Part shown: positions 1-64,000 of the stretch, in pieces | Numbering within the stretch: the first letter of the stretch is position 1 | How the letters are laid out: every line of letters begins with the position of its first letter | IMG/VR virus record: IMGVR_UViG_3300044971_004534 | Length of the DNA stretch: 64,000 bases | Direction: 5' to 3' (one strand) | DNA from: a virus | Program-made: the position numbers and the translations under genes | The notes under the pieces: generated by a model | Databases searched by the model: none | What the model saw: only the letters and a program-made list of their open reading frames with translations | Told to the model about the DNA's origin: nothing

Positions 1-996
1 AAGATATCTCTAAATAATTTTGTATTGCCTTACTTTATTATAAAATCTGCATGCAGAGATTATGGACTATATCCATTTGATATATTTATTAATATTTGCG
101 ATAAGGATATGCCAGACGCAAGTCCTGTGCAATTTAATATTAATCAAGGCATGTCTAGAAAGCAAATCAATTTAACTATACTTAATAAGTATTTTACAAA
201 TTTTAAATCATTACATGGTGTGGATCTAGACGCTTCTGTAGTCGTTAATGGATTAAGTTCTTGCTCTATACTTAGTGATTTGTATTTTAATAATAGTCAA
301 TTTAATATTCCTAATGCTAATACAAATGGTCAAAATTTTCCTTATTATGTAATATCAACTAAAAATATTATATTCCCTTATTATAATATAGATCATTTAG
401 ATTTAAATATTTATTGCCAATCAGACAGCTGCCACGATTTTTCATTTAATGAAAATGAATTAAGTATTGGTATTAAAAATTTAAAAACAGAATTTAGAGA
501 CGCTTTTATACTAATATTGTCTGACTATGTTTTTAGAAACCAAAAGAAAAATTCTTCTGGTTTTATAAAAGAAGCGTTAAACAGTCCAGATATTATGCGC
601 ATGCTTTATCCTTTTACTGTGTCTTATTTTAATGATGATATGATAAAGTCAGATGCTTTTATAGGTCTTTTGCAAATGTACTCGGACACAGTCGCAGGAA
701 AACATTGGTTTGATTCTACTGTTTCTCCAATCAAAACGGCAAGAATGAACATGGATGGCAACTTTTGGATTTATGGATTAATAGAAAAAATGTTAGCACC
801 GGCAAGAGGTCCAGATTTTAGTGTTACTAAAAAATGGGCTCCAATTACTAACATGATTTGGGAAAATATTGAAAGCGCTAGAAAACAGTCTGGTCTTTCT
901 GGTGCTAGCTTAGAGTTTATGCTGAGAGTCAAGGATCATGGATCGTCCGATGACAGTATTGTCATACAGAAAATGATAGAGGAACTAAGGCCATGA
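1..996 (+). CDS. hypothetical protein (5' end probably outside window)
   Basis: Frame 1 is open from base 1, with no stop before the TTG at 25 used by the ORF track. The TGA stop at 994-996 overlaps the next ATG (ATGA). No recognisable motif. Confidence 0.6.
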   Translation, partial: KISLNNFVLPYFIIKSACRDYGLYPFDIFINICDKDMPDASPVQFNINQGMSRKQINLTILNKYFTNFKSLHGVDLDASVVVNGLSSCSILSDLYFNNSQFNIPNANTNGQNFPYYVISTKNIIFPYYNIDHLDLNIYCQSDSCHDFSFNENELSIGIKNLKTEFRDAFILILSDYVFRNQKKNSSGFIKEALNSPDIMRMLYPFTVSYFNDDMIKSDAFIGLLQMYSDTVAGKHWFDSTVSPIKTARMNMDGNFWIYGLIEKMLAPARGPDFSVTKKWAPITNMIWENIESARKQSGLSGASLEFMLRVKDHGSSDDSIVIQKMIEELRP

Positions 997-1181
997 AAAA
1001 AGAAGAGATTGAATTTGAATTAGAAAATTTAAAAAAAATTCTGCAGAAGATGGATACTATTATAAGTTTTAACATTTCTGGAAAATTTATTTTGTCCCAT
1101 GAAAAAATCATAGGGGTTAGACAGATGGTTCTTAATAGCACCTTGAGATTAAAAGATCATTTGGAAAAATCAGATGGCTAA
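993..1181 (+). CDS. hypothetical small protein
   Basis: 62-aa ORF with an ATGA overlap to the upstream gene. Same strand and tight packing. No motif. Confidence 0.45.
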   Translation: MKKEEIEFELENLKKILQKMDTIISFNISGKFILSHEKIIGVRQMVLNSTLRLKDHLEKSDG

Positions 1182-1398
1182 AAATAGAACTTCTGGACCA
1201 GTAGAAGGTTTTGGAGATGCAGGTTTGCCAAAAGCAAATAAAAATTTTTCATATCCATCTTTAGAGCTTAGTGGAATGGATATTAAGATTGATAAAAATA
1301 ACAGAATGGGCAAAAGAAGAATATACCAACTTGGCACATGGATGCCGTGCCAGGAAAATGACGATGAATGCAAAGATGATACAACTGAAAGTAGATAA
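1174..1398 (+). CDS. hypothetical small protein
   Basis: 74-aa ORF whose ATG overlaps the upstream stop by 8 nt. It competes with the longest-ORF start (1271) of the helicase. Confidence 0.35.
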   Translation: MAKNRTSGPVEGFGDAGLPKANKNFSYPSLELSGMDIKIDKNNRMGKRRIYQLGTWMPCQENDDECKDDTTESR

Positions 1399-2875
1399 CG
1401 TTGTTACTTATATAAGTCCACCTTTGTCTGGACAAACCTACGCTGAATTTAAAAAGAAACTTGGATACAAGCCACAAGATTCAGTATGGATGTCTAATGC
1501 AAATCCTCACTGGGATGGCTGGATTACTACAGTTTGTTACGGATCAGGCAAGTGCAGGTGTCCAAACAAAAAATCTGAAATGCATTTTCCAACTGGCTTG
1601 CTTTCTCATGCTCGAGAGTTTTTTGCTTCTAAAGAAATAGAATACGAAATTGTAGATTGTAGAGCACAAATTGATGATTTACGTCCTTTAGATTTAAGCA
1701 ATGCTTATGTTCTTAGAGATTACCAGGAAGAAGCTATATCTAACGCTATTAAAAAGCAAAGAGGCATAATAAAGGCTGCAACTGGTGCTGGTAAAACAGT
1801 AATAGCTGGATCTATCATAGCAAAAGTCGGAGCATTTCCTACATGTTTTTTTGTTACCACTAAAGATCTTTTGCATCAGGCCAAAGAAGAATTAGAAAAA
1901 CTTATACTAGAAAACGGCAAACCTGTAAAGGTCGGGATGGTTGGTGCTGGAAGATGTGAAATAGAAGACATCAATGTTGTCACTGTGCAAACTGCAGTAA
2001 GGGCTTTTGGTTTAAAATATCAGCAGTTTGATGACGAGGAAGATGACGATGGTTCTGAATTTATTGATAAAGATGAATCAAAGCGTCAGGCCATAAAGTC
2101 TTTAATCAATAATTCAAAAATGATTATATGTGATGAAGTTCAGCATTGGGCTGCATCAACATGTCAAATTATTAGTGATCACTGTAAATCTGCTCGCTAC
2201 AGGTATGGTGTTTCTGCTACTCCATGGAGAGACATGGACGATGATTTACTAATTGATGCTTGTTTTGGTAAGATAATTTCAGAGATAAGTGCAAGTAAAT
2301 TAATAGAAAAAAAAGTTTTAGTACCACCTAAAATATATTTTGTTCATATTAAAAATAAATTTGGTGGAACGTATGCAGAAGTTTACAAAAGGGGCATAGT
2401 TGAAAATACTTATAGAAATACTATTATAAAAAATTTAGCTGAGGACATGGTTGCTGATGGTAGGCAGACTCTTATTTTAGTAAGGCATGTTGCCCATGGA
2501 GAAATCCTGCAGGACATGATTCCTAATTCAATATTTTTGCATGGTTCTATTGCAAGTAAAAGTAGGCAGAACGCAATTAATATGATGAAGAAGGGTAAGC
2601 ACAGGTGCATAATAGCCTCATCAATATTTGATGAGGGCGTTGACGTAAGGCCTTTAAGCGCACTTATACTTGCTGGTTCTGGCAAAAGTCAAACTAGAGC
2701 TCTTCAAAGAATAGGAAGGGTAATTAGGTCGTATGAGGGTAAAAATGATGCTATCATTATTGATTTTTTTGATGACATGAAATACATGAGAAAACATAGT
2801 CAGGCAAGAAGAAAAATGTATAAAACTGAACCAAAGTTTGAGATCTCTGACATTGAGATGGATACTAATGGGTAG
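1364..2875 (+). CDS. SF2 DNA helicase (DEVH-box, ResIII/Rad25-like)
   Basis: Motifs: Walker A AATGAGKT, motif II DEVQH, motif III SATP, motif VI QRIGRVIR. Start is uncertain. ATG 1364 lies 8 nt after AGGA. The longest ORF begins at 1271, and other in-frame ATGs are at 1358 and 1376. Confidence 0.8.
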   Translation: MNAKMIQLKVDNVVTYISPPLSGQTYAEFKKKLGYKPQDSVWMSNANPHWDGWITTVCYGSGKCRCPNKKSEMHFPTGLLSHAREFFASKEIEYEIVDCRAQIDDLRPLDLSNAYVLRDYQEEAISNAIKKQRGIIKAATGAGKTVIAGSIIAKVGAFPTCFFVTTKDLLHQAKEELEKLILENGKPVKVGMVGAGRCEIEDINVVTVQTAVRAFGLKYQQFDDEEDDDGSEFIDKDESKRQAIKSLINNSKMIICDEVQHWAASTCQIISDHCKSARYRYGVSATPWRDMDDDLLIDACFGKIISEISASKLIEKKVLVPPKIYFVHIKNKFGGTYAEVYKRGIVENTYRNTIIKNLAEDMVADGRQTLILVRHVAHGEILQDMIPNSIFLHGSIASKSRQNAINMMKKGKHRCIIASSIFDEGVDVRPLSALILAGSGKSQTRALQRIGRVIRSYEGKNDAIIIDFFDDMKYMRKHSQARRKMYKTEPKFEISDIEMDTNG

Positions 2876-3716
2876 GATGAATAAGTTAGCTATAAGCGAC
2901 GCCATCAAGAAGGCAAGAAAAGAAGTAGACGGTGTAACTGTCGAAATAAAAAAAGAAGTTTCTTTTCAAGAAAATTGTGATCTTTTTCCTTCAGAAACTT
3001 TTAAGATTGCTAATGCAGATTGGTTTGACGAAAGAGTAGTTGGTGCTTTTAGGGCAAAAAGCATTGTTGATTGGAACAAGAAAGACTTTCTTGATTTTGT
3101 TAAGCATCTTTATTTTCAAAAATTTGCATGTACTCCGACAATACCGCCAGCACATGGTTATATGTATTTGAATGTAATAGAAGAAATATGCGTAAACAAC
3201 TTTCCAGAGTCTCAAATTAAAATGTTAAAGGCAAGATATATATCTTGGTACTTTGAGAATCAAATACTAAAAGACACTATTAAGTACAGAACTTGGAACA
3301 TTAAAAAGATGGTCCATCCAAAAGTAGTTGCTGCATTTATTATGCATTTTTCAGGCTCTGCATCTGACTCAGTTGATTCTATCAAAAAAAGCAATCGATT
3401 ACCAGTTAATGAAAGTCTTTTAGAGCTTTATTTTAGGGGAGATGCTGCAGAGTTCATTCGTTGTTATGGGGTAATTATTCCATTCGCATTTTTGTTCTAT
3501 TCTAAAAAGTTTTCTTGGGAAGATTCTTTAGAATATGTTGCTGCTGCAATAGCAGATTTGGTTTTAAGTAAAAATATTAAGGATACTGTATTGCGTAAAG
3601 TAACAGAGCAGTATGGTCCTTACAATAGTCGTTTTGACAAAATAGCGCCTGAGCGTTTGTTTGTTGCGTTGACAGACAAAACTGGCGTCAACTTTATAGG
3701 AGTAAAGATAAAATAA
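2868..3716 (+). CDS. hypothetical protein
   Basis: About 283-aa ORF with candidate starts at 2838, 2868 and 2877 around the helicase stop (2875). No recognisable motif. Confidence 0.55.
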   Translation: MGRMNKLAISDAIKKARKEVDGVTVEIKKEVSFQENCDLFPSETFKIANADWFDERVVGAFRAKSIVDWNKKDFLDFVKHLYFQKFACTPTIPPAHGYMYLNVIEEICVNNFPESQIKMLKARYISWYFENQILKDTIKYRTWNIKKMVHPKVVAAFIMHFSGSASDSVDSIKKSNRLPVNESLLELYFRGDAAEFIRCYGVIIPFAFLFYSKKFSWEDSLEYVAAAIADLVLSKNIKDTVLRKVTEQYGPYNSRFDKIAPERLFVALTDKTGVNFIGVKIK

Positions 3717-4210
3717 TGAGTTCCTTAGCTCAAAAGTATCCGGTTAATTTTCACATTCGTGCCTCTTTTGTTCATTTGATTGATGAGTCTGGTAGGTCTT
3801 GCGGTTCTGTTCATATTGATGACGCCCTAAGAAGGGCAAGAGACGCTGGTTTGGATCTAGTGCAGGTTTCTATGGATTCAAATAAGCCAACTTGTAAGAT
3901 CATGGATTTTGGTAAGTTTAAGTATGAACTTTCCAAGCAAAAGCAGTCTTCTACTCATAAAACAAAAGAACTTTTTATTACTGCTCATATTGGAAAGCAC
4001 GACTTAGATACTAAAGTTAACAAGTTGAAGGAATTTGTTTCTAAAAAATACTCTGTTCTTTTTGGAGTTAAATTTAAGACGAAAAAAGAAAAGTCAAATG
4101 TTGAGCCATTAAAGCAGATGATAGTTCAGTGTCTTAGTAATGCTGGAGTCAATGCTGATAATGTTGAATTTCAGTATGCACCTGATAAGATTACAGTGTT
4201 TATAAAATGA
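3716..4210 (+). CDS. infC: translation initiation factor IF3 homologue
   Basis: Resembles bacterial InfC along its full length. N domain: IRASFVHLIDESGRSCGSV..ALRRARDAGLDLVQVS..KPTCKIMDFGKFKYE. This is followed by a Lys-rich linker and a C domain (ELFITAHIGKHDLDTKVNKLKEFV). TAATG junction with the upstream gene. Confidence 0.8.
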   Translation: MSSLAQKYPVNFHIRASFVHLIDESGRSCGSVHIDDALRRARDAGLDLVQVSMDSNKPTCKIMDFGKFKYELSKQKQSSTHKTKELFITAHIGKHDLDTKVNKLKEFVSKKYSVLFGVKFKTKKEKSNVEPLKQMIVQCLSNAGVNADNVEFQYAPDKITVFIK

Positions 4211-4986
4211 GTGAAATTGAAAATACATACAATAAAAAACTTGCAGAATTGCGCCAGAAATGTGGAGTATATCGTCCTGATGAAAAACGATGTCCAGCAG
4301 CAAGATGCATATGTTCTTCTATGGCAGAATGTATGGCCTATCACAGCAGTGTTTTGCCACATGGGTATGTAGATGTAGAAATTTCTTCTTTTAATGGTCA
4401 CGTGAACGGCAATAGAACTGTTGACAATCATGTTGTGGCAACTGCTATCACAAAGGTTATGAGCTATTGCTTTGGTGATCATAAGATCAAGACTGATGCT
4501 TCAAGATATGAGCTATACAAAGCTTCGGTAATGGACGAAAGATTTGCTTCAGGTACTAATTTAGTTATACACGGAGAGAGCAAGTCTGCAAATAAAAACA
4601 AGCTTGGAAAGACTATGCTTGCATCTATTGTTGTAAAAGAAGCAATTTGGAGAAGAATGTTTAAAGACAATAAGGCATATACATATATGTTTAAAAGTTG
4701 TGCTGAGATTATTGATGATATTATATCAAAAAGATCTGTAGATGCCCAAGTGAACTCTTTTAATGCAGATTGGCTTTGTATAGATGATATATTTTTGTCT
4801 AACAGGCAATCTCAGGGTCACATACTGGATCAAATCATGTCAGTACGACTGCGTGAAAATTTGCCTTCTATACTAGTTATTCAGTTTGATCCTTTTAAAA
4901 TTAATAATCCAGAAGAATCACTTGGCAACCATGTGATGAAGATGCTATCCGATAAATCAAATACGTTTGTAGTCTCACTGGGTTAA
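4207..4986 (+). CDS. putative DnaC/DnaI-like helicase loader (AAA+ with atypical P-loop)
   Basis: Interrupted Walker A (HGESKSANKNKLGKTMLA) and Walker B-like WLCIDDIF. Cys-rich N-terminus. Sits immediately upstream of the DnaB-like helicase with an ATGA junction. Confidence 0.45.
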   Translation: MSEIENTYNKKLAELRQKCGVYRPDEKRCPAARCICSSMAECMAYHSSVLPHGYVDVEISSFNGHVNGNRTVDNHVVATAITKVMSYCFGDHKIKTDASRYELYKASVMDERFASGTNLVIHGESKSANKNKLGKTMLASIVVKEAIWRRMFKDNKAYTYMFKSCAEIIDDIISKRSVDAQVNSFNADWLCIDDIFLSNRQSQGHILDQIMSVRLRENLPSILVIQFDPFKINNPEESLGNHVMKMLSDKSNTFVVSLG

Positions 4987-4987
4987 T

Positions 4988-6442
4988 ATGCAACCAGATA
5001 TTGAAAATCCACATGTTAAGCTGCTATTCCTTTTGACTCAGTCAAAAGAGCACGTAGAAGAAGTTTTGTCTCTAGTCCAGGAGCCAAGCAATCTATTTGT
5101 TGAGCCATCTCATCAAGCTATACTAAAAGCTTGTATTTGGGCTAGAGACAAGAATAAGCATTTAACATCAGAGCAATTAGAGTATTTTTGCAGATTTAAT
5201 CTTTCTTATACTCCTCAAAAAACAGCAGTTCTTGTTGCAGAATATTCTGCCATTGAGTCTATAGAGCATGTAAAAAAAGAAGATCTAAACGTACTTATTA
5301 ATGAATGTCAAAATCTTTACTATTATAGATTTTTAAAATTTGAACTTGATAAGATTAAAACTGATAGGTCTCCAGATTTCTTTAAAAAGCTGAATAGCTT
5401 ACACGACAATATAGGAAAGTGCTTATCTACTGGCGTAAGTAACACATTCTCTTTTCATGACACTGTAGAAAATTTTGGATCGTTTGTTGAAGATCTTCAT
5501 CTGAAAGCAAACCAGCCAGAAAAAAGAATTACTTGTGGAATAAAAGAAATTGATGATTGCATGACGGTTGGTTTTAGACCAGGAACTCTTACGTTAACTG
5601 TTGCAGATGTTGGCGGTGGTAAGTCCACTATGATGCTCAACATTGCTTACAATTTATGGAAGAGAAATTGCAATGTGCTTTTCCTGCCATTAGAAATGCC
5701 ATGGGAAGAGATATTCAAAAAGTTTCTTTCTAGAGAAACTCTCATAGAATTTGAAAAGTTTGCAAGACCTGAATTGATGACAGAAAAAGATTGGGAAATA
5801 CTTAGAAAAAGGTCTGACGATCTTGCATCCATGAAGCAAAAGCTTGTTTGGGCTGATGTAAAAAGCAGACCTACTGTTCAAGAGATAAAAAGAGCTATAG
5901 AAAGCAAGATGCATTATTTCAAGCCAGATGTAGTTGTAATTGACTATATTGCCAATATAAAGCCGGATGGAAAAGTTGATAACTGGCTTGCCATTGGCGA
6001 TATACTTAAAGAGCTAAGAGCTTTAGGTAAGCAGTATGGATTCGCTATCCTCAGTGCTGCTCAGATGACAAGAGACGGCATTAAGAAGCTAAAGAGTGAC
6101 AAGGATCAGTCAAAGAGTCCAGGCAGTGAAGACTTGCGTGGAAGTCATGAGTACTCTGCAGACGCAGACAATATTTTTGCTCAATCACCGTCTCCAGATG
6201 AACCTAACAGAAAAATGCTATTATGGTGTATTAAGGCAAGGTATGGTAAAAAAACTTTTGATGGTAAAAATTACGCTATATTAGATTTTTATCCAGAATA
6301 TAGCAAGATAGATAGCTCTACTGCATACTCATTTGATGTAAATGATGAAGAGTTTAAAAAGCAACTAGATGCCATGTCTGGCTTTGCAAAGCCACAAAAT
6401 TCTGATCAGGCCTCAGAAGACGATTATGGATGGATGGCATAA
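4988..6442 (+). CDS. dnaB: replicative DNA helicase, DnaB family
   Basis: RecA-fold motifs VADVGGGKSTMMLN (Walker A), VVVIDYIANI (Walker B) and SAAQMTRDG. The 484-aa size and helical N-terminal domain are typical of DnaB. Confidence 0.85.
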   Translation: MQPDIENPHVKLLFLLTQSKEHVEEVLSLVQEPSNLFVEPSHQAILKACIWARDKNKHLTSEQLEYFCRFNLSYTPQKTAVLVAEYSAIESIEHVKKEDLNVLINECQNLYYYRFLKFELDKIKTDRSPDFFKKLNSLHDNIGKCLSTGVSNTFSFHDTVENFGSFVEDLHLKANQPEKRITCGIKEIDDCMTVGFRPGTLTLTVADVGGGKSTMMLNIAYNLWKRNCNVLFLPLEMPWEEIFKKFLSRETLIEFEKFARPELMTEKDWEILRKRSDDLASMKQKLVWADVKSRPTVQEIKRAIESKMHYFKPDVVVIDYIANIKPDGKVDNWLAIGDILKELRALGKQYGFAILSAAQMTRDGIKKLKSDKDQSKSPGSEDLRGSHEYSADADNIFAQSPSPDEPNRKMLLWCIKARYGKKTFDGKNYAILDFYPEYSKIDSSTAYSFDVNDEEFKKQLDAMSGFAKPQNSDQASEDDYGWMA

Positions 6443-6969
6443 TGCGAGAATACATAGATCAGTTAAAGCGTAAGGTAAGAATAGCTGATGTCTTGAGAGA
6501 AAGGGGCATTCAGCCTTCTAGGTCTCATGCGGGTAAGTTAGTATATAAATGCCCACTGCATAAGGGAGATAATTCTCCTAGTTTTTATGTTTATGAAAAA
6601 GATTCAGGAGATGATTATTTTTGCTACGGCTGCAAAGCTGGGGGCAATGTTGTACATCTTGTAAAGTCATTAAATAACTGTAGCGGCTCTGAGGCAGTTA
6701 AGTCTCTTGGCGAGATAGCAGGAATAGATGTAGATCCTTATTATTTTCAGTATGATATAGATGTATATATTGAAAGTCCAATGTCTGCAGACATGAATGT
6801 TGATGACATATTGTGTAAATCAACTTTGTCTTTTAGAAAATTAAGACAATTAAATGCTATTAAAAATTCTTACGACGTTGATTTAAAATGGCAAAAAATA
6901 GATCATGCTTATTGGGCAAATGATGTGCGTGCCATAAAAGAGAGTTCTTCATGGACCAATGGGAAATAA
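6430..6969 (+). CDS. DnaG-type primase zinc-binding domain protein (stand-alone)
   Basis: CHC2 zinc finger CPLHKGDNSPSFYV...CYGCKAGGNVVHLV. No RNA-polymerase or Toprim motifs in its 179 aa. An alternative start at 6442 gives a TAATG junction with the dnaB stop. Confidence 0.8.
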   Translation: MDGIMREYIDQLKRKVRIADVLRERGIQPSRSHAGKLVYKCPLHKGDNSPSFYVYEKDSGDDYFCYGCKAGGNVVHLVKSLNNCSGSEAVKSLGEIAGIDVDPYYFQYDIDVYIESPMSADMNVDDILCKSTLSFRKLRQLNAIKNSYDVDLKWQKIDHAYWANDVRAIKESSSWTNGK

Positions 6970-7379
6970 GAAATAAAGAAGAAGAATATTCAGTTTCATT
7001 TAACAACTCTCTTGTGGAAAAATGTTTAGGAAAATACACTAGAGTTTGTAAAAAAATGCAAGAAACTGAACCTTTTGCGTCTCAGTGGACTTTACAAACA
7101 AGTTTTTCTGTCGTGCACCCAGTGGGGTCATTTTCATGTGTTTGTAATTTGTACTACAATGGTCAAGTTGTAATCTATGATACTCAAGGTCAGGTAATGC
7201 GTGCTCATAACATTAATGATATTCGCTTTCTTAAAAAAGCTGTTTTGTGGCTTGGCTGGAATTCATTAACAGTCATTCCATCCGAAATAGATAGTAGTAT
7301 AGATTTTTGGAGACGCACTTGGGAAACTGGTCTCATTGATAGCGACTATTTAGAAAAGAAATATAAGAGGAAACAGTAA
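6951..7379 (+). CDS. hypothetical protein
   Basis: 142-aa ORF, same strand, tightly packed. No motif. Confidence 0.5.
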   Translation: MDQWEIRNKEEEYSVSFNNSLVEKCLGKYTRVCKKMQETEPFASQWTLQTSFSVVHPVGSFSCVCNLYYNGQVVIYDTQGQVMRAHNINDIRFLKKAVLWLGWNSLTVIPSEIDSSIDFWRRTWETGLIDSDYLEKKYKRKQ

Positions 7380-7889
7380 ATGGCAATTATCACTCAACAA
7401 GAAAGCTTCTTGCTTAAATTTAAGCAAGAAAATTCTAAAGAAGGCTCTAAGCCTATAGAAGTGTCTGTAACAAAATCTGAAGAACAGTATATAATTGAAT
7501 TGCGTTATGATAAAAAAAGTTCTTTAAAAATTGATCTTGATTCTTTAAAAGAAATTTTGCATTATGTAGATTCTAAAATTAATTTGAATATAAATCATAA
7601 GCAAATAAGCAGAAATATCATTTCTGACACTCGTCTTCATGGGCAGGCTACTGATCACTTAAGGATATCTGGTAATAGCAATGTCTCTTTTGCTGGTCAG
7701 CCTGGACTAAATGGCCCATCCCCTATGGAGGTTGCTGTAACACATGCTCCAGAAGATGTTGCTGGATACGCAGATCTTTTAAAAGATATCAGCAAAAATG
7801 ATATAGATTCAAACAAGAATGGGGTATATAATTCTCAGGCGGATGTTATTTTGTCTAACGCCATAGATATCAGTTCATTGTCAGATTAA
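7380..7889 (+). CDS. hypothetical protein
   Basis: 169-aa ORF that starts directly after the upstream stop. No motif. Confidence 0.5.
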   Translation: MAIITQQESFLLKFKQENSKEGSKPIEVSVTKSEEQYIIELRYDKKSSLKIDLDSLKEILHYVDSKINLNINHKQISRNIISDTRLHGQATDHLRISGNSNVSFAGQPGLNGPSPMEVAVTHAPEDVAGYADLLKDISKNDIDSNKNGVYNSQADVILSNAIDISSLSD

Positions 7890-7893
7890 GTAC

Positions 7894-8142
7894 ATGGAAT
7901 ATAAGTGTAGATTTGAAAGATTGGATAAGATAAAAACAGATGATCTAAAAAAGATCAGCCTGTGTACTGAGTGTCATAGTTTTGATTGTAGTAACCCGAT
8001 ACAGAACGTTACAATAAGCGTTTTTGGTATTAATAAAACTATAAGGGCGTATGTTACTCCTAATAACACCTATGGTGTTCAGGATTGCGAAGGTTTTAGC
8101 TGTCACAGCTCAATAGAGGAAGAAGATGACTCTGAAGATTAA
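7894..8142 (+). CDS. hypothetical small Cys-rich protein
   Basis: 82 aa with CTECHSFDC and DCEGFSCH cysteine/histidine pairs (possible zinc ribbon) and an acidic tail. Confidence 0.45.
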   Translation: MEYKCRFERLDKIKTDDLKKISLCTECHSFDCSNPIQNVTISVFGINKTIRAYVTPNNTYGVQDCEGFSCHSSIEEEDDSED

Positions 8143-9424
8143 CAATTCTAATTTTGTTCACTTGCATAACCATTCTGAATTTAGTGCCTTTGACGGCTTA
8201 AATAAAATGTCAGAGTTTCCCAAGCTTGCCAGAAGTATGGGTTTTAAAGCTTTAGGAATTACAGATCACGGCAACGTTGGTGGATTAATTAAGTTTTTTC
8301 AAGAATGCACAAAGTCAGTTGACAAGAATGGTAACAAGATTGAGTATGATCCAATAAAGCCTATTTTGGGATGTGAATTTTATTTAGCAAAAGATAGATT
8401 TGCAAAAAGCAAAAAGGATCAGCCAGATGGAAGAAAAGGCAACAGACACATTGTTTTGATTGCAAAAAACTGGCAGGGTTTTCAGAATCTTTGTACACTA
8501 TCAGAAAAGAGTTGGACAGAAGGTTTTTATAATGATCCTAGAATAGACTTTGAATTACTTACAAAGCATCATGAGGGTTTAATTTGCAGTACTGCCTGCT
8601 TAAGTTCGGTTGTAAACAATAATTTACTTCACGGCAGATACGATCAAGCAAAAAAAGTTGCAACTATATTAAAAAATATATTTGGAGAAGATTTTTATTT
8701 CGAAGTTATGTATCATGGTCTTGATGCTGAAAGGTATATTATTCCAGATGTATTTAAGTTGGCTGATTCTTTAGGCTCAAAAGTGCTTGCAACAAATGAT
8801 GTGCACTATTCTCACAAAGAAGATGGAGCAAGTCATGAAGTATTAATGTGCATGAGCACTTCACGATGCATACACGATCCTAAGAGATTAAAATTTCCGT
8901 ATCATGAGTTTTATCTTAAGAGCGCTCAAGAGATGGCTGGCATATTTCAAAACCGTCTTGACTCTTTGTATAATACCTTGGAGGTTGCGGACAAAATAGA
9001 TCACAAGGACATATCTAAAAACTTTGGAGGTATGAGGCTTCCTAAATTTCCACTACCAAACAGTTTTTCAGATCCGCATGATTATCTTGAATATATAGCT
9101 TGGGACGGTTTAAAGCAACTTGGATTAGACCACTCGCAAAAGCATATTGATCGGTTGAGACTTGAATTAGACGACGTTAAGATAGCAAAGATGAATAATA
9201 ACTATGATTTTGCTACATACTTTTTAATTGTGCGCGATTATATTCAATATGCAAACACCAAAGGTATATTAACTGGCTGTGGAAGAGGATCTGGCTTTGG
9301 CAGTCTTCTTCTAAAGACTCTTGGAATAACTTACGGGGTAGATCCTATTGAGCATGATTTGTTGTGGGAAAGATTCCTGGGATTTGATACGAAGAGATTT
9401 GTAAGGGAGCAAGACTTTGTCTAA
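8126..9424 (+). CDS. dnaE: DNA polymerase III alpha (DnaE-type), N-terminal fragment: PHP domain plus start of palm
   Basis: PHP motifs FVHLHNHSEFSAFDG and GITDHGNVGG. Also GCGRGSGFGSLLL and LLWERFL, which in cellular DnaE immediately precede the catalytic PDxDxDF. The ORF stops at 9422-9424 before that motif. Confidence 0.85.
   Translation: MTLKINNSNFVHLHNHSEFSAFDGLNKMSEFPKLARSMGFKALGITDHGNVGGLIKFFQECTKSVDKNGNKIEYDPIKPILGCEFYLAKDRFAKSKKDQPDGRKGNRHIVLIAKNWQGFQNLCTLSEKSWTEGFYNDPRIDFELLTKHHEGLICSTACLSSVVNNNLLHGRYDQAKKVATILKNIFGEDFYFEVMYHGLDAERYIIPDVFKLADSLGSKVLATNDVHYSHKEDGASHEVLMCMSTSRCIHDPKRLKFPYHEFYLKSAQEMAGIFQNRLDSLYNTLEVADKIDHKDISKNFGGMRLPKFPLPNSFSDPHDYLEYIAWDGLKQLGLDHSQKHIDRLRLELDDVKIAKMNNNYDFATYFLIVRDYIQYANTKGILTGCGRGSGFGSLLLKTLGITYGVDPIEHDLLWERFLGFDTKRFVREQDFV
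9404..9409 (+). promoter_or_regulatory. Shine-Dalgarno (AGGGAG) for the second dnaE fragment
   Basis: AGGGAG lies 7 nt upstream of the TTG at 9417, inside the last codons of the first dnaE fragment. Confidence 0.5.
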
Positions 9425-11369
9425 TTTAGAATTTATTAAAGCAAAGGTTCTTGAATCTGAAAGGTATCTATCATTAAGTGAAGCACATAAAAAAAGGTGC
9501 TTGGATGAAATAGATATGATGAATTCATCTCCAGGCTTGTCTGGGGATACTGTATTAGAAGAATTTATTAATGTTTATAAAAAACTTCAAGGTAAAGATG
9601 GTCCAAGGAATGCAGTAAATAGCTGTGTTGCATATTGCTTGTCTATGACTTCATGCTTGCCTTCTTTAAGCGAAGAGTTTCTTCCTTCTCGTCGTATTTT
9701 TGCTAGAGCTGGATTTCCAGATATTGATGCAGATTTTGACTACGAAAGAAGGCATGAGGTTTATGAGTATTTAATTGAAAAATATGGAAGAGATAGAGTT
9801 GGCAATATTGGTACATATGGTACTTTAAAAATGAAGAGCTATATTACCAGAGTGGTTAAGGCTTTAGATTTAGCAAATAGTTTTCATTTAGGTAAAGAAA
9901 GTTATGTAAAGAACAACAATATGCTTGTTCGTGAAATTATCGATTCTTTGCCTGAGCAAAAAGGCGCCTTCTTAAAGGTAAGAGATGATGAGGGCGAAGA
10001 TCATGTAATAAAAAATCTTTCAGATGCCATGACACACTGTGATTCTTTTGGTCAATATATGAAAAAGTATTCACAGATATCAGATCACTCTAATAGAATT
10101 GAAGGATTAGCTTCTAGTTATGGTGTTCATGCTGCCGGTATTGTTATATCTGGTGAGCCTTTGGCGCGAATAGCTCCACTGAGAGCAACAAGTAAGAGCG
10201 ATGAGAATGCAGGCGCTGAATATGCAACTCAGTTTGCGTATGAAGACTTAGAATATCTTGGTCTTATTAAGTTTGATATCTTAGCTCTTAGTACTTTGAG
10301 CGTCATATCTGAAACTGTAAAAACCATTAAAGAAAGACTTGGAATAGACATTGACATACAAAAACTACCATTGGACGATGAAAAATCTTTTGAACTTTAT
10401 CGCAGCGGCAATTTGACGGGAGTTTTTCAATGTGAAGAAAAGGGCATGCAAAAGACCATGATGCAAATGGGTGTAGACAGATTTGAAGATATTTGTGCAG
10501 GCATCGCTCTTTTTAGACCTGGACCTATGGCCAGTATCCCAAAATACTGTGGAAGAAAAAATGGAACCGAATCTATAGATTACTATGACGATTCAATTGT
10601 AAAGTATGTTGAAAATATTTTAAAACCAACTTATGGTATTTTAGTTTATCAAGAACAGGTTATGCAGATATGCAATAGTCTTGCTGGTATGACGGTAAGC
10701 GATGGCTATCAAGTTATTAAGGCTGTAGGTAAGAAGAAAGAAGATCAGCTCAAAAAGTACAAATCTATATTCGTAGATGGGTGCTGTAAGAATGGTATTG
10801 ACAAATCTTTGGCTTCTCGATATTGGGAAGAATTTATTATGCCATTTGCAGCATACGGATTTAATAAGTCTCACTCATATTGCTATGGACTTTTAAGTTA
10901 TCAAACTGCTTATTTAAAAGCAAATTTTCCTGCAGAATTTATGCTTAGTTATCTTAATGTGGAATGCTTCCAAAAGAAATGGGACAGAGTTGATATTCTT
11001 ATTGATGAAACTCGCAGAATGGGCATATTAATAAGTGCAAAAAATCTAAATGTATGTAAATTAAAGTTCTCTATGAGTGAAGATCGTGTTGGTGGCAGGA
11101 CAAAGTACACCATCACTCCATCTTTATTGTGCAAAGGATTAAAGATGAGTGCTGCTGAGGAGATATCTCTCAAGCAGCCTTTCAAGAGTTATGAAGATTT
11201 TGTGCAAAAGATAGATACTACAGTTGTTGATACAGAAGCAATTACTGCTTTGCAGGATGCTGGATTTTTCCCTAAAACAAAAGATGCTGTTGATAAATTT
11301 ATAAAACTTCGTGATCATATCCGCGCAACTCGCAAAAAAGGCATGAGTGGTGTCGATATATTTCAATAA
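9417..11369 (+). CDS. dnaE: DNA polymerase III alpha (DnaE-type), C-terminal fragment: catalytic palm, thumb and fingers
   Basis: Motifs: GFPDIDADF (catalytic aspartates), HAAGIVIS, GLIKFDILALSTL, GVFQCE, ALFRPGPM, YGILVYQEQVMQI, FNKSHSYCYGLLSYQTAYLKANFPAEFM. Apparent TTG start at 9417. The first in-frame ATG is at 9516. Confidence 0.85.
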   Translation: MSNLEFIKAKVLESERYLSLSEAHKKRCLDEIDMMNSSPGLSGDTVLEEFINVYKKLQGKDGPRNAVNSCVAYCLSMTSCLPSLSEEFLPSRRIFARAGFPDIDADFDYERRHEVYEYLIEKYGRDRVGNIGTYGTLKMKSYITRVVKALDLANSFHLGKESYVKNNNMLVREIIDSLPEQKGAFLKVRDDEGEDHVIKNLSDAMTHCDSFGQYMKKYSQISDHSNRIEGLASSYGVHAAGIVISGEPLARIAPLRATSKSDENAGAEYATQFAYEDLEYLGLIKFDILALSTLSVISETVKTIKERLGIDIDIQKLPLDDEKSFELYRSGNLTGVFQCEEKGMQKTMMQMGVDRFEDICAGIALFRPGPMASIPKYCGRKNGTESIDYYDDSIVKYVENILKPTYGILVYQEQVMQICNSLAGMTVSDGYQVIKAVGKKKEDQLKKYKSIFVDGCCKNGIDKSLASRYWEEFIMPFAAYGFNKSHSYCYGLLSYQTAYLKANFPAEFMLSYLNVECFQKKWDRVDILIDETRRMGILISAKNLNVCKLKFSMSEDRVGGRTKYTITPSLLCKGLKMSAAEEISLKQPFKSYEDFVQKIDTTVVDTEAITALQDAGFFPKTKDAVDKFIKLRDHIRATRKKGMSGVDIFQ

Positions 11370-11372
11370 GCT

Positions 11373-11669
11373 ATGGACATAGAAATAAGAAAATCAATAT
11401 CTAGAAAAATAAACACAGGTCAATATGAAAATATTGTCATAACATGCGAACTGCAAGGTAACGCTAGTGTTGAAAATGACATGGACTTGCAAAAGCTTCA
11501 AAGAGAAATCACAGATAAACTTATTAAAGATTACAAGCTAACAGAAATGTCTGTTCTTGAAGAACTTGATTTATCTGAGAAAAAAGCATTTATGGAGTCT
11601 CCATCTCAAAATGAAAATAATGTGAAGCTCGCACTTACACCAGAGCAAGAGAGTGAGTTATTTGGATGA
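11373..11669 (+). CDS. hypothetical protein
   Basis: 98-aa ORF with an ATGA junction downstream. No motif. Confidence 0.5.
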   Translation: MDIEIRKSISRKINTGQYENIVITCELQGNASVENDMDLQKLQREITDKLIKDYKLTEMSVLEELDLSEKKAFMESPSQNENNVKLALTPEQESELFG

Positions 11670-12793
11670 TAGATAAAAATGATTTAGATGACATATTTGG
11701 TATTCCACAAGACGGTAGTCACTTGGACGATGATAGCGGAAGTACTGATGATGTCGCATTTGGCAATGTTGTTGCTCAAAGTGGCAATAAAACTTTTGAA
11801 GACCAGGTAAAAATATTAATTAAAGACACAAATGAAGTTGCAAAGTCTGAAGATGAAATAATAAAGGATTCTAAAATTAAAAAAGATAAAAAAGAATCAG
11901 GAGGTAATGGCGATGAGCTTCAAAATGAAAAAATTAATCAATCAGCACAAGCGAATGGTCAAGATACTTCTTCCGTCCACAGCGCAGCCAATAATCAAGT
12001 TCTTGCCGAATCCACTAAACTTTTGGGAGATGAACTTCATGCCAGAGGGCGAGTTCATAAATCTGAGGTGGATAATTCCATCCAGAGCAATGCAAGTCAA
12101 GCGCAAGTGATTATCAAGATTACTGGATGGAATACATCGACCAAAGATCTATTATTTATCTCTTTTTATGAGATGAAGAAAGATGCTCTTTCAGGTTGGC
12201 TTCTTCCAGGTGGAGAAATTAATTTTATTAATACTCAAGAAGAGCTTGTTCATGCTCGTGTGGATTTAAGTACAATAGAATTTGGAGATCTTCACGCAAT
12301 GTTTGATGCTCTAAAGGGTGTGCAGCATTGGAAAGATAGAGTAACTGAAATAAGTCTTAGGGTCAATGCTCAATATTATTCCTGGAAGAGAGCTATAGAC
12401 TTATTCCGTGGAACTCTAGCGCGAATGCATTACGAAAAGCCTGCTGAAAAGCAAGATGGCGTTGTAATGGAGCATATGGGTGATATGATAAGATACTTTT
12501 CTCAACTAGAGTCTTTGCATGCTAATGTAGATGCTGTAGTTAGAAATTTAGATAATGCTTTTGATTGCATATCAAGGCAAATTACGGTTTCTTTGCCTCA
12601 GGGTCATAAAGACAGTGATACGGTAGAAAAGAGGGTGTCTAAAAATGCATCTATTTCGCCCGGCTCTGCAGACAATTTTGCCGATATAATGCAAGCAGCT
12701 GACAGATTGCCGTCAGCTAAAAACTTTGGTTTAAAAAACAATAACGCCTCTTCTTCAAAGAAGATAGGCACAGTCAATTGGAATGAGATCTAA
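11666..12793 (+). CDS. hypothetical protein (acidic N-terminal region)
   Basis: 375-aa ORF with a disordered acidic/Lys-rich N-terminal half. No motif. Lies between dnaE and the SSB-like gene. Confidence 0.55.
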   Translation: MIDKNDLDDIFGIPQDGSHLDDDSGSTDDVAFGNVVAQSGNKTFEDQVKILIKDTNEVAKSEDEIIKDSKIKKDKKESGGNGDELQNEKINQSAQANGQDTSSVHSAANNQVLAESTKLLGDELHARGRVHKSEVDNSIQSNASQAQVIIKITGWNTSTKDLLFISFYEMKKDALSGWLLPGGEINFINTQEELVHARVDLSTIEFGDLHAMFDALKGVQHWKDRVTEISLRVNAQYYSWKRAIDLFRGTLARMHYEKPAEKQDGVVMEHMGDMIRYFSQLESLHANVDAVVRNLDNAFDCISRQITVSLPQGHKDSDTVEKRVSKNASISPGSADNFADIMQAADRLPSAKNFGLKNNNASSSKKIGTVNWNEI

Positions 12794-12814
12794 CTTTTAG
12801 AAAGAGGTAACAAA

Positions 12815-13462
12815 ATGGGATTGATTGATTGGACATCGTTTAGTAAAGGTGAAAAGTCTGGTAACGGAGCAAAATACCTGAAGCTTGAGGCTGGAAAGTC
12901 TTATCGCATCAGACCTGTCTTTAAGCCACATATTTTTTATAAGTACTTTGTCGAAAGACCACAGGGAGGCTTTGGTCAGGCTATTACTGATACGCCAGAT
13001 ACTTGTGTAATTCGCAAGAAGTACGGGGAGCAGGCAAAGCAGAGATTTGCCGTCAATGTAATTGATAGAGCTGATGGTCTTATTAAGGTTTTAGAAGGCC
13101 CAATTAGTATTCTAAAGCAGTTCTCCACTTGGGCTAGCGAGACTGGTACTGATCCAGGCAGCAAGGATGGCGGAGAGTTTGCCATACGAGTTGAATGCCC
13201 AGGAAACGACAAGAAGAAGACACGTTATGTTGTCAGCTTCATTAACTATGCTCCATTCACTGATGAAGAAAAAGCTCTTATCAAGTCTGGAGCTATGAAT
13301 GATCTTGAGACCCTTTACAAGGCTACAGCTCAGGAGCAGATTGAGGCAAAGGTTTATGGTTCTGACGACGAAGAGCCTTCATCGCAGTCTAAGTTTAAGA
13401 AGACTCCTGAGAAGCAGAGTGCTTCTTCTAAGTCTCAGATTTCAGACGATTTGGACTTTTGA
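12815..13462 (+). CDS. putative single-stranded DNA-binding protein
   Basis: Good SD (AGAGG). The acidic C-terminal tail ends in DDLDF, like SSB and T7 gp2.5 tails. Codon usage suggests high expression. Sits next to recA. Confidence 0.55.
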   Translation: MGLIDWTSFSKGEKSGNGAKYLKLEAGKSYRIRPVFKPHIFYKYFVERPQGGFGQAITDTPDTCVIRKKYGEQAKQRFAVNVIDRADGLIKVLEGPISILKQFSTWASETGTDPGSKDGGEFAIRVECPGNDKKKTRYVVSFINYAPFTDEEKALIKSGAMNDLETLYKATAQEQIEAKVYGSDDEEPSSQSKFKKTPEKQSASSKSQISDDLDF

Positions 13463-13480
13463 TAATTACAAGGAAATATA

Positions 13481-14665
13481 ATGAAGAAATCATCAGTTGG
13501 TATTGAAAATTTAAAAGGCTTCCAGTTAGGAGCTAATGTCGAGGTTAAGGATCTGATCCCAACTGGGCATGCAGAGCTTGACCACACAATAGCTGCTGGC
13601 TTGATGGAAGATGGAGAAAAGTTCACCACTGGTGGACTGCCTCTTGGAAAACTGTGCTTGTTTTATGGTAATGAGGGAAGCGGCAAAAGCAGTTTAGCTT
13701 ATCGAGTTGTCGGCTCAGCACAGCGTATGGGATACAACTGTGCATGGGTTGATACCGAGCACTCGTTTAGTGATCAACTTGCTGAGGTCAATGGAGTTGA
13801 TAAAAAGAAATTGTTTTACAGTAACCTTATCAACTTAGAAGATCCAGATAAGATTTCTACTGCGGAAAATGTCATGGATATGGTCATTAATGCTTGTGCA
13901 AGCAAGAAGATTAATGTCATAGTTCTAGATTCTGTTGCCAATCTGATACCAGAACGAGTAATGGATAATGACGCAGATAAAGATACTGTTGCAGAGTTAG
14001 CACGAGTTTTAAGTAAAACCTTAGGAAAAATGCTAAGTTTTGCTGCATCTAACAACGTTTTAGTAATCTTTATTAATCAACTTAGAGAAAAGATAGGTGT
14101 TATGTTTGGAAGTCCAGATACAATGCCTGGCGGCAGAGCTTTAAAGCATGCTTCAAGTCTTATTCTTAAGGTTACAAAGTTAGAATCTAAGGCTCACAAT
14201 ATCATGATGCAAAATGAAGATGGAACTGAACGTCTAATTGGCAGATACTCAAGCGTCATGATTGAGAAGAATAGATTTGCCAAGCCTAATCAGGGTTCTA
14301 TGCCAGTGCCAATTTATTATGAGCCATATTTCCCGGATGTTTCTGACGTTGCTTTTGATGCTGGCAGAAATACTAAGGTGATAAAGGTTAGGAACGGAAC
14401 ATTTATGTGGAACGACATCAAGGCTGATGGTCGTAAGTCTTTCATAGACTTAATAAAAGATGTTGACATTTTAGAAAACCTTGTATCAGAAATCAAAGAG
14501 CAGGCTGAGGAACAAGATATTGTTTTGCCGATTGAATTGGTAAAATTTGATCGTGAAAAGTATATCGAAACTATGAAAAAGGCAAGACCAGCTTCTGAGG
14601 ATTCTGTTTCAGAAAAGCCAACAACAAAGCGTAATAAGAACGTTCCAGAACAAGCAGAGGCATAA
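13481..14665 (+). CDS. recA: RecA recombinase homologue
   Basis: Motifs: GGLPLGKLCLFYGNEGSGKSSLA (Walker A), VIVLDSVANL (Walker B), FINQLREKIGVMFGSPDTMPGGRALKHASSLILKV (near-canonical RecA L2 region). Confidence 0.9.
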   Translation: MKKSSVGIENLKGFQLGANVEVKDLIPTGHAELDHTIAAGLMEDGEKFTTGGLPLGKLCLFYGNEGSGKSSLAYRVVGSAQRMGYNCAWVDTEHSFSDQLAEVNGVDKKKLFYSNLINLEDPDKISTAENVMDMVINACASKKINVIVLDSVANLIPERVMDNDADKDTVAELARVLSKTLGKMLSFAASNNVLVIFINQLREKIGVMFGSPDTMPGGRALKHASSLILKVTKLESKAHNIMMQNEDGTERLIGRYSSVMIEKNRFAKPNQGSMPVPIYYEPYFPDVSDVAFDAGRNTKVIKVRNGTFMWNDIKADGRKSFIDLIKDVDILENLVSEIKEQAEEQDIVLPIELVKFDREKYIETMKKARPASEDSVSEKPTTKRNKNVPEQAEA

Positions 14666-15423
14666 TGGAGTTAGATCAGTTCTCAATGCTTGAGAGAGAG
14701 CAAATAGTCGCTCTCTCTCAAGCATCTTTATATGAAGCTAGTAACGATGCTGCTGAGGCACGAGACTACTTATTTAATACAAGAAAAATTTCAGAGTCTA
14801 TATCAAAAGATTTTGCAATAGGATATGTGCCTGTAAGAGTAAACAATAAAAAAATAAGTGGTCGTATTATATTTCCAATTTGGGACTGTCATGGCAATAT
14901 GGTCGCATTGTCAACAAGAGATTTCCGTTCGTCTATTAAAAATAGAGGTCATTGGCATGAGTCTTTTAATAAAAAACATCACCTTTATGGATGGAAAGCT
15001 GCTGAAGATAAAATAAAGCACAGTAAGCAGGTTGTGGTAGTGGAAGGGCAGTTTGATGTATTAGCAATGCATTCTCACGGTTTTACTAACACTGTAGGAG
15101 TATTGGGTAGTCATCTGTCAACATTTCACATAATGCTTCTGATAAGATATGCTGATGAAATAGTCTTTGCTTTTGATAATGATGATGCTGGTAAAAAAGC
15201 TTATCAAGAAAGTTATAAAATCATAGCATCTAACGGATTATTATACGATAAAACATTGAGTTTCTTTAAGGTGGATCTTGGCGTACATAAAGACCCAGAC
15301 GAATTATTAAAAAACTCAGGAAGAGACGACATGGAAATGCACATAGAAGCATCAAGAAAGGTGAAACACACAAATGACGCAGCACAATGGTCAGCAAATG
15401 TATCTGATCTCTCAATTGATTGA
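14665..15423 (+). CDS. DnaG-type primase catalytic core (RNA-polymerase + Toprim domains, no zinc finger)
   Basis: Motifs: FAIGYVP, GRIIFPIWDCHGNMVALSTRDF, HHLYGW, Toprim VVVVEGQFDVLAMHSHG and FAFDNDDAGKKA. No Cys pairs at the N-terminus. TAATG junction with recA. Confidence 0.8.
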   Translation: MELDQFSMLEREQIVALSQASLYEASNDAAEARDYLFNTRKISESISKDFAIGYVPVRVNNKKISGRIIFPIWDCHGNMVALSTRDFRSSIKNRGHWHESFNKKHHLYGWKAAEDKIKHSKQVVVVEGQFDVLAMHSHGFTNTVGVLGSHLSTFHIMLLIRYADEIVFAFDNDDAGKKAYQESYKIIASNGLLYDKTLSFFKVDLGVHKDPDELLKNSGRDDMEMHIEASRKVKHTNDAAQWSANVSDLSID

Positions 15424-16309
15424 TCAGTTTTTATTATATAGGCAGAGTAAGCCAAGTAATAGATCTTATAAGGTTTTTCATCCTAGCGCATTTGGTAAAT
15501 GCTTGCGCAAGATGCAATATCAGAAATACGTTTCTGAGGGTTTAATGGACGCTCCTGTTCAGAGCGTAGAACCAAGAATGATTCGTATTTGGGATACTGG
15601 GCATACGATGCATTCTAGATGGAGTCAATACATGGAGGACTTGGGGGTTTTAAGAGGAGTATGGAAGTGCGCGAATCCACTATGCAAGCATGTTCACGGA
15701 GAGGAAGCAAAGATAGGTATATTTAAGCCGGTTAAGTGTGAAAGATGTGATTCAAGTAAATTTCATTATGAAGAAATTACAATTGATCATCCAGAATTAA
15801 ACTTTCATGGCCATTGTGATCAAGTGCTTGATTTTTCAAACATGGACAATGAATTTAAGAATAGTGATCAATTTAAATCACTTTCTAGCATGATTGATTT
15901 TATGCCTAGTTCGCCTATTGTAGTTGATATGAAAACGATAGGTAAAAATCAGTGGTCTAAGCTTGAAAAGGGAGCGCATTTTTACTATATAGTCCAGTTG
16001 ACCGTGTATTTACACGTATTAAATTTGGATATGGGTATTATTATTTATGAAAGAAAAGATGATTCAGAAATTAAAATGTTTAAAGTAACTAAAAATGATG
16101 AGTGGTGGGATGTCATAAACAAGCAGGCAAAGCTTATGCTTAATATGTTTGAAAAGAAAACACTACCACCGCCAAGACCTACTGATAAGAATGATTTTGA
16201 TTGTAAGTTTTGTGAGTTTAAAGACACATGTCATGATTCTAATATATGGAATTCTCCTAATTTGGATGAATTGAGGAGAAAGTTTTATAGTTTTGATAAT
16301 TTTGATTAA
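15374..16309 (+). CDS. PD-(D/E)XK nuclease, Cas4/RecB-like with 4-Cys cluster
   Basis: Nuclease motifs HGHCDQV, VVDMKT (DxK) and QLTVY. One N-terminal Cys (FGKC) plus a C-terminal CKFCEFKDTC (C-x2-C-x5-C), as in Cas4/AddB iron-sulfur nucleases. An alternative start is at 15398. Confidence 0.7.
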   Translation: MTQHNGQQMYLISQLIDQFLLYRQSKPSNRSYKVFHPSAFGKCLRKMQYQKYVSEGLMDAPVQSVEPRMIRIWDTGHTMHSRWSQYMEDLGVLRGVWKCANPLCKHVHGEEAKIGIFKPVKCERCDSSKFHYEEITIDHPELNFHGHCDQVLDFSNMDNEFKNSDQFKSLSSMIDFMPSSPIVVDMKTIGKNQWSKLEKGAHFYYIVQLTVYLHVLNLDMGIIIYERKDDSEIKMFKVTKNDEWWDVINKQAKLMLNMFEKKTLPPPRPTDKNDFDCKFCEFKDTCHDSNIWNSPNLDELRRKFYSFDNFD

Positions 16310-16321
16310 CAGGAGATTTGT

Positions 16322-16648
16322 ATGAGTGCTCAAAACATTGATAATGTTTTAAAAATTCGTGGAGATAAAGAATTTCAGCAAAACAATGCTAATGGTAAGG
16401 CTTACATTAGAAAGTTGGCTTCAGCCATTCTAACTGTTTTGGATAAATACGATGAGGTTAAGCTTAAGGCTGTTGGCGCTCCATCGGTAAACAACGCAGT
16501 AAAAGCTTTTATTGTTGCCAGAAATATGTCAAAGAATAAGAACCTAGATTTAGTATGCACTGCTTCGTTTGATGTGGCAGATTTTGATGGTGGTCAGAAA
16601 ACAGCAATTATGTTTACTATATTTGCAGACGAGGTAGTTGATGACTAA
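16322..16648 (+). CDS. SpoVS-like (Alba-fold) small nucleic-acid-binding protein
   Basis: Pattern LKIRGDKE...KLKAVGAPSVNNAVKAFIVARN...LDLVCTASF...GQKTAIMFTI matches the SpoVS family layout (LKVSA...IQAIGAGALNQAVKAIAIARG...DLICIPAF...ERTAI). Strong SD (AGGAG). Confidence 0.55.
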   Translation: MSAQNIDNVLKIRGDKEFQQNNANGKAYIRKLASAILTVLDKYDEVKLKAVGAPSVNNAVKAFIVARNMSKNKNLDLVCTASFDVADFDGGQKTAIMFTIFADEVVDD

Positions 16649-17156
16649 CAGTATAGAAAATTTTGTTAAAAGAATCAAAGAATTAGATGAAGAAATTGAC
16701 AATCTTTCTAATGATAAAAAATCTATTGATTCTAAAATGTCCGATTGTAAAAAAGAGCGTGACAGTATAAGGGAGTCTATATCTCAATTAATGAATGAAA
16801 ATTCTTCTGTATTTGCTACTTTAAGAGATGGTACAGAAATATCAATTCGTAATGGAGTTAAGACTTTTGAATGGCAATCTGATGATGTTATGGTTGATTA
16901 TTTAAAATCAATTGGCAAATTTGAAAAAATATGTACAGTTGAAACAACAATTAACAAAAGGAAGTTAAAGTCTATTCTTGATGATTTGTGTGATTGTGAT
17001 GGTCTGCCAGATTTTGTTACTATGAGTCAGGAAAAAGTTTTACAAATTAGAGCTCCAGGCAAGCATGAAGAAGAAAAGCCAGTCAACAAATCAGGATCAT
17101 CTTCTAAAAAGATGAGCATCGACGACTTTGATGATAACTCTTTAGACGGTATTTAA
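16638..17156 (+). CDS. hypothetical coiled-coil protein
   Basis: 172 aa with an N-terminal coiled coil and a Ser/Asp-rich tail. No catalytic motif. Confidence 0.5.
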   Translation: MMTNSIENFVKRIKELDEEIDNLSNDKKSIDSKMSDCKKERDSIRESISQLMNENSSVFATLRDGTEISIRNGVKTFEWQSDDVMVDYLKSIGKFEKICTVETTINKRKLKSILDDLCDCDGLPDFVTMSQEKVLQIRAPGKHEEEKPVNKSGSSSKKMSIDDFDDNSLDGI

Positions 17157-17157
17157 T

Positions 17158-17385
17158 ATGTCAAGTGAAGTAATATGTTTAAATTTAGAGTACGATGAAG
17201 GCAATGATATGCTATTATGGACTATTAAATTTTTACATAATTCAAATGTTCAAACAATAGCTTCTCCTGCCGCATCTTTTGCGGAGGCGGTAGGAATTAA
17301 AGGAAAAATTAGTAAACAAGATTGGGATTCATTTTGCACTAAAATGAAAAACAAAAAATGTAATTTTGTTTTACCGCAGGAGTAA
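17158..17385 (+). CDS. hypothetical small protein
   Basis: 75-aa ORF, tightly packed. Confidence 0.45.
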   Translation: MSSEVICLNLEYDEGNDMLLWTIKFLHNSNVQTIASPAASFAEAVGIKGKISKQDWDSFCTKMKNKKCNFVLPQE

Positions 17386-17388
17386 TTT

Positions 17389-17724
17389 ATGAGTGATTCT
17401 ACAAGTAAACTTAAAATTAGAATATTTGGTGCAAGCGAATGTATATATTGTAAAAGACTATGTGAAGAAATGTCAATGATGGGCGTACCATACGATTTTG
17501 TTGATGCAAATTCCAGTGACACACAGGCTCTTTGCGATAAGTATAATGTCGATAAACTACCTCATGCTCAATGCTATGATAGGGCTGATGGCAATATTGT
17601 ATTTGAGCATGCTGGCACAATAGGTGCTCAAGATTTTATGAATAAATTGGCTGAAAAAATAAGTGGCAAAAAAGGTGCCACATTTACTGGTAAGTCAAGA
17701 TGCAACAATTGTAAGAAAAATTAA
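17389..17724 (+). CDS. glutaredoxin/NrdH-like redoxin
   Basis: N-terminal beta-strand plus CxxC (IRIFGASECIYCKRL) and a thioredoxin-fold layout. A second CNNC lies at the C-terminus. Confidence 0.65.
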   Translation: MSDSTSKLKIRIFGASECIYCKRLCEEMSMMGVPYDFVDANSSDTQALCDKYNVDKLPHAQCYDRADGNIVFEHAGTIGAQDFMNKLAEKISGKKGATFTGKSRCNNCKKN

Positions 17725-17725
17725 A

Positions 17726-19657
17726 ATGTCAAAACTAAATGATGAACAAATAATGGCTGTGGACCATGTTTTTGGTCCATGCTTGGTAAGTGCTTGTCCT
17801 GGGGCTGGAAAAACAAGAGTAATAACTCATAGAGCTATATCATTAGTAAAAAAGGGCATACAGCCGTCAAAAATATTGCTTGTTACATTTACTAATAAGG
17901 CTTCTCGAGAAATGCAAGAGCGTATTAATAAGCTAGCTCAAGATGTTGGCGTTTCGGTTGATGGCATGTCTGTTGGTACTTTTCATAAAACATGTCTTCA
18001 AATTTTGCGATACTCTAAAAGTGTGAAAAGATCATACAGATCTTGCAATATTATGGACCCTGATGATGTAGATTCTTTATTAAAATCTGTAGCAGAAGAT
18101 CACCATGTATCTTTAGAAAAAGAAGAGTTAGAAAAATTTAAGTATCTTTATGATTCTTTGAGAGAAAAAGCTTTAACTAAAGATTTAATAATAGACGGAT
18201 TGAGGTCTTCCAATCCTGCTTATGAACATTTGTATAGTTTGTACGAGCAAGCGGTGTCGAACGTAAATGCTATAGATTTTAGTGGTATTATGTATAACTT
18301 TTGGGATGAACTATGTAATAATCATGAATTTAGAAAAGAAGTAAAAAGCCTTTATGATTTTATGATGGTTGATGAAGTCCAAGATACCAATACCATACAA
18401 TTTGAGATTGCAAAAATTATGTGCGAAAATCATCAAAACATATTTATGGTAGGAGACACTGACCAGAGTATTTACCAGTGGCGTGGAGCTAATCCAGGTC
18501 AAGTCTCTAAGTTTATTAAAGAGACAGGCTGTAAGGTTTACAGGTTAAGTAAAAACTATCGTTGTACTGGCGCAATTGCAAATACTGCTTCTAATTTAAT
18601 ATGCAATAACCCAAATAGGCTTAATTCTCAGATTATTGCACACAGAGAAATTGGAGAACCAGTTTCTTTAGCTGTGCATATGACAAGAGATGAAGAGTCA
18701 GATGTACTATGTAGAAATATTGTAAAAATTAAATTAATGGGTACAAAAATGAATGACGTGGCAGTTTTAGTGAGGGCTAGTCATTTAACTCGTAGTATTG
18801 AGCAAGCCATGATGCGGCATAATGTGCCATATTCTATGACTGGTGGCTTTAGATTTTATGATCGAGAAGAGATAAAAGATGTAGTGTCAATGTTGAAATT
18901 TGTTAATAATCCCAGAGATGTTTTAAGTCTATCTCGCTTTATGAACAAGCCAAAGCGTGGATTGGGAGGTAAGTGTGTTCAGTTTATTAGTTCACTGTCG
19001 TTGAAAAATGGCATGTCTGAAAACATTGCTGAATATATAAGCAGTTCGTCAGAATTAAAGGAAGCTCAAAAAAATGCTCTCATAAGATTGTTGAAAGATA
19101 TATTTAGCAAGGATCTTACTGGATTGTCTGTTGCAGATCTCATTAGTCATTTACTAGAAGCCACTAAGTATTTTGATTATATTAAAACTTTTAAGGGTGA
19201 AGTTCCAGTAGATAAAACTGAAAATATTCAAGAGTTAATTAAGAGCGTTTCAATTTCTCAGCAGTCTTTAGAAGAATTCTTGATGTCTGTGTCTTTAATG
19301 TCTACTCCTAAGGAAGCGTCTGAACAGGATGAAATAAACTCAGTTAAAATTATGACTATGCATGCCGCAAAAGGTCTTGAATTTAAGTATGTTTTCATTC
19401 CTTGTTTTGAAGAAAATATCATACCCCACCGTCGATCAATTGCAGAAAGTGCTACTGGCATTGAAGAAGAAAGAAGATTAGCATATGTTGCTATAACAAG
19501 AGCTATGGATAAGCTTTTTGTTAGTACTGCAATATCTGATGGAGGTTTTTCTAGAGAACTCAAGATGCCAAGTAGATTCATATTTGAGAGTGGACTATGT
19601 GACCAGAGTCAGTATTATGATCTCGTACAAGAAGCTAGAAACAATTTCATGGGCTAA
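17726..19657 (+). CDS. uvrD: UvrD/Rep/PcrA-family SF1 DNA helicase
   Basis: Motifs: ACPGAGKTRVITHR (Walker A), MVDEVQDTN (motif II), YQWRGA (III), TMHAAKGLEF (V), VAITRA (VI). The first ATG after the upstream stop is at 17726. Confidence 0.9.
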   Translation: MSKLNDEQIMAVDHVFGPCLVSACPGAGKTRVITHRAISLVKKGIQPSKILLVTFTNKASREMQERINKLAQDVGVSVDGMSVGTFHKTCLQILRYSKSVKRSYRSCNIMDPDDVDSLLKSVAEDHHVSLEKEELEKFKYLYDSLREKALTKDLIIDGLRSSNPAYEHLYSLYEQAVSNVNAIDFSGIMYNFWDELCNNHEFRKEVKSLYDFMMVDEVQDTNTIQFEIAKIMCENHQNIFMVGDTDQSIYQWRGANPGQVSKFIKETGCKVYRLSKNYRCTGAIANTASNLICNNPNRLNSQIIAHREIGEPVSLAVHMTRDEESDVLCRNIVKIKLMGTKMNDVAVLVRASHLTRSIEQAMMRHNVPYSMTGGFRFYDREEIKDVVSMLKFVNNPRDVLSLSRFMNKPKRGLGGKCVQFISSLSLKNGMSENIAEYISSSSELKEAQKNALIRLLKDIFSKDLTGLSVADLISHLLEATKYFDYIKTFKGEVPVDKTENIQELIKSVSISQQSLEEFLMSVSLMSTPKEASEQDEINSVKIMTMHAAKGLEFKYVFIPCFEENIIPHRRSIAESATGIEEERRLAYVAITRAMDKLFVSTAISDGGFSRELKMPSRFIFESGLCDQSQYYDLVQEARNNFMG

Positions 19658-20381
19658 AAAACCTGTTGTTATTTTAGGAGCAGGTCCGTCACTTATTTCT
19701 TATGACTTTACTGCTTGCAGCTGTCATATGATTGTTGTTAATAGTGCTATATTAAAAACTAAATGGGATAGAGAATTTGAAAAAGATATTTTGCGTGCAT
19801 GGATTAGCAATGATAGCTTATGTAGAAAATGGTCTTATTTTGACAAAGTAAAATCAGATTTTTGTTATAAAATTGTTAGAGACTCTTGGGCCAAGTATGC
19901 GGATGAATTGAAGGATTTTATTTTTTTTAAACCAAGAAAAACAAGAGAAGATATTATTGAAGAAAATGACGATGGATTATTATATAATTCTTCTGTTCCA
20001 TCAGCTATAGATTTAGCTATTAAAATTGGATTTAATGAAATTTATCTATTTGGAATAGATCATACAGTAAGTGGAGAAAAAACTCATTTTTGGCAATTTT
20101 TACCAAAACATATACAACCAAAAGAAAAAATTATTAGCAATAACCGCACCATTTTTGCACAGCCTACGCGCATAATGCAGCCAGTTCCTATGCAAAAAAA
20201 TGTATGGAACATGAATATAGAGGTATTCAAATCTCTTAGCAACTACGCAAAAACAAAAAATGTAAATATTTTTAACATAAATGATTCCTCTACTTTAATA
20301 CCTTTTGAGCATAAACATTTATCAAACACAGATTTAATAAATTATGGCGTTAAACATATGCCAATTTCAAAATATTCATAA
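19617..20381 (+). CDS. GT42 sialyltransferase / Maf (DUF115)-like nonulosonic-acid transferase, copy 1
   Basis: N-terminal VVILGAGPSL and central AIDLAIKIGFNEIYLFGIDH resemble the GNGPSL and GYKEIYLSGID motifs of Campylobacter CstII-type enzymes. This is from memory and needs an alignment. The start overlaps uvrD by 41 nt. Confidence 0.55.
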   Translation: MISYKKLETISWAKKPVVILGAGPSLISYDFTACSCHMIVVNSAILKTKWDREFEKDILRAWISNDSLCRKWSYFDKVKSDFCYKIVRDSWAKYADELKDFIFFKPRKTREDIIEENDDGLLYNSSVPSAIDLAIKIGFNEIYLFGIDHTVSGEKTHFWQFLPKHIQPKEKIISNNRTIFAQPTRIMQPVPMQKNVWNMNIEVFKSLSNYAKTKNVNIFNINDSSTLIPFEHKHLSNTDLINYGVKHMPISKYS

Positions 20382-21090
20382 AGATAAGCTTGGTTTTATC
20401 TTAGGATCTGGTCCATCTTTAAGGGATATTAAGCCAGATTTACTGTCCCCATATGTTACTATGACAGTAAACTCTTCAATACTGTTTGACAAATCATGTG
20501 ATTATTTTGTCAGTGACGACTGGTCTGTTTCTAATTGGTCTTATTTTATAAGAGATTTGTCGCAGTCGTCTTGTGTAAAATTTCTTTATGATAAAAAGTT
20601 TCAAGGTAGAGCTTACCATTTGCGTCAGCACGAGGTTTGTATGTTTGAGCACACATGGTATTTTGATCCTAAAACAAAAAGATATAACATGAAAGGCTTA
20701 GTGATGGGCAGAGATTGCCAGCAGCCGGTTATAGGGGCTCGTACCAGTTTGGCAAGCGGCATCCACATTATGCGGATGATGGGCTGTAATCCGATTGTAA
20801 TGCTTGGATGTGATTGCAAAATGAATGGTGACAAAAGATACTTTTGGGAGTATCCAGGTTTTGTAAAGCCCGTAAGATTAGATAAGAGATCGGTTATGCC
20901 TTCTCATGCAAAAATTGCAATTGGATCAAAAGAGTGTCAAGATATTTTAGAATATTGGAAATTGTTTAAAAAAATGAATGAAAAATGTGATACTCATATA
21001 ATAAACGCAACTAAAGACTCTGCTTTAAATATTTTTGACCAATTTGAACTCGATAAAGTATTAGAAAAATATGGTGACAGGAAAAAATGA
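20344..21090 (+). CDS. GT42 sialyltransferase / Maf (DUF115)-like nonulosonic-acid transferase, copy 2
   Basis: GFILGSGPSL and GIHIMRMMGCNPIVMLGCDC give the same architecture as copy 1, so this is a divergent tandem paralogue. Confidence 0.5.
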   Translation: MALNICQFQNIHKDKLGFILGSGPSLRDIKPDLLSPYVTMTVNSSILFDKSCDYFVSDDWSVSNWSYFIRDLSQSSCVKFLYDKKFQGRAYHLRQHEVCMFEHTWYFDPKTKRYNMKGLVMGRDCQQPVIGARTSLASGIHIMRMMGCNPIVMLGCDCKMNGDKRYFWEYPGFVKPVRLDKRSVMPSHAKIAIGSKECQDILEYWKLFKKMNEKCDTHIINATKDSALNIFDQFELDKVLEKYGDRKK

Positions 21091-21822
21091 ATGAAAAATA
21101 TTTGCTTTATTCCAGCTCGTGGCGGTTCAAAAGGAATCAAAAATAAAAATATAGTGCCACTGAATGGTTTGCCGCTTATTTATTGGACAATCTTAGCAGC
21201 TGCAGAGTCTGAAATTTTTGATACCATATATCTTTCATCTAACGATGTCTCTATTTTGGCGTATGCAGATATTTTTAATGGCAATATTGGTGGATGTAAT
21301 ATAAAAAAAATTATTAGATCAGATTTAACAAGTCAAGATAAATCTACTACTGAATCTTCAGTATTGGAATTTTTACAAAACAATTATTCTGTAAAGAGTG
21401 AAGATTTTATTTATATATTACAGCCTACTTCTCCATTAAGACATAATGATTTAATAGCTGAATTTGATTCGGATTTTAAAAAATCAGGCAAGCAATCTGG
21501 TTTTACTGTACAGCCTGTTACTCCGTTTTTGTGGTATAATAAAATTCCTATGTATGATATTCATAAAAGAAAAATGCGTCAAGATTTGTGTGAAAATGAG
21601 TTTTACTATCATGAAGACGGAAACATTTATGCATGCACTGTTGAGCATATGATGAATAAAAATTTAAGATTGTCAGAAGATTCTTACATGCACGTAAATG
21701 ATGAATTAAGATCTTTTCAAATTGATACTTATTTGGAATTAGAATTTTTAAATTTTATAGCAATAAAAAATATGGAGGTTTCTGAATGGAAGAAAGACAT
21801 TGCAAGCTTGTTGCCGAAATAG
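21091..21822 (+). CDS. neuA: acylneuraminate (CMP-nonulosonate) cytidylyltransferase, NeuA-like
   Basis: N-terminal CFIPARGGSKGIKNKNIVPLNGLPLIYWTI is the signature of the CMP-NeuAc/CMP-KDO synthetase family. Also LQPTSPLR. Confidence 0.8.
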   Translation: MKNICFIPARGGSKGIKNKNIVPLNGLPLIYWTILAAAESEIFDTIYLSSNDVSILAYADIFNGNIGGCNIKKIIRSDLTSQDKSTTESSVLEFLQNNYSVKSEDFIYILQPTSPLRHNDLIAEFDSDFKKSGKQSGFTVQPVTPFLWYNKIPMYDIHKRKMRQDLCENEFYYHEDGNIYACTVEHMMNKNLRLSEDSYMHVNDELRSFQIDTYLELEFLNFIAIKNMEVSEWKKDIASLLPK

Positions 21823-22631
21823 GTGCGTCTCATGCAGGCTCTTTAAAAAGGGCTATTATGCTTACGGAATTAGCGGCATATAATGGTGCCGATGTTGTTA
21901 AGTTTCAAAAAAGAAATCCTTACAAGTCTGTACCTAATGATATAGCTAACAAGCCTCATCCAAATCCTCATTTTGCATATGGTGACACGTATCTAGAGCA
22001 CAGACTAAATTTAGAGTTAGACATACAAGATCATGAAGTTTTAAAACAACGTTGTGATGAATTGGGGGTTGAGTACGGATGTAGCGTTTGGGATATGGAC
22101 AGTGCCGAAGAAATAATAGACATAAAGCCTGGCTTACTAAAGATACCAAGTGCTTGTAACATGCATTTTAATTTAATTGAATATTGCTTGTCAAATTTTG
22201 ACGGCATGTTGCACATAAGCTTGGGTATGATGAATCAGGATGACAGAAATATTTTATTTACAAAATTTAAGTCAAAAAATGTAATATTTTATCATACCAC
22301 TACTGAATATCCATGTCCATTTGAAAGACTATATTTAAAAGAAATATCTAATATTTATAATTTATTTGGTCAGGTAGGGTTTAGTAATCACGGATATGGA
22401 ATATCTGCTGACATTGCAGCTCTTGCATTAGGGGCTACATTCATTGAAAGACATTTTATAGATGATAGAACTTTTAGACATACAGATGCTGCTGCTAGTC
22501 TTGAGCCAAACGGTCTTAAAACATTAAAAAGAGATATTAGACATGTTGGACGAGCGTTAAAATTTATGAATAATGAATGTACTGACGAGGAAAAAAGTCA
22601 ATCTCTTAAGCTAAGGAATTCTTTTAAATGA
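21786..22631 (+). CDS. neuB: NeuB-family nonulosonic acid (9-phosphate?) synthase, catalytic barrel only
   Basis: Motifs: VAEIGASHAGSLKRAIMLTELAAYNGADVVKFQKR, LKIPSACN, HISLGMM, YHTTTEYPCPFERL, GFSNHGYGISADIAALALGATFIERHF. At 281 aa it lacks the C-terminal SAF domain. Confidence 0.8.
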   Translation: MEERHCKLVAEIGASHAGSLKRAIMLTELAAYNGADVVKFQKRNPYKSVPNDIANKPHPNPHFAYGDTYLEHRLNLELDIQDHEVLKQRCDELGVEYGCSVWDMDSAEEIIDIKPGLLKIPSACNMHFNLIEYCLSNFDGMLHISLGMMNQDDRNILFTKFKSKNVIFYHTTTEYPCPFERLYLKEISNIYNLFGQVGFSNHGYGISADIAALALGATFIERHFIDDRTFRHTDAAASLEPNGLKTLKRDIRHVGRALKFMNNECTDEEKSQSLKLRNSFK

Positions 22632-23104
22632 TAATTTTTTCAGACGTTGATGGTGTTTTGACTGATGGAATGTATTATCATAACGAAGAGGGTATGATAG
22701 GCAAGGGATTTTCTACTAGAGATTTTCATGCAATTAACGCATTTGTAAAAAATGGTTTTAATTTTGTTTTTTTAACTGCAGCAACAGATATTGCTACAAT
22801 AAAAAAAATTAAAAACAATAAATTAAAACTTATTGCAGGATGCAAAGACAAAAAAGAAGCTGTTATATCTACATGCATACAGCAGGGCTATTTGGCGTCT
22901 GATTGCATTTTCGTAGGAGATGGGCCTCAAGATATATGTGCTATGCAGGCTTGTGGTCAATGTTTTTGTCCGTATGATGCTTGTCATGCAGTACTTAGTG
23001 TTCCTGGTGTTAATAGGCTTGAATCTTGCGGAGGTAAGGGAGTCATAGACGAATTACTTTTTAAATTATTTAAAACAGAATATATGAGCATAATGATTAA
23101 ATGA
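22628..23104 (+). CDS. KdsC-type (C0) HAD phosphatase, putative nonulosonate-9-phosphate phosphatase
   Basis: HAD motif I FSDVDGVLTDG and motif IV FVGDGPQD. The 158-aa size is typical of KDO-8-P/KDN-9-P phosphatases. ATGA junctions on both sides. Confidence 0.75.
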   Translation: MIIFSDVDGVLTDGMYYHNEEGMIGKGFSTRDFHAINAFVKNGFNFVFLTAATDIATIKKIKNNKLKLIAGCKDKKEAVISTCIQQGYLASDCIFVGDGPQDICAMQACGQCFCPYDACHAVLSVPGVNRLESCGGKGVIDELLFKLFKTEYMSIMIK

Positions 23105-24699
23105 AGCTTATTCATGTCATAGAAAAAACTTTTAATTCTGGCGCTGCATCTTCTTTGAAGCAAATATATGATGCATTGAGTGATTCTTCATTCATAAGCG
23201 AACAGGAAGTTGTGTGTGTAAAAACTAAAAGAGTAGACAAAAACATGCCGGATTTTTTCCCAGTTCCAGCAAGCTATTCTACTTTTGAATCTATTATTAA
23301 TGACGCGAAAAGTAATAAGTATAATGAAAGCGTTTTTGTTTTTCATAAACTTATGTGCTCTCCAACAAAAATGTTTGCTAATTTATTATGGAAAGTAAAA
23401 CGACCATATTTTGTTATCAATCATACATATTCTGATTGTGCAAATTTTAATAAATTATTTAATTTTACAGAGTGTGTATGTGTAAGCGAGCATATGAGAA
23501 AAAAAATGTCCGTCAATAACAGAAACACTAATTTTTATACTATAAAAAACATTGTAGACCAAAACTTTGTGTCTCAGTTTTCTTGTAGAGAAGTTAAAGA
23601 TACTTCAATTTTTAAAACAGGACGTATTAATTCAATTAATGCCATAAAGTATAGTCCAGACTTTATTAAATGGGTGTCTAATTTAAGTTTATCTAAAAAT
23701 CATTTTCATGAATACATGGGTACAGGTCAGTATTATAATGAAGCCTACACTTTAGCTGAATCGTGCAGGAAAGAAAAAAGTCATTGCGCCATGATAGGAG
23801 CAATAAATAATGATGAAGAAAAATTTAGTAAACTTAAATCGTGGGATGTTTTCCTGTATCACATTAATAGACCAGAGGGAACATCTATGGCTGTACTGGA
23901 AAGTTTGGCATCTGGAGTGCCAGTAGTTTGCTCTAATCTTCCTGGCAATAATGAGCTTATAGTTAATGGAGTTAATGGTTATGTATTTGACTCTTTTGTA
24001 GAAGCTGAATCTATACTTAATATGCTTTGTTCAAATAATGAAAAACTCGAATCCCTTAAGGCTTCTACTCAAAATTGGGCTTTTAAAAATTTAAATAAAA
24101 ATTATTTAAAACAACAATATGAAAAAGTTATATCTTCCGTAATAGAAAATTTTAATAATAAGACTTCGGGCAGATCAGCTCCAGAAAAATTTGTTAAATT
24201 AAATAAGGAAGCAAGAGCTGCAAATGTAAGGGAAAACATAAAGCAAGTAATTCAAAATAGGGTTTCTGATAAAAAAATCAGTAAGGTTAAAAATGTTTAT
24301 CCTAAAAATACATATAGAAACAAGCACGTCGTTGGTAGCAAGATTATAAAAAAAAGAGCTTTTACTTCAGATGTTCCACTTATTGCTGAAGTGCAAAAAA
24401 CTTTCTTTCCCATATTGTCAATAAAAGAAATTGATCGTGCGGCATTTATGCATTCAGATATGATTGGCTTTAGTTGCAGTGACAATAATGATAGAGACTG
24501 CTTTTTGCTAAACGCAAAGAATTACGCTGATTGTGACTGTGTAATTTTGCATACTGATAATTATTTAATAGAAAAATCTAATGATTTAGAAAAAGCGAAT
24601 TTAGAAAAATCCGATATAATCTATGTTAATATAAAATATATTAATAATTTTAAAAATCTAATTATAAGTAAATCTATATGGGCAGAAAAAGAAAAATAA
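23101..24699 (+). CDS. GT4-family (GT-B) glycosyltransferase with about 180-aa C-terminal extension
   Basis: The EGTSMAVLESLASGVPVVCSNLPGNNELIVNGVNGYVF motif (E-x7-E region) is typical of GT4/GT1 retaining glycosyltransferases. The C-terminal third is uncharacterised. Confidence 0.7.
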   Translation: MKLIHVIEKTFNSGAASSLKQIYDALSDSSFISEQEVVCVKTKRVDKNMPDFFPVPASYSTFESIINDAKSNKYNESVFVFHKLMCSPTKMFANLLWKVKRPYFVINHTYSDCANFNKLFNFTECVCVSEHMRKKMSVNNRNTNFYTIKNIVDQNFVSQFSCREVKDTSIFKTGRINSINAIKYSPDFIKWVSNLSLSKNHFHEYMGTGQYYNEAYTLAESCRKEKSHCAMIGAINNDEEKFSKLKSWDVFLYHINRPEGTSMAVLESLASGVPVVCSNLPGNNELIVNGVNGYVFDSFVEAESILNMLCSNNEKLESLKASTQNWAFKNLNKNYLKQQYEKVISSVIENFNNKTSGRSAPEKFVKLNKEARAANVRENIKQVIQNRVSDKKISKVKNVYPKNTYRNKHVVGSKIIKKRAFTSDVPLIAEVQKTFFPILSIKEIDRAAFMHSDMIGFSCSDNNDRDCFLLNAKNYADCDCVILHTDNYLIEKSNDLEKANLEKSDIIYVNIKYINNFKNLIISKSIWAEKEK

Positions 24700-24983
24700 A
24701 AAGAGTATACTTAAAAAAATCAAACATAGATATCACGGAAGTTTTGCAACATGTTAGTTATGCTCAGTTGGTAAAAAAGAACACAATATTTTATGTGTCA
24801 GAGACTGATAGTCATACTGTCGATAATTTATTAAAAGATGCGAATGTTATTTATAACAGAAACTATCTTGTTAGGAGTAAGAGATTTAAGTATCAAATAA
24901 TAGTCAAGCAATCGAATGAAAAGGAATCAGTCGATATAGTTAGTGAGTTTATAAACAATTTTAAGCTTAAGGAGAAAAAATGA
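24678..24983 (+). CDS. hypothetical protein
   Basis: 101-aa basic ORF. No motif. Confidence 0.45.
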   Translation: MGRKRKIKRVYLKKSNIDITEVLQHVSYAQLVKKNTIFYVSETDSHTVDNLLKDANVIYNRNYLVRSKRFKYQIIVKQSNEKESVDIVSEFINNFKLKEKK

Positions 24984-25306
24984 TTAGAAAGTTACAGGCA
25001 TACGTTAATGATGAGGGCATCAAGATTGAGCACATCGAAAAGGCTGGAGACAGTGATTCTTTAGAATTTTCCTATTTCGGTGTTGCACAGATGGTTACCA
25101 ATTTTGGTCAGTCAGAGGTTAGATTTGTTATACCTGCTGTGTCCTTAGAGGAAGCTTTTGAAAAGTACGAAGAAGAACTTAAGAAGTTCTCTGACGAAAT
25201 GAAGAAGCAGATTGCTGAGCGTCAGGCAGCTGCTCAAAAGAAGCAGGCAGATTCTGCAGCAACTTCAGCTGAAGGTGTTGTGATGAGTGCTCAGCCCGCT
25301 GATTGA
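24980..25306 (+). CDS. hypothetical protein (probably highly expressed)
   Basis: Strong SD (AAGGAGA) and visibly higher GC and different codon choice than neighbours. Ala/Gln-rich tail. Confidence 0.55.
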   Translation: MIRKLQAYVNDEGIKIEHIEKAGDSDSLEFSYFGVAQMVTNFGQSEVRFVIPAVSLEEAFEKYEEELKKFSDEMKKQIAERQAAAQKKQADSAATSAEGVVMSAQPAD

Positions 25307-25346
25307 AAGGATTGGTAAGAGTCAGTAGCTATGTTGGAATTTTTAA

Positions 25347-25994
25347 ATGAAAATAGGATTTTGTACAGACTTATGTGACGGTCTTTTTGATTTAAAAGAA
25401 AATCTAGATTGTTTAATTTGCTGCGGAAACTTTTTGCCTATTTATGACAAAGAGTTACTGACTTGGAACATTACAAATCAAGTGGATTGGATAGAGGACC
25501 ATCTAAATAAATGGATGGACCGCTATCCAAACACTTGTTTTATTTTTGGCGGTGGTCCAAATGATCATTTGGCAAAGTTTTATGGATCAAATGCTAATTA
25601 CTATATGAGAGCAAACTATTTGCAAGACGAATTAATGACCTATAAGGGTCTTAAAGTTTACTCAATGCCTTGGGTTCCTATTCACTTTTCAAACATGGAG
25701 CCAAATGCATTCAAGTCTAGAGATATAGATCTTTACTTAGCTGCTGTTGATAGCATACCTGAAGAAACTGATATTTTAATCACGTGGAATCATTGTTACA
25801 TGCATAAAAATTGTAATGATATATCTGAGCAGGGGGATATTTACTTGAATAAAAAAGTGCAGTCTCTAAAAAATTTAAAGATTCATGCATTTGGACAGCT
25901 GGTTGAGGATAATGTAATACAGAACGCAACAAGTCACCTTGTCGTGTGTGCTAATAGGTCCCATGTTGGGAACTACACGACGGTGCAGATTTGA
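25347..25994 (+). CDS. metallophosphoesterase-like protein with degenerate metal-binding motifs
   Basis: Layout resembles calcineurin-like phosphoesterases, but the signature residues are replaced: CTDLCDG for DxHG, CCGNF for GDxxD, GGGPNDH for GNHD/E. Confidence 0.3.
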   Translation: MKIGFCTDLCDGLFDLKENLDCLICCGNFLPIYDKELLTWNITNQVDWIEDHLNKWMDRYPNTCFIFGGGPNDHLAKFYGSNANYYMRANYLQDELMTYKGLKVYSMPWVPIHFSNMEPNAFKSRDIDLYLAAVDSIPEETDILITWNHCYMHKNCNDISEQGDIYLNKKVQSLKNLKIHAFGQLVEDNVIQNATSHLVVCANRSHVGNYTTVQI

Positions 25995-26006
25995 CGGAGT
26001 AAGGAT

Positions 26007-26345
26007 ATGAATCCTGAAGACATTAGTAAGTTTGTTCATGGTTGTGAGATAGGCGATTTAAGAGGTTCTGATTTTGAAGGACATGTTGGCATATTAATGA
26101 TGCATCATTTTCTTTCTAAGGCATCTCTAGATGTGAGTAAGTTTTCCAAAGAGCACAAGTTGAATTATGACATGTGCATCGCGGTTGCTGACAGATTTGT
26201 TGTTAATGGACTAATGCAGCCTTATAGTTGGCCATGCAAGTCCAGAAACAGCATGCTTTCGGTGCTTAAGCACAAGAGTAAGATTTCTGTGCGTGATTGG
26301 TGCTATATTGCTGGTATTGCGTCTGGCTACACTGGAAAGTTTTAA
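26007..26345 (+). CDS. hypothetical protein
   Basis: 112-aa ORF with an SD (GGAGTAAGGA). No motif. Confidence 0.5.
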   Translation: MNPEDISKFVHGCEIGDLRGSDFEGHVGILMMHHFLSKASLDVSKFSKEHKLNYDMCIAVADRFVVNGLMQPYSWPCKSRNSMLSVLKHKSKISVRDWCYIAGIASGYTGKF

Positions 26346-26852
26346 GTGAAACATTCACGTAAAATTGCCCACAGGTTAGCTGATGTTATTCTGAAATCAG
26401 CTACCAATAGTCTTGAGCCAAATCGCATGAGAGACATGTATCTGCAGACCTCTACGATTACTAGTGGCTCTAGTGATGAAATGGATCAGCATAATAGTGC
26501 TATTGTGGTGTCAGCATGGGTAGATTCAATAATCGAACATATGGCTGACAGGAAGGATCGAATAATTTCCGACTATGTGTTGGATTTGATTCAAAGCATT
26601 GAGATTTATCTGGAAAATCACTACACTGAAGAAGAGCTTTTGTTTATTGTAGATGCAATAGAGAATAAGTCTTTTAAAAAACTATTGCTTGATGAAGGCA
26701 TTTTTGAGTCTGTTCTAAATGCCAAAGAAGTTTTTAACAAGAAAGTGCTTAAAGAAATGCAGTCAGAAGAGTGCATAAATATTATGCAAAAAAAGCTGCA
26801 TGATCTCATGATGAGAAAGCATTTTGACGATAACACTTTAGACTCCGATTGA
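26346..26852 (+). CDS. hypothetical protein
   Basis: 168-aa ORF with an apparent GTG start directly after the upstream TAA. The first in-frame ATG is at 26427. Confidence 0.45.
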   Translation: MKHSRKIAHRLADVILKSATNSLEPNRMRDMYLQTSTITSGSSDEMDQHNSAIVVSAWVDSIIEHMADRKDRIISDYVLDLIQSIEIYLENHYTEEELLFIVDAIENKSFKKLLLDEGIFESVLNAKEVFNKKVLKEMQSEECINIMQKKLHDLMMRKHFDDNTLDSD

Positions 26853-26885
26853 CGGAGAGAAAGCTAATTAAAAGGAGAAAAAGCT

Positions 26886-27140
26886 ATGATGATTTATAAG
26901 AGAGTTGTTTCAACGAAGCGCCACACTGTCGGTTACATGATTACTGGAGTTGGCCAGGTTTCTCGTCGCGAGGCAGTCCGCCTTGCTAAGGCTGGCAAGA
27001 TCAAGGGTGTTCGCGTTGCGCGTAGCCCACAGGGTGAGTATATCACCAGCAGCACTTCTCGCAATCTTTACAGTTTGCCAACTGTAGTTTCCAATCGAAG
27101 CGAGACACGTCGTCCGGTCGCAGCTGGCCGTCGTCGCTGA
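26886..27140 (+). CDS. small basic protein (possibly DUF3892-like), likely highly expressed
   Basis: Strongest SD in the region (AAAAGGAGAAAAA). 84 aa, Arg/Lys-rich. Arg is encoded almost only by CGT/CGC, whereas the rest of the window mostly uses AGA. Followed by the only clear terminator. Confidence 0.65.
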   Translation: MMIYKRVVSTKRHTVGYMITGVGQVSRREAVRLAKAGKIKGVRVARSPQGEYITSSTSRNLYSLPTVVSNRSETRRPVAAGRRR

Positions 27141-27161
27141 TTGTTTAGGTGCTTTTGCCGA

Positions 27162-27200
27162 CATAGTGGGAGAGGCTAGTCCTCTCCCACTATGTTTTTA
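27162..27200 (+). terminator. rho-independent terminator
   Basis: Perfect 14-bp stem: CATAGTGGGAGAGG, loop CTAGT, CCTCTCCCACTATG. It is followed by TTTTTATTT. Confidence 0.8.
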
Positions 27201-28100
27201 TTTAAAGCACATTCTATACACAAAGACATTCGTAAGGCTATTTCTTGCAAATTTGACCAAATAGAATTGGCAAGTTTGTTTTATGGAAGTATTGAAAATG
27301 AATTCATCAAAAATTTAGCGTCATATAAAAATACAGATGAAGAATATATTTTATATAAAAAAATTAACATCATAAATAATAATGTTTTTTCAGAGCAAGA
27401 AAGAAATAATTTGTACTTTTTTGCCAAGGTTAGAAATATACTGTCTGCTTACAAAATGAATGGGATTTCCATATTCTCTCATGTATTTTTGCACATGTTT
27501 GAATTTAAAAATCAGCTAGAAATTGCTGATCAAATATGGAATATGGAAGTAATTAAAAATTCTAAAAATCAACATTTCTATATTCAGTATCTATTTTGGG
27601 AATTATCTTTATCAGGGGGTCAAGAAGTATTGACTCAAGTTTCACGAAAAAGACTATTTGATTTTTATGACTTAAATTACAAAATATCAAGTTTTGAAAA
27701 AGATTTTATTAAAGTTTATGGTCATTTAATAAATGAAAAAAAACTAGATAACAGTTTTATAAAAAAATATATACTCGGTTCTCAAAAAGATTTTGAAGCA
27801 AATATGAATTTAAATATTGATAAACTTGGATCTTGTTTTTCTATGTTTGATGACATGATGCTTTTGTTAATGTTATTTCATTTAGAAAAAGATAATATAA
27901 TGTCTTCAGTAAACGGCTCTATGATGATACACAAAAATTTTATTGATAATAAAAGAACTATAAAAAGTAAAGTTGCAGATACTAAAAAAGTAATCAATGA
28001 ATTAATTTCTGAAATTTCTTATGGTAATCATGAATTAAAAAGATGTTCAGATAAAGAAGTTTATAAAGTATACAGGAGTATGTGTTATGGCAAAATGTGA
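27192..28100 (+). CDS. hypothetical protein (very AT-rich ORF)
   Basis: 302-aa Asn/Lys/Ile/Phe-rich ORF. Its ATG lies inside the 3' arm of the terminator stem, so the true start may be downstream. Confidence 0.45.
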   Translation: MFLFKAHSIHKDIRKAISCKFDQIELASLFYGSIENEFIKNLASYKNTDEEYILYKKINIINNNVFSEQERNNLYFFAKVRNILSAYKMNGISIFSHVFLHMFEFKNQLEIADQIWNMEVIKNSKNQHFYIQYLFWELSLSGGQEVLTQVSRKRLFDFYDLNYKISSFEKDFIKVYGHLINEKKLDNSFIKKYILGSQKDFEANMNLNIDKLGSCFSMFDDMMLLLMLFHLEKDNIMSSVNGSMMIHKNFIDNKRTIKSKVADTKKVINELISEISYGNHELKRCSDKEVYKVYRSMCYGKM

Positions 28101-28515
28101 ATGGATTGAGATGGCAGATGCAAAGAGTATGGCTATTTCTTTAATCAATAAATATGAGGATAAGTTTGGAAAAATTCCATATGAGCGTTTAAGATTTATT
28201 GGAATATTGAATGCAAGACCACCCAAGGAAGGTAATAAGATATGGCATTTTGTTTTTATAGCAGATCCAGTTAATGAACTTTTGGAGGCAGATTTAGCTG
28301 TTATAATAAATTTTGATTCATGGTCAAGTATGGATGAAAAATCTCAGGCGCTAGTAGTGGCTTCTATGCTTTCATGTATGGAGTGGAAAGATAGAATTGT
28401 TGCTAGAGGTTATGATTTGCATGATTCTAAATCTATGGTGCTAAATTTTGGAGTTGACTACGAAACTAATCCAGATATACCCGATATACTTAATACACAC
28501 CACAACTGGAGGTAA
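28087..28515 (+). CDS. hypothetical protein
   Basis: 142-aa ORF overlapping the upstream gene by 14 nt. No motif. Confidence 0.5.
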   Translation: MAKCEWIEMADAKSMAISLINKYEDKFGKIPYERLRFIGILNARPPKEGNKIWHFVFIADPVNELLEADLAVIINFDSWSSMDEKSQALVVASMLSCMEWKDRIVARGYDLHDSKSMVLNFGVDYETNPDIPDILNTHHNWR

Positions 28516-28517
28516 CA

Positions 28518-28916
28518 ATGATTGAAGTATGGATGAGAGATGAATATGGTCAGGCCAGCATTCAGGGGCGTTTTAAGACAGTTCCTGAGGCATCCAAAAA
28601 GGCTATGGAGGTTTTGGACTCCTTGAATACAGACAATGCCCTTACTTCTGCTGAAAGAGATCGTAACTGGGAGTGTTTTTTACCTCAGTCTAATGATTCA
28701 AATGATCTTCTTTATGGTGGAAAAGTAAGAGGAAGCGTACACTTTTTCTTCAATCCAGATGATGGTTCCAAGATAGAAACCAAGTCTGCAAAAATACTTC
28801 TTGGTAATAGAAATGGCAAGTCTTGGTATGCCAAAAATCACAAGAACGCAGAGATTGCTGTAGTAGACGATCCTAACTTAAATGGCAAGGCTGTACTTTT
28901 CTTTAAGAAGGTGTAA
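28518..28916 (+). CDS. hypothetical protein
   Basis: 132-aa ORF. No motif. Confidence 0.5.
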   Translation: MIEVWMRDEYGQASIQGRFKTVPEASKKAMEVLDSLNTDNALTSAERDRNWECFLPQSNDSNDLLYGGKVRGSVHFFFNPDDGSKIETKSAKILLGNRNGKSWYAKNHKNAEIAVVDDPNLNGKAVLFFKKV

Positions 28917-28922
28917 AATAAA

Positions 28923-29729
28923 ATGAAGGCGGTTATTGCGATTGCTGGATGTAAAAATTCCGGCAAAAGTAGCCTTTGTCGCTACTTAACTTATCTCATA
29001 GCAAGAGTCGATGGATTAATCACCAACGACAGGTTAGCTGGTTCATTTGACAATAGAATGCTAGCGCAGGTGCCTAGAGATGCCTCACAAAAAGTGTACA
29101 TTACAGATAATGGGCGGAATTACACCGAAGCAAAGTTAAAGCGAGACCCAAATGTTGAAACTTTAAGTTTTGCTGGACCTATTAAAGAGTTTTGTGTTAA
29201 TGTGCTGAATCTTGATCAAAATAGCGTGTACGGTACTGACGAGCAGAAGAATTCTGTAACTCAATATGTATGGGAGAATATGCCAGATAGCATTAGGGGT
29301 GCATACGGATCTGAAAAATCTGGATCTATGACATCTAGGGAAATTATGCAAGTCTTGGGTACTGACATATTTAGAAATTATTTTTCACAGTCAATATGGA
29401 TCGATTGCTTGATTAATAAAGTTAAAAAATCAGACGCAGACGTTATATTTGTAGACGATTTAAGATTTAATAATGAGGCATCTGCTTTGATGAAAGAAGA
29501 TGCCATGATAGTTCACCTCCAGAGAATGTGGGGGCAGGGCGGTTCTCATAAAAGTGAGAACGGTTTAGATTTAAGTTTATTCACGGGATACCCTCATTTT
29601 TACAGCATTCCAGACGTAGATATTATGTCGAAAAATGATATAGCTTTTCGTGCAACAAGAAAGTACTTTGAATATGTCATACGTAAACAAGACGAGCTTA
29701 GCGAACAAGTACAGACCCAAACTGCTTGA
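28923..29729 (+). CDS. P-loop kinase, deoxynucleoside-monophosphate kinase-like
   Basis: N-terminal P-loop IAGCKNSGKSSL. Also FAGPIKEF, REIMQVLGTDIFRN and VIFVDDLRFNNEA, which resemble phage dNMP kinase family blocks. Confidence 0.55.
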   Translation: MKAVIAIAGCKNSGKSSLCRYLTYLIARVDGLITNDRLAGSFDNRMLAQVPRDASQKVYITDNGRNYTEAKLKRDPNVETLSFAGPIKEFCVNVLNLDQNSVYGTDEQKNSVTQYVWENMPDSIRGAYGSEKSGSMTSREIMQVLGTDIFRNYFSQSIWIDCLINKVKKSDADVIFVDDLRFNNEASALMKEDAMIVHLQRMWGQGGSHKSENGLDLSLFTGYPHFYSIPDVDIMSKNDIAFRATRKYFEYVIRKQDELSEQVQTQTA

Positions 29730-30804
29730 TGATGTGGTTGGGCAGGATCATGTTAAAGCGTATTTTAAAAATGCAATAAATAAAAATATGCTTCATCATG
29801 CATATCTGTTTACTGGATCTTCCGGTACAGGTAAGACGACTATTGCCAGAATTATAGCGGCAGCTGTTAATAATGAATCTGGTCAATCTTTAACGCCAGA
29901 CATGAAAGACGGCAGCTTGTCTTTAAAGATTGTAGAGGGCATGTGTAACGACATTAGAGAAATTGATGCTGCGTCAAACAGAAGCATTGATGACATAAGA
30001 AACTTACGGCAGGAAATCAAATACGCACCATTTGAGTGCAGAAAAAGATTTGTCATTATTGATGAAGCTCACGGTCTCACTGGTCAGGCTATTGAGGCTG
30101 CTTTAAAGATGATAGAAGAGCCACCAAGTCATACTATATTTATTTTTTGCACTACAGAAGTTGATAAGTTAAAAGAAACTATTATCAACAGATGTATTGA
30201 CTTTGTTTTTAAACCTGTTTCTAACCAAATGATATCTTCTCATTTAGCAAAAATTTGCTCTCTGGAAAGTCAAAAAGCTGACCAAGATGCTTTAGCAATT
30301 ATTGCTGATCATAGTGATGGATGTGTAAGAAAGTCTTTGCAGCTTTTGGAGAAAATTATTACTTGTTCTGATGGTCATATATCAAAAGATGAAGTTAAAA
30401 AATATCTTATGATAGTTGATGAAGATCAGTTTGTTGAAATATTTAATTGCATTATCAAGAAAGATGCTGCTGGATGCATTGAAAAGTCATTGAGGTTAGC
30501 AAATGACGGAATTACTTATGAAAACAATTTAAAAAACATGGCTAGAATTATAAGATATATACTTCTTGCTAAAACTTGTCCAAATACAAATGACATTATT
30601 GACATTAATCCTAAAACTAAATTTTATATAAAGCAAATTTTGTCGAAAATAAGTATTGAAAGCTTAATTGAAATTGTTGGTTTTATTAAAGAAGCTAGAG
30701 AAGAAATGTCACAGGGAATTATACCAGCATTAGCATTTGAAACTTTCGTTGTAAAATCTATTATATCATACCATAAAAATCATGTCAAAAAAGAAAGTAA
30801 ATAA
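29674..30804 (+). CDS. dnaX: DNA polymerase III gamma/tau-like clamp-loader ATPase (gamma-length)
   Basis: Motifs: KYRPKLLDDVVGQDHV, Walker A GSSGTGKTTIARIIA, Walker B FVIIDEAH, SRC-type motif TIINRC. Lacks tau-specific C-terminal domains. The first ATG is at 29674; the ORF track starts at a GTG at 29650. Confidence 0.85.
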   Translation: MSYVNKTSLANKYRPKLLDDVVGQDHVKAYFKNAINKNMLHHAYLFTGSSGTGKTTIARIIAAAVNNESGQSLTPDMKDGSLSLKIVEGMCNDIREIDAASNRSIDDIRNLRQEIKYAPFECRKRFVIIDEAHGLTGQAIEAALKMIEEPPSHTIFIFCTTEVDKLKETIINRCIDFVFKPVSNQMISSHLAKICSLESQKADQDALAIIADHSDGCVRKSLQLLEKIITCSDGHISKDEVKKYLMIVDEDQFVEIFNCIIKKDAAGCIEKSLRLANDGITYENNLKNMARIIRYILLAKTCPNTNDIIDINPKTKFYIKQILSKISIESLIEIVGFIKEAREEMSQGIIPALAFETFVVKSIISYHKNHVKKESK

Positions 30805-31552
30805 AAAAATAAAAAAGACTTCTACTAAGAAGTCTGTTTCAAAGAAAGCTGATAAGGTTGATGCTGTTAAAAAGCCAAGCGTAGCAAGGCCTGGCTCAAT
30901 CGCAGAAATGGTTATAAAGCTTCAGAAAGAAAGCACCAAGCAAGGGCAAGACATTATCTTCAATGAAATTATTGAAAAGATAGATCCGCTTATTAAAAGA
31001 ATAGTAGGAAAATTTAATATACCTGGATATGAAAGTTCTGACTTATACCAAGAAGCTTTGTATGCGGTAAGGTTTAAGGCAATATCGGATTTTGATGTAA
31101 GTAGAATTATTGGAGACGATTTTGTAGGTTTTGAAAAATTTGCAGCGTTATGTGTAAAGAGACATCTGTCTACATTATTAAAATGCAGTTTTCAGAATAA
31201 AAAAGCAGCTTTAAATACATCTGTAAGTTTTAATGCTCTTGCTTCAGAAGACGAAGAAAGTTTTGATATGAGTTCTTTAATGAACTCTGAAGAAACTCCA
31301 CAGTCAATTGCAAGTGAAAATCAAGAAATATTTCGCTCTATAATTTCTCATCTTATGGAGCATTTGTCAGACTTTGAAAAAAAGGTGTTGGCTTTATATG
31401 CACAGAGGTTTAGCTATGAGGAAATTGCCGATAAACTCAATAGAAATGGAGACGGCAAAAAAGTCAACATAAAGGGCGTGGATAATGCTCTTAGTAGAAT
31501 AAAGATTAAGGCGAAGCAAGTGGTTGACGAGTTAGGAATTGAGCCGTTTTAA
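30782..31552 (+). CDS. sigma-70-family RNA polymerase sigma factor
   Basis: Lys-rich N-terminus. Region 2-like DLYQEALYAVRFKAISDFD. Region 4 HTH: LSDFEKKVLALYAQRFSYEEIADKLN...VDNALSRIKIKAK. Confidence 0.7.
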   Translation: MSKKKVNKKIKKTSTKKSVSKKADKVDAVKKPSVARPGSIAEMVIKLQKESTKQGQDIIFNEIIEKIDPLIKRIVGKFNIPGYESSDLYQEALYAVRFKAISDFDVSRIIGDDFVGFEKFAALCVKRHLSTLLKCSFQNKKAALNTSVSFNALASEDEESFDMSSLMNSEETPQSIASENQEIFRSIISHLMEHLSDFEKKVLALYAQRFSYEEIADKLNRNGDGKKVNIKGVDNALSRIKIKAKQVVDELGIEPF

Positions 31553-31556
31553 TTAG

Positions 31557-32699
31557 ATGAATATATTTGATGTAGCAAAAGCGCTTTCTGGAATATCTCA
31601 AAAACTAATACCTAAAGATGTCCCTAGTCATGGACTTCTTTCACTTATTATCAAAGAAAGCCGCACTTTTTTAGCAGTTTATACTGACAAGTTTTCTTGC
31701 CTTGTTCCCATAGATATTAAACACAATGCTCCAGCTGATTTAGAGTGCATGGTTGATGGAAGACTTTTGTCTAAATTTATTAATAAATCTAAATCTACAG
31801 ACGTAGTAGTTGAATTTCTATTTAACGTCGAGGGTGTTCCGTCTTCTATAAAAATATCTAGTGGGTCTAATACAAACGTTTCAATACCTCTTTCTCAGCC
31901 AGTGAGTTCTATAAAGAACAAAAAGCTATGTAAAGAGTGTGTGGAAATTAACACAGCTTCTTTTGCTTCAGTAATTAAGAGTACTGTATTTGCTGGATCT
32001 GACATTGATGCAGAAAGGCCGTATTACTATGCTCTTATAGGATTTGAGGACAAGCATATGTCGTGTATATGCGGAAACGGTTCATTTTTTGCTTACACAA
32101 AATGTGAAGCTATGCAGAACGCCGTCAATCAAGCGTCTTGCATTTTGCCCATCAACGTAGCAAACTCTTTAATGCCAGTACTTGACCTTTGTGAAGATGA
32201 AAACATTAAGTTTAGTTTTGACGATCACAGTATAGTAATTCAGTCTTCTTGTATGAAATTTTATATAGCTGTTGATAGAAAAGCTATAAATTGGCCAGAT
32301 GCATCTTCTATACTTAATAGAAATACCGGCTCAGAATATACTGTAAAAACTTCTCACTTAAAAGAGATATGTTCAAATATAGACTTGGCTTGTGAGTCTT
32401 ATGACAATAAAAACGAAACTCTAAAGTGCAAAGTAACTACTTTTAAAAATAGCATTAATTTGCTCGTTGATGGATCTTGCAAGGTTGAGTCATCTTTAGA
32501 TGTTTCTTCCGAAGAAGAAGATAGCAAAACCTTGACTATAGATGCTGTGTGCATTCCAATGTCAATGAAGTCAAAAATGTTAGGAGAAGACATTATCATA
32601 AATATTGATTCATCTAATTTTAAAGGTAAAAGCTCTCCGTTACTATTGAGCTCAAGTGTAAATAATTGTGTATATAAAACTTTCTTTGCAGTATCATGA
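31557..32699 (+). CDS. dnaN: putative DNA polymerase III beta sliding clamp
   Basis: 380 aa, the size of DnaN. The N-terminal pattern is DnaN-like (short helix, then hydrophobic strand alternation LLSLIIKESRTFLAVYTDKFSCLVPI). Close to the dnaX-like gene. Confidence 0.5.
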   Translation: MNIFDVAKALSGISQKLIPKDVPSHGLLSLIIKESRTFLAVYTDKFSCLVPIDIKHNAPADLECMVDGRLLSKFINKSKSTDVVVEFLFNVEGVPSSIKISSGSNTNVSIPLSQPVSSIKNKKLCKECVEINTASFASVIKSTVFAGSDIDAERPYYYALIGFEDKHMSCICGNGSFFAYTKCEAMQNAVNQASCILPINVANSLMPVLDLCEDENIKFSFDDHSIVIQSSCMKFYIAVDRKAINWPDASSILNRNTGSEYTVKTSHLKEICSNIDLACESYDNKNETLKCKVTTFKNSINLLVDGSCKVESSLDVSSEEEDSKTLTIDAVCIPMSMKSKMLGEDIIINIDSSNFKGKSSPLLLSSSVNNCVYKTFFAVS

Positions 32700-33616
32700 T
32701 AGTATTAGCTGATGTTCCATTTTTTGATGCGTTTACTCATGCTAAATCTCTTAGCAAGGGTGGTCAGTTATCATATTGGTCTTCTGGCGAGAAAATGCCA
32801 ATTTCAAATTCTGATATATTTGGTTCAGATGACGTATGTGATGTTTGCTTTGTATGCAGTATAAAAAATCTAGATGATGTTGATTCTTGTATATTGCTAA
32901 ATAAGTCATATAAATTTTTATTTTTATGGAACTGTGAATTTGAAAAAGTAAAACAATATTTGACAAAGAAAAACGTAGAATTTAAAAATGTATCTATCCC
33001 TAAATACATAGATTTAAAGAGTAGTATTTCTCAGTCAGCTGAAGTAGATAAAAACATTATGGCTGACTTGATAAAAGATATTGAATTAACTCCTTTGTCA
33101 GAACGCCTACAAAGAGATTCTGTCAGCAGTATATTGCATAAAATTAATGTGACTTACGCACACAAGCAAAGCAATTGCTCTGTTGCGGATTTGACTCTGG
33201 GGGTATCTGCTAGTTCACTAGATATGACAAATGCTTTTTGCAAATCAGAAAATGATTTTATAAATTTTTGTTACTATTACTTTGGCAATAGGAAAGATTT
33301 GCATCCACAGATGTCTCTTTGGATTTACACTGTCTCTAAATTTTTAATGTCTAATGGGGACACTGATCATGCCATTAATAAAAGTAATTTAAATTTTTCT
33401 TCTAAATTGACCGAAATGGTCTATCAAAAATTAAAAGGCACAATTAAACAAGAAGATCATATGTTTTGTTCGCTGTGCTGGCTATATATTTCTAGGATAA
33501 AAACACTTGAATCTTGCATTCTAGCTATTGTGTATATGAGATCTGCAATTGCTGGTAAGGTAAACAAAAAACATTCGATAAATTTAATAAGGAATCTAAA
33601 TGAGCAAAAATCATGA
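32696..33616 (+). CDS. hypothetical protein (possible clamp-loader accessory subunit, by position only)
   Basis: 306-aa ORF with an ATGA junction to the clamp-like gene. No Walker motifs. Confidence 0.4.
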   Translation: MIVLADVPFFDAFTHAKSLSKGGQLSYWSSGEKMPISNSDIFGSDDVCDVCFVCSIKNLDDVDSCILLNKSYKFLFLWNCEFEKVKQYLTKKNVEFKNVSIPKYIDLKSSISQSAEVDKNIMADLIKDIELTPLSERLQRDSVSSILHKINVTYAHKQSNCSVADLTLGVSASSLDMTNAFCKSENDFINFCYYYFGNRKDLHPQMSLWIYTVSKFLMSNGDTDHAINKSNLNFSSKLTEMVYQKLKGTIKQEDHMFCSLCWLYISRIKTLESCILAIVYMRSAIAGKVNKKHSINLIRNLNEQKS

Positions 33617-33953
33617 TAAAAACAACAGTCAGCCACTTGACGACCTTGGCATAAAGAATGATCAAATTATTAATTGTGCTGAAAAAATAGTTGATGAGCT
33701 TTGGAATAGACTTCATAATCCAAATTCAAAAGACATAAATGCTACAGACATACATGCTTATAGTGCAACTCTTTGTAACGTTTGGTCTTTAGTGAGAAAC
33801 ATGATGGAATTCTTAGAAGAAAATTATGATGATGAAATGGCCGGAATGACAGGTGGGGGCTTATCCTCAAAGGACGATGATGACGATGACGACGACGATG
33901 ATGATTTTGACGACGATGATGATTTAGAGTCCGATGTTGACGAAAAGAGATAA
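33600..33953 (+). CDS. hypothetical highly acidic protein with poly-Asp tail
   Basis: 117 aa ending in SKDDDDDDDDDDFDDDDDLESDVDEKR. Confidence 0.5.
   Translation: MSKNHDKNNSQPLDDLGIKNDQIINCAEKIVDELWNRLHNPNSKDINATDIHAYSATLCNVWSLVRNMMEFLEENYDDEMAGMTGGGLSSKDDDDDDDDDDDFDDDDDLESDVDEKR
33873..33920 (+). repeat. GAY-codon (poly-Asp) low-complexity tract
   Basis: Ten Asp codons, one Phe codon and five more Asp codons. Mixed GAC/GAT. Confidence 0.9.
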
Positions 33954-33955
33954 AT

Positions 33956-34171
33956 ATGCTATACAAAAATATAAAACACGCTTCTTCTTCTGATATAGAA
34001 ATAATTAATGAAATAAAAGATGTTAAGTTTGGTGACAGTCACAGTTACTTTTTAATAGCAAAAAAAGATAATTTGTTTATTGTGCAAAGTAAAGATGGCT
34101 ATAATCTAATTGTTGATAGTGGAATAGTAGATTTGCTAAAAGAAAAAGATTTACTCGGAGGTCTAAAATGA
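33956..34171 (+). CDS. hypothetical small protein
   Basis: 71-aa ORF with an ATGA junction downstream. Confidence 0.45.
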   Translation: MLYKNIKHASSSDIEIINEIKDVKFGDSHSYFLIAKKDNLFIVQSKDGYNLIVDSGIVDLLKEKDLLGGLK

Positions 34172-35130
34172 GATTACTCATTACTGGTGCAGCTGGATTT
34201 ATAGGTTCTGCATTATTTAGAGAGTGTGTAATCAACAAGCACAAGTGGGGGGTGGACAGTGTTGTTGGCGTTGATATAGATAGTTGCGCGTGCGATAAGG
34301 CAAGAATAAATCTTGGTACTGATTGGGAAGTTTCTAATACGCATCATCTAATAAACGTAGATTTTTCTAATAATCAAATACTTGACCAAATTGCAGACAA
34401 GATGTTTGACAAAGTTGTGCATTTGGCCGCTTTACCAAGAGTGGCTTATTCTGTAGCGAATCCTCGAAGAACAGACGAGTACAATATAAATAAATCTGTA
34501 GCCCTACTTGAGTCTTGCTTAAAGTCTAATACGCCTATGGTTTTTGCTTCTTCTTCTTCAGTATACGGAGGGGCAAAGAACTTGCCCACGAAAGAGGACG
34601 AGCCGCTCAAGCAAGTTAGTCCCTACGCATTGCAAAAAGCCACTTTTGAAAAGTATCTTGAAATTTATGAGAGTATTTCAAATTATAATAGCATACGACT
34701 TAGATTTTTTAATGTTTATGGTCCAGGTCAAGACGGATCTTCTGCCTATTCTACTGTTTTAGCTGCATGGATGCATAAGATAAAAAATAAACTCCCCATA
34801 GCTATGGAGGGAGATGGCGAGCAAAGACGAGACTTCTGCTATGTAGGAGATGTTGTTAATGCATGTTTGTTGTCTGCTCAAAAGGTAGATACTGTTTCTG
34901 GAGCTTTTAACGTTGCTTGTGGGAATAATTATTCTTGCAATGAACTTTTGGCTTACTTAAAAAGTAAATTTGCAGATGGTATGATTGTTGTAGAAAATAG
35001 ACCACCACGTCCTGGTGATGTCAGGGAAACATTAGCAGATATATCAAAAGCAAAGTCTATACTCGGCTATGCTCCATCTACTCAATTCTGGGATGGTGTT
35101 GATAAAACTGTTGATTGGTGGTTCTGCTAA
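34168..35130 (+). CDS. NAD-dependent sugar-nucleotide epimerase/dehydratase (extended SDR)
   Basis: Rossmann motif ITGAAGFIGSAL, ASSSSVYG, and catalytic YALQK (YxxxK). 320 aa. Confidence 0.8.
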   Translation: MRLLITGAAGFIGSALFRECVINKHKWGVDSVVGVDIDSCACDKARINLGTDWEVSNTHHLINVDFSNNQILDQIADKMFDKVVHLAALPRVAYSVANPRRTDEYNINKSVALLESCLKSNTPMVFASSSSVYGGAKNLPTKEDEPLKQVSPYALQKATFEKYLEIYESISNYNSIRLRFFNVYGPGQDGSSAYSTVLAAWMHKIKNKLPIAMEGDGEQRRDFCYVGDVVNACLLSAQKVDTVSGAFNVACGNNYSCNELLAYLKSKFADGMIVVENRPPRPGDVRETLADISKAKSILGYAPSTQFWDGVDKTVDWWFC

Positions 35131-35693
35131 TGATATTTGTGGGCATAGATCCAGGCATTAGCGGAGGTATTGCTGCTATTGACATAAAAGGTCAGTGCAT
35201 ATTTGTAAAACCCACTCCGTGCATTTCAATAAAGAAGAATAATAAAAAGAAATCTGACTATGACGTTTTTACTATGTCAAATTATCTTAGACAGTTTGTT
35301 GGAAAAGAATCGCATGTGTGTCAAGAGTTAACGCATGCTATGCCTGGCAATGGTGGAGTGTCTATGTACCATTTTGGCAGAGGTCACGGGATATGGGAGG
35401 GTATAGTTGGAGCATTAAGTCTGCCCCACACTTTTTGCACTCCTCAAAAATGGAAAGAGATGTATCCAGAGTTAGCTCAAGAAAAGTTAACTAAAGAAGA
35501 ACGAGCATTAATGTCTGCTTCTCAAGTTTCTTCATGGAAAAGAAAAAAGAAAGCAGAAGCAAAGAAAAAAAGTATTGAATTAGCAAAGCTTTTATTTCCG
35601 TCTATAGCTCATGAAATTAAGCAGGTAAAGCATGATGGTATGGCCGAAGCTTTGTTAATAGCAAATTGGTTAAGGAGTAAACATGGGAAGTGA
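35130..35693 (+). CDS. ruvC: RuvC-like Holliday junction resolvase
   Basis: N-terminal MIFVGIDPGISGGIAAID (catalytic Asp motif) and C-terminal HDGMAEALLIANW, like the RuvC D-x-ADAxAIA motif. TAATG junction. Confidence 0.7.
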   Translation: MIFVGIDPGISGGIAAIDIKGQCIFVKPTPCISIKKNNKKKSDYDVFTMSNYLRQFVGKESHVCQELTHAMPGNGGVSMYHFGRGHGIWEGIVGALSLPHTFCTPQKWKEMYPELAQEKLTKEERALMSASQVSSWKRKKKAEAKKKSIELAKLLFPSIAHEIKQVKHDGMAEALLIANWLRSKHGK

Positions 35694-36144
35694 ATTTGTA
35701 GAGCCAAAGCCTTTTTCAATAGATGAAAATTCTTTAGAAAATATGCTGGTAAATATAGGCAAGGGAAATACTGGTGCTAGTAAGCCTGTGAATGTTGTAG
35801 ATAAGCAGTCGAAGTCAGATGAAAATAAAGAGCTTAATAATTTATATAATATTATATCTGGCCTACCAGACGAACACAAAAAACATTGTATTAGTTTATT
35901 AGAAAAATATGCCATAAAATTTAACATGAACATTGTTTGTAAAAACACTCAATCTATTACTGAAGAACAGTGCTCAATAGGATCTAAAGAAAAAGAGATA
36001 TTATATAATAATTTTTCAATTCAAGGTCCATGGAGTGGTTTAGAAGTAATAATTACAGGAGATAACGGGTTTCCTATTGTTGCAAAAAGTAAAGGGCAAG
36101 AGTGGGATAATTGTTCAAAACATTTTAAAATTAATAAAATATGA
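35683..36144 (+). CDS. hypothetical protein
   Basis: 153-aa ORF. No motif. Confidence 0.5.
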   Translation: MGSEFVEPKPFSIDENSLENMLVNIGKGNTGASKPVNVVDKQSKSDENKELNNLYNIISGLPDEHKKHCISLLEKYAIKFNMNIVCKNTQSITEEQCSIGSKEKEILYNNFSIQGPWSGLEVIITGDNGFPIVAKSKGQEWDNCSKHFKINKI

Positions 36145-36422
36145 TATATTATTTAGACGACTTTATGACAAAATTAGTTAAAGCACACAATTATGTGTCT
36201 ACAGATCAAAAAAAATCTGTTGATTTAATTAAAAATGTTATTAAAGAATTTAAACCACAAGACGAAAATGTGCTGTATTTATTAAATTCTGCATGCGAAG
36301 TAGGTTTTGATAGTCCAAAAAAGTTTCAATCCTACATTAAGGAATGCATGGAAGTTGTTGAGAAGAATCACCAATTTATGATAAAATCTTACAAATCAAA
36401 TTCTAAATCCAATGGAAGATAA
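36141..36422 (+). CDS. hypothetical protein
   Basis: 93-aa ORF with an ATGA junction. Confidence 0.45.
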   Translation: MIYYLDDFMTKLVKAHNYVSTDQKKSVDLIKNVIKEFKPQDENVLYLLNSACEVGFDSPKKFQSYIKECMEVVEKNHQFMIKSYKSNSKSNGR

Positions 36423-37041
36423 AGCTCTTAAAACAATCAATATACTTGCAAAAAATAAGGCAGAGTCAGTAATTATTAAAAGTAATTGCAAGTTATGCAA
36501 TAGTGCATTCAGGCAAGAAGCAGAAGAGACATATTGTCATGAAAAAAGCTTCACATCTGTATTTAGATTTTTAAAATCTAATAATGAGGAAATCTCTATT
36601 CCTGCAATACGATCTCATATGATGAATCATTTTGTGGATGTTAACAGGCAAGAGAAGATGAAAGAATATGTAGAAGATCTTGAAAAGTGGAAATCTATAT
36701 CTGCCAGTAAAACAGAAAGACTGCATACATATTTATCTATTGTAGAAAAAAGAATATTTCAACTTGCAAGCGCAATAGATGAAAAAACAGACCAAGAAAG
36801 TATTAAGCAAACAGAAGTATTAAATAAGCTGATTGATCAGGCAAGTAGCTTACAGTCGGCATTATCAGAAGAAACGGAAAGAATAGAGCCAGCCAGAATT
36901 GTAATAAAGAAGTTGCAAGAAATAATTGAAATAAGAGTAAGAAGCAGTAAAAGTCCAGAACTTAAAAATGTTCTTATTGATTTGGTTTCTGATTTACAGG
37001 GAAATATAGGAGGATTACTAGAAAATGGAAAACATGAATAA
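36412..37041 (+). CDS. hypothetical protein (CxxC...H motif plus coiled coil)
   Basis: 209 aa with CKLCNS...CHEK near the N-terminus and a coiled-coil C-terminal half. Confidence 0.5.
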   Translation: MEDKALKTINILAKNKAESVIIKSNCKLCNSAFRQEAEETYCHEKSFTSVFRFLKSNNEEISIPAIRSHMMNHFVDVNRQEKMKEYVEDLEKWKSISASKTERLHTYLSIVEKRIFQLASAIDEKTDQESIKQTEVLNKLIDQASSLQSALSEETERIEPARIVIKKLQEIIEIRVRSSKSPELKNVLIDLVSDLQGNIGGLLENGKHE

Positions 37042-37222
37042 TCAAAAAATCAATTTACTTAAAAAGATAGCAGAGCTTAGACAGTCTATAGGTGGCAATA
37101 AGCCTGTTTCTGGTCCCACAAACGCCCCAAAACCCTCTACTCCAGCTGATCAAAAAACAAATAATAACACGAATAATGGATCAAGGGGTTGCGGTGCATG
37201 TTCTCGTAAAAAGAATTCATGA
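37025..37222 (+). CDS. hypothetical small protein
   Basis: 65 aa with a Pro/Asn-rich centre, ending in GCGACSRKKNS. Confidence 0.4.
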   Translation: MENMNNQKINLLKKIAELRQSIGGNKPVSGPTNAPKPSTPADQKTNNNTNNGSRGCGACSRKKNS

Positions 37223-38115
37223 TAGAAGATATAATAAGCGCTTTTAATTCAAAGCGAGATATTTTTGTATCCCCAGAAGATGCTGCTTCTATAATGGAGG
37301 CAGTTAGCCTTTTTATTGATAATGAGCATATAAAGGACAATAGGGTGGCTCGTTTGCCAGAACGCCTTTCTCAGGGCGATTTAGTGGGAGAGTACGTGTA
37401 TGTCCCATTAACTATTTTGGACGTATCAGTATCTTTGGCCATAGATCAGAAATTGTCAGGTCAAACAGTAATGGGGTCAACTCTTTCTAAAATATCTTCT
37501 TTGTCCAATACGGATATGCTATTGTGCAAAATTAATAGAAAAGATTTAGTGCATAAGGACTTTGGTACTGTATGTCTTCTTAATAAGGGTATCCCTAATT
37601 TTAGGGCCCGCTGTGAAAGCATAGTGGTAATGAACGATCATCCACTAGAAGAAATTACTAGATTTACAAAAAGCAAAGAATTTAATGTAGAAATTCTTAT
37701 AATGCGTGATGAAGAAAAATGGAGATATCATAAGTTTACTTTTGCTGGTCAAAATGGTAATATTAATGTAGAAGAAAAAAATGTTATGTCTGCACTTAAA
37801 AAGTATGCGCACCAAGTCCAAGAAGATTTTGAGTCACTTTCTCATGACCCACTAAAGGTGGCGCAAGCTTTAATTTCTGTAGACGTAAACAAAGAGGGGT
37901 TAAGCGAATTACTTAGATATATTGCGGGTGGAAACAAAATAGTTCATGTGGGCTCTAAGGTTGTAGCAAAGCCTACTAATTTGATGAAAAGCAAGTCTGT
38001 AGGTACAGTTGTAGGTAAATCAGCTAATGTTATTAACGTTAAATGGGATGCTGGTTTTATGAAATACAACTTAGATGATCCAAAAACATATTTTTTAATA
38101 GAGTTTGTTGACTAA
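37219..38115 (+). CDS. hypothetical protein, translationally coupled to the giant-gene block
   Basis: 298-aa ORF with an ATGA junction upstream and a TAATG junction to the 1946-aa gene. Confidence 0.55.
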   Translation: MIEDIISAFNSKRDIFVSPEDAASIMEAVSLFIDNEHIKDNRVARLPERLSQGDLVGEYVYVPLTILDVSVSLAIDQKLSGQTVMGSTLSKISSLSNTDMLLCKINRKDLVHKDFGTVCLLNKGIPNFRARCESIVVMNDHPLEEITRFTKSKEFNVEILIMRDEEKWRYHKFTFAGQNGNINVEEKNVMSALKKYAHQVQEDFESLSHDPLKVAQALISVDVNKEGLSELLRYIAGGNKIVHVGSKVVAKPTNLMKSKSVGTVVGKSANVINVKWDAGFMKYNLDDPKTYFLIEFVD

Positions 38116-41100
38116 TGAATAAGTCTTATAATGCATATGATACTGTAGCGATAGGTATAAGCCAGAACAAGGCTAAGGTGTACTATCAAAAGCTATTAAA
38201 AAATGGAGACAATCTAGAAATAGGTACTGCATTTTCAAGTTGTGAAAAAGTTGTTTTAGATATAAAGTCTTTAGTTAATGCTCAATATGCGCCTGATGGC
38301 AAAGCTACCAAAGAAAGTGTGCATTATTTACTTAATGAAGAAAATCCATTTGACATTATTATTCCATACAGTAACGCACCAAAAAATGCAAGACAAATTA
38401 AAGGCTACATATCTTACAGTAGAAGCAAAAATATAATAGAAATTAACACTAGGTCTATATTTAATAATGGATTTTTTAAATTTAATTTAAAACTTAATTT
38501 TACATCAGATGGAATTACTCGTGGTAAAGTGGTGAAGCAAAAGCCAGTTATGGAGATTACTCCAACAAAAGTGGCAGAAAATCTATTTGACGGATTAAAT
38601 TTAAGGGTTGATAAAAAAGGTGCAAAAGATGATGCTTTAGTTATTGATGAATTCAAAAGGTTCTCTCAAAACAGATTGATAAATTTTTCTGCTCAAGATG
38701 AATACTTTGGATGCGACAGGTACAATGTTCAATACTCTGGATCTGGCGAATTCGTTTTTGATGATGAGGTAAACTTAAAAAATGTGATTATCAAAAACAA
38801 GGCTACTGTTTCTGTTCCATCTGGCTTTCCATTAATATCGGTTATTGACAGAGCCGAAAGTCCTGTTTTAGAAAATGGATTGTTTTACAGAAGGAACAGT
38901 CCTCAATTAGACAGTTCCGTTGTGCACAAACAGTATTTTGACTCTAATGGGGTAGCTTTTTACGATCAGGTAATTACTAGAGGTCTTAAGTCAGCAAGTG
39001 GTGGAGGCGGAAGAAATCATCCTCTTATACACGTCAGAAACATATTTAATTCTGTTGGTAATTATGAAGATGTTCCAATTTTGCATTTTAGAAGAGAATA
39101 TGCAGAAAAAGAAGACAATAAAAATGGCAAAGCGCCATATCACTTTTATTTTTGTCCAAAATATGTTCTTCCCAGTGAGTCTCTTGCTAGTCCTATTGAG
39201 ATGAGAGTAAAGCAATCCGCATTAAATCGTATTGAATTTTCTTTTTCAATTGGTGAAAGATCATTAAATAAAATAGTTTTAAACAGTAAAACTACTGTTT
39301 ATTCTGATGCTGGAAATAAATTCTATTATGGTTCATTAGAGATTGATGTAACTAATGCTACGCAAAATATAAGACTTCCTTATGGTCGATCTAAAGTATT
39401 TTATTCAGATACAATATCAAGTACTCCATTAACTGATCCAGAATATGGATTAACAATCATGGATGTTCTGCATGCTTTGCAAAATAATGTATCCGGCAAG
39501 GTAAATGTGCTAACGGTAGAAGGGACTGGAGGCGGAACTCATGCAGGATTTGTGCCTACTTTTTCTGAGATTGGTATTTTTTCTCCATCTCCAAATGATC
39601 CGGTAGTAGAGTTTATTGAAGGCCATGACTTTATGGGCTGTGCCATGATGCCTGCAGCGCGCATGTGGAATGGCAATGCTGATAATTCGTACCTTACTGC
39701 ATCTGCAGAAGAGTCTGTCGGCGTAACAATTGAAAAAGGAGCTAGATCTGGACGTATATACACAAGAGGACTGGCTCATCATGTTGATTTAGATAATTAT
39801 GTGGCAATTGCCCCATTGTGTAGAGCATTTACTACTCCATTTGTTCGCGGTGAAATTAAATCGTTTCAAAATCATCTTGAAGATGACGATTTTAAACCAA
39901 TTGAATCTGGAGGAAAAGGCTATAACCGATTCTACAAATACAACACTATAAAAAAGAGTATAGAGGTAATGGCTTTTGGTGAAAACTATTTTACCTCCAT
40001 ACTAAATTTGCCACCTAATGAGTCTGAAGCTATGCTGGTAGGTGGACCTGCAAGTAGATCTTTGGGCTTTGGCAAGCTGAGAAAGCTTGTTGGTGCTTCT
40101 CAAATTGGAGTTGCTTTTGATTTTTTAGGAAAAACATATAAAGATCAAAACGGATTTTTTGAAACTACTCCTGCATACATAATGTCTCACATAGGTTTTG
40201 GTGAGCCAAGTGCAATACAATCTGAAAATTTGGTTAAAAAACTTTCAGATTTTTCTGGTGGTTCCAATTTTATATCTTTGCAGTATAAAAATGCCAAAAT
40301 GTTTCCAGGCATAAGCTCTCACAGAGCTTCTGAATATGTGCCAAATCCCAAAAGATACGGAATTAATGCTTACGGAGAAGATATTAAAAATTTATACAAT
40401 GGCGGTATATTTTCTTCGCTTTACACTACTTCAGGTCTTGGTTCTCATATAGAAGTTGAAAACACTGCAGCAAATAAGGACTCTGCATACTACTCACTTT
40501 CTTTAGACCCATTTATATTTGATAATAATGCACTTTTGTGCTATGAGGGTGGTTCTGAATCTGAATCTCCTAAAAGAAGAATAGAGTTATCTCCATGCAT
40601 GAAGTGGATAGATAATGCTCCAGAAAAATCAAAAATTATTTGTGCTTTCTTAAGAAAAGAAATGATTGATTGGGGTAAGGATCGTGGCTGGTCTGCTGGC
40701 AAAACATTAAGCTTTAGTTTTTATTCTTATAGAAGAGATAAAAATACCAACGGAATATTGTCTATCACTGGAAGCGGAAACAAAGATGTGATTTCGTATT
40801 TAAACTATGATGTAGCTACAAAAAATATTTCTTATTCTGACAATTTAGGATCTAGTACTTTTATTGGCAATACGTTGCAGTCTTTTGTTGATGCTCATGC
40901 TTCTACTTTTAATGGTCTTTTAAGCATAGAGGCAAAGCCTGTAATAAGGGCAACTGATGTAATGCCTTATGAAGATTTTGTTTTCAATACTTCTATAACA
41001 AATATTCAAGGCAAAAGACCAGTTGTAGAAATTACATCAGAAGAGCCATACGCCTATCCATACAGTTCATATCCATATGGGGTTCAGTCAGAAAACCCTT

Positions 41101-43955
41101 ATGCTTCTTCATTGTTTAATTTTGTTAGTAATAATTTTTACTCCGAAAATATAGGAACTTTTGAGATACTTTCTAATCCATATAGCTCTTCCTATGATTA
41201 TCCTTATGATGCATACTACGCTGAACCTTATTACATTGAACCATACGTTAATCCATACGAGCCTGCTCCAAAAGTATTAGAAACTGGATTGTTGATGATC
41301 TATAGGAATACTGTTATTCCCAGTATAAAGTCTGGATTTAATTTGCAAATAGATATGATACAGCAGAATAAGTATCCAAGATCTTATAAATTTTACTTAA
41401 ATAATCCGAAGTATAATTCTTTAGATGATCTTATACATGATGTAAATGACAGACTTTCTGAGTTTGGCATTGTAGCAAATTCTTTAGTTGAAAATCCAAA
41501 AGCATATTCTACTAGCAGACTATTTGCTCAAGAGCCAAAAAAAATCGTAGAAGCTAATTATGTATTTAAGAAAGTTTACCCATTTGTAAGGCCGTCTAGT
41601 TTTTCTGCTACTACTACAGAATTACAAGCTGGTCCCTATGACGCTGTTTCAGATATTGTTATTAATGAATATGGCGCATTATTGGATGATAGCATGCTAT
41701 CAAGTGTTTCTGAAAATTCAGAATCGGTATTGGAGTTTACGCCTAACTATGATGTTGTTTCAAATCCATATTACGATATTTCATCTTTAGAAAATGCCTA
41801 CATAAGTCCATATGAATATCCTCAATTCCAGCAAACTTTTGCTGTTGAATCTTTTGGAAAATTACCGATTGTTGAAACTGAAATTATTACTCCAGAAATA
41901 GGAGCGGTAACTTTTGAAAGAATTAGGGTTTCTGAATCTAGTAAGGGCTCTATTGATATAGAATACGATACTTATGATTCTCAGTATTCACAACCTGACA
42001 ATATTAACATAGCGTTTGTGTCAAAATCTACAAATTATAGTGCAGCAAAAAATCAACAAATTTACACCAATAGACCAAGATATACTGTTGGTGCAAGTGA
42101 TTTAAAGGAAAATAGTATTGCTATTGCTTCATCAGTAATGGAAGACGAAAACAGATTTGTTGAATCATCTGATTTAATAAGCAATAATACGATAGATCAA
42201 GATTATTCAAACACAAGTTTTGTTCAAAAATCTCTACTATTACCACCAAATGTTGTCGCATTAGAGGTCGCATATGGTGGATATATATCTAATGGAGTTG
42301 TCAGCACAAATGTTGCTCCAAACACATATTTCTCTAATTATCAACAAAGCGGAATTGGAGATGTTCAGTTTAGAACTATTGATGCAGATTTTGCTTTAGT
42401 TCTTGTTCGTATAGCATATAATGATGGAAAATACGGACCAAATAATGCTGCTGCTGATGACATCGCTTCTATGATAAAAGCGACTGTAAACTATAATTCT
42501 CCTGTAGATCCTGAGTACGTGGTTGGAGAATTTGCTCCTGGAGACACAGTAGAAACTGTGGAATTTATAAATTCTGAAAATGTAACTGAAACCTATCTAG
42601 TATTCCCTATTATGTTAAAAATTCCACTTAAATCTACCGTAAGCTATGTAAACATAAATATGGAAAATGTTGGACTTTCTACATCTGTAAAAATTATAGA
42701 TGCTCCATCTGAACTTAATAACTTTGGGTTTTTGGCAATCAACAAAAATAATCCTAATTATGATATGAAGTCTTCTAAAGACGGCAGAACCTTTGGACTG
42801 GTGCTCGACAATTATGGATTCTGGGATATTTTGATTGCTCCAGAAGGTGTTCTTCAAACATCTGATGCTGGTGAATTTACTTTTAATGGAAGAGGTTATT
42901 CTAGGACGGTTGTTGATACAGATGATAGATTTGTTGCAGGAATAGGGACTCCTATTATAAATGATGTTGATAATGACATAACTGGATTTGACAAGTCCAT
43001 GATACCTGAATCTATTAGGAACAGCATAACTCTCATTCCAGTTCCTGGTTATCAACAAGTTTGGGTTTTGAGAATTGATCCTGCGGTAAAATCTTATCTT
43101 GTGGCAAGAAGAAAAGCTGCTGGGGGATTGAGTCAAGATGGGTGCTATGTTGATATTCCAATATATTTTCAGGCTAATATTACAGAAGCTTCAGGCACTT
43201 GCAATGTTAGAATATTTAATAATGTAAGCTGTGTTTTTGATTATAATTTCTGTGATTTTTTCTGGAATCTTGGCTCTCCACTTCAGCCACCTTCCGCATT
43301 TGTTATACAGGATTCTATAGAAGTAAATTTTATAGAATACATCAATTGTGATTCAGTTGCCAGAATCATAGAGGAAGATGGCATTCAAAAAGTTGAAATT
43401 ACAAGTTACTTCATAATGAACATTGACAAAATACCGATGCTTGACAACGGGACTTCTTTGTTGCTTATAAAGACAAATACTGCAGAAACTCAAGTAAGGG
43501 AAATATTTACCCCAAACAGTGACACAATAGGCCAGCTAAGGACGCCAACTGCCGTCAATCAACAAAGACCATGGGAATTTGACTGCAGTTTTATACCTGG
43601 TGTTGATAAGATTAACAAAACCACTTTGTACACAAATCCTCAAAATTATTTAGAATATACAATAGCAAGTGCTGAAATAGCAAGGGGCATCAATACTTTA
43701 AGCAGATTTATGCTTGTTCAGCCAAAAACAAAGTTCCCTTTATTCGATGAGTTTGGAATGAGTTCTGCAACAGAAAGAGTAATAGCAAGCATAGGATTTG
43801 TATTCAAAGACTGGAAGCCTTCTGCTACAGATTTTTGGCAAGATAGAATGATATTTGGTATAAAATTTGTAATTCCAACTGGGCAGACACAGCCTAATTT
43901 ATTACAAAATTTTTCGATAAGATTCTTATACAATGAAGATAGACGTTTATTATGA
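38115..43955 (+). CDS. giant protein 1 (1946 aa), putative virion fibre/surface protein
   Basis: Uninterrupted 5.8-kb ORF. Asn/Ser/Tyr-rich beta-type composition. Contains a Tyr/Pro-rich PY-repeat segment. No enzymatic motif recognised. ATGA junction to the next giant gene. Confidence 0.8.
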   Translation: MNKSYNAYDTVAIGISQNKAKVYYQKLLKNGDNLEIGTAFSSCEKVVLDIKSLVNAQYAPDGKATKESVHYLLNEENPFDIIIPYSNAPKNARQIKGYISYSRSKNIIEINTRSIFNNGFFKFNLKLNFTSDGITRGKVVKQKPVMEITPTKVAENLFDGLNLRVDKKGAKDDALVIDEFKRFSQNRLINFSAQDEYFGCDRYNVQYSGSGEFVFDDEVNLKNVIIKNKATVSVPSGFPLISVIDRAESPVLENGLFYRRNSPQLDSSVVHKQYFDSNGVAFYDQVITRGLKSASGGGGRNHPLIHVRNIFNSVGNYEDVPILHFRREYAEKEDNKNGKAPYHFYFCPKYVLPSESLASPIEMRVKQSALNRIEFSFSIGERSLNKIVLNSKTTVYSDAGNKFYYGSLEIDVTNATQNIRLPYGRSKVFYSDTISSTPLTDPEYGLTIMDVLHALQNNVSGKVNVLTVEGTGGGTHAGFVPTFSEIGIFSPSPNDPVVEFIEGHDFMGCAMMPAARMWNGNADNSYLTASAEESVGVTIEKGARSGRIYTRGLAHHVDLDNYVAIAPLCRAFTTPFVRGEIKSFQNHLEDDDFKPIESGGKGYNRFYKYNTIKKSIEVMAFGENYFTSILNLPPNESEAMLVGGPASRSLGFGKLRKLVGASQIGVAFDFLGKTYKDQNGFFETTPAYIMSHIGFGEPSAIQSENLVKKLSDFSGGSNFISLQYKNAKMFPGISSHRASEYVPNPKRYGINAYGEDIKNLYNGGIFSSLYTTSGLGSHIEVENTAANKDSAYYSLSLDPFIFDNNALLCYEGGSESESPKRRIELSPCMKWIDNAPEKSKIICAFLRKEMIDWGKDRGWSAGKTLSFSFYSYRRDKNTNGILSITGSGNKDVISYLNYDVATKNISYSDNLGSSTFIGNTLQSFVDAHASTFNGLLSIEAKPVIRATDVMPYEDFVFNTSITNIQGKRPVVEITSEEPYAYPYSSYPYGVQSENPYASSLFNFVSNNFYSENIGTFEILSNPYSSSYDYPYDAYYAEPYYIEPYVNPYEPAPKVLETGLLMIYRNTVIPSIKSGFNLQIDMIQQNKYPRSYKFYLNNPKYNSLDDLIHDVNDRLSEFGIVANSLVENPKAYSTSRLFAQEPKKIVEANYVFKKVYPFVRPSSFSATTTELQAGPYDAVSDIVINEYGALLDDSMLSSVSENSESVLEFTPNYDVVSNPYYDISSLENAYISPYEYPQFQQTFAVESFGKLPIVETEIITPEIGAVTFERIRVSESSKGSIDIEYDTYDSQYSQPDNINIAFVSKSTNYSAAKNQQIYTNRPRYTVGASDLKENSIAIASSVMEDENRFVESSDLISNNTIDQDYSNTSFVQKSLLLPPNVVALEVAYGGYISNGVVSTNVAPNTYFSNYQQSGIGDVQFRTIDADFALVLVRIAYNDGKYGPNNAAADDIASMIKATVNYNSPVDPEYVVGEFAPGDTVETVEFINSENVTETYLVFPIMLKIPLKSTVSYVNINMENVGLSTSVKIIDAPSELNNFGFLAINKNNPNYDMKSSKDGRTFGLVLDNYGFWDILIAPEGVLQTSDAGEFTFNGRGYSRTVVDTDDRFVAGIGTPIINDVDNDITGFDKSMIPESIRNSITLIPVPGYQQVWVLRIDPAVKSYLVARRKAAGGLSQDGCYVDIPIYFQANITEASGTCNVRIFNNVSCVFDYNFCDFFWNLGSPLQPPSAFVIQDSIEVNFIEYINCDSVARIIEEDGIQKVEITSYFIMNIDKIPMLDNGTSLLLIKTNTAETQVREIFTPNSDTIGQLRTPTAVNQQRPWEFDCSFIPGVDKINKTTLYTNPQNYLEYTIASAEIARGINTLSRFMLVQPKTKFPLFDEFGMSSATERVIASIGFVFKDWKPSATDFWQDRMIFGIKFVIPTGQTQPNLLQNFSIRFLYNEDRRLL

Positions 43956-46900
43956 TAAAGATTAGAAAAATCATATATTGGCATTTTGCTGTTTATGGTG
44001 GAGATGCCGAAACAATAGATCCAGAAAACTTGCCAAGTGATTCCATATCTACTCTTGATATGGGATTGAACGAGGCCAATCCCATTATAGTCAATGGTGC
44101 TCCTAACGTAAGAGCCTTTTCTGTTTCTACTGGGTATGAGTGGCTTATTGACATTTTTGTTCAAGACGGCCAGACTAAAGATCTTAATGATGAAAACAAA
44201 AGAACTACTATTCGCTCTAATAATCCAGTGGCTTCTCCTGGATTTGTTTGGTTTGACTTGGCAGTTGTTGAGCTAAAGGCTGTTTTCGGAAATCCAATTG
44301 TTGTTGAGTCTTTAGAGCAGTTAAGTCTTGTTAAAGATGACAATAATGATGGAGTAAGAATACCAGTTAAGTACATGCTGTTCGGAGCTCATAAAGAGGG
44401 CGAGACGGGTGCTCAGCTGAGAAATGAGCCAGATGCATTCTTTGACGCCACAAACATACCTAATGAAGTTAGTTCAGAGGGAGATCAAGGTCATCAAGAG
44501 TTTGTAGAAGCAATTTCTTCAAAAACATTTGTAGACGAAGATGGAGTGCCTAATAGTTTTTTCATAAACATTAAACATCAAGAAGAAGTGACAAAAATTG
44601 GTTGCTGCAACATAGATGTGTCAGAAAGTTCTTCTTCTAGTTCTTCAGCAGATTCCAGTTCTTCCTCATCTGAAGATGGCGCTTCTTCTTCTAGTAGCAG
44701 TAGTAGTACTGACACTGGATCAGAGTCTTGTCCTTCTGGTTTAACTCTCAGGTCTCAACCTGTTATGCATGACGGGAATAGAAGAGTCTGGGCAGTCAGG
44801 CAAACTGCTGATATTCATATTAGCAATAATCCAGTTTATGAAGGTAATTTTTTCGCAGACTCTGGTGTATTGGTTAGAAAAAATTATATAGCATCTGAAT
44901 TGGTATATGCAGACGTTGAAAACGTTTTAAATGGCAACAGTTCTTGGAATTCCACTCATTGGCAGCACGCTGGATATATATCTTTTAGAGAAAATAAACC
45001 ATATGCAATGGGCCTTCATCAAGATCCAGTGTTCAATAAAACAGATTTAAGCTACAGCTCTGGTAATTTGTGTGCTTATCATGCATATGACGATAATTTT
45101 GAATTGCCAGTCACGATACAGTCAATTACTTGGGATACTCGTGGTTATTTATGGGCTTTATGCAGTGGAGGTGCAAAAGATGCTACCCCAGACAGTGGTA
45201 CAACTGTCAGTGGAGTTCAAAGTACTGAGGGTGTTTATGCACTGATACCTGGTGGATGGAAAAAGCAGCCAGCTGACATAATTTATTTTGGAGGCTCAAA
45301 TACTGGCAATACTTTTGAGTACGAAGATCTTAATTCTTCTGCTTTAGTTCTTGCAAGTTTACATATGCGCTGGGGATGTGATCGTAGCAAGAGTAAAGAT
45401 TTCTTAGCTATTGTTGACAATGATTTTCACATTCATATTAAAAAGAATGCTAATTCCAATATAAATTTCCCAGAAGAGCAAAATATAAGAAATGACAACG
45501 GTCTATTGTTGCTTGCAGACAACATATACGCTGGCGTAGAAAAAATATGCGTTGTTGAAGCTGGTACCACTCTGCCATATTTGATATCTTATAGTCAGCT
45601 TGATACTGATTTGAGTAGTTTAATTGCTACTGAGAGAGCAAATAACGTTCGTTATTCTATATTGGCATGTGGTGTAGATTTTATTGTTGGCGTAAGCCAG
45701 AGTAGTCAAATTAAAGTTTTTGTAAATTCGTCAGCAACAAATGTTCCAACACAGGATGACGCTGACGAATTACAGTCTTCTATTAGTACTGATATTACTG
45801 ATGGGTACTCTATAAAGAAAGTTGTTTGTGGTGATTCTTTCTTTGCAGTATATCTCAAGAAAACTTCAGGTGAGTCTAAGTTGTATGCAAGAGGCTATAT
45901 TAAAGATATTAAAATATGGGACGGATCTAATTATGACGCTAATTTTATTAGACCACAATCTTGGGATTTAAGTGAAACTAAGCCAATACTAGATGTTGAG
46001 GCATTTGGAGATTATTTGATTATTGCTTACGCAGAGGGTTTACCATCCGCATCACCCAAGTCTTTGTATTATGAAGTTGCAACAGTGCTTGATGATATTC
46101 CATTACACAATACTGGCTCTGCATCTAGTGCAGCGACATCAAAAATATTGAATTATGAGGTCTTAAATCAATTAAGAAAAATATACATCGATAATGCATC
46201 TAATGACGTTGATAGTTATATAACAAGTTCCAATATTAATCATTTACTTCCATCTAAGGGATTACTTGGTTATAGAAAATTTGAAAATGTAAATAGTGCA
46301 TATGGAAATCTTTTTATACATGAAAATTCAGAGTACTTACATCATCCGTATTTTAGCCAGTCAGGAAGCTTTATTCCAGGAAAGATGGAAGTCAAGTCTG
46401 GCATGTTCGGATACGATATAAGTTCTTTTGGTTGGAATGGCGTTACTTACTTAGCAGTCTCTGCACCCACGGAAGGCCCAGTGTTAAGTGCGCAGAATGG
46501 CGGAGTGCTAGGTCAGCAAGATGGCAAACACGGCAGAGGCGCAGTTTACATATTTAAACGATATGAAAACGGATTTAAGCTTATACAAAAGATACAGCAT
46601 TCAGACACAAGTGTTATAGCTTTTGGAAAACAAGTATGTCTTTATGCAACAAAGAACGCTTCAGACGAAGACGCAATGGCTTTAATATGCTCTTACCGAG
46701 GCAATACTTCTGATTATACCAGAATCTATTATTGGAATTCTGTAGAAGAACTTTTTGAGTGGTCTGAAATGACCGATAGCTTTATTCAGGTTAACCAGTT
46801 GACGCTTTCTCCGTCTACAAGTGATATAAAAATTATTGAGATCAAGAGGATATCAGACCACAATATATCAGTTACATCTTTTGTAAATAATGCAATTGAA

Positions 46901-49900
46901 GGTTATGTTCAGTTTATAAACTTGAGAGAAAACATTGCAAACATGGATACTTGCAAGGGAGTTTATGTTAAACTGACCTCATTTAACAGTCTGTCGTTTG
47001 GTCCTCGTTTCGGAGCGTCTGCTGTTAAGGAAAGTTCTGCATCAGGGTGGACTGTAGCTATTGGATACACTACGTACAATTCTGCACTACAAACATCTTT
47101 GCGTTTAAATTTTTTAAATTTTCCATTAGAAGATGCTATTGAAATAAAGATGCAAGATCCTGTAAGCCCCCTAATTGCTCAAGGCAATGGCGCTGTAATG
47201 CTGTTATATCTTAGTGAAGATATGCAGTCATTTGAGTCAGATGTAAGTGGTCCTATCTTTAATGTGATAGAGGGAACTGGATTTAATTCCAATGCAACTA
47301 CTAAGCCATACTTTGGCTATGACATTGATGCAGATGAAAATCACATTGTTATATCTTCTCCATATGATAGTGGATATTCTGCTTCTGGAGAAAGTTCAAA
47401 TATACTTGAGGGAGGTTCAGTAAGAATATTTGAATTCAACAATCCAATATCTCTTGGCTCAAGAGATGTTAATGTAAATTCTGAATTTAAATTTAATCTT
47501 AATAATTTATCTCAGTACCACCTACCCAGACAGGTTTATAATTTAGGAGCAGGCACTTACAGTGCTCAGTGGACAAAGAAAAAGCTTGGCAAATCAGTAA
47601 AACTGGTTGGAAATAAAGTGCTCGTAAGTTCTTGTGATGATGACTTAAGAAGAGGTCCGTCAACACAGAGCAACTTGTTCGGTAACGTATTTTTGCTAGA
47701 CAAAAATAGTAAAGGCTCTTGGGATATTGTTTCTTCTTCTCATGAAGCTCATAACGGAGACAGATTTGGTCATAAGATTGAAATTTTGCCATTGAATATT
47801 TTGTCAAATGGCAAAGACTTTATAGCTCTTGTTTCATCTCCAGGAATGGTTACATCTGCAGTCCAATTAGAAGATTGCCTGACGTGCAATCCGGCAGATA
47901 CTGACTACTCTTATGGTTCTGGAGTTGTTAAGTCTATTGTTGTATCTGGTGACAAATCTTTTGGTGTTCTTCCATCAAGGATACCAAGTGTTTTGCAGAA
48001 TATAGACAGTGATAATACAAGTACTTATACTTTATCCTCTTCTGCTTTAGGAATAAAGCATGTAGCTCATGATATTAGCAATGGTCCTTTAAATAGCAGA
48101 TATGTGTGGAAGTATTATCCGGCAAGATTGCTTGAAAGATCTGCAATACAGTCTGGGGTTAATGATAATGAAATTCCAAAATTTAGGTTAGCAAAGTTTA
48201 TTAATGATCCATCTCCAACTGGAGAAACTGATTTTGCTTCAACTTATAGTGATGTTGGAGCTTTCAGTATGATATCTGATACTGGCGGTGGAACAGCAGG
48301 TGATATAACAGTAGCAAATCTCCCTATTTATGATAGAGCTAATCTTAATATAAGAGTTATGGAAATGCATCCAAGACCTTATAGAATTGTTGATGCTTCG
48401 ATGAGTTCTTCGTTGGATGAGGCGAGTACTTCGGTAAGTCTGCCAAAACAAATACGCTCTGATTATTTTGATTTTGCAACACCTGCAAAAAATGAACTTC
48501 AAGAAACCATATATTTATATGGTCCAATTTTAAGTCCACAGCAGGGTGCTCAATGGAGCGGCAGTATAAGTCCTTCTAACTCTTTTGGAATTACTCCAGT
48601 GAGGGCTTCGAGATGGCTTATTCCAGTTGCAGATTCTGATGTTAGTAATATATTATACATTAATGGAATAGCAGTTTGGAGCCCAACGGTTTCAAATGTA
48701 GAGTACAATATTGCCGGAGGATATTACTTTAATTCTTCCTCTTTCCTCAGGCCATCTGGTCAGCAGGTTCACACTAACATGACCGGAAACCCTTTGGTAA
48801 AGCCATTTAATGGGACTGTAGACACAAGTAGATGGTGGTCTACTAGGAATTATATTTCTCCTGGGTGCGTTCAACTTCTTGACTCGTCCACTGAGGGACA
48901 TCTAACGGTATGGCCAGCTTTTAATTTTGCTCGTACTTTTACCTCTAGTGGAAACCCTAATCCCCCACCCTTTGGTGGTGCAATACAGGGATTCTTAGAC
49001 ACTAAAAATTTCTATATTGGTAAAGCAGATATCAGGCCAGGTGTGACTTCTGTTGATGCATCACGAATTGATGCTTGCAAAATAGATAAAGCGTATTTTT
49101 GGGGTCTTAAAATTGCAGAGGGCTCTTATAACGTATTTATTAATGCGTACCTAAACGCAACGAGTGTTAATCCCTTTAGAATTCATCAGACAACAAAATA
49201 CCTTGCATGGAGTGGTTGTACTGTTGCTTTGGAGAGAAGTTCTCCGGCTGCAAGCCAATTGGAATACGGTACGTCTTATACTGGCTATGCACCATCTTAT
49301 GAATCTTATGATTTTAATTTAGGTCACATATTAAGTTATCCTCCAATTAATTTCAGATGCACAACTGGAAATGTTGCTCCGAAAAATAGCACCGTTGTTA
49401 ACAATGTTTCTACAATTAGTGCTATTTCTAATGCGCCAAACGGTAGTACGCATGCTCTTTATTTAGATGCAGTTGGCTGGAACTCTTCATTGATGAATGT
49501 GGGAGTTAAAGATATAGTAATACACGGGCATTACAATTATCATGGTTTTAATAAGTCTGCTTCAGAATCTTTACCAGTTGCTGCAATCGCAGATAGAAGA
49601 TCTCAAATAGTAACATTTATTTCTGGTTATGGTTCTAAAATTTCATCAATCAATGGTAGAAATTCAGGTTCATGCTTTTTTGCTCCAAGCATAAAATTTA
49701 CTTGCATTTTAGATTCAGGACTGTCTTCATACAGAAGATGGAAACAAAACTTTGGAGGATTGACAGATTGGAATCACAATGGAGGTGCATATTCAGGTTG
49801 GGGAAAAATTGCAAAAAATCCCACTTTCTTTGCAAACAGCTTTACGAACAATCCAAGTTGGGTAACTGAATCTGGCTTGCCAAATGGTTTTAATGCTAGA

Positions 49901-52900
49901 GTTGCGCCAACAGATACTATGTACATGGTAGATTTGTTTTGGGACTATGATCCTAATGCAACTACTCCAAGTCCTGAAGATTTAAAGACAGCCATATTTA
50001 ATAGTTCTTTCAATAGTACACAAGATATTTATTCTAATTTGCTTTTGCCAGTAAAGGTGTCTGGAAATTTATCCCAATCTCAAGTGAACTTATTTCCATT
50101 AAGGGCTTATCCTCTTAATAGAAATCAAATTAATTTTTCTTCATGTGGTACAACTTGTCCAGCTATTTTGGTGTTCGGAATAGCAGTTAGCGGTTATCCA
50201 GCTACGCAATTTCCTCCCGTAATTGAGCCAACTACTACTTCGCCCTATACTGATACAAGATCTGCACATTTTGGATATTCTTCCAATAATGTTCAGTGCG
50301 CAAACGGAATTTCTGTAAAATATGATAGACAATATACAAATATTGTAGCTTGTAAAACTTTTACAGATGGATTTGGTGTAACTATTGGTGGTGTTGCTGC
50401 AGAGGCTGGAACTCATCTTGCTTCAACAATAACTAGTATTGGTACTAATTGGTGTGGAACTGGAGGAAATACTTCTACTAATGTCGCAACTTATTCATAT
50501 AAATATAAAACTATTCTTTATCCATCTATAACTTCTATAGATTCTCACACTCCTTCTTCTGGATTTAACACCCACAGTACTTATTTTACCGGTGGTGGTC
50601 CATCCCTTTTGCAATGGCATTCTCACTTTGCTCCATCATTCATCGAAACAAATATTGGCAATGGTCCTTTGTCTTTTGGTGCGATTAATGAATTTGCTCC
50701 CTACTACGATGACTTTGCTAATAGTACTACAGGATGGAATACTCCACGTAGTGGTCACAATATTATGTTCTGGGTAAGGCATAAATACAATGCTTCAACT
50801 GTTGCAACTCTCTCGGATGTTTTTCCTGCAAAAATTAATGACTTAGTTGGTAGTTTTTCAGGAAGCATTTATCCTAAATTAAGAAAAGAGTCTGCATTTA
50901 AATACCCATACAAAACAAATATGCTTACCGGGCGCGGCAGGAATGTTCAAATTTCAGCATTGGGTTCAGAACTTCGAAGTATAGGAAGAGACGAGATTGT
51001 TTATCAAAATGAATTTATTTACAGAAAATTATCCTATCATAGGCAAAACAGTTCAGGCACAGTTGTTAACAGTCAATTTTCTCCAGTGCATGAATTCAAC
51101 TCTGTAGAGATTAATTCTTCAGGAACATATACAAATAATCAATCTTTTGTAAATGATATAAGCAGTATTGTCCCTCTCTTGTATTCAGCTAGGTCTATTT
51201 TAGAAAATGATCCTCTCAAGCCGCATATAAGAGAAGAGTATCAGACAGAAACAGTATCAAATGTAAGGTATCGTAGAGCATCTTTGTTTGACAGAGTTAC
51301 ACCTCAAGACTTCTTTACTAATCCAGAAACGCTTGTATGTCTTCCAACATTCAGTATGCCTGACATGCTTGACTTTGCTACCAGTGACAATTCATTTAGT
51401 CATATCTTTGGTATATTGAATAATTTTGCAGACTCTTACGGACCCAATTATCCAGATAGTGCAAATTTAAAGTACATAGGAATGCTCAAAAACACCTTAA
51501 GTACAAACGATAAGAACAATCTAGGTTATAGCTCAAGTTCCCCAACTGCTTCTGCTTTCTGGAAGGCAATAAAAAACGGATTAGCTCACATTATAGATGT
51601 TAATTCTTCTGTAATGTCTCTCAGTAATGGAGAGGACCTATTAACTGTTACCATTTTAGCGTCTTTGAATGGCAATGTATGGACTGGAAGCAATCCAATT
51701 AAACATAGTTTTGGTTGGCAAAATTCTATTTTATCAGAAGAAATATATGGTGGTGGATTAATTTGTGCTGTCATAACGGCTAAAGTAACTAATAATGGTG
51801 GAATTGCTAACGTAAGATCTACATTTGCAAATTCTGCTGCGACCTTATCTAGTTCTAGTGTGAAGGCCAGGGTAAGTGCTGTTCTTGATGGAAATACAGT
51901 TCCAGAAAAGTCATGGTGCAGAATGGGTATTTGGATGCAGCCATTGTTAGGAACAGCTAAGCCTACAAAAGATAACTCTCCATACTACTGGCCAGGAAAT
52001 TTCCCATGGAGTGGGTCAAGCGACATAAAATATCTTGGCATAAATCCAGGAGATCAAGCGGTTAGTCAGACAAAGTTTTTCCATACATCTCCTGGGATGA
52101 TAAAAGTTCCTATTAATAGGTCTTATCTTGCAAAATTAGGCAAACATATTATGTTAAAATATAATACTGGTTCTGAGCAAGATAGATATTTTGCCATCAT
52201 TGGGCCATGTGTATATCATATACAGGATGCATTATCTCTAGACAATGGCCCGCTGTGGTGGGCTAATGAAAGAAAGTCTTCATGTTTTAAAATGCCAAGT
52301 TATTCTTGGGACAGTAGACCTGTCGTGTTCCAAAAATTTGGACTTTCTGTTGCAGAAATCTCGAGTGCATCATCTTATTCTGATTTATTTAAATTCTCTG
52401 CTTATACTGGCCAAGTCCCAAGAATGGTAAAGTCTTTCTTTAACCTTGAATCTTTTACGTCGGATTTTGGAGCAAATAACACTGCCGAGTTTGCGGCCTA
52501 TGGTAGTGTGGGTGGTGGCGCTGGCTCTTTGTTTGCTCCTAATGAGCAATGGTTTGACTACGGCAGTGAAACTTATGGGTTTGCTCCTAGTGGTGCAAAC
52601 GATGCTGTTGCCATACTTGGTGAAGGTATAGGTTTTAATATAAGAGAAGGGAATAAGATTCATGCATTTGTATTCTGGAGAAATGCATTTTATAGAATTA
52701 CTCCTCCTCTAAGTTCTGCTACAGAGTCTCATCCTGTAATAACAGAAATACCAATCAATACAACATATGTTCAAAATGGTGAAACAATAATTATTAAAGA
52801 TCAACTTAAAGCTGCTTATGAACTTCATAGATTAAATGGATTCTTCAATGGAAATACGTCTTTTGTGGTTAGCGGAAATGCTGGCAATGATAACGATAAT

Positions 52901-55747
52901 GCATTTACCTATGTGTTTAAATTCGTATCTAATGGAACGACCGCCAACGGCTTTAGTGGTCCTGGCATGGTTTACGAGGCAAGAGTCGGTGATATAGGTG
53001 CAACTGCAATAAACGATTTGTGCAATCAGGCTTTCAGGTATCAATTATGGATGAGTAGTGATGCAAGTATTTTGGCAATAGGCAATCATAGATGGGACGC
53101 TCAATCTGATCAAATAAGTCCAAACGGCGATCCACTACCTTCGACATTCTATATAGATCTTTATAGAAGAAACGTAACTGGGTCTGGCATTTCATACGTT
53201 AAGCTTTTAGAGCAAGGGTTAAAGCCATCTGATTCTAGTGAAGGTAGGCCGGTCGATGTGTTCTGCTCTTCATTGTGGGGAGTTCAAAGCAGTACAAACG
53301 CTTCTCTCTATGACATATATGTCGCATCTGGAATAGACCCAGATGTTAATGACGCCAATTACTTGGCTCCTACATCTGCTAATTATAGTGCCAGTAACTT
53401 TGAAAACAGAATAGGAAGGGTGACTGTATTTACTGCATCTGTCCCAACCGGAGGACAAGCAAGTAGAAGATCTATTGAGTTAAGCGACATTGTTCCTGCA
53501 ACAGATCCAGCATTCAATGATAACAATAAAGCTTTTGCAAATCTTAATTTCTGGACAATGACTCCAATAAGTGCAAAAAACGGAAGCTGTGGATTGATGT
53601 TCCATCAAAATACTTTAATCGCTTCTTCTCTTGGCTGCCTGATTAAAATGTCTCCCAAGTCTCCCTATCACGGATCTGGATGGCAAATTAGTAAAATTGT
53701 TGGAGCCAATTCTCCTATGCCTTCTATTCCAGTAAAAAGGGCAATTACTCCATATTCTCAATTTGGTTATGTAAATAATAATCCAAATGGTAATTTTGAA
53801 TACGCAATAAATGCAGATATTATGAACATGTCAACTATTGCGGTGCCAACAATTAATTCTTCTGCATCTGCTGGATTTAATAAGCTAGCATCAAAAATAG
53901 CGTTTATAGAGATCGATGTAGACAACAATCCTTATTCAAAGATATTCTCTATATCTAATTATACGTCGATTGTGTCTGGATCTTCTGCAGATGTTGATCA
54001 GTTAGGAGTATTCGATGCAAGTACTGAGCTAAGCAACCCAGTGTGTTATCCTGCCTACACCGCCATAAAGTCTAAGAGAAGCGGCTATTCGGCAGGTCAG
54101 TCTTCTCCAGAAACGCAGATTTACAACCCCAGCATAAAAGCATGGCTGTATGCATATGATTTAGGCAATTCTCTGGGAGATTCGGAATTGCCATACAGCT
54201 CATATGAGTATTCAAAAGATAACGAAGGTCATATACTCGTTAAGCCTCCTGTGCCCGATCTAGAGAAAAAGCAGTTTTATTTTGGTGGTAATGAATTCCT
54301 GACCCTTGATGGAAATAATGTCTATAGAGACTATCATGGACTTATTGGGAATATCAAGGGAACTCTTTTGCAAATGGATTGGCAAGATGTTTCTGGTATA
54401 TTGTGGTGGGGCACTAATGACATATACATCATGAGATCTTACAAATATGATCAGCATTATTCGCCTTCAGCATCAGATATTCTTCTTGAAGAATATGTAC
54501 GCTCAAGAACTTATTATGCAGATGAAAACACGGGTATCACAAGTGTTAATAAAAATGCAATTGTTAAATTTGCTATGCCAAGCAATGCTAATACTATAGT
54601 GCAAAACCCAACTTGTGATGTTAATGATTATATGGGAACTTTAGGATGCGGCTTGACTGGACCAAAAGTCATTACGGTCGCAGCATCCACCAACTATGGT
54701 CTTTACGATGTCCTGCATAATGGAATAACTTCAATAATTCCACTTATGCAGTCAAGAGAAAAATTCGGAAAGCAAAAAACAGTAATTATATTAGATGACT
54801 TCCCTGATCACATGAACAGCCAAATATTTACAGATATTGGTACAAATTATGCAAATATTATGCCGTTCTATAGTTACTCTTCATCGAATACAGTCAATCC
54901 ATACAGGGTATATGCTGAAGATATGTTTATTGACAGCTCTATGCGTTTAATATATAGAAAATCGGACCTCTTGCCATCTATATCAAAGTATCAAAATGGT
55001 TTCTCAATTCCCAATATTAGCGTTAATAACTGTGAGGGACCAATAGTGTTTGCAAGAAAGTCAATATATAGTTCTGCCAATACTAAGTGGAGCTACATGA
55101 TCAAAGACTTGTCTTCTTGCTTTGATCCTCTGTATGGAACAATTTATAATGGCGACAATATTTTACTTACTAGACTTTCTTACATGTATCCCAATTCAGT
55201 TTCGTCTTCTCATCCAGAGGCAGATTGGTATTTTGCTCCAATATCTGAAACTGTGTCAAATGCAGATGTTCCGACATATACTCCATCTATGAGTAAATGC
55301 CTGTGTGTGGGCCTACTTAGAGCTTCTAGTAGAAAGATAGCAAAATGGAAATTAAATTCTTCTTCTGGAGGAAGTTCACTCAGCCTACTTGATATTATAA
55401 CTGTTCAGACTGGAGATCAATCACCAGCCAGAATAAGAACAAGAATAGATACTTCCTCTAGTGGAGCATCAACGATAAAAGACCTTGTATTGTGTGGAAA
55501 AATAAATACTGATATTATAAATGCAGCTCTTAGCAAGTCTGGAGCAACAGATATTCCAAATTTAATGACAAAAATAAAAGACAATTTATATTCAGTAATT
55601 GGCGGTCAAAGCTTTATGGACGCCAACGGATGCATTCATATAGTCGATACAGATTCAGAGGCAAAAATAGATAATACAAAAGAAGAATTTATAAGAGAAT
55701 TTATGAATAAATTTAATGGATTTTATCATGTCATACGAGGCGCATAA
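43952..55747 (+). CDS. giant protein 2 (3931 aa) with poly-Ser linker and FG-GAP-like beta-propeller
   Basis: Uninterrupted 11.8-kb ORF. Ser-rich linker at about 44.62-44.71 kb. Several FG-GAP/integrin-alpha-like blades, for example FGYDISSFGWNGVTYLAVSAP...GRGAVYIF and YFGYDIDADENHIVISSP...GGSVRIFEF. Confidence 0.85.
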   Translation: MIKIRKIIYWHFAVYGGDAETIDPENLPSDSISTLDMGLNEANPIIVNGAPNVRAFSVSTGYEWLIDIFVQDGQTKDLNDENKRTTIRSNNPVASPGFVWFDLAVVELKAVFGNPIVVESLEQLSLVKDDNNDGVRIPVKYMLFGAHKEGETGAQLRNEPDAFFDATNIPNEVSSEGDQGHQEFVEAISSKTFVDEDGVPNSFFINIKHQEEVTKIGCCNIDVSESSSSSSSADSSSSSSEDGASSSSSSSSTDTGSESCPSGLTLRSQPVMHDGNRRVWAVRQTADIHISNNPVYEGNFFADSGVLVRKNYIASELVYADVENVLNGNSSWNSTHWQHAGYISFRENKPYAMGLHQDPVFNKTDLSYSSGNLCAYHAYDDNFELPVTIQSITWDTRGYLWALCSGGAKDATPDSGTTVSGVQSTEGVYALIPGGWKKQPADIIYFGGSNTGNTFEYEDLNSSALVLASLHMRWGCDRSKSKDFLAIVDNDFHIHIKKNANSNINFPEEQNIRNDNGLLLLADNIYAGVEKICVVEAGTTLPYLISYSQLDTDLSSLIATERANNVRYSILACGVDFIVGVSQSSQIKVFVNSSATNVPTQDDADELQSSISTDITDGYSIKKVVCGDSFFAVYLKKTSGESKLYARGYIKDIKIWDGSNYDANFIRPQSWDLSETKPILDVEAFGDYLIIAYAEGLPSASPKSLYYEVATVLDDIPLHNTGSASSAATSKILNYEVLNQLRKIYIDNASNDVDSYITSSNINHLLPSKGLLGYRKFENVNSAYGNLFIHENSEYLHHPYFSQSGSFIPGKMEVKSGMFGYDISSFGWNGVTYLAVSAPTEGPVLSAQNGGVLGQQDGKHGRGAVYIFKRYENGFKLIQKIQHSDTSVIAFGKQVCLYATKNASDEDAMALICSYRGNTSDYTRIYYWNSVEELFEWSEMTDSFIQVNQLTLSPSTSDIKIIEIKRISDHNISVTSFVNNAIEGYVQFINLRENIANMDTCKGVYVKLTSFNSLSFGPRFGASAVKESSASGWTVAIGYTTYNSALQTSLRLNFLNFPLEDAIEIKMQDPVSPLIAQGNGAVMLLYLSEDMQSFESDVSGPIFNVIEGTGFNSNATTKPYFGYDIDADENHIVISSPYDSGYSASGESSNILEGGSVRIFEFNNPISLGSRDVNVNSEFKFNLNNLSQYHLPRQVYNLGAGTYSAQWTKKKLGKSVKLVGNKVLVSSCDDDLRRGPSTQSNLFGNVFLLDKNSKGSWDIVSSSHEAHNGDRFGHKIEILPLNILSNGKDFIALVSSPGMVTSAVQLEDCLTCNPADTDYSYGSGVVKSIVVSGDKSFGVLPSRIPSVLQNIDSDNTSTYTLSSSALGIKHVAHDISNGPLNSRYVWKYYPARLLERSAIQSGVNDNEIPKFRLAKFINDPSPTGETDFASTYSDVGAFSMISDTGGGTAGDITVANLPIYDRANLNIRVMEMHPRPYRIVDASMSSSLDEASTSVSLPKQIRSDYFDFATPAKNELQETIYLYGPILSPQQGAQWSGSISPSNSFGITPVRASRWLIPVADSDVSNILYINGIAVWSPTVSNVEYNIAGGYYFNSSSFLRPSGQQVHTNMTGNPLVKPFNGTVDTSRWWSTRNYISPGCVQLLDSSTEGHLTVWPAFNFARTFTSSGNPNPPPFGGAIQGFLDTKNFYIGKADIRPGVTSVDASRIDACKIDKAYFWGLKIAEGSYNVFINAYLNATSVNPFRIHQTTKYLAWSGCTVALERSSPAASQLEYGTSYTGYAPSYESYDFNLGHILSYPPINFRCTTGNVAPKNSTVVNNVSTISAISNAPNGSTHALYLDAVGWNSSLMNVGVKDIVIHGHYNYHGFNKSASESLPVAAIADRRSQIVTFISGYGSKISSINGRNSGSCFFAPSIKFTCILDSGLSSYRRWKQNFGGLTDWNHNGGAYSGWGKIAKNPTFFANSFTNNPSWVTESGLPNGFNARVAPTDTMYMVDLFWDYDPNATTPSPEDLKTAIFNSSFNSTQDIYSNLLLPVKVSGNLSQSQVNLFPLRAYPLNRNQINFSSCGTTCPAILVFGIAVSGYPATQFPPVIEPTTTSPYTDTRSAHFGYSSNNVQCANGISVKYDRQYTNIVACKTFTDGFGVTIGGVAAEAGTHLASTITSIGTNWCGTGGNTSTNVATYSYKYKTILYPSITSIDSHTPSSGFNTHSTYFTGGGPSLLQWHSHFAPSFIETNIGNGPLSFGAINEFAPYYDDFANSTTGWNTPRSGHNIMFWVRHKYNASTVATLSDVFPAKINDLVGSFSGSIYPKLRKESAFKYPYKTNMLTGRGRNVQISALGSELRSIGRDEIVYQNEFIYRKLSYHRQNSSGTVVNSQFSPVHEFNSVEINSSGTYTNNQSFVNDISSIVPLLYSARSILENDPLKPHIREEYQTETVSNVRYRRASLFDRVTPQDFFTNPETLVCLPTFSMPDMLDFATSDNSFSHIFGILNNFADSYGPNYPDSANLKYIGMLKNTLSTNDKNNLGYSSSSPTASAFWKAIKNGLAHIIDVNSSVMSLSNGEDLLTVTILASLNGNVWTGSNPIKHSFGWQNSILSEEIYGGGLICAVITAKVTNNGGIANVRSTFANSAATLSSSSVKARVSAVLDGNTVPEKSWCRMGIWMQPLLGTAKPTKDNSPYYWPGNFPWSGSSDIKYLGINPGDQAVSQTKFFHTSPGMIKVPINRSYLAKLGKHIMLKYNTGSEQDRYFAIIGPCVYHIQDALSLDNGPLWWANERKSSCFKMPSYSWDSRPVVFQKFGLSVAEISSASSYSDLFKFSAYTGQVPRMVKSFFNLESFTSDFGANNTAEFAAYGSVGGGAGSLFAPNEQWFDYGSETYGFAPSGANDAVAILGEGIGFNIREGNKIHAFVFWRNAFYRITPPLSSATESHPVITEIPINTTYVQNGETIIIKDQLKAAYELHRLNGFFNGNTSFVVSGNAGNDNDNAFTYVFKFVSNGTTANGFSGPGMVYEARVGDIGATAINDLCNQAFRYQLWMSSDASILAIGNHRWDAQSDQISPNGDPLPSTFYIDLYRRNVTGSGISYVKLLEQGLKPSDSSEGRPVDVFCSSLWGVQSSTNASLYDIYVASGIDPDVNDANYLAPTSANYSASNFENRIGRVTVFTASVPTGGQASRRSIELSDIVPATDPAFNDNNKAFANLNFWTMTPISAKNGSCGLMFHQNTLIASSLGCLIKMSPKSPYHGSGWQISKIVGANSPMPSIPVKRAITPYSQFGYVNNNPNGNFEYAINADIMNMSTIAVPTINSSASAGFNKLASKIAFIEIDVDNNPYSKIFSISNYTSIVSGSSADVDQLGVFDASTELSNPVCYPAYTAIKSKRSGYSAGQSSPETQIYNPSIKAWLYAYDLGNSLGDSELPYSSYEYSKDNEGHILVKPPVPDLEKKQFYFGGNEFLTLDGNNVYRDYHGLIGNIKGTLLQMDWQDVSGILWWGTNDIYIMRSYKYDQHYSPSASDILLEEYVRSRTYYADENTGITSVNKNAIVKFAMPSNANTIVQNPTCDVNDYMGTLGCGLTGPKVITVAASTNYGLYDVLHNGITSIIPLMQSREKFGKQKTVIILDDFPDHMNSQIFTDIGTNYANIMPFYSYSSSNTVNPYRVYAEDMFIDSSMRLIYRKSDLLPSISKYQNGFSIPNISVNNCEGPIVFARKSIYSSANTKWSYMIKDLSSCFDPLYGTIYNGDNILLTRLSYMYPNSVSSSHPEADWYFAPISETVSNADVPTYTPSMSKCLCVGLLRASSRKIAKWKLNSSSGGSSLSLLDIITVQTGDQSPARIRTRIDTSSSGASTIKDLVLCGKINTDIINAALSKSGATDIPNLMTKIKDNLYSVIGGQSFMDANGCIHIVDTDSEAKIDNTKEEFIREFMNKFNGFYHVIRGA
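46380..47860 (+). other. FG-GAP (integrin-alpha-like) beta-propeller region within giant protein 2
   Basis: About 6 consecutive repeats of the form [F/L]G-x5-10-hydrophobic strand-(S/G)AP/SSP ... G-x-V-[YFR]-[IL]-F. Confidence 0.6.
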
Positions 55748-58700
55748 TGATTAGGAACCCATTTGAAACCACGCAATATGCGTCTAATTTCTTAAAAGAA
55801 AACATTATACTTGATTCTTCTGGAATAGGACTGACAGGTATAGATGTTTTAATGGAATTTCTTGTTAATCAAACAAGAATACGTCAAGAAGCTATAAGAA
55901 TAGGCTATATATCCAACAATCCATCTAGAATAGATGGAGAAGATTATAGCCAAGTAAGTTTGCTTGGCTTGTCTTTTGATACCCCTCAAAATATATATGA
56001 TGGCTCTTTACTTATAGTGAGCGCAATAAAGCAGATGTTTTCTGGGCATCCATCTGAACTTTATGAAAAACTTGCTTATAGACCAACTATTATACAATAT
56101 CAAGATCCAGACGATGGAGTGTATGTTAGTAGAACTGGTGGATTTTTTCATAAAATTGTGGACCCTAGTTCTGATGTTGAGCAGCCAAATGATGACTATT
56201 TTGAATTCTTTGACGATCCAGAATTTGTTGATGGTCAATATCTTACAAGTGGAGACATAGACAGATTTAATAGTCCGCCATCTTTTACTGATCCTTCAAA
56301 TCCTTACGCTACATTAAATGAATATTTGAAAGATCAAGTTAAATGGGTTAACAGCACAATCGCTATATTAAATAAGTTAAAATATATCCATAAAAAATTA
56401 GTTTTTACTTATCCATTTGCTGGAATATCTTTTGGAAGTGGCTGCTCATTTGCAAAAAATATTAGTTCTACCACTACTCCAGATTCGAACGGAAAGCCTG
56501 TAGAAATTATACTTGACATGTCTGAGGTGGTAGCTTCTTGTGTTGACGGTACTGATTCCTATGGGTATCTTTGCATTAGGTGGCGTAGTGTCGGCAACGG
56601 TTCACGTTTTATTGTCATGCCCACCGTGGGTGCGACAGCTGCACAGACAGCGGCTCTTCGTCAGCCAATATGGGGCGCATTGACAGTTAACCCAGCTTCA
56701 GATCAGCCTTATGTTCATAGTAATTCTGGTAATCAAGGATATTTGAACAGTGCTAACTACATTTCTTATGCTTCTTCTGAAGGTATATTGAAGACTTGGG
56801 ACCCAGAAACTAATACTGTTTTCGATAGGCCAGTTTCTCCTATTCTGAGATCTGGTTGTCAAAATGCTCCGTGCTGTACAACAAACGATAATACCAATAA
56901 CATTCCATTTAGAGAAGGTGGCAATGACGTAAACTCTGATTTTGCATGTATAAATATTAATAATACTTTCTTCTCTACTGGAACTGGTTCTGACTGGGAT
57001 AATAAAATAAGAATAGTGATATTTTCTGGATGCCAGAGTGCTAGCTCCAATACTTCCTGGGAGCTTGAGCTTAATTGTCTTGGCTGCACAGATTGCAATG
57101 TGACTTTGACTGAATGCGGAGGCATTCCTTCATCAAGTTCAAGTTCTGAAGACATTAATTTTGGCATATTTATTCTAGATGATAGTAATAAAATAGGAAA
57201 AATAGATGTAATAACCGGCAATTTATCTGGTAGAATTCTTACTGTCAAAGATGATGCAGGCAATCCACTGGAAGATAATCTGCATGACATTGATTTTGAT
57301 ACTGACGGCAACCTGTATGGTCTTGCGCAATCTGGAATTTTATACGTTATCAGCAAGTCAACAGGTAAAGCAACAGTTGTGGGGAATACTGGACTAACAA
57401 ATACAAACGGTCTTGGATTTGGTCAAGACGGCAGACTTTACACTATAAATAATACAACTCTTTATTATTTAAACAAGCAAAATGCTGGTACGAATCAAGT
57501 GGGAAGTATTGGCTATACTGGAAGCGGTGATATATGTACTTCAAGATCTGGCCCCAATAGACTAATAGTTTCTGCAAAAAATGGAAATAATAATTTTATC
57601 CTTGAATTATCTGTTGGTGCAAATAGCGTAACATCTCAAGTAAAACTTAGTGGATCAAGAGTTGTTCCAAGAGTTTTTGGTTTAGCTAGACCACTTTCTC
57701 TTTCTGCAGGCCCACTTGCTGTTGCTGATCAGAAAATATATGTTTTTAATAGATTTGATACTTCAGATGCTTCTATGACTGTTGTTTCCGATTTTTCTCA
57801 GTCTGGTCTTTGCTGTGCGGTTGGCGCAGCTTACTGGAACGGAAATTTTGAAAATGACGAAGGTGGCGGTGGAGGCGGCAACTTTGATTTTCCACAGTGT
57901 GACAATATACCAGTATGGACTGTAGGTAGAGATAATGTTCTTAAGCAGGTTAATATTAAAAACGGGGACTCTCTTAAGTCTTATACACTGCAGGGTGCGA
58001 CATTTGATAGCTTCTATGGATGTCCAACCGATTTAGCGGTAAATGATTCTGGCGACATATATCTAATAGATAACTCTAATCTTTATAGAGTGCTACTGCC
58101 CTTTGTTGACGCTCCTGTGCAAGACGTTGCTACCGCTATTCTAATTGGACGTTTATTAGAAGGTAGTTCCGCAGTAGCTTTTGCCGGTTTAACGTTTGGC
58201 AAAGACGGGATCTTATATGGATGTATGGTTGAAGGGGTTACAAACCCTATTTCTACGATTCCAGCATATCCACTATTCAAAATAGATCCTCAAACTGCAG
58301 AATGCACTGCTGTTTGCACAGACATGGGTGTTGGTTGTCAGGGTGATGTTGCTCCATGGACCGACGCGAATGGTGTAAACTGGTTTTATTTAGTTGGCGC
58401 TAATGAGGATCATAACCAGATATACAGGTTTAGATATGGTGGAGAGGGAGACTGCGGTGAACTTGAGCTTATTTCAGACCCAGACACTTTCCAGTATGGA
58501 ACAGACGTTTTTAGCATTTCCAATGCTCGTGATAATAAAATTTATGTTATAGCTGGAACCCAGGTTCTTAAGATAGACCCGATCACTAATACCATTACGG
58601 AAACTGGAGTGAGTATTAGTGGATCTCATAGTCATGGTTCTGGTTGGCTTCCTAATGATGTGCTTGCAGACGGTTGCTCTGACAACTCCTCTAGCTCAAG

Positions 58701-61700
58701 TTCATCTGGTGAAAATTCATCTTCAAGCTCTTCTTCAAGTGAAGATATTGCGCCATGTCCTTGCGTGCCCCAGTCTTCAAGTAGTTCAAGTTCAAGTTCA
58801 AGTTCAAGCAGTGAGATTTCTTCATCCTCTTCTAGTTCAAGCTCCTCAAGTTCAAGTTCTTCTAGTGCTTCATGCCCAGATTGTGGAGATAGTCCGTCTA
58901 TTATTATAGACAGGGATGATTGGCTAAGTGGTATAGTTAATTGCCATAAAGTTGGATTTGATTCTGGATCAGTCATAAGGATAAAATGGTTTCAAGTTTG
59001 TTCTCTTTGCTGCACTTGTCCTACAGAAAGACAGTTCACAAGAGAATGTGAAATCGAAATAAGCATATTTGATATTGATTGTCAGAGTTGGTCTGCAATT
59101 TGGCAATATCTTATTAGTACAGGACAAGTAGAAGAAATTAGATGCAGCGTAGATGGTGGTTCTTGCAGATTTTATTATAGAGTAGATTTTGACAGAGATC
59201 CAGATTTGCCAAATATATTTTATTGGAGATTTACAGAAAACTTCCAAACATTTTTCCCAGATTATCCTGCCAATTGCGAATGTCCTCCATGTGATCCAGA
59301 TCCATCATGCTGTGACTCGTCTTGCTTTGGCTTAGGCACCATGATAAAAATGGCAGATGGTAGTGAGAAAAGAATTGAAGACATTAAGGAAGGTGATATT
59401 CTTTTAGCAGCTTATTTCAACGAGTTTGGAGTTGCCAGAAATCCTACTTTAGAGCAAATAAACAGTGGTTGGACTTTAAGCGACTCTAGATATATCAGGT
59501 TCGCTGAAACCAGAGTAAAGAGCATAAAGGTTGGATCTGAGCTTTCTATATATAAATTTTCTGATTCATTAAAGCTTACTTTTGAACATCCTGTATTTAT
59601 AATGGATGTAGACGGCACTTTAAAATTTAGAAGTGCTGTGTATATGCAAGATGGCGTTTATGGATATGACGTAAATCTTGAAATGATTCCGATGAGATAT
59701 TTTGAAGAAATAAATAGAAAATCAATCACTATTACTCTCACAACTGAACCTTTCCATTGCATATTTGCAGGAAATATATTAGTGCACACTGGTTCTTCAG
59801 GTAATTACACAAATACAGTTGGTTTTGGTGAAATAGGCATTAATATAAATACTGATATTTATACAGATCCAGTCTCTCCAGCCACATCTGTTATTGACGA
59901 TGGCTCTACTGGTTACAGTTTTATTTCAGACGGATTAGGCACAGTAAATCCAGGGACTGGTGGTCCAATTGACGACAGTGGAGTAATTGTAGACAGCCCT
60001 TATGTTTGTCAATTTGCTTGCAGATGTTTAAGCGGAAATTGCAGCACAGTTAGTTTCGTAAGTTCCTGGAAGCTTGGAACGCCTATACAGTTCTGCGCAG
60101 ATCCTACGGCGTGCTGTAATAATGGAAGTTGTACAAGAGGTAATGCAGACTGTAAAGACGTATCTGACAACTCCGTATTGATTGAAAGAACTATAGTCGC
60201 CAATAGTTGTGCTGATGCTTGTAGAAAATGTGCTGCTCTTGCTACGCAAAGTGTTGATTTTGTAAACAGCCCTTCTTTTGAATGCGCAAACGCTTCACTG
60301 ATATGTACATCATCGGGTTCATCTTCATCTTCCGTTTCTGCTTCGTCTTCAAGTAGTAGCTCCGAAATAACTGGTGAAGAGGTTGTTTTGTGGCTGAATC
60401 CTCCAATGGCTGCAGTTGACGTTGGCAATGGACTTATGTCAGTTTCTGGTGCTCCTACTGCTCATTTATTAAGTAACGGCAATGATGGGCAAATGTTGGC
60501 TCAAAGATTTGCTGTACCAGACAATTGTCAATGGCGTGTTTATAAATTTAGAATGTGGGGCGGTAGCGAATACGTGGACGAGCCTGTTGGTGGAGCGGGT
60601 GGCAACAGCTTGTCAAGTAATATACAAGCTATAAGAATAAACATCTTTAAGTTCCAGGCATCTTCTGGTAATTGGGAGTTGTATAATTCTACTACTGGTT
60701 ATTTAAAAATGGCTTCAGGTTTGATTTTAAATGATCAGGGAAGCACTATGGGCATATTTGGATCTAAGCATTTTCAAATTGACATGGAGTTTAATCCATC
60801 TGTTTCTACTATTTTGGACAGTGGGGATTATTTGCTTGGTATTGGTGGCGTGCATTCTTTGACTGGCCCTACCGCTCCAGAAAAACTTCTGTGGACATAT
60901 AGTGAGTTTGGGACTGCAACCAGCCCTGGGCAATACTCGACTACCAATTTAAACTGGGGAAATTGGGTTGATAGCAATCAGAACACAAGTTTAGCAGCTG
61001 CTCTCATAGGAATAAGAAGTTCAACATGCGTAGTGTCAAGCTCTTCAAGCTCTTCCGGCTTGGGATCTCAATCTTCTAGTTCTTCTTCTGATTTGTCGAG
61101 TTCATCTTCTAGTTCTTCCTCCGTAGGTGCTTGTACGCAATCTTTTGGTCATTGGAACAATAGCAGTGGAACTCCAGTATACTCTGAAATTATTGATTTA
61201 TCTGGATTTGAAGTACAAACCGATACATCTGGAGAGTTTATTGACGTGTGTGTTGAATATATGACTGGCTCAGATATTTCTGACAGAATTCTAATAATAG
61301 CAACAAAAGACGATGATGAGGTTAGTACTGATGAATTCTTAAGAAATGGGGATATAGACTATTCTTACTACGCAAATATTGATAATTACATAAATGGTCA
61401 GGAGAGTAGGTTCTCTATTTCCTCAGGACATCCATTAATCGCCTACAACGGCTCCTCTTTTGCGCCACCATTGCGATCATTGATATTTGATAGCGGTTGT
61501 GCTTTAACTGGAGACACAAATTCCACAGTTACTTCTATAAGGCTTAGAAAAAATTCTGTGTCATTAGACCCAACTGATCCAATGTATAAAAAGTTCCGAT
61601 TGGTTGTATTCGGAGTTTGTGATGTAGCTTTTGCTCCAAATAGTATTACAAATTGGTGGATTACATTTAAGTGTGATATTGCAAATTGCGTTGTAACTTC

Positions 61701-63600
61701 ATCAAGCAGTTCATCTTCGTCTTCTTCTAGTTCTGTTCTGTCTAGCTCTAGTTCATCCAGTAGCTCTTCAGTCTGCACTAAAATATGGTCTGGACCAGGA
61801 TGTCCAGATGTCAATAATGATGGATTTGTAGATTCTCTTGATCTTGGACTTTTAAATGGTATCTGGGGTGCTGTTGATTATGACAATAGAATATCCGTAG
61901 CGTCAGATTTAAATGGAGATGGCTTTATAGACGGGCAAGATATGATTATTCTATTAAGTAACGGTGGATGTATAGAATGTCCTAATTTTCAATGGCCCAT
62001 TTCTTCATCTAGTTCCAGTAGTTCCAGTAGTTCCAGTAGTTCCAGTAGTTCCAGTAGTTCCAGTTCTTCTATACCCTCCGGTCCTCCGCTGCCGTATTAT
62101 GGCTCAAACAAATTTGGTAGATTCATGGTAGATGCAAGAGATGGTAAAAACATAGTTGACATTATGTATATAGGACAAGATGCTAACTATTGGGTTCCTG
62201 CCTTAAATAGAGGTTTTAATTTACTTAATGTAAAAGCTTTTGGTACACCGTTTGCTCCCGCCTTGATGTCTACATCATTTGATGTTGTAAGTAATGTTGC
62301 TCATCTTTCTGCGGATTGGGATGCTGGATCAAATGCTAGATCAAGTGAAGTTGGCACTCTAAAAATTTTCAAAGGTGGTAGTCTTTTTGCCGGAGACGCG
62401 ATACATGAAGCCATGCATACATCTGTTACTCCATATGGAAAAGCTTTGGAGTGGGGGTATGTTCCAAAGATAGATGGTGAGTACTTCATAGAGTATGCTT
62501 CAGGAATGTATATATCAAATGGACCACCAAGCTTGGGCATCCCTATAGATAGCGTTTCAAAACTGGAGTACAGAGTTTTAAGAGTATCTGGTTATACAGG
62601 AAGTTACTCCATGTCTGTGGACACTTATGATGCAAGTAGAAATTATGCTGTATTGCCAGTAGTCAGTAATCAATCAAGTGACCTGATATGGGTAAGTGAC
62701 AGTTTGGAATTTATGTATAATCCATTAGTTCATGGAGTAGAAGGCTTGCGTTTTGCATGTACTGGAAGTGAAAATTTAGGACTCACTTCTGGAATAAGCG
62801 GAGACTTTGGAGTTGGATTGCATAGTTTGCACAAGAATGAAATAAGCGGTCTCGCGATTACTCCATTCCACACGTATGGTCAGGCAACATTTGAGTCATT
62901 AAATTCCGATCTTAATAGACCTGAAACCATTTTTACTTTAGAAACTTATCTAAACGCGATAAATGAAAGATCTGTGTCTGCTTACAGTAAGCTGCCAGGA
63001 GCAGAAGGCGGCTCAGGAAGAATGGTATTCTTCATACAAGCCAATTCGTCTTCTGAATCAACTATGATTAATGACATCATATCGATTAAAGATAAAATTA
63101 CTGCTACATGTTTAGGTTTAGGTTTTGATGAAAACAACTTTACATTCGCCATTATGATACCAGCTCCTATAAGTGAATTCGACTTAGAGTTTGTCAGTCT
63201 TCGTCAAAGCATTGCTGATGCAATACTTGCTCAAAGTAGCTCAATCGCAAATATATCTTTCATAAACATTCCAGCTATTTTCTCTTATACGCAAATGATA
63301 GAAAATGGCTGGGCAACAATTGCGATCACGCCAGTCGAAGAAAATCCAACAAGTCAATTTGCTTTACTGACAGGAGGACAGTGCTGTGAGACTTATACTA
63401 ATTGCTGCCCGAGCGTGCCAGTTTGCACAGGCGGTACTTGCACTTATGTAAGATGCTGGAATTGCTCAGAAGACGCTCCTGGCTTCGGCGTGTGCGGAGT
63501 GGTCATGTCAACAGATCCAGACACAGGAGGAAGTTCTTCAGATACATCTGGTGGAGGCAGTAGCAGCTCTTCTAGTAGTGAAAAAAATCCATTTATTTAA
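55747..63600 (+). CDS. giant protein 3 (2617 aa): beta-propellers, poly-Ser linkers, Hint domain, Cys-rich modules, dockerin, C-terminal domain
   Basis: Uninterrupted 7.9-kb ORF with a TAATG junction to giant protein 2. Domain evidence is listed separately. Confidence 0.85.
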   Translation: MIRNPFETTQYASNFLKENIILDSSGIGLTGIDVLMEFLVNQTRIRQEAIRIGYISNNPSRIDGEDYSQVSLLGLSFDTPQNIYDGSLLIVSAIKQMFSGHPSELYEKLAYRPTIIQYQDPDDGVYVSRTGGFFHKIVDPSSDVEQPNDDYFEFFDDPEFVDGQYLTSGDIDRFNSPPSFTDPSNPYATLNEYLKDQVKWVNSTIAILNKLKYIHKKLVFTYPFAGISFGSGCSFAKNISSTTTPDSNGKPVEIILDMSEVVASCVDGTDSYGYLCIRWRSVGNGSRFIVMPTVGATAAQTAALRQPIWGALTVNPASDQPYVHSNSGNQGYLNSANYISYASSEGILKTWDPETNTVFDRPVSPILRSGCQNAPCCTTNDNTNNIPFREGGNDVNSDFACININNTFFSTGTGSDWDNKIRIVIFSGCQSASSNTSWELELNCLGCTDCNVTLTECGGIPSSSSSSEDINFGIFILDDSNKIGKIDVITGNLSGRILTVKDDAGNPLEDNLHDIDFDTDGNLYGLAQSGILYVISKSTGKATVVGNTGLTNTNGLGFGQDGRLYTINNTTLYYLNKQNAGTNQVGSIGYTGSGDICTSRSGPNRLIVSAKNGNNNFILELSVGANSVTSQVKLSGSRVVPRVFGLARPLSLSAGPLAVADQKIYVFNRFDTSDASMTVVSDFSQSGLCCAVGAAYWNGNFENDEGGGGGGNFDFPQCDNIPVWTVGRDNVLKQVNIKNGDSLKSYTLQGATFDSFYGCPTDLAVNDSGDIYLIDNSNLYRVLLPFVDAPVQDVATAILIGRLLEGSSAVAFAGLTFGKDGILYGCMVEGVTNPISTIPAYPLFKIDPQTAECTAVCTDMGVGCQGDVAPWTDANGVNWFYLVGANEDHNQIYRFRYGGEGDCGELELISDPDTFQYGTDVFSISNARDNKIYVIAGTQVLKIDPITNTITETGVSISGSHSHGSGWLPNDVLADGCSDNSSSSSSSGENSSSSSSSSEDIAPCPCVPQSSSSSSSSSSSSSEISSSSSSSSSSSSSSSSASCPDCGDSPSIIIDRDDWLSGIVNCHKVGFDSGSVIRIKWFQVCSLCCTCPTERQFTRECEIEISIFDIDCQSWSAIWQYLISTGQVEEIRCSVDGGSCRFYYRVDFDRDPDLPNIFYWRFTENFQTFFPDYPANCECPPCDPDPSCCDSSCFGLGTMIKMADGSEKRIEDIKEGDILLAAYFNEFGVARNPTLEQINSGWTLSDSRYIRFAETRVKSIKVGSELSIYKFSDSLKLTFEHPVFIMDVDGTLKFRSAVYMQDGVYGYDVNLEMIPMRYFEEINRKSITITLTTEPFHCIFAGNILVHTGSSGNYTNTVGFGEIGININTDIYTDPVSPATSVIDDGSTGYSFISDGLGTVNPGTGGPIDDSGVIVDSPYVCQFACRCLSGNCSTVSFVSSWKLGTPIQFCADPTACCNNGSCTRGNADCKDVSDNSVLIERTIVANSCADACRKCAALATQSVDFVNSPSFECANASLICTSSGSSSSSVSASSSSSSSEITGEEVVLWLNPPMAAVDVGNGLMSVSGAPTAHLLSNGNDGQMLAQRFAVPDNCQWRVYKFRMWGGSEYVDEPVGGAGGNSLSSNIQAIRINIFKFQASSGNWELYNSTTGYLKMASGLILNDQGSTMGIFGSKHFQIDMEFNPSVSTILDSGDYLLGIGGVHSLTGPTAPEKLLWTYSEFGTATSPGQYSTTNLNWGNWVDSNQNTSLAAALIGIRSSTCVVSSSSSSSGLGSQSSSSSSDLSSSSSSSSSVGACTQSFGHWNNSSGTPVYSEIIDLSGFEVQTDTSGEFIDVCVEYMTGSDISDRILIIATKDDDEVSTDEFLRNGDIDYSYYANIDNYINGQESRFSISSGHPLIAYNGSSFAPPLRSLIFDSGCALTGDTNSTVTSIRLRKNSVSLDPTDPMYKKFRLVVFGVCDVAFAPNSITNWWITFKCDIANCVVTSSSSSSSSSSSSVLSSSSSSSSSSVCTKIWSGPGCPDVNNDGFVDSLDLGLLNGIWGAVDYDNRISVASDLNGDGFIDGQDMIILLSNGGCIECPNFQWPISSSSSSSSSSSSSSSSSSSSSSSIPSGPPLPYYGSNKFGRFMVDARDGKNIVDIMYIGQDANYWVPALNRGFNLLNVKAFGTPFAPALMSTSFDVVSNVAHLSADWDAGSNARSSEVGTLKIFKGGSLFAGDAIHEAMHTSVTPYGKALEWGYVPKIDGEYFIEYASGMYISNGPPSLGIPIDSVSKLEYRVLRVSGYTGSYSMSVDTYDASRNYAVLPVVSNQSSDLIWVSDSLEFMYNPLVHGVEGLRFACTGSENLGLTSGISGDFGVGLHSLHKNEISGLAITPFHTYGQATFESLNSDLNRPETIFTLETYLNAINERSVSAYSKLPGAEGGSGRMVFFIQANSSSESTMINDIISIKDKITATCLGLGFDENNFTFAIMIPAPISEFDLEFVSLRQSIADAILAQSSSIANISFINIPAIFSYTQMIENGWATIAITPVEENPTSQFALLTGGQCCETYTNCCPSVPVCTGGTCTYVRCWNCSEDAPGFGVCGVVMSTDPDTGGSSSDTSGGGSSSSSSSEKNPFI
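57150..58650 (+). other. two NHL/YVTN-like beta-propeller regions in giant protein 3
   Basis: Repeated blades such as DIDFDTDGNLYGLAQSGILYVISKSTGK, GLGFGQDGRLYTINNTTLYYLN, DLAVNDSGDIYLIDNSNLYRV, GLTFGKDGILYGC and NKIYVIAGTQVLKIDPITN. They are separated by a Gly run (EGGGGGGN). Confidence 0.55.
58783..58806 (+). repeat. (AGTTCA)x4 hexanucleotide tandem repeat inside a poly-Ser tract
   Basis: Perfect agttca agttca agttca agttca within the 58.68-58.87 kb Ser-coding region. Confidence 0.85.
59323..59790 (+). other. Hint (Hedgehog/intein-like, BIL-type) domain within giant protein 3
   Basis: Block A: CFGLGTMIKMADGSEKRIEDIKEGDILL. Block B TxxH: LKLTFEHPVF. Blocks F/G: FHCIFAGNILVHT. The domain ends HT followed by Gly, not the HN+Cys/Ser/Thr expected of splicing inteins. 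Confidence 0.75.
61801..61970 (+). other. dockerin (type I-like) module in giant protein 3
   Basis: Two 22-residue Ca-binding loop-helix segments, DVNNDGFVDSLDLGLLNGIWGA and DLNGDGFIDGQDMIILLSNGG, separated by a 10-residue linker. Poly-Ser linkers flank both sides. Confidence 0.75.
62011..62064 (+). repeat. perfect (AGTTCCAGT)x6 tandem repeat encoding poly-Ser
   Basis: Six identical 9-nt units counted directly in the sequence. The repeat is in frame. Confidence 0.95.
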
Positions 63601-63676
63601 ATAGTAAAAAGGAATAATATTATTATTTATATATAAACTGTTGTGTCGGGGGGTTGTATTTCAAGGAGTTTAATTA

Positions 63677-64000
63677 ATGGCACCAAAAGAAGATAAATCA
63701 GATAATGATTCTATGAATAAACTAAATTTTATTTCTAATATAGGTCAAACTTTTTGGACTGTTATTGTTGGTGCTGGAGTGTTTTTTGCAACCATGTATT
63801 CAACTCAATCTGTAGTAAATACTAGAATATCTTATATAGAAGAAGAAATACATAGCTTGCAGCAAAGTGACAAAAAAATAAGTGACGATCTTCAAAATTT
63901 AAGTACTAAGCAGAATACAATATTGATGGATATTTCAAATAGGCTTAGGGACATGGAAGTAAAGCTAACAGAATTGCAAGTTAGAGTGCTTTACGCTCTT
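63677..64000 (+). CDS. hypothetical membrane-anchored coiled-coil protein (3' end outside window)
   Basis: SD (AAGGAG) 8 nt upstream of ATG 63677. The frame is open to the window end (108 codons). Contains a hydrophobic segment (FWTVIVGAGVFFATMY) followed by coiled-coil heptads. Not in the ORF track because no stop lies inside the window. Confidence 0.6.
   Translation, partial: MAPKEDKSDNDSMNKLNFISNIGQTFWTVIVGAGVFFATMYSTQSVVNTRISYIEEEIHSLQQSDKKISDDLQNLSTKQNTILMDISNRLRDMEVKLTELQVRVLYAL

Follow-up and report, generated by a model that had tools for sequence, protein, structure and literature searches.

Phage fibres and tailspikes of the T4, T5, CBA120 and G7C types couple a conserved N-terminal attachment domain to exchangeable distal modules. 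Jumbo phages and the archaeal virus ATV encode pairs of MoxR AAA+ and vWA(-metallopeptidase) proteins, and MoxR-vWA has been proposed as a virion-assembly chaperone (Iyer et al. 2021, PMC7824862). In Maf flagellin islands, a NeuB-type synthase, a CMP-transferase and Maf, whose Ser/Thr O-nonulosonic-acid transferase domain is PF01973, O-link nonulosonic acids to filament Ser/Thr residues in the cytoplasm (bioRxiv 10.1101/2020.06.03.131540). Here we compare these systems with a block of giant genes in an uncultured ~160-kb freshwater phage.

The window, the whole 64,000-nt stretch of DNA that was analysed, contains a 298-aa leader gene followed by genes for giant proteins of 1,946, 3,931 and 2,617 aa (g1946, g3931 and g2617; Table 1). 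Re-reading of the frames reproduced exactly the coordinates and lengths of the original prediction, and the block takes up 41% of the window (about 40% had been stated) and 15.8% of the 161,456-bp source contig. As described earlier, the genes meet at TAATG or ATGA junctions with no intergenic bases (gacTAATGaat at 38115, ttATGAtaa at 43952 and caTAATGatt at 55747). These 1- and 4-nt overlaps are real and suggest the translational coupling that had been asserted outright. Coupling would not be special to the block, since start and stop codons overlap at most gene junctions of the genome (26 of 42 adjacent pairs) and the overlap chain extends 5' beyond the leader gene.

Table 1. Positions of the block, its modules and neighbouring genes in the 64,000-nt window.
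Feature	Position (nt)	Strand	Remark
Nonulosonic-acid cassette	19518-24699	+	Pfam; tie to block by hypothesis only
Upstream neighbours overall	34168-37222	+	conserved beside cassette in both phage groups
Epimerase/dehydratase	34168-35130	+	
RuvC-like resolvase	35115-35693	+	
209-aa Cys-motif/coiled-coil protein	36412-37041	+	
Leader ORF	37219-38115	+	298 aa
g1946 ORF	38115-43955	+	1946 aa; most conserved giant
g1946 conserved N-terminal ~950 aa	38115-40994	+	conservation profile
g1946 variable Pro/Tyr-rich middle	about 40965-42221	+	conservation profile
g1946 family-defining C-terminal ~570 aa	42222-43952	+	common to 1,265-1,456-aa huge-phage proteins
g3931 ORF	43952-55747	+	3931 aa; middle giant
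g3931 conserved N-terminal domain	43952-44626	+	ends in invariant GCC
g3931 poly-Ser linker	44627-44710	+	
g3931 FG-GAP-like propeller blades	about 46349-47971	+	blade motif matches
g3931 lineage-specific insertion	about 50009-50848	+	
g3931 conserved C-terminal 832 aa	53249-55744	+	
g2617 ORF	55747-63600	+	2617 aa; distal, most variable giant
g2617 N-terminal ~460-aa domain	55747-57129	+	candidate attachment domain
g2617 lectin-like beta-propeller module	57148-58686	+	Tachylectin profile
g2617 poly-Ser linkers, then Cys-rich stretch preceding Hint	58687-59322	+	
g2617 Hint domain (aa 1193-1348)	59323-59790	+	BIL class
g2617 second Cys-rich stretch, just past Hint	59944-60336	+	
g2617 type I dockerin, Cys-flanked	61807-61953	+	Pfam Dockerin_1
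g2617 C-terminal ~500-aa module, Cys-rich near end	62071-63558	+	

With the local base composition giving a stop chance of 0.071 per codon, open frames of such length have probabilities of 1e-62 (g1946), 1e-126 (g3931) and 1e-84 (g2617); the two alternative forward frames of each gene contain 150-421 stops, and the codon composition of the block is native. Several JGI and SRA samples yielded at least 15 contigs that encode the same leader protein, and full-length, collinear orthologues of the giants occur in other genomes (32-88% identity). Poly-Ser runs do break assemblies, and one relative's contig (L016) terminates within such a run. Chimeric contigs or repeat-fused ORFs nevertheless have a negligible probability as the source of the giant frames, given that identical proteins recur on many independent contigs and samples, that the orthologues are collinear over their full length and that chance open frames fall below 1e-60. 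All four genes are genuine and conserved, and viruses alone carry them.

That most of their length resembles no known protein, as first noted, was borne out: the block had zero matches in PHROGs, almost none in Pfam and no relative among PDB sequences, and tblastn against 50,697 phage records matched only the Hint domain. Apart from Hint, a mobile module, no similarity was found between the block and any virion protein that has been characterised, be it a tail fibre, baseplate or decoration protein.

Relatives of the block were identified in huge phages. On viral contigs of 134-499 kb, the genes for the epimerase, the RuvC-like and the 209-aa protein again flank a smaller cassette, in which the homologous domains come in the same order. 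Its first gene encodes a ~900-aa PolyA_pol-domain protein at the position of the leader, whose C-terminal ~70 aa (nt 37894-38112) are homologous to the C-terminus of that protein (match to L028 4825-7527, E 6e-10). The second, ~1,350-aa (1,265-1,456) protein has its C-terminus in common with the C-terminal ~570 aa of g1946, a ~630-aa VWA protein occupies the g3931 position, and the last genes encode proteins of ~330-630 aa bearing the g2617 N-terminal domain and, in several cases, Hint at the C-terminus. The leader, with orthologues 46-54% and 80% identical, is a conserved partner of the block.

Divergence grows along the block from the first to the last gene. Relative to L007/L008, core genes are 64-66% (clamp loader), 72-76% (sigma factor) and 66-68% (RuvC-like) identical, versus 46-54% for the leader, 44-50% for g1946 and 32-37% for g3931. 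Relative to a 224-kb phage, the corresponding values are 79-84% for core genes, 75% for g1946, 64% for g3931 and 57-68% for g2617.

For g1946, 12 full-length homologues were collected (42-100% identity). Its C-terminal domain, about 30% identical to that of the shorter huge-phage relatives, formed 40 clusters in an exhaustive HMMER search of 1.84e9 proteins, is present in nine IMG/VR contigs and was absent from 185,579 cellular genomes. An AF2 model of this domain (31 sequences; a confident pLDDT of 83, pTM 0.52), which takes in some 7% of the 8,494 residues in the giants, predicts a chain of about four beta-sandwich domains and not an enzyme. Foldseek returned only generic tandem Ig-like arrays (TM 0.1-0.2), phage tail and virion proteins among them, and no enzyme fold.

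The modular, adhesin-like make-up ascribed to the giants held up: by their sequence signatures, poly-Ser linkers in g3931 and g2617 join up propellers, a dockerin and Cys-rich modules. In g3931, which is collinear with its orthologues (32-40% and 64% identity), the FG-GAP-like blade motif gave 3 matches versus 0.07 in shuffled sequences; its N-terminal domain is weakly similar to that of the VWA-bearing small-cassette gene (hhalign E 2.7e-4, probability 42%). g2617 consists of seven modules separated by poly-Ser linkers, as read from composition and Ser runs, those before Hint being encoded by 5-6 different codons. Scanned alone, the propeller module scored 33.0 bits for Tachylectin (gathering score 29.8), with additional DUF5074, DUF4394 and NHL hints. 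The dockerin scored 26.4 to 32.0 bits (gathering score 22.9) and has two canonical Ca-binding loops, DVNNDGFVDSLD and DLNGDGFIDGQD, read directly; no cohesin partner was found. The Cys residues preceding Hint are conserved in the L011 orthologue, and those of the second Cys-rich stretch (12 Cys in aa 1401-1500) in L011 and L016. The C-terminal ~500-aa module had no family match in a Pfam scan and is 57% identical in L011.

Module shuffling was evident on comparison of relatives. The L011 orthologue of g2617 is collinear (57-68% identity) with an extra dockerin copy; that of L016 has a rearranged module order, and the propeller was not found in its recovered part. The N-terminal domain is kept where distal modules differ (57% identity in L016). 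It also forms the N-terminus of small huge-phage proteins of 305-627 aa, sometimes tandem paralogues, with 23-27% identity to proteins of L018, L022, L023 and L025 (E 1e-6 to 1e-11); a PDB search found no relative. These alignments indicate that g2617 combines a conserved N-terminal domain with distal modules swapped between genomes.

The Hint domain proved genuine. It has Cys1, the block B motif TFEHP and a C-terminal VHT, is strongly conserved among orthologues, and its profile found 2LWY, a 'bacterial intein-like domain', as top PDB match (E 1.2e-9), with both halves aligned. Like BIL/Hedgehog-type Hint domains, it shows a block B T-x-x-H, a C-terminal hydrophobic-V-H and a length of ~156 aa, but it ends in His-Thr/Ser then Gly instead of His-Asn plus a nucleophile, and the window copy sits inside a phage protein of 2,617 aa, between Cys-rich stretches. 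Since VHT is followed by Gly, neither the Asn nor the +1 nucleophile is present. Judged from these motifs, the domain retains the residues that an N-S acyl shift requires, lacks those for splicing and belongs to the non-splicing BIL class, an assignment overlooked in the original prediction. The window copy is sub-threshold in Pfam; the cassette orthologue in L023 passes PT-HINT (30.9 versus 27.7 bits) and matches phrog_38766 (E 4e-18), annotated in the database as 'virion structural protein'. The domain is also about 30% identical to the C-terminus of gp110 (480 aa, PHROG 38766) of Erwinia phage pEa_SNUABM_2, encoded inside a tail-fibre cluster, and the small-cassette proteins resemble gp110 in having Hint at or near the C-terminus. 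Hint is, however, the sole part shared with gp110, which ends canonically in HN followed by T. The virion label of gp110 is a database annotation, not traced to proteomics.

The block lies in a replication/nucleotide-metabolism region, in one overlapping gene chain with the resolvase, small genes also being among its conserved 5' neighbours; no recognisable structural genes adjoin it. In relatives a PolyA_pol-type gene adjoins the cassette. Directly 3' of the block are a weak holin-like gene and genes for AAA_3 (MoxR, 562 aa) and DUF2201_N (404 aa) proteins. The latter pair, together with the VWA protein that takes the place of g3931 in the small cassette, resembles the MoxR/vWA pairs of other viruses (PMC7824862), with the difference that adjacency is what links it to the giants. 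Some 13 kb 5' of the giants, the window holds a further cassette missed by the first reading: two PF01973 (Maf/DUF115)-like genes, a CMP-sugar cytidylyltransferase (CTP_transf_3), NeuB (177 bits in Pfam), a HAD phosphatase and a GT1 glycosyltransferase. It is collinear and conserved in the giant-bearing 224-kb relative and in one more distant genome. This gene set in one conserved cassette is reminiscent of Maf islands, as are its candidate substrates, the giants, which are Ser-rich, filament-like and devoid of a signal peptide. Unlike Maf islands, it is distant from those substrates and accompanies no flagellin, and its PF01973 matches lie below the gathering score; a PDB profile search with these genes did not recover the Maf structure.

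We give about even odds to the block encoding a long flexible virion-attached appendage that binds host-surface glycans, with the four proteins acting together as one structural module. The fibre or decoration first envisaged fits the beta-sandwich chain, the divergence gradient and the g2617 N-terminal/distal pattern; its location on the virion, like self-cleavage and glycosylation of the giants, is what we infer. In such a fibre, the conservation order (leader and g1946, then g3931, then g2617) would mirror the proximal-to-distal order, conserved N-termini would dock each subunit, and the lectin-like propeller and dockerin of g2617 would touch the host or the environment. Hint may cut the g2617 chain at Cys1193, for fibre maturation or to activate the C-terminus of the upstream fragment as a thioester for covalent attachment. 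No signal-like or transmembrane segment is present in any of the four proteins, so Sec-type export is unlikely and the giants would fold in the cytoplasm and exit only through lysis. This argues against the exported host-surface effectors that had also been proposed. The adjoining MoxR/vWA-peptidase pair may aid assembly, and the Maf-like/nonulosonic-acid cassette that the phage itself encodes may attach O-glycans to the poly-Ser linkers.

Several features count for a fibre: genuine, conserved genes whose domain order and flanking genes recur in the huge-phage cassette; extracellular/adhesive-type domains (dockerin, Tachylectin-like propeller, FG-GAP-like blades); the Ig-like chain, gradient and kept N-terminus with rearranged distal modules; Hint relatives in PHROG 38766 and among the tail-fibre genes of a cultured jumbo phage; the lack of transmembrane or signal segments and of cellular homologues; and the 3' MoxR, DUF2201_N and holin-like genes. 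Against it count the replication-region location away from structural genes, the lack of similarity to characterised virion proteins outside Hint, the Cys-rich modules and Ca-dependent dockerin, unusual in cytoplasm-folded proteins, the failure to find a cohesin partner, the small share of residues covered by the model, and the weakness of the g3931/VWA homology. Modular fibres and tailspikes, taken with Ig-like virion decorations, resemble the giants in keeping the N-terminus while distal modules are exchanged, in having tandem paralogues with that N-terminus in common, in diverging faster than core genes, and in their Ig-like chains and lectin-like binding modules. The giants differ in that neither sequence nor fold matches a known fibre, spike or baseplate protein, in being 2-4 times the size of typical fibres each, in lying outside any structural gene cluster, and in their poly-Ser linkers, dockerin and internal Hint, which fibres do not usually contain. 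Giant bacterial adhesins and cellulosomal proteins have the same domain vocabulary and linker style; the phage giants, in contrast, lack a signal peptide, sorting signal and secretion partner, are virus-encoded and have a defining domain without homologues in the cellular genomes searched.

The proteins might instead stay off the virion, being made in the infected cell and freed at lysis or displayed after envelope damage. As extracellular binders they would stick to polysaccharide, biofilm matrix or cohesin-bearing scaffolds, act as decoys, or aggregate debris and cells in favour of the next infection. We regard this as unlikely: the modules (dockerin, lectin-like propeller, Cys-rich, Ser linker) are those typically met in secreted or surface bacterial proteins, the block is outside any recognisable structural module and nothing in it resembles known virion proteins, but signal peptide and membrane anchor are absent, the family is virus-specific and vertically conserved in a fixed gene order, and particle-attached receptor-binding proteins show just this pattern of a kept N-terminus, varying distal modules and tandem paralogues that have the N-terminus in common. 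Somewhat less probable still is an intracellular scaffold or compartment tied to replication or RNA metabolism, to which the constant neighbours (RuvC-like resolvase, PolyA_pol/HD protein, VWA protein, MoxR), the replication-region position, the leader domain in common with the PolyA_pol-domain protein, the VWA protein at the place of g3931 in relatives and the adjoining MoxR would point. Gene position is, however, a poor guide to function in many large phages, the conserved domain is an Ig-like chain, and a lectin propeller, dockerin, Cys-rich and poly-Ser stretches and rapid modular divergence are foreign to known intracellular phage scaffolds.

Equally improbable is a role as cargo carried by the head or tail until infection and then sent into the host envelope or through it. 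The giant cargo of crAss-like phages and N4 vRNAP are very large and without homologues, and PHROG 38766 belongs to the 'head and packaging' category; yet the giants carry no polymerase signature (the sole DxDxD-like motif, DVDND in g1946, is not conserved among homologues), the modelled part is a beta-sandwich chain, and dockerin, lectin propeller and distal module swapping suggest an outward-facing role. Hint relatives matching PT-HINT (4e-6 to 4e-7) and a modular architecture with a variable C-terminal part recall polymorphic toxins, where a pre-toxin HINT would free the downstream ~1,270 aa or the tip as an effector. This is very improbable: no toxin domain was recognised, the 3' gene is holin-like with no small immunity-like gene, the C-terminal modules of g2617 are collinear and 57% conserved between genomes, and in the small cassette and the Erwinia phage Hint is C-terminal, with nothing beyond it to free.

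Beyond the function of the appendage proposed here, sequence comparison indicates that the protein families of the block are new and confined to viruses. The block itself is a version, enlarged roughly four-fold in one lineage, of the small cassette that huge phages conserve; this relationship is new and escaped the first reading.

Open reading frames and junction bases confirmed the three giants, named here by their length in residues (g1946, g3931 and g2617), and the 298-aa leader (g298) where the original prediction had placed them. Local base composition predicts one stop per ~14 codons, and the probability of a stop-free frame is 1e-62 for g1946, 1e-126 for g3931 and 1e-84 for g2617; the remaining forward frames of the giants contain 150-421 stops each. 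Identical copies of the g298 protein are encoded by at least 15 contigs, which come from several samples, and of g2617 by five contigs; all three giants have collinear orthologues in other genomes. The window itself derives from a JGI contig of 161,456 bp. The giants are therefore not assembly artefacts, a possibility that the prediction had itself raised. GC3 of the block genes (0.22-0.26) equals that of the replication genes in the window, so the block is native to this genome, of which the three giants make up nearly 16%. The predicted junctions are present (TAATG, ATGA and TAATG, 5' to 3'), but coupling is not a special trait of the block: junctions overlap in 26 of 42 adjacent gene pairs and the overlap chain extends upstream of g298, so that coupling does not single the block out. 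Scans for sigma-70 promoters and terminators around the block gave signals that either did not exceed shuffled expectation or lay inside coding sequence.

Features of the giant-gene block, its setting and its relatives (nucleotide positions refer to the window unless a contig is named)
Feature	Location	Strand	Description
DnaE-like Pol III alpha	8126-9424 and 9417-11369		Overlapping ORFs; N-terminal and central parts of one PHROG profile
Nonulosonic-acid cassette	19518-24699		Two PF01973 (Maf/DUF115)-like genes, CMP-sugar cytidylyltransferase, NeuB, HAD phosphatase, GT1 glycosyltransferase
Same cassette in relatives	L030 11856-17037; L031 3544-8697
Sigma factor	30782-31552		phrog_1740; between clamp loader and sliding clamp (29650-32699)
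Epimerase/dehydratase	34168		Apart from the nonulosonic-acid cassette
Upstream neighbourhood	34168-37222		Counterpart of the region upstream of the small cassette
209-aa protein	36412-37041		CxxC motif; long coiled-coil-like C-terminal half
g298	37219-38115	+	298 aa
g1946	38115-43955	+	1,946 aa
g1946 C-terminal domain	42222-43952
g3931	43952-55747	+	3,931 aa
g2617	55747-63600	+	2,617 aa
Candidate lectin-type beta-propeller	g2617 aa 468-980		Partial Tachylectin match
Hint domain	g2617 aa 1193-1348		Cys1, block B TFEHP, C-terminal VHT
Type I dockerin	g2617 aa 2021-2069		Dockerin_1 match
122-aa protein	63677-64000, continued L009 17931-18299		One N-terminal hydrophobic segment, coiled coil
MoxR AAA_3 ATPase (562 aa) and DUF2201_N protein (404 aa)	L009 18300-21208	reverse	On the source contig (L009), just past the window end
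Farther downstream	L009 21801-25863		dCMP deaminase, second sigma-70-like gene, weak SET-domain match, weak M43 peptidase match
PolyA_pol(+HD) nucleotidyltransferase-like genes	L013 7324-9996; L018 7337-9991; L022 4915-7638; L028 4825-7527		~890-918 aa; huge-phage contigs
TROVE/Ro60 + vWA gene; IS605-type TnpB (OrfB)	L018 23640-24251; L013 1697-2905		Near the cassette in huge-phage contigs
Extra dockerin-like copy	L011 about 17794-17985		aa 1772-1835 of the 2,671-aa g2617 orthologue in the 224-kb relative
Poly-Ser contig end	L016 about 16240-16772		Within a g2617 orthologue

Most of the length of the giants had been said to match nothing recognisable, and the searches bear this out. The block proteins had no match in PHROGs; tblastn against 50,697 phage records returned nothing for g1946 or g3931; and PDB sequence and profile searches with g1946, g3931 and the g2617 N-terminus gave no relative, only a poly-Ser artefact. 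No homology to characterised fibre, spike or baseplate families was detected in PHROGs, tblastn or PDB comparisons. BLASTP among the giants revealed neither paralogy nor internal repeats, and paralogy of the g3931 and g2617 N-terminal domains was rejected on their unrelated profiles (hhalign probability 1.6%). A homologue search with whole g2617 produced 8,000 candidates, none of them significant, presumably because poly-Ser words swamped it; one with the C-terminal half of g3931 found only 3 fragments. None of the four proteins contains a signal-like or transmembrane segment. The searchable literature held no description of these genes, and the giants are not among the genes described in a 2025 'moraphage' paper on large freshwater phages with core glycosyltransferases. 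By these sequence comparisons, the families of the giants are new to Pfam, PHROGs, PDB and all cultured phages, and occur in viruses only.

The family-defining part of g1946 is its C-terminus. In twelve full-length homologues (42-100% identity) the N-terminal ~950 aa are conserved, the Pro/Tyr-rich middle varies and the C-terminal domain of ~570 aa is highly conserved. An exhaustive HMMER search with a profile of this domain retrieved only 40 clusters among 1.84 billion representatives, including a second group of 1,265-1,456-aa proteins that have only this domain in common with the first, at about 30% identity. A GTDB scan of 185,579 species-representative cellular genomes did not find the domain. 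In IMG/VR nine contigs carry it, seven of them distant-group phage contigs of 27-499 kb; a metagenome scan found one locus only. AlphaFold2 gave a poor model from 12 close sequences (pLDDT 60; uninformative fold search) and a better one from 31 diverse sequences (pLDDT 83, pTM 0.52), in which the domain is predicted to be a chain of about four beta-sandwich domains; this model covers ~7% of the giant residues. Foldseek against PDB and BFVD matched it to generic tandem Ig-like arrays only (TM 0.1-0.2), among them RET cadherin-like domains, pilins, titin, phage tail and virion proteins and herpesvirus gC, with no enzyme fold among the matches. A virion RNA polymerase of the crAss/N4 type was rejected because the DxDxD-like motif is not conserved: in the sole DVDND of g1946 only D1621 is invariant, and the region models as beta-sandwiches, where such a polymerase would have a metal-binding motif in a double-psi beta-barrel. 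A tape-measure protein was likewise rejected, on a composition and AlphaFold2 model that are beta-rich, not helical.

Since the same gene neighbourhood recurs in contigs of huge phages, the block is an inflated form of a small virus-specific cassette. There, an epimerase, a RuvC-like resolvase, small genes and a homologue of the 209-aa protein precede a ~900-aa PolyA_pol(+HD) protein with a terminal stretch of ~70 aa homologous to the C-terminus of g298 (E 6e-10). This is followed by a 1,311-1,418-aa protein of the g1946 family, a 612-1,128-aa protein with a C-terminal VWA domain at the position of g3931, and one or two 331-627-aa proteins that begin with the g2617 N-terminal domain (E 1e-9 to 1e-11). 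One contig (L022) carries two tandem small paralogues that have this domain in common. Several of the position-4 proteins end in a Hint domain, and the Hint-bearing ones match phrog_38766, annotated 'virion structural protein' (E 4e-18). A DUF6734+GT2 glycosyltransferase follows the cassette in huge phages and was not found in the window. The sizes are thus roughly 900 + 1,350 + 630 + 330-630 aa in huge phages versus 298 + 1,946 + 3,931 + 2,617 aa here. The 209-aa protein, which has no family match, is a constant upstream neighbour in both phage groups, at 27-34% identity and 80% in the close relative.

In g3931 a conserved N-terminal domain of 225 aa is accompanied by a single poly-Ser linker and by candidate FG-GAP-like blades. 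A blade-like regular expression matched 3 times versus 0.07 in shuffles; Pfam gave no FG-GAP match at E <= 0.01, and the L007 orthologue had a weak WD40_RLD match. Descent of g3931 from the VWA gene of the small cassette is only suggested, by the same position, by motifs found in both (WH...SPG[FY]...IGCC) and by an hhalign E of 2.7e-4 (probability 42%).

g2617 is divided into seven modules by poly-Ser runs. The runs mix five or six Ser codons and are therefore selected at the protein level, not produced by slippage. The dockerin, propeller, Ser linkers, Cys-rich stretches and Hint domain of the original prediction all held on re-examination, the propeller as a partial profile match. The propeller scores 33.0 bits against Tachylectin (gathering score 29.8) in a match that, with the module scanned alone, spans only profile positions 81-163 of 230; weaker DUF5074, DUF4394 and NHL matches overlap it. 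The dockerin scores 26.4 to 32.0 bits against Pfam Dockerin_1 (gathering score 22.9) and has the duplicated Ca-binding F-hand with two canonical loops, DVNNDGFVDSLD and DLNGDGFIDGQD, which marks it by sequence as a genuine type I dockerin. The Pfam Cohesin profile matched none of the four block proteins. Cys-rich stretches flank the Hint domain. The extra dockerin-like copy in the 224-kb relative is a small case of module duplication. Contig L016 stops inside more than 170 consecutive Ser codons of its g2617 orthologue; such linkers therefore break short-read assemblies, and genes that carry them are probably undercounted, truncated or missed in metagenomes.

The Hint domain begins with a nucleophile, Cys1193, that is invariant in the copies from the window, the 224-kb relative (L011), L016 and Erwinia gp110. 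Its block B reads L-T-F-E-H-P, with T, E, H and P invariant in all four. By itself the window copy falls under Pfam gathering scores; a four-sequence profile against PDB recovered 2LWY, 'bacterial intein-like domain' (E 1.2e-9), with the N- and C-terminal halves aligned, and the cassette orthologue in L023 reaches 30.9 bits against PT-HINT (gathering score 27.7). The domain ends in VHT/G in the window and L011 and in VHS/G in L016; VHN/T occurs only in Erwinia gp110. A true splicing intein was rejected because the C-terminal His-Asn followed by a Cys/Ser/Thr +1 nucleophile is missing, and the domain therefore falls into the BIL/Hedgehog class. Its motifs and profiles establish it as a true BIL-class member of the HINT superfamily. 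In that class an N-S acyl shift, leading to cleavage or ligation, can occur and splicing cannot, so N-terminal cleavage or thioester chemistry by g2617 is possible. Of the parts of a polymorphic toxin system, the PT-HINT-like domain alone was recognised: g2617 has no signal or transmembrane segment and no toxin domain, and the next gene, where such a system would have an immunity gene, encodes the holin-like 122-aa protein (weak holin PHROG match, E 3.5e-4). The only cultured-phage relatives of the Hint domain form the C-terminus of a 480-aa protein in the tail-fibre cluster of Erwinia jumbo phages, labelled 'virion structural protein' by database annotation.

The giants evolve faster than core genes. 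Core genes are 64-76% identical (clamp loader, sigma factor, resolvase) to those of L007 and L008, two contigs with giant orthologues, and 79-84% to those of the 224-kb relative. The corresponding values are 46-54% and 80% for g298, 44-50% and 75% for g1946 (86% for its C-terminal domain in the 224-kb relative), and 32-37% and 64% for g3931. Comparison across related genomes for module shuffling, advised in the original prediction, found g2617 still collinear in the 224-kb relative (57-68%) and rearranged in the more distant L016: its N-terminal 461 aa are 57% identical, the later modules are reordered, and the recovered part lacks the propeller. g2617 thus combines a conserved N-terminus, a variable distal part and evolution faster than core genes. 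Together, a conserved N-terminus, exchangeable distal modules and fast evolution typify the receptor-binding proteins that fibre and spike systems attach to the particle.

A phage replication region fills the first 37 kb of the window; it encodes a DnaE-like Pol III alpha split between two ORFs, a DnaB-like helicase, a primase, a UvsX-like recombinase, further helicases, a clamp loader, a sigma factor, a sliding clamp and a RuvC-like resolvase. Megablast found no close relative among cultured phages, and the best matches of the Pol III alpha ORFs there are 32-34% identical. The sigma factor is the most conserved gene of its neighbourhood (72-76% in distant relatives), and its place beside the clamp genes is reminiscent of the clamp-coupled late transcription of T4. 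Genes for replication, nucleotide metabolism and chaperones flank the block, and over 37 kb upstream and 10 kb downstream of it no capsid or tail gene could be recognised. The host is probably a freshwater bacterium of low GC content. The MoxR ATPase and DUF2201_N genes past the window end resemble a MoxR/vWA-metallopeptidase chaperone pair known from some jumbo phages, a class proposed to aid virion assembly (PMC7824862).

The nonulosonic-acid (sialic-acid-like) cassette looks complete, and its Pfam matches are clear for NeuB (177 bits) and CTP_transf_3 (54.8 bits). Its two PF01973 matches, at 28.7 and 21.3 bits, are both under the gathering score of 34.6, and a profile of these Maf-like genes did not recover a Maf structure from PDB. 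Both the giant-bearing 224-kb relative and a more distant genome have the cassette in collinear, well-conserved form; there the second PF01973-like gene shows 86% and 69% identity, versus 79% and 65% for the adjoining helicase. Maf enzymes, whose catalytic domain is PF01973, attach nonulosonic acids by O-linkage to flagellin Ser/Thr in the cytoplasm (bioRxiv 10.1101/2020.06.03.131540). Glycosyltransferases flank the small cassette in huge phages too. We hypothesise that the poly-Ser linkers of the giants, signal-less and filament-like, are attractive glycosylation substrates.

The most likely reading of the block, which we rate an even bet, is a multi-subunit appendage attached to the virion. 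The proposed order runs from g298 and g1946 at the proximal end, through g3931 as the shaft, to g2617 as the distal subunit facing the host, where poly-Ser would tether lectin-like and Ca-dependent binding modules flexibly. Synthesis would take place in the cytoplasm and release would come with lysis; the Hint domain would either cleave the chain at Cys1193 or turn the upstream fragment into an activated thioester. The annotated Erwinia relatives of the Hint domain link the block weakly to tail fibres, and the adjoining MoxR/vWA-metallopeptidase-type pair also weakly favours an appendage. Against it count the lack of similarity to any known virion protein, the position of the block among replication genes, the status of the 'virion' labels of relatives as bare annotations, Cys-rich and dockerin modules that one would not expect in cytoplasmically folded proteins, the failure to find a cohesin in the block proteins, and a structural model limited to so small a part of their length. 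The nearest known systems in their workings are modular phage receptor-binding fibres and Ig-like decorations, and giant bacterial adhesins have a domain vocabulary in common with the block; by sequence or fold it is a member of none of these families. A more elaborate version, which we consider improbable, is a fibre of ~8,500 residues, inflated in one freshwater phage clade, whose poly-Ser linkers the Maf-like enzymes coat with a sialic-acid-like sugar of the phage's own making and whose Hint thioester serves cleavage or covalent attachment to the particle or a host glycan. Such a self-glycosylating, self-ligating adhesion organelle would, if real, have no counterpart among characterised phages; autocatalytic fibre cleavage or ligation and sialic-acid-like O-glycosylation of virion proteins are ideas new for phages.

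The block proteins are real, large, virus-specific and evolutionarily informative. From small cassette to giants they form a natural series, from proteins of ~330-630 aa to proteins of 2,617-3,931 aa, that shows how phage proteins grow by module insertion on poly-Ser linkers. As virion fibres, if that is what they are, they would rank with the largest known phage adhesion structures, and their genes would become candidates for the still unassigned genes behind the 'hairy' appendages of some jumbo phages (PMC5259590).

Follow-up and report, generated by a model that had tools for sequence, protein, structure and literature searches.

The DNA analyzed here (the window) is a stretch of 64,000 nt from an uncultured huge phage, held as IMG/VR record IMGVR_UViG_3300044971_004534. 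It encodes giant protein 3 (gp3; positions 55747 to 63600, + strand, as for all features below), a single uninterrupted open reading frame of 2,617 amino acids (aa) containing a Hint (Hedgehog/intein) domain. The gp3 sequence is also present on a 161-kb JGI contig and on contigs of 0.2 to 1 Mb. Genes upstream of gp3 encode a dNMP kinase, clamp loader, sigma-like protein, helicases, DNA polymerase, and UvsX, and those downstream a MoxR-type AAA protein (AAA_3), a DUF2201_N protein, dCMP deaminase, a sigma factor, and a SET protein. The neighbors are thus replication and nucleotide-metabolism genes, and no structural genes were seen among the upstream and downstream open reading frames inspected. 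No structural (virion) homology of gp3 was found, PHROGs gave zero matches for all three giant proteins, and a virion or surface location of gp3 is unsupported. A motif scan and a profile search found no second Hint domain in the window.

The mini-Hint domain (59323 to 59790) spans Cys1193 to Thr1348 and has no endonuclease insert; its 156 codons, from CFGLGTMIKMADGSEKRIEDIKEGDILL to FAGNILVHT, are in frame with the gp3 reading frame. The hallmark blocks claimed in a preliminary description of this DNA (an N-terminal Cys, TxxH, and a C-terminal FAGNILVH) were all located in the translation. Block A (CFGLGTMIKMADGSEKRIEDIKEGDILL; 59323 to 59406) opens with the conserved Cys1, here Cys1193, which is the predicted nucleophile, and Ser1192/Cys1193 is the predicted scissile bond. 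Block B, TFEH (59578 to 59589), holds Thr1278 and His1281. Blocks F and G (TTEPFHCIFAGNILVHT; 59740 to 59790) keep the penultimate His1347 and have Thr1348 where the terminal Asn would be; a canonical block-F Asp was not evident in alignment A1 (described below), read by eye. The +1 residue is Gly1349 (GSSGNY...), the first of a conserved post-Hint segment, GSSGNYTNTVGFGEIGININT (59791 to 59853). The flanks of the domain have a higher GC content, from Ser/Gly/Cys-rich linkers. A recent foreign insertion of the Hint was considered and ruled out, its GC content (0.342) being that of the window (mean, 0.353).

The part before the scissile bond (residues 1 to 1192; 55747 to 59322) comprises an N-terminal domain, propeller-like repeats, Ser-rich linkers, and a Cys-rich segment. 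It had been described as a 1190-residue, propeller-bearing part; the length is 1,192 residues, and the propeller-like content is indicated only by sub-threshold Pfam matches (Tachylectin, 27.1 bits against a cutoff of 29.8; NHL; DUF5074). The conserved N-terminal domain of ~460 aa (MIRNPF..QY...; 55747 to 57150) is common to proteins with other C-terminal modules (48% identity to P0001 and 28% to P0019 and P0057), and the relative P0185 carries it with an FGE-sulfatase and without a Hint. An AF2 model of this domain, built from 7 sequences, was poor (pLDDT 61), and its Foldseek matches were meaningless (TM ~0.17). The Cys-rich segment NCECPPCDPDPSCCDSS (59272 to 59322) abuts Cys1, and its Cys at −4, found in 9 of the 12 closest subfamily members, makes a CxxxC1 motif.

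The part after the Hint (residues 1349 to 2617; 59791 to 63597) is predicted to stay joined to it after N-terminal cleavage. Pfam and PDB sequence searches recognized no toxin or enzyme family in these 1,269 residues, the PDB searches giving only weak dockerin-like matches. A pair of dockerin type I-like calcium-binding repeats (residues 2021 to 2069; 61807 to 61953) scored above the Pfam cutoff (PF00404; 26.4 bits against 22.9). The C-terminal tail, EKNPFI (63580 to 63597), follows a Ser run and is of the K-x-hydrophobic form common to the closest Hint-bearing relatives, and a weak x[ST]G[IFL]x[ILMV] motif after the Hint recurs across the subfamily. The Hint of gp3 lies between Ser/Cys-rich linkers rather than at a conserved site of the kind in which inteins are inserted, and gp3 and P0001 differ in how it is ordered with respect to another module that they share. 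No intein-free allele was found; P0185, the one relative without a Hint, is built differently and does not represent an empty allele. The Hint of gp3 is a module, not an insertion.

A word-seeded homology search with the Hint region returned nothing, and exhaustive phmmer was needed. Against 1.84 billion representatives, phmmer gave 272 matches at an E value of ≤1e-3 (best, 1e-31), many of them true inteins with inserts that matched in several stretches. Against a profile of 24 distant family members, which left out gp3 and its close relatives, gp3 scored 112.9 bits over residues 1188 to 1348, and as a sequence match this is far beyond chance. Pfam and NCBIfam scans of gp3 gave Hint-clan matches that were all sub-threshold: Hom_end_hint had an E value of 1e-3 over the first 28 residues (19.6 to 20.4 bits against a cutoff of 32.1), Hint (PF01079) had an E value of 0.05, below its cutoff, and PT-HINT (PF07591) had no match at an E value of ≤1. 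The search with Hint models proposed in the preliminary description therefore divided, the curated Pfam models staying sub-threshold for gp3 and the profile built from homologs matching it strongly; since gp3 falls below every Pfam Hint cutoff, the curated models alone would have made the check look negative. Among 36 family members, Pfam matched Intein_splicing in 21, PT-HINT in 16 (best E value, 5e-17), Hint_2 in 13, Hint in 11, and Vint in 5; weak AXH matches were found in gp3 and in 13 of the 36. When the GTDB genomes were scanned with a single sequence, all matches were generic inteins on Saccharibacteria and Thermoplasmatales contigs, with close relatives absent.

The AF2 model of the Hint had a pLDDT of 94 and a pTM of 0.89. 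Foldseek matched it with a probability of 1.0 to BIL (bacterial intein-like) domains, inteins, Hedgehog, and Vint, with 53 PDB matches at an E value of ≤1e-3. The best PDB structure matches were Tetrahymena BUBL BIL2 (6y75 and 6tmm) and a Clostridium thermocellum BIL (2lwy), all at E values of ~4e-8, with target-normalized TM scores of 0.72 to 0.82 and sequence identities of 17 to 22%; 2lwy was also the top PDB match by sequence. Mini-inteins, Hedgehog (1at0 and 6tyy), and Vint ranked next. On its modeled fold, and with Cys1 and TxxH in its sequence, the domain is a member of the Hint superfamily. The intein/Hedgehog-like Hint first described at 59323 to 59790 is thus genuine by homology search, family profile, and AF2 fold.

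Conservation was read from 185 homologous domains in 118 proteins (per-column totals, 179 to 183) and from alignment A1, which holds 36 domains 22 to 40% identical to gp3. Only Cys1, the block-B His, and the penultimate His are invariant in A1. In the larger set Cys1 is present in 183 of 183 aligned domains, and block B has its His in 173 of 182 and Thr or Ser in 176 of 182. The column of Thr1348 is Asn in 173 of 181 domains; the eight other terminal residues (V in four, D in three, S in one) all fall within the closest subfamily of gp3, and loss of the Asn is, as read from the alignment, a lineage trait. Cys, Ser, or Thr fills the +1 column in just 20 of 179 domains, and in the closest subfamily none of the three occurs there, the residue being G, A, or D. 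There, Cys1 and both His residues are always kept, 12 relatives retaining them while the terminal residue varies. The gp3 Hint has neither the +1 nucleophile of class 1 inteins nor their C-terminal residue for cyclization, be it Asn, Gln, or Asp. Because Thr stands in place of the terminal Asn and Gly at +1, canonical splicing and Asn-driven C-terminal cleavage are excluded, which bears out the earlier statement that the domain cannot splice canonically. Its assignment to the nonsplicing BIL/Hedgehog type rather than to canonical inteins also stands, the first-step residues being kept and the splicing residues absent. The Hint lies ≤12 residues from the protein C terminus in 46 of the 185 domains, and in most close relatives of gp3 it is near the C terminus, followed by only 31 to 52 low-complexity residues.

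A collinear ortholog of gp3 (2,671 aa; 64% identical overall) was found on a 223.6-kb viral contig, IMG/VR UViG_3300042326_002445. Because synonymous sites between the two are saturated (pS, 0.65 to 0.79), pN and amino acid identity were used instead of dN/dS. The Hint is conserved better than any other segment of the protein, with 83% identity and the lowest pN (0.104, against 0.14 to 0.33 in the other segments); the N-terminal ~460-aa domain is 79% identical. Block A, TFEHP, and LVHTGSS are unchanged, and hence so is the HT/G junction. The Cys pattern of the segment before Cys1 is identical, and 17 of the 21 residues of the post-Hint segment are kept, NYTNT among them. The Hint is under purifying selection.

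Among known systems, BIL domains, the best matches by structure and by PDB sequence, share much with the gp3 Hint: they are mini-Hint domains with Cys1 and TxxH, without an endonuclease or a +1 nucleophile, carried by variable, repeat- or linker-rich proteins rather than at conserved sites of essential enzymes, and expected to autocleave rather than obligatorily splice. A-type BIL domains end in His-Asn, as do 173 of 181 relatives, whereas gp3 ends in His-Thr; B-type BIL domains combine intein N-terminal motifs with a different C-terminal motif and cleave at the N terminus; gp3 keeps an intein-like block G except for its last residue. BIL hosts are bacterial, whereas this host protein is from a huge phage, at 17 to 22% identity. 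The gp3 Hint is a phage example of the known BIL kind, not a new mechanism. Pretoxin HINT (PF07591), from polymorphic toxin, CDI, Rhs, and MafB systems, is the Pfam family most strongly matched among the relatives of gp3, and it shares with gp3 a conserved N-terminal part with variable C-terminal modules and a proposed autoproteolysis. Pretoxin systems have a C-terminal toxin directly after the Hint and an adjacent immunity gene, neither of which was found for gp3, where the Hint is mid-protein with 1,269 residues after it and is without the Asn that release of a C-terminal cargo requires. The Hog domain of Hedgehog (1at0 and 6tyy) has the same fold, Cys1, and TxxH, and it performs N-terminal cleavage only, in a cholesterol-dependent manner and without splicing; in most close relatives of gp3 the Hint would, in like manner, remove itself from a large N-terminal product. 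Against Hog, gp3 has no sterol-recognition region (by eye), keeps the intein/BIL penultimate His, and gives a weaker structure match (E value, ~1e-4). Class 1 mini-inteins (Ssp DnaB, Mtu RecA, gp41-1, and Npu DnaE) share the fold, blocks A and B, and the penultimate His, but gp3 lacks their terminal Asn, their +1 Cys/Ser/Thr, and their insertion at a conserved site.

Several jumbo-phage proteins of tail modules end in a Hint of the same family, namely, BN7874_132, _135, and _136 of Phage NCTB and a "virion structural protein" of Erwinia Alexandravirus and Yersinia fHe-Yen9-02 (e.g., YP_010300551.1); tblastn gave E values of 1e-5 to 2e-15, and BFVD gave TM scores of 0.80 to 0.86. Like gp3, these proteins are phage-encoded fusions of a Hint to fiber-like or repeat-rich parts, with Cys1, TxxH, and the penultimate His. 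Their Hint is at the extreme C terminus with a His-Asn end followed by only 1 to 11 residues (+1 Thr in Erwinia), and they lie in recognizable tail-fiber modules, whereas the gp3 Hint is internal, ends in His-Thr, and belongs to a gene beside replication genes. Existing database labels include "putative phage tail protein, contains intein domain" (NCTB) and [quoted passage not shown]. The novelty that the preliminary description saw in such a maturation mechanism for phage structural proteins was therefore overstated, tail-module Hint domains being already labeled in GenBank/UniProt. A literature search found no paper analyzing the role of Hint domains in phage structural or tail-module proteins, and the phage Hint papers found (CBB, phiCbK, Sciku, and Staphylococcus phages) all deal with conventional inteins carried by terminase, helicase, or RNR genes. 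Functionally, a Hint of this kind invites comparison with peptidase S74, a C-terminal domain that removes itself in the maturation of long, low-complexity fiber proteins of phages (PMC7824862); the analogy is one of function only, as fold and chemistry (a Ser-Lys dyad) are unrelated and there is no sequence or structure similarity.

We consider it probable, on balance, that the gp3 Hint is a catalytically competent, splicing-incompetent module of BIL or pretoxin-HINT type, set in a shuffled, multidomain giant protein, that cuts gp3 once. In the folded domain, Cys1193, helped by Thr1278 and His1281, would attack the carbonyl of Ser1192; this N-S acyl shift would give a thioester at Ser1192/Cys1193. 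With Thr1348 and Gly1349 there would be no transesterification to the +1 residue and no succinimide-driven C-terminal cleavage, so the thioester would have to be resolved otherwise, putatively by water or by a small thiol or amine. The single cut would yield an N-terminal fragment (1 to 1192) and a second fragment made of the Hint plus residues 1349 to 2617. The cut would be post-translational, and its most plausible purpose would be to separate or release two halves that have to be produced, and folded or targeted, as a single chain. Asn cyclization normally has the help of the penultimate His, yet this His is kept here without the Asn, and the conserved residues could be more structural than catalytic. 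Citing Amitai 2003 and Dassa 2004, PMC7765530 summarizes BIL domains as cleaving themselves at the N or the C end and leaving the flanks unligated. For polymorphic toxins, the accepted model has HINT domains free the toxin domains by autoproteolysis (PMC3239186).

The Hint might instead be catalytically silent, a rigid structural or interaction module like the Hint-like AXH domain, with gp3 remaining one chain. Loss of the terminal Asn and the +1 nucleophile, the weak AXH matches in gp3 and the 13 family members, and a high conservation that would suit any folded functional module all agree with this. AXH domains, however, are not known to have Cys1 and the catalytic His residues, whereas the invariant columns of A1 are exactly Cys1 and the two catalytic His, with Cys1 in all 183 domains, and we regard a silent domain as rather unlikely. 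Alternatively, the thioester at 1192 could pass, as in Hedgehog or BUBL, to a specific nucleophile (a Lys or N terminus of a phage protein, a glycan, or a lipid), coupling the N-terminal part to it. This had been the preferred reading of the preliminary description, and attachment to a second molecule is pure speculation. Tetrahymena BUBL BIL2, the best structural match, is reported to conjugate a ubiquitin-like domain. Cholesterol transfer by Hedgehog provides a chemical precedent (PMC7765530), the 21 conserved post-Hint residues could form an acceptor-recognition region, and a C-terminal tail motif is common to the subfamily. Against such transfer, nothing was identified that could serve as acceptor, adduct-recognition domain, or partner gene, the conserved post-Hint flank may simply belong to the fold, the simpler hydrolysis is the default BIL outcome, and a virion or surface location, which transfer needs, is unsupported; we judge transfer to be distinctly unlikely. 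A more specific form of it, to which we give only a slim chance, makes the Hint a built-in ligase: the thioester at Ser1192 would meet a specific nucleophile of the phage or the host envelope and the 1,192-residue, propeller-bearing part would be fixed covalently, with the same logic for the Hint-ending tail-module proteins. The reaction might then be gated by a disulfide between Cys(−4) and Cys1 of the CxxxC1 motif. Were this true, phage morphogenesis would include a Hedgehog-like step of covalent assembly.

Pretoxin-HINT logic would make the C-terminal half an effector freed from an N-terminal delivery or anchoring part. The PT-HINT matches in 16 of 36 family members (best, 5e-17) speak for it, as does a polymorphic-toxin-like layout in which the N-terminal 460 aa are conserved and the downstream modules vary (FGE-sulfatase in P0185). 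The cut, however, would fall at the N terminus of the Hint, and since C-terminal cleavage is impossible, the Hint would stay fused to the "effector"; the 1,269 post-Hint residues hold no recognizable toxin, no immunity gene is evident near gp3 (a downstream 122-aa open reading frame has no family match), most close relatives have only the short low-complexity stretch after the Hint, and gp3 itself has no PF07591 match. The prospect for this reading is accordingly a poor one. That the domain is a decaying true intein, a selfish element drifting after loss of its endonuclease and splicing residues, would suit the missing residues and the many search matches to real inteins with inserts. A nonsplicing intein, though, is normally lost or disables its host protein, whereas this domain is of genome-like composition, occupies a linker rather than a conserved active site, and keeps Cys1 and both His in 12 relatives in which the terminal residue varies. 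Its place as the most conserved segment between orthologs with saturated synonymous sites, together with the kept HT/G junction, marks a selected module and not a decaying intein, and we hold decay to be very improbable. Hardly credible, finally, is noncanonical splicing or C-terminal cleavage, for instance at a downstream Asn in GSSGNYTNT or by aminolysis of the C. thermocellum BIL kind. The domain behind 2lwy reportedly ligates its flanks without a +1 nucleophile, by aminolysis. That BIL domains lacking this nucleophile can do so is attributed to Dassa 2004 in PMC7765530, and NYTNT is kept in the ortholog. Those mechanisms nevertheless still need the terminal Asn to free the C-flank, Thr1348 sits squarely in the Asn column of the 185-domain alignment, and neither P0001 nor other subfamily members keep the Asn residues found downstream.

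If a BIL-type Hint cleaves gp3 as predicted, some giant multidomain proteins of huge phages are synthesized as a single chain that a built-in, single-turnover Hint then cuts. This maturation route would differ from both the prohead protease and the S74 chaperone-autopeptidase. The same Hint family ends many fiber-like and tail-module proteins of phages, and cleavage in a cultured phage could raise a general question. For annotation, curated Hint HMMs miss the gp3 lineage. A natural Hint with a predicted N-terminal thioester and without C-terminal cleavage also has the design sought for expressed-protein ligation.

Giant protein 3 (gp3) is encoded by a single uninterrupted frame (55747-63600, + strand; 2,617 amino acids) that contains, in frame, a Hint domain of 156 codons (59323-59790, + strand), running from CFGLGTMIKMADGSEKRIEDIKEGDILL to FAGNILVHT. 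The N-terminal Cys of the domain (Cys1) is gp3 residue 1193, its TxxH block (block B) is TFEH (T1278-H1281; 59578-59589, + strand), and it ends in His1347-Thr1348, followed by Gly1349 (+1); an endonuclease insert is absent. Translation and an ORF check of 59323-59790 showed all sequence statements on the domain in the preliminary description to be correct.

Curated Hint models barely detected the domain. In Pfam, gp3 matched Hom_end_hint over the first 28 residues only (E = 1e-3, under the cut-off); the HMM check proposed earlier gave no match to PF07591 and E = 0.05 for Hint (PF01079), likewise under the cut-off. NCBIfam and PHROGs scans of gp3 returned nothing useful, and a word-seeded homology search with the Hint region returned no matches. 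Exhaustive phmmer against 1.84 billion representatives recovered 272 proteins at E ≤ 1e-3, 29 of them at ≤ 1e-10 (top match, 1e-31). A profile of 24 distant members, with gp3 and its close relatives left out, scored 112.9 bits on gp3 (residues 1188-1348) and detected no second full-length Hint among the three giant proteins that the window encodes. The AlphaFold2 model, made from an alignment of 36 Hint domains, reached pLDDT 94 and pTM 0.89. Foldseek against the PDB ranked Tetrahymena BUBL BIL2 (6y75, 6tmm) and a Clostridium thermocellum bacterial intein-like (BIL) domain (2lwy) at the top (E of ~4e-8; target-normalised TM, 0.72 to 0.82), with mini-inteins, Hedgehog (1at0, 6tyy), and Vint lower down, and 2lwy was again the top PDB match by sequence. 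Scanned singly, the aligned domains matched Hom_end_hint (23/36), Intein_splicing (21/36), PT-HINT (16/36), Hint_2 (13/36), Hint (11/36), and Vint (5/36). The profile, phmmer, AlphaFold2, Foldseek, and Hint-clan matches therefore settle the fold and superfamily, and the original Hint call is upheld.

Across the aligned domains (22 to 40% identity to gp3), no column is invariant apart from those of Cys1, the block-B His, and the penultimate His. A residue census covered 185 full-length mini-Hint domains, taken from 118 of the best 150 matches and aligned to the profile: Cys1 was present in 183/183, block-B Thr/Ser in 176/182, block-B His in 173/182, the penultimate His in 173/181, the terminal Asn in 173/181, and a +1 Cys/Ser/Thr in 20/179. 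Because all eight domains with another terminal residue (Val in four, Asp in three, Ser in one) fall in the closest subfamily of gp3 (homologues P0001, P0005, P0007, P0013, P0027, P0044, P0057, and P0098), Thr1348/Gly1349 is part of a lineage trait. The +1 residue in this subfamily is Gly, Ala, or Asp; its C-terminal cleavage and ligation residues are free to vary, and its first-step residues are fixed. Thr cannot cyclise, and Gly has no side-chain nucleophile. Under the intein mechanism as established (reviewed in PMC7765530), this rules out canonical splicing as well as C-terminal cleavage that depends on Asn. The preliminary description had already judged that canonical splicing should be impossible, and the alignment agrees, with Thr1348 in the terminal Asn column and Gly1349 at +1.

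The gp3 domain has an intact Hint fold and keeps the conserved Cys1, TxxH, and penultimate His; it has neither the terminal Asn nor a +1 nucleophile. The mechanism first put forward, N-terminal cleavage or transfer, is reasonable given the first-step residues kept and the splicing residues absent, and we consider active N-terminal autocleavage fairly probable. Cys1193 would attack the Ser1192-Cys1193 bond in an N-S acyl shift, and since neither a branched intermediate nor a succinimide could form, the thioester at Ser1192 would then be resolved by water or a small nucleophile, cutting gp3 into residues 1-1192 and Hint plus 1349-2617. Most close relatives carry only 31 to 52 low-complexity residues after Hint; in these, a large N-terminal product would shed its C-terminal Hint-plus-tail, much as Hedgehog does.

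Selection was assessed against a collinear orthologue (2,671 amino acids; 64% identical overall) present on two IMG/VR contigs, UViG_3300042326_002445 (223.6 kb) and a 48-kb contig, with no differences between the two in the 21.4 kb retrieved. Between gp3 and the orthologue, synonymous sites have reached saturation (pS, 0.65 to 0.79). Hint is the best-conserved segment (83% identical; pN, 0.104), followed by the N-terminal domain (79%; pN, 0.14) and the remaining segments (52 to 67%; pN, 0.22 to 0.33); block A, TFEHP, and LVHTGSS are unchanged, and the Cys pattern ahead of Cys1 is also kept. Judged by these differences, Hint is under strong purifying selection. Its GC content (0.342) is close to the window mean (0.353), and the raised GC of its flanks reflects Ser/Gly/Cys-rich linkers. 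It lies between linkers, outside any conserved catalytic site, and the module at gp3 residues 1816-1981 follows Hint in gp3 and precedes it in P0001. Conservation, GC, the missing endonuclease insert, linker setting, and module shuffling are BIL-like rather than intein-like, as these properties are described in a review (PMC7765530). A decaying intein remnant would account for the missing terminal Asn and would have to be reconciled with this conservation; we give it little weight. A silent structural module, folded and inactive, would share the fold and leave the fixed first-step residues to be explained, and is unlikely. Transfer of the thioester to a specific acceptor would use the same first step and is more doubtful still; the earlier idea of covalent attachment found no support.

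BIL domains are structurally closest, and by analogy gp3 Hint is predicted to work like a BIL or pretoxin-HINT domain. A canonical intein was rejected on three defining tests, as gp3 Hint lacks the terminal Asn, the +1 nucleophile, and a conserved insertion site; non-canonical splicing has a small probability. Pretoxin HINT was also rejected (gp3 itself did not match PF07591, and neither a toxin nor an immunity gene was recognised), and toxin release is improbable. Most close relatives resemble Hedgehog in the proposed removal of Hint and tail from a large N-terminal product. The domain fits best, as a phage-borne case, in the known class of non-splicing Hint autoprocessing domains: its chemistry is expected, and the role of Hint in phage giant or fibre proteins is apparently uncharacterised and easily testable.

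The window encodes DnaB-like and other helicases, a UvsX-like recombinase, a clamp loader, a dNMP kinase, and a phage-type DNA polymerase (phrog_405), the last split into adjacent, slightly overlapping ORFs (8126-9424 and 9417-11369) matching the N- and C-terminal profile parts. Three consecutive giant ORFs follow the replication genes (38115-43955, 43952-55747, and 55747-63600; 1,946, 3,931, and 2,617 amino acids), with overlapping stop and start codons; none of the proteins has a PHROGs family match, and no similarity was detectable among them. The virion context first suggested for gp3 is unsupported, its neighbours serving replication and nucleotide metabolism and PHROGs giving no match. 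A giant ORF also lies upstream of the orthologue, and homologue P0185, like gp3 after giant protein 2, comes directly after a giant ORF, here with 4 nt of overlap. gp3 was also found on a 161-kb JGI contig and contigs of 0.2 to 1 Mb; 50,697 deposited phage genomes and GTDB species representatives held no close relative.

Residues ~1-460 form a conserved domain (model pLDDT, 61; Foldseek TM of ~0.17, too poor to compare) common to Hint-bearing P0001, P0019, and P0057; P0185 joins it to an FGE-sulfatase-like domain, without Hint. Family modules include propeller-like repeats, Cys-rich segments, Ser linkers, a dockerin-like repeat pair, and sometimes Hint. Since the N-terminal domain is common to proteins with differing modules, the family has a constant head and shuffled cargo modules. 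The dockerin type I-like double calcium-binding repeat (61807-61953, + strand; above the Pfam cut-off) is unusual for phage proteins and hints that gp3 docks onto a partner in the cohesin manner. Downstream of gp3 on another contig (L002, 18300-21208, minus strand) lie a MoxR-type AAA_3 ATPase and a DUF2201_N protein, which might be a putative chaperone pair for giant proteins; minus-strand ORFs beside the orthologue (405 and 540 amino acids) match them by position and size alone.

In deposited phages, tblastn found the same Hint family at the C terminus of a collagen-like "virion structural protein" in the tail-fibre module of 26 Erwinia Alexandravirus records and Yersinia phage fHe-Yen9-02. 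It ends ...VGDVLVHN/TDIVAKAEKT (slash, Hint end; Erwinia phage pEa_SNUABM_2, 4975-6417), with HN/T plus 10 residues, which would in principle allow this Hint to splice or to cut at its two ends. This Erwinia phage and Phage NCTB are jumbo phages, cultured or assembled. Phage NCTB (LT598654) has three Hint-ending tail-module proteins (5224-6744, 6744-7205, and 8569-12483), one of 153 amino acids and almost Hint alone, labelled by the depositors "putative phage tail protein, contains intein domain". In BFVD, the top structural matches (TM, 0.80 to 0.86) comprised these entries of NCTB size together with proteins of uncultured Caudovirales that combine FN3 or PASTA with Hint, and 46/185 census domains end ≤12 residues from the protein C terminus. 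Fusions of Hint to fibre-like phage proteins are thus frequent, and databases already label them, which softens the novelty first claimed. The literature on phage Hint yielded only ordinary inteins (terminase, helicase, RNR) and the polymorphic-toxin HINT model; the claim stands insofar as no paper on Hint in phage structural proteins was found, in a search that left subscription journals mostly uncovered, so that absence is no proof. Homologues P0002, P0011, P0038, and P0097 consist of as many as seven complete mini-Hint domains in tandem, head to tail, with ...VHNK(G)(G)C... junctions.

Directly ahead of the predicted scissile bond is a Cys-rich segment, NCECPPCDPDPSCCDSS then C (59272-59325, + strand). 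Cys at -4 (CxxxC1) occurs in gp3, the orthologue, and 9/12 subfamily members. Some inteins have a disulfide redox trap, which CxxxC1 recalls; as a lead only, a Cys(-4)-Cys1 disulfide could gate the reaction. The 21 residues after Hint, GSSGNYTNTVGFGEIGININT (59791-59853, + strand), are 81% identical (17/21) in the orthologue, and subfamily members repeatedly carry a weak motif, x[ST]G[IFL]x[ILMV], after Hint. gp3 ends in EKNPFI (63580-63597, + strand), and its closest Hint-bearing relatives (P0001, P0003, P0005, P0007, P0008, P0013, P0019, P0027, P0057, and P0098) share a tail of a Ser/Gly run, then K-x-hydrophobic residues (terminal EKNPFI, GKFTFS, SKMLVNG, SKIIVS, SKILIP, and SKNLVI; also GKQLVV...). 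This tail is absent from P0185, which has the gp3-type N-terminal domain and no Hint, and may, again as a lead only, be a candidate targeting or assembly signal coupled to Hint.

Follow-up and report, generated by a model that had tools for sequence, protein, structure and literature searches.

Dockerins have been studied almost solely as cellulosome connectors, and the solved cellulosomal examples (2Y3N chain B; 1OHZ chain B, from C. thermocellum Xyn10B; 6KG9, from C. acetobutylicum) share a duplicated 22-residue Ca loop-helix. In the type I dockerins of C. thermocellum the residues that contact the cohesin are Ser-Thr at positions 10-11 and Lys-Arg at positions 17-18. [quoted passage not shown] Outside the cellulosome, dockerin-bearing giant proteins with up to 15 copies of the domain are described from Omnitrophota (bioRxiv 10.64898/2026.06.07.730766), and a putative ANME virus contig is also reported to encode dockerin domains (PMC13452462). 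Here we describe a dockerin module in a giant phage protein, encoded within a 64,000-nucleotide stretch (hereafter the window) of IMG/VR virus record IMGVR_UViG_3300044971_004534.

The module lies in frame 1 of giant ORF 3, which encodes 2,617 aa with 80 Cys and 14 poly-Ser runs (Table 1). It is internal (aa 2021-2074), near the C-terminus of the protein, and the residues between the two adjoining poly-Ser runs comprise aa 2009-2085. The gene is AT-rich (about 38% GC). An exact copy of the giant protein is encoded on JGI 3300042945 (Ga0453138_0000025, 161,456 bp) and a 96%-identical copy on the 281-kb scaffold ERZ28616809, with near-identical scaffolds reaching 281-301 kb. PHROG matches to a replication module (DnaB, a DnaE-type polymerase, UvsX and a clamp loader) confirm the phage context, and the IF3 gene recurs, identical and in the same gene order, on a contig of IMG 3300011113 (Lake Soyang virome). 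The carrier genome is that of a freshwater jumbo phage of roughly 280-300 kb. Genes around giant ORF 3 are concerned with replication, sugar metabolism and regulation, not structure, and neither the 10 kb downstream of the window nor the roughly 6 kb upstream of it contains a recognisable capsid or tail gene. The phage also has a nonulosonic-acid and Maf-like gene cluster. The giant proteins matched no PHROG and nothing informative among PDB sequences, and giants 1-3 showed no BLASTP similarity to one another, so that paralogy is not supported. When the whole giant protein was used as a homologue query, 8,000 candidates yielded no significant match, probably because poly-Ser words swamped the search. 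The high Cys content, the lectin-like propeller matches and the Ser linkers together suggest a protein of extracellular character.

Table 1. Features of the dockerin-bearing giant protein and its gene (window coordinates).
Feature	Coordinates	Strand	Basis
Giant ORF 3, dockerin-bearing beads-on-a-string protein	55747..63600	+	ORF and composition
Beta-propeller-like region; Tachylectin, NHL, DUF4394 and DUF5074 matches, all sub-cutoff	57154..58671	+	Pfam
Hint / bacterial-intein-like module starting CFGLGTMIKMADG, weak matches only	59290..59850	+	Pfam
Upstream Ser-rich linker, aa 1985-2008	61699..61770	+	Translation
Whole Cys-framed dockerin module, C-x8-C-P-D ... C-I-E-C-P-N-F-Q-W-P	61774..61998	+	P0012 alignment, model, relatives
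Dockerin segment 1, DVNNDGFVDSLDLGLLNGIWGA	61807..61872	+	Pfam, motif, relatives
Inter-segment linker VDYDNRISVAS, predicted short middle helix	61873..61905	+	AlphaFold2 model
Dockerin segment 2, DLNGDGFIDGQDMIILLSNGG	61906..61968	+	Pfam, motif, relatives
Downstream poly-Ser linker, aa 2086-2108	62002..62070	+	Translation, repeat
C-terminal domain and Cys-rich tail	62083..63534	+	Distant cellular homologues P0040, P0005

The sequence-only reading had proposed a canonical type I dockerin, isolated by Ser linkers, in a phage giant protein; its family, its fold and the poly-Ser runs on both sides held up, but the type did not. The duplicated 22-residue loop-helix pair, including the quoted peptides, is present in frame 1 at 61807-61968. 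Segment 1 consists of the Ca loop D-V-N-N-D-G-F-V-D-S-L-D followed by the helix LGLLNGIWGA, and segment 2 of the loop D-L-N-G-D-G-F-I-D-G-Q-D followed by the helix MIILLSNGG. A strict loop expression, D.[ND].[DN]G..[DNE]..[DE], applied to all six frames of the window, gave exactly two matches, both in the module, in one frame and 33 codons apart. Both segments read D-N-D-D-D at loop positions 1, 3, 5, 9 and 12, which fills every one of the ten canonical Ca-ligand positions. Among 121 relatives four of these columns are invariant and the others have the same residue in the majority; in segment 1 the invariant ones are D1 and D12, with N3, D5 and D9 the majority residues. The segment 2 helix has Gly where Trp stands in 110 of 120 relatives. 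The HMM search suggested earlier as a check was positive, Dockerin_1 (PF00404, gathering score 22.9) scoring 26.4 bits (E 8e-6) on the whole protein and 31.5 bits (E 2e-7) on an 87-aa excerpt; the EF-hand models PF00036, PF13405 and PF13499 reached 17.5-19.6 bits, below their cutoffs of 25-30. Against PDB sequences, phmmer aligned both repeats without a gap to 2y3n_B, 6kg9_A, 4fl4_A and 1ohz_B (E 0.002-0.05).

The structure predicted by AlphaFold2 from a 121-sequence alignment (pLDDT 84.6, pTM 0.72; pLDDT 48 from the single sequence) has helices at excerpt residues 22-30, 40-45 and 55-63, a modelled three-helix dockerin fold. All 12 best Foldseek matches in the PDB were dockerins, with EF-hand proteins ranked far below; the best, 2y3n_B, superposed at an rmsd of 1.2 A over 57 columns (TM 0.77 on the target, prob 1.00), the E-values being weak (at least 0.02) for so small a domain, and the third-best was 2ozn_B, from the C. 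perfringens NagH/NagJ complex. The region 61807-61968 encodes a genuine dockerin-family, dockerin-fold module.

A Dockerin_1 match does not establish type I, since that Pfam name covers the entire family, and the type I label is not supported by contact residues, fold match or relatives. Positions 10/11 and 17/18 are S-L and N-G in segment 1 and G-Q and L-S in segment 2, rather than the S-T/K-R contact motif of type I, and the dockerin that fits best in fold, from B. cellulosolvens, carries the deposition title 'Type II cohesin-dockerin domain'. Type I dockerins are appended, usually C-terminally, to a secreted CAZyme; here the module is internal, and no CAZyme Pfam domain was found in the giant protein. 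It resembles the solved cellulosomal dockerins in its duplicated loop-helix, its gap-free alignment over both repeats, its PF00404 score and its close fit to 2y3n_B, but differs from them in position, in its four-Cys and poly-Ser frame, in its contact residues, in having neither a CAZyme nor any cohesin or scaffoldin detected nearby, and in being carried by a phage and not a cellulolytic bacterium.

The closest sequences are dockerins of a short, non-cellulosomal type, 'LLxxWG..C', and many of them are named from Planctomycetota/Phycisphaerae. This type is common as a terminal module of secreted Planctomycetota proteins, and it turns up again in phage baseplate/tail-fibre proteins. With the Planctomycetota/Phycisphaerae members, its nearest sequence class, the window module shares 40-50% identity over its length, LLxxWG helix ends, and cysteines that precede loop 1 and follow helix 3, as is common among the closest relatives. 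Unlike them, its second helix ends in NGG and not WG, it adds a C-terminal C-x-x-C-P-N-F-x-W-P frame, it is internal and not terminal, its gene is AT-rich, and neither module nor whole protein matched NCBIfam NF041540 at E <= 0.1 (cutoff 29 bits; control P0174, 36.7 bits). Judged by sequence, the module would be a member of this large non-cellulosomal branch.

The only true homologue of the Cys-framed module that we found is in another phage, within a baseplate/tail-fibre gene cluster (P0105, locus L073). There it belongs to an otherwise unrelated 899-aa protein (P0012/P0105), in which the module, four-Cys frame included, is the only region in common with giant ORF 3 (40% identity), which argues that it moves as a unit. 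P0105 follows Gp6-like, Baseplate_wedge and 2,129-aa ORFs, the Baseplate_wedge ORF being itself dockerin-bearing, and a DUF4815 ORF comes two genes later. Full Ca dependence is not universal for this module type, since Ca loop 1 of P0012 is degenerate. Other large metagenomic phage proteins carry PF00404-type modules: P0010 combines an N-terminal baseplate-wedge domain (phrog_17744, E 7e-52) with 16 tandem Dockerin_1 copies and is flanked by the gp6-like and gp8-like genes of a T4-type baseplate cluster (L061/L062), and P0003/P0004 have six copies. The BFVD also holds viral proteins of dockerin fold, including a UniProt entry named 'Dockerin type 1 [Myoviridae sp.]'. The window module is a further example of the dockerin type already carried by baseplate/tail proteins of other phages, P0012/P0105 being the subtype match; the window protein differs from P0010 and P0105 in having one copy, against 16 in P0010, and no recognisable structural neighbours, where theirs are T4-like baseplate clusters. 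In a further phage (L025) a dockerin ORF occupies a moron-like position outside any structural module.

No match to the module was found by tblastn in 50,697 GenBank phage records (E <= 1), the bare 77-aa module shared no words with candidates when used as a homologue query, and in IMG/VR no relatives of the combined dockerin and C-terminal region came up. About 14 of 58 IMG/VR pattern matches were rejected as dockerins, being lysozyme-like proteins with a single EF-type loop (GH108-type by eye). The 'Archaeovorin' architecture of Omnitrophota and the dockerin/cohesin proteins of ANME archaea resemble the window protein in being very long, multi-modular and probably surface-exposed, with PF00404 domains and no cellulose context (PMC9012536), a comparison that covers the dockerin module and the architecture; unlike it, they are mostly cellular and have another domain mix (TSP3 repeats, S-layer domains).

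Dockerins also accompany distant cellular homologues of the C-terminal domain of giant ORF 3. P0040 (Dockerin_1, 27.9 bits) and P0005 (17 bits) carry 'LLxxWG..C'-type dockerins at their own C-termini, the opposite order to that in the phage protein, and both have N-termini that look signal-peptide-like by eye. This co-occurrence suggests that the module is coupled to the C-terminal domain, whilst the poly-Ser linkers on both sides and the exchange with P0012/P0105 suggest that it is autonomous.

To look for a cohesin partner we screened all three giant ORFs, those remaining ORFs in the window that reach 100 aa, and flanking ORFs with no precomputed Pfam match. The phage cohesin that had been envisaged was not seen: no PF00963 match occurred at E <= 0.01 in about 80 kb, or about 28%, of a genome that measures 281 kb or more. 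One IMG/VR protein (L033) does combine Cohesin (29.1 bits) and Dockerin_1 in the same chain. Nor does it follow, as had been argued, that the host must be an organism with cohesin-bearing surface proteins, since both domains are present in diverse bacteria and archaea not regarded as cellulose degraders (PMC9012536). Scans for the 61%-identity lineage (P0002) and the host (two of metagenomes, one of genomes) gave pattern matches, none confirmed by tblastn.

We favour, at about even confidence, a Ca-dependent attachment module of non-cellulosomal type on a beads-on-a-string giant phage protein. The module would comprise two loop-helix (F-hand) segments that bind Ca2+, a short helix between them and a closing frame of four cysteines, all suspended on poly-Ser; calcium would order both loops, helices 1 and 3 would make the binding face, and this face would tether the giant protein, the adjoining C-terminal domain especially, to a partner on the virion or the host envelope that need not be a classical cohesin. 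We infer calcium binding, partner binding and exposure on the virion, the last being probable. Indirect support comes from other phages, and extends no further than the broad notion that such a module serves attachment on the virion. Against this reading stand the missing cohesin in the roughly 80 kb screened, the want of recognisable capsid or tail genes near the window and of PHROG or informative PDB matches to the giants, which weakens a virion location, the loss of a near-invariant Trp from helix 3, the degenerate first loop of P0012 and the moron-like L025 ORF. That the segments are merely a chance pair of EF-hand-like DxNxDG loops forming no domain is barely credible: DxDxDG loops do occur in many families and the EF-hand and FG-GAP models match below threshold, but the score above the Pfam gathering threshold, the canonical loop spacing, the uniqueness of the motif in six frames of the window, the confident model with dockerins as its top fold matches and the flanks conserved in the homologue effectively refute it. 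Possible, if doubtful, is a purely structural Ca2+-stabilised bead or calcium sensor with no specific partner, shaping or stabilising a linker-rich fibre. The tandem arrays of P0010 and P0003/P0004, more suggestive of Ca-rigidified rods than of 16 separate plugs in the case of P0010, would fit this, as would the multi-copy Omnitrophota giants and the lack of a partner in the screened region; yet the window module, present once and with a flexible Ser linker of some 23 residues on either side, cannot rigidify anything, and both its exchange as a unit between unrelated proteins and its co-occurrence in either order with the same C-terminal domain family fit targeting or anchoring better.

It is unlikely that the module is a cellulosome-type (type I) dockerin whose partners are cohesins, either those of host surface scaffoldins, serving as receptor or loading platform, or a phage-encoded one that assembles the fibre. 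Dockerin family and fold agree with this model, cohesin-dockerin pairs exist outside cellulosomes (the NagH/NagJ complex, for example) and have been verified in archaea (PMC9012536), and L033 has both domains; set against this are the negative cohesin screen of about 80 kb, all three giants included, the non-cellulosomal, Planctomycetota-type nearest relatives, the contact positions, the absence of an attached CAZyme domain, and a freshwater lake virome, which is an atypical habitat for cellulosomes. Quite improbable is a non-virion protein, released at lysis or acting in or on the infected cell, whose dockerin ties the C-terminal domain to the envelope or matrix of the host. The non-structural gene neighbourhood and the position of the L025 ORF point that way, as do P0005 and P0040, with their signal-peptide-like N-termini and C-terminal dockerins, and the analogy with 'GC-type dockerin domain-anchored protein', C-terminal dockerins being thought to anchor secreted bacterial proteins. 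The N-terminus of the giant protein, however, has no signal-peptide-like hydrophobic stretch by eye, and the sole close homologue of the module sits in a baseplate/tail-fibre cluster.

Together with the phage baseplate/tail cases, the window module presents the dockerin as a recurrent, unstudied building block of large phage proteins. Should the attachment module have a partner, the pair could explain how giant phage appendages assemble or recognise the host, and could yield new orthogonal Ca-dependent connectors for protein engineering. It is a long shot that the phage has a plug-and-socket of its own, with the Cys-framed dockerin docking on a Pfam-invisible socket, for which a neighbouring giant protein or a baseplate protein would be candidates in a modular appendage, or on a cohesin-like host receptor; if true, neither virus assembly nor host recognition would have offered an earlier case of a functional cohesin-dockerin-like interaction. 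For the present the window module is a domain annotation, useful chiefly for guiding virion proteomics and binding screens.

In the C-terminal domain, HEAMH was considered and rejected as a zinc-protease motif, being absent from the distant homologues P0005, P0006, P0025 and P0040. An SGNH/GDSL hydrolase is no more than a weak idea, prompted by GDSN, GGxN and DxxH-like motifs of P0005 and P0040: neither Pfam nor the PDB supports it, and these residues are missing from the window copy. The downstream poly-Ser linker is encoded mostly by a perfect 9-bp tandem repeat (62010-62064); in a related scaffold a 100-N assembly gap falls exactly at this linker, and a 491-aa 'stand-alone' C-terminal ORF (P0001) is an artefact of such a gap.

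A 2,617-aa ORF on the + strand (55747..63600, frame 1) contains the region 61801-61970; it is the last in a row of three giant ORFs in the window and is referred to here as giant 3. Both calcium loop-helix peptides named by the sequence-only reading are present there exactly, joined by an 11-residue linker and set between the Ser linkers it had described, and a strict calcium-loop regular expression run over the six frames of the 64-kb window matched only these two segments. The dockerin assignment itself held up against Pfam Dockerin_1 (PF00404; gathering score 22.9), which gave 26.4 bits with the whole of giant 3 and 31.5 bits with an 87-aa excerpt; EF-hand and FG-GAP models scored below their cutoffs on giant 3. 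Amongst PDB sequences searched with phmmer, dockerins ranked first (2y3n_B, 6kg9_A, 4fl4_A and 1ohz_B) at modest E values (0.002-0.05), aligning without gaps over both repeats. AlphaFold2 modelling of the module from its single sequence reached a pLDDT of only 48, and with an alignment of 121 sequences of module relatives a pLDDT of 84.6 and a pTM of 0.72, with three predicted helices (excerpt residues 22-30, 40-45 and 55-63). The best 12 Foldseek matches of this model in the PDB were all dockerins, headed by 2y3n_B (probability 1.00, with an rmsd of 1.2 A across 57 columns); the dockerin of C. perfringens NagH, 2ozn_B, which is not cellulosomal, was another of them. In the same alignment four of the ten canonical calcium-ligand positions, namely the first and twelfth residues of both loops, are invariant and the window module carries the majority residue at the other six, its sole clear deviation being a Gly in place of the Trp found at the second 'LLxxWG' helix end in 110 of 120 relatives. 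The regular expression, Pfam, fold and ligand-pattern results thus show a real dockerin module, far past chance, and family membership, ligand pattern and the fold as predicted form the established part of our reading; the narrower label 'canonical type I' is not supported.

Coordinates of the dockerin module, its surroundings in giant 3 and related loci (window positions unless stated)
Feature	Position	Strand	Remarks
Dockerin segment 1	61807-61872	+	Peptide exactly as in the sequence-only reading
Dockerin segment 2	61906-61968	+	Peptide exactly as in the sequence-only reading
Ser-rich runs flanking the module	aa 1985-2008 and aa 2086-2108 of giant 3
Propeller-like region of giant 3	57154-58671		Tachylectin, DUF4394, DUF5074 and NHL matches, all sub-threshold
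Hint/bacterial-intein-like module	59290-59850		aa ~1182-1368 of giant 3; Cys at 59323
C-terminal domain of giant 3	62083-63534		~480 aa
Giants 1 and 2 and upstream giant	38115-55747; contig L065 1-2047
Dockerin-bearing T4-like baseplate clusters	contigs L073 1465-12700; L061/L062 10001-16447

In order to place the module amongst its relatives, aa 2012-2617 of giant 3 were compared exhaustively by phmmer with 1.84 billion representatives. This gave 70 matches, a few over the C-terminal domain and the rest dockerins, many of them multi-copy, the nearest being short 'CP.D.N.DG.VD..DL..LL..WG.C' modules. A profile search recovered 1,666 proteins with short modules of this kind; the few with names are from Planctomycetota or Phycisphaerae, one of them a 'GC-type dockerin domain-anchored protein', and the corresponding NCBIfam model NF041540 did not match the window module. 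The 899-aa homologue P0012 has only the dockerin module in common with giant 3 (40% identity), including a four-Cys frame, C..W..GCPD ... C-[IH]-x-C-P-N-F-x-W-P, which points to the Cys-framed module as a mobile, self-contained unit; the first calcium loop of P0012 is decayed.

Giant 3 has a beads-on-a-string build with 14 poly-Ser runs and 80 cysteines, in which a propeller-like region is followed by a Hint/intein-like module, the dockerin and the C-terminal domain. The propeller-like region may be a lectin-type binding domain. The Hint-like module, with motifs CFGLGTMIKMADGSEKRIEDIKEGD ... HPVF ... VHTGSS, has weak yet consistent matches to Pfam Hom_end_hint, Hint and Vint and weak PDB matches to the bacterial intein-like domain 2lwy and Prp8 inteins, and may autoprocess giant 3 into two halves. 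The three window giants (1,946, 3,931 and 2,617 aa in order) have no PHROG match, informative PDB sequence match or mutual similarity, and no Pfam domain was found in the two that precede giant 3. Counting one upstream of the window (3,937-3,994 aa), which has no match in its precomputed Pfam list, the phage has no fewer than four giant ORFs. A perfect tandem repeat of a 9-bp unit (TAGTTCCAG, 6.1 copies) codes for the poly-Ser linker after the dockerin (62010-62064), whose length probably varies. On a 96%-identical scaffold of 281 kb, a 100-N gap falls precisely on this linker and accounts for the record P0001, a spurious 491-aa stand-alone C-terminal ORF.

The C-terminal domain belongs to a small family (fewer than 10 clusters among the 1.84 billion representatives), and its few distant homologues are 21-28% identical to it. 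Two cellular homologues, P0040 and P0005, have N-termini that look by eye like signal peptides and a dockerin at the protein end (Dockerin_1 27.9 bits, above the cutoff, and 17 bits respectively), so that the C-terminal domain precedes the dockerin in these proteins and follows it in giant 3. This joint travel in opposite orders is the strongest argument at hand for a dockerin that works on behalf of the C-terminal domain, by anchoring or targeting it. An HEAMH sequence in the domain is not conserved and was discarded as a functional motif; an SGNH-hydrolase-like reading is a weak one, since the GDSN, GGxN and DxxH motifs of P0005 and P0040 are missing from the window copy and Pfam and PDB lend the reading no support.

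The sequence-only reading had tied the module to cohesin and confined the host to cohesin-bearing organisms, neither of which is borne out. The cohesin model PF00963 gave no match at E <= 0.01 in giant 3, in giants 1 and 2 and their neighbours, in all other window ORFs from 100 aa upwards (searched as concatenated chunks) or in flanking ORFs lacking a precomputed Pfam match, and the precomputed Pfam lists of the other flanking genes contain no cohesin. The screen took in about 80 kb of the genome, which is at least 281 kb long. Pfam would miss a divergent cohesin-like sandwich in the 'dark' giants, so the absence is suggestive rather than conclusive; a classical cohesin-dependent dockerin we consider unlikely. 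[quoted passage not shown] A genome scan for the phage host found nothing. Overall, the sequence-only interpretation is partly supported.

The best-supported reading, for which we put the chances at about even, is that the module is an autonomous, partner-binding attachment unit on a probably virion-exposed protein. Calcium would order both loops, helices 1 and 3 would form the binding face, and the N- and C-terminal flanks would pair and may be disulfide-clamped, as P0012 keeps the four Cys and a single pair of them is common among the relatives. A partner-less structural bead stabilised by calcium is a lesser possibility, and a single 60-residue module between flexible linkers of ~23 residues cannot be a rigid spacer, which favours binding. 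That the dockerin instead anchors a protein set free at lysis, rather than one carried on the virion, we regard as quite improbable, and a chance pair of calcium loops is barely credible given the agreement of the four lines of evidence for the module.

Dockerins also occur in other phage proteins. The 2,148-aa homologue P0010 carries a baseplate-wedge domain at its N-terminus (phrog_17744, E 7e-52) and, after it, 16 copies of Dockerin_1; on two independent contigs it occupies the gp7 position of a T4-type baseplate cluster, between gp6-like and gp8-like genes. P0105, which belongs to the P0012 cluster and has the Cys-framed module in common with giant 3, lies on a 30-kb contig (L073) and is preceded by a Gp6-like gene, a Baseplate_wedge gene and a 2,129-aa ORF and followed by an 814-aa ORF and a DUF4815 gene; the Baseplate_wedge gene, two genes upstream, has a faint Dockerin_1 match itself. 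A strict DNA pattern (WG, gap, DxNGDGxxD) matched 58 IMG/VR contigs, ~17 of which encode one family of roughly 360 aa whose two scanned representatives, L005 and L003, have a C-terminal Dockerin_1 (30-33 bits); one of these contigs is a bona fide phage (terminase, Erf, Gam) with the dockerin ORF in a moron-like position. A further ~14 were rejected as lysozyme-like proteins with a single EF-type loop (GH108-type by eye). In BFVD, viral proteins share the module fold, one labelled 'Dockerin type 1 [Myoviridae sp. ctagO6]', and dockerin-like genes are mentioned for Vibrio phage VvAW1 (PMC3558961) and a putative ANME virus (PMC13452462). A phage dockerin is therefore not new in itself; there appears to be no functional study of one in the literature, and the main interest lies in an unstudied module that recurs among phage baseplate and fibre proteins. 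Separately, a 1,394-aa protein (L033 3593-7774, IMGVR_UViG_2740892559_000001) combines LRR repeats, Cohesin (29.1 bits), Dockerin_1 (34.4 bits) and a FlgD Ig-like domain, and may be a host gene beside a provirus.

The window is phage DNA, with PHROG matches to a DnaB-like helicase, a split DnaE-type polymerase, a UvsX-like recombinase, a clamp loader and several helicases, and consistent Pfam annotation. Its polymerase is at most ~34% identical to the best counterpart among 50,697 GenBank phage records. The exact giant 3 protein is found on a 161,456-bp JGI contig, a copy that is 96% identical and keeps an intact dockerin on the 281-kb ENA scaffold, and its C-terminal ORF on a 301-kb contig; a contig of IMG 3300011113, the Lake Soyang virome of September 2015 (PMC7553992, Scientific Data), has an identical IF3 gene and the gene order of the window. 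The large scaffolds and the Lake Soyang match together indicate a jumbo phage from freshwater with a genome of roughly 280-300 kb. GC content is about 35%, and no tRNA genes were found in the window. The phage-encoded translation initiation factor IF3 (3716-4210; IF3_N 81.9 bits) has identical proteins in 65 blocks of the public collection, the Lake Soyang virome among them. In the window, as in every related contig seen, the DnaE-type DNA polymerase III alpha comes as two ORFs that overlap, the PHP and N-terminal part (8126-9424) and then the finger and C-terminal part (9417-11369); a SpoVS-like ORF (16322-16648, 53.6 bits) lies within the replication region.

A sugar cluster whose content is typical of protein glycosylation and of the synthesis of nonulosonic (sialic-like) acids (19518-24699 and 34168-35130, with L065 2070-4637 upstream of the window) includes two MptE-like/DUF115 (Maf-like) ORFs, a CMP-sugar cytidylyltransferase, NeuB (174 bits), a GT1 and an epimerase/dehydratase, together with a 158-aa ORF (22628..23104) that is KdsC/HAD-like by eye only and has no Pfam match. 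Speculatively, the poly-Ser linkers of the giants could be O-glycosylation targets of this cluster. The upstream fourth giant ORF adjoins GT2-GT1-GT2 genes.
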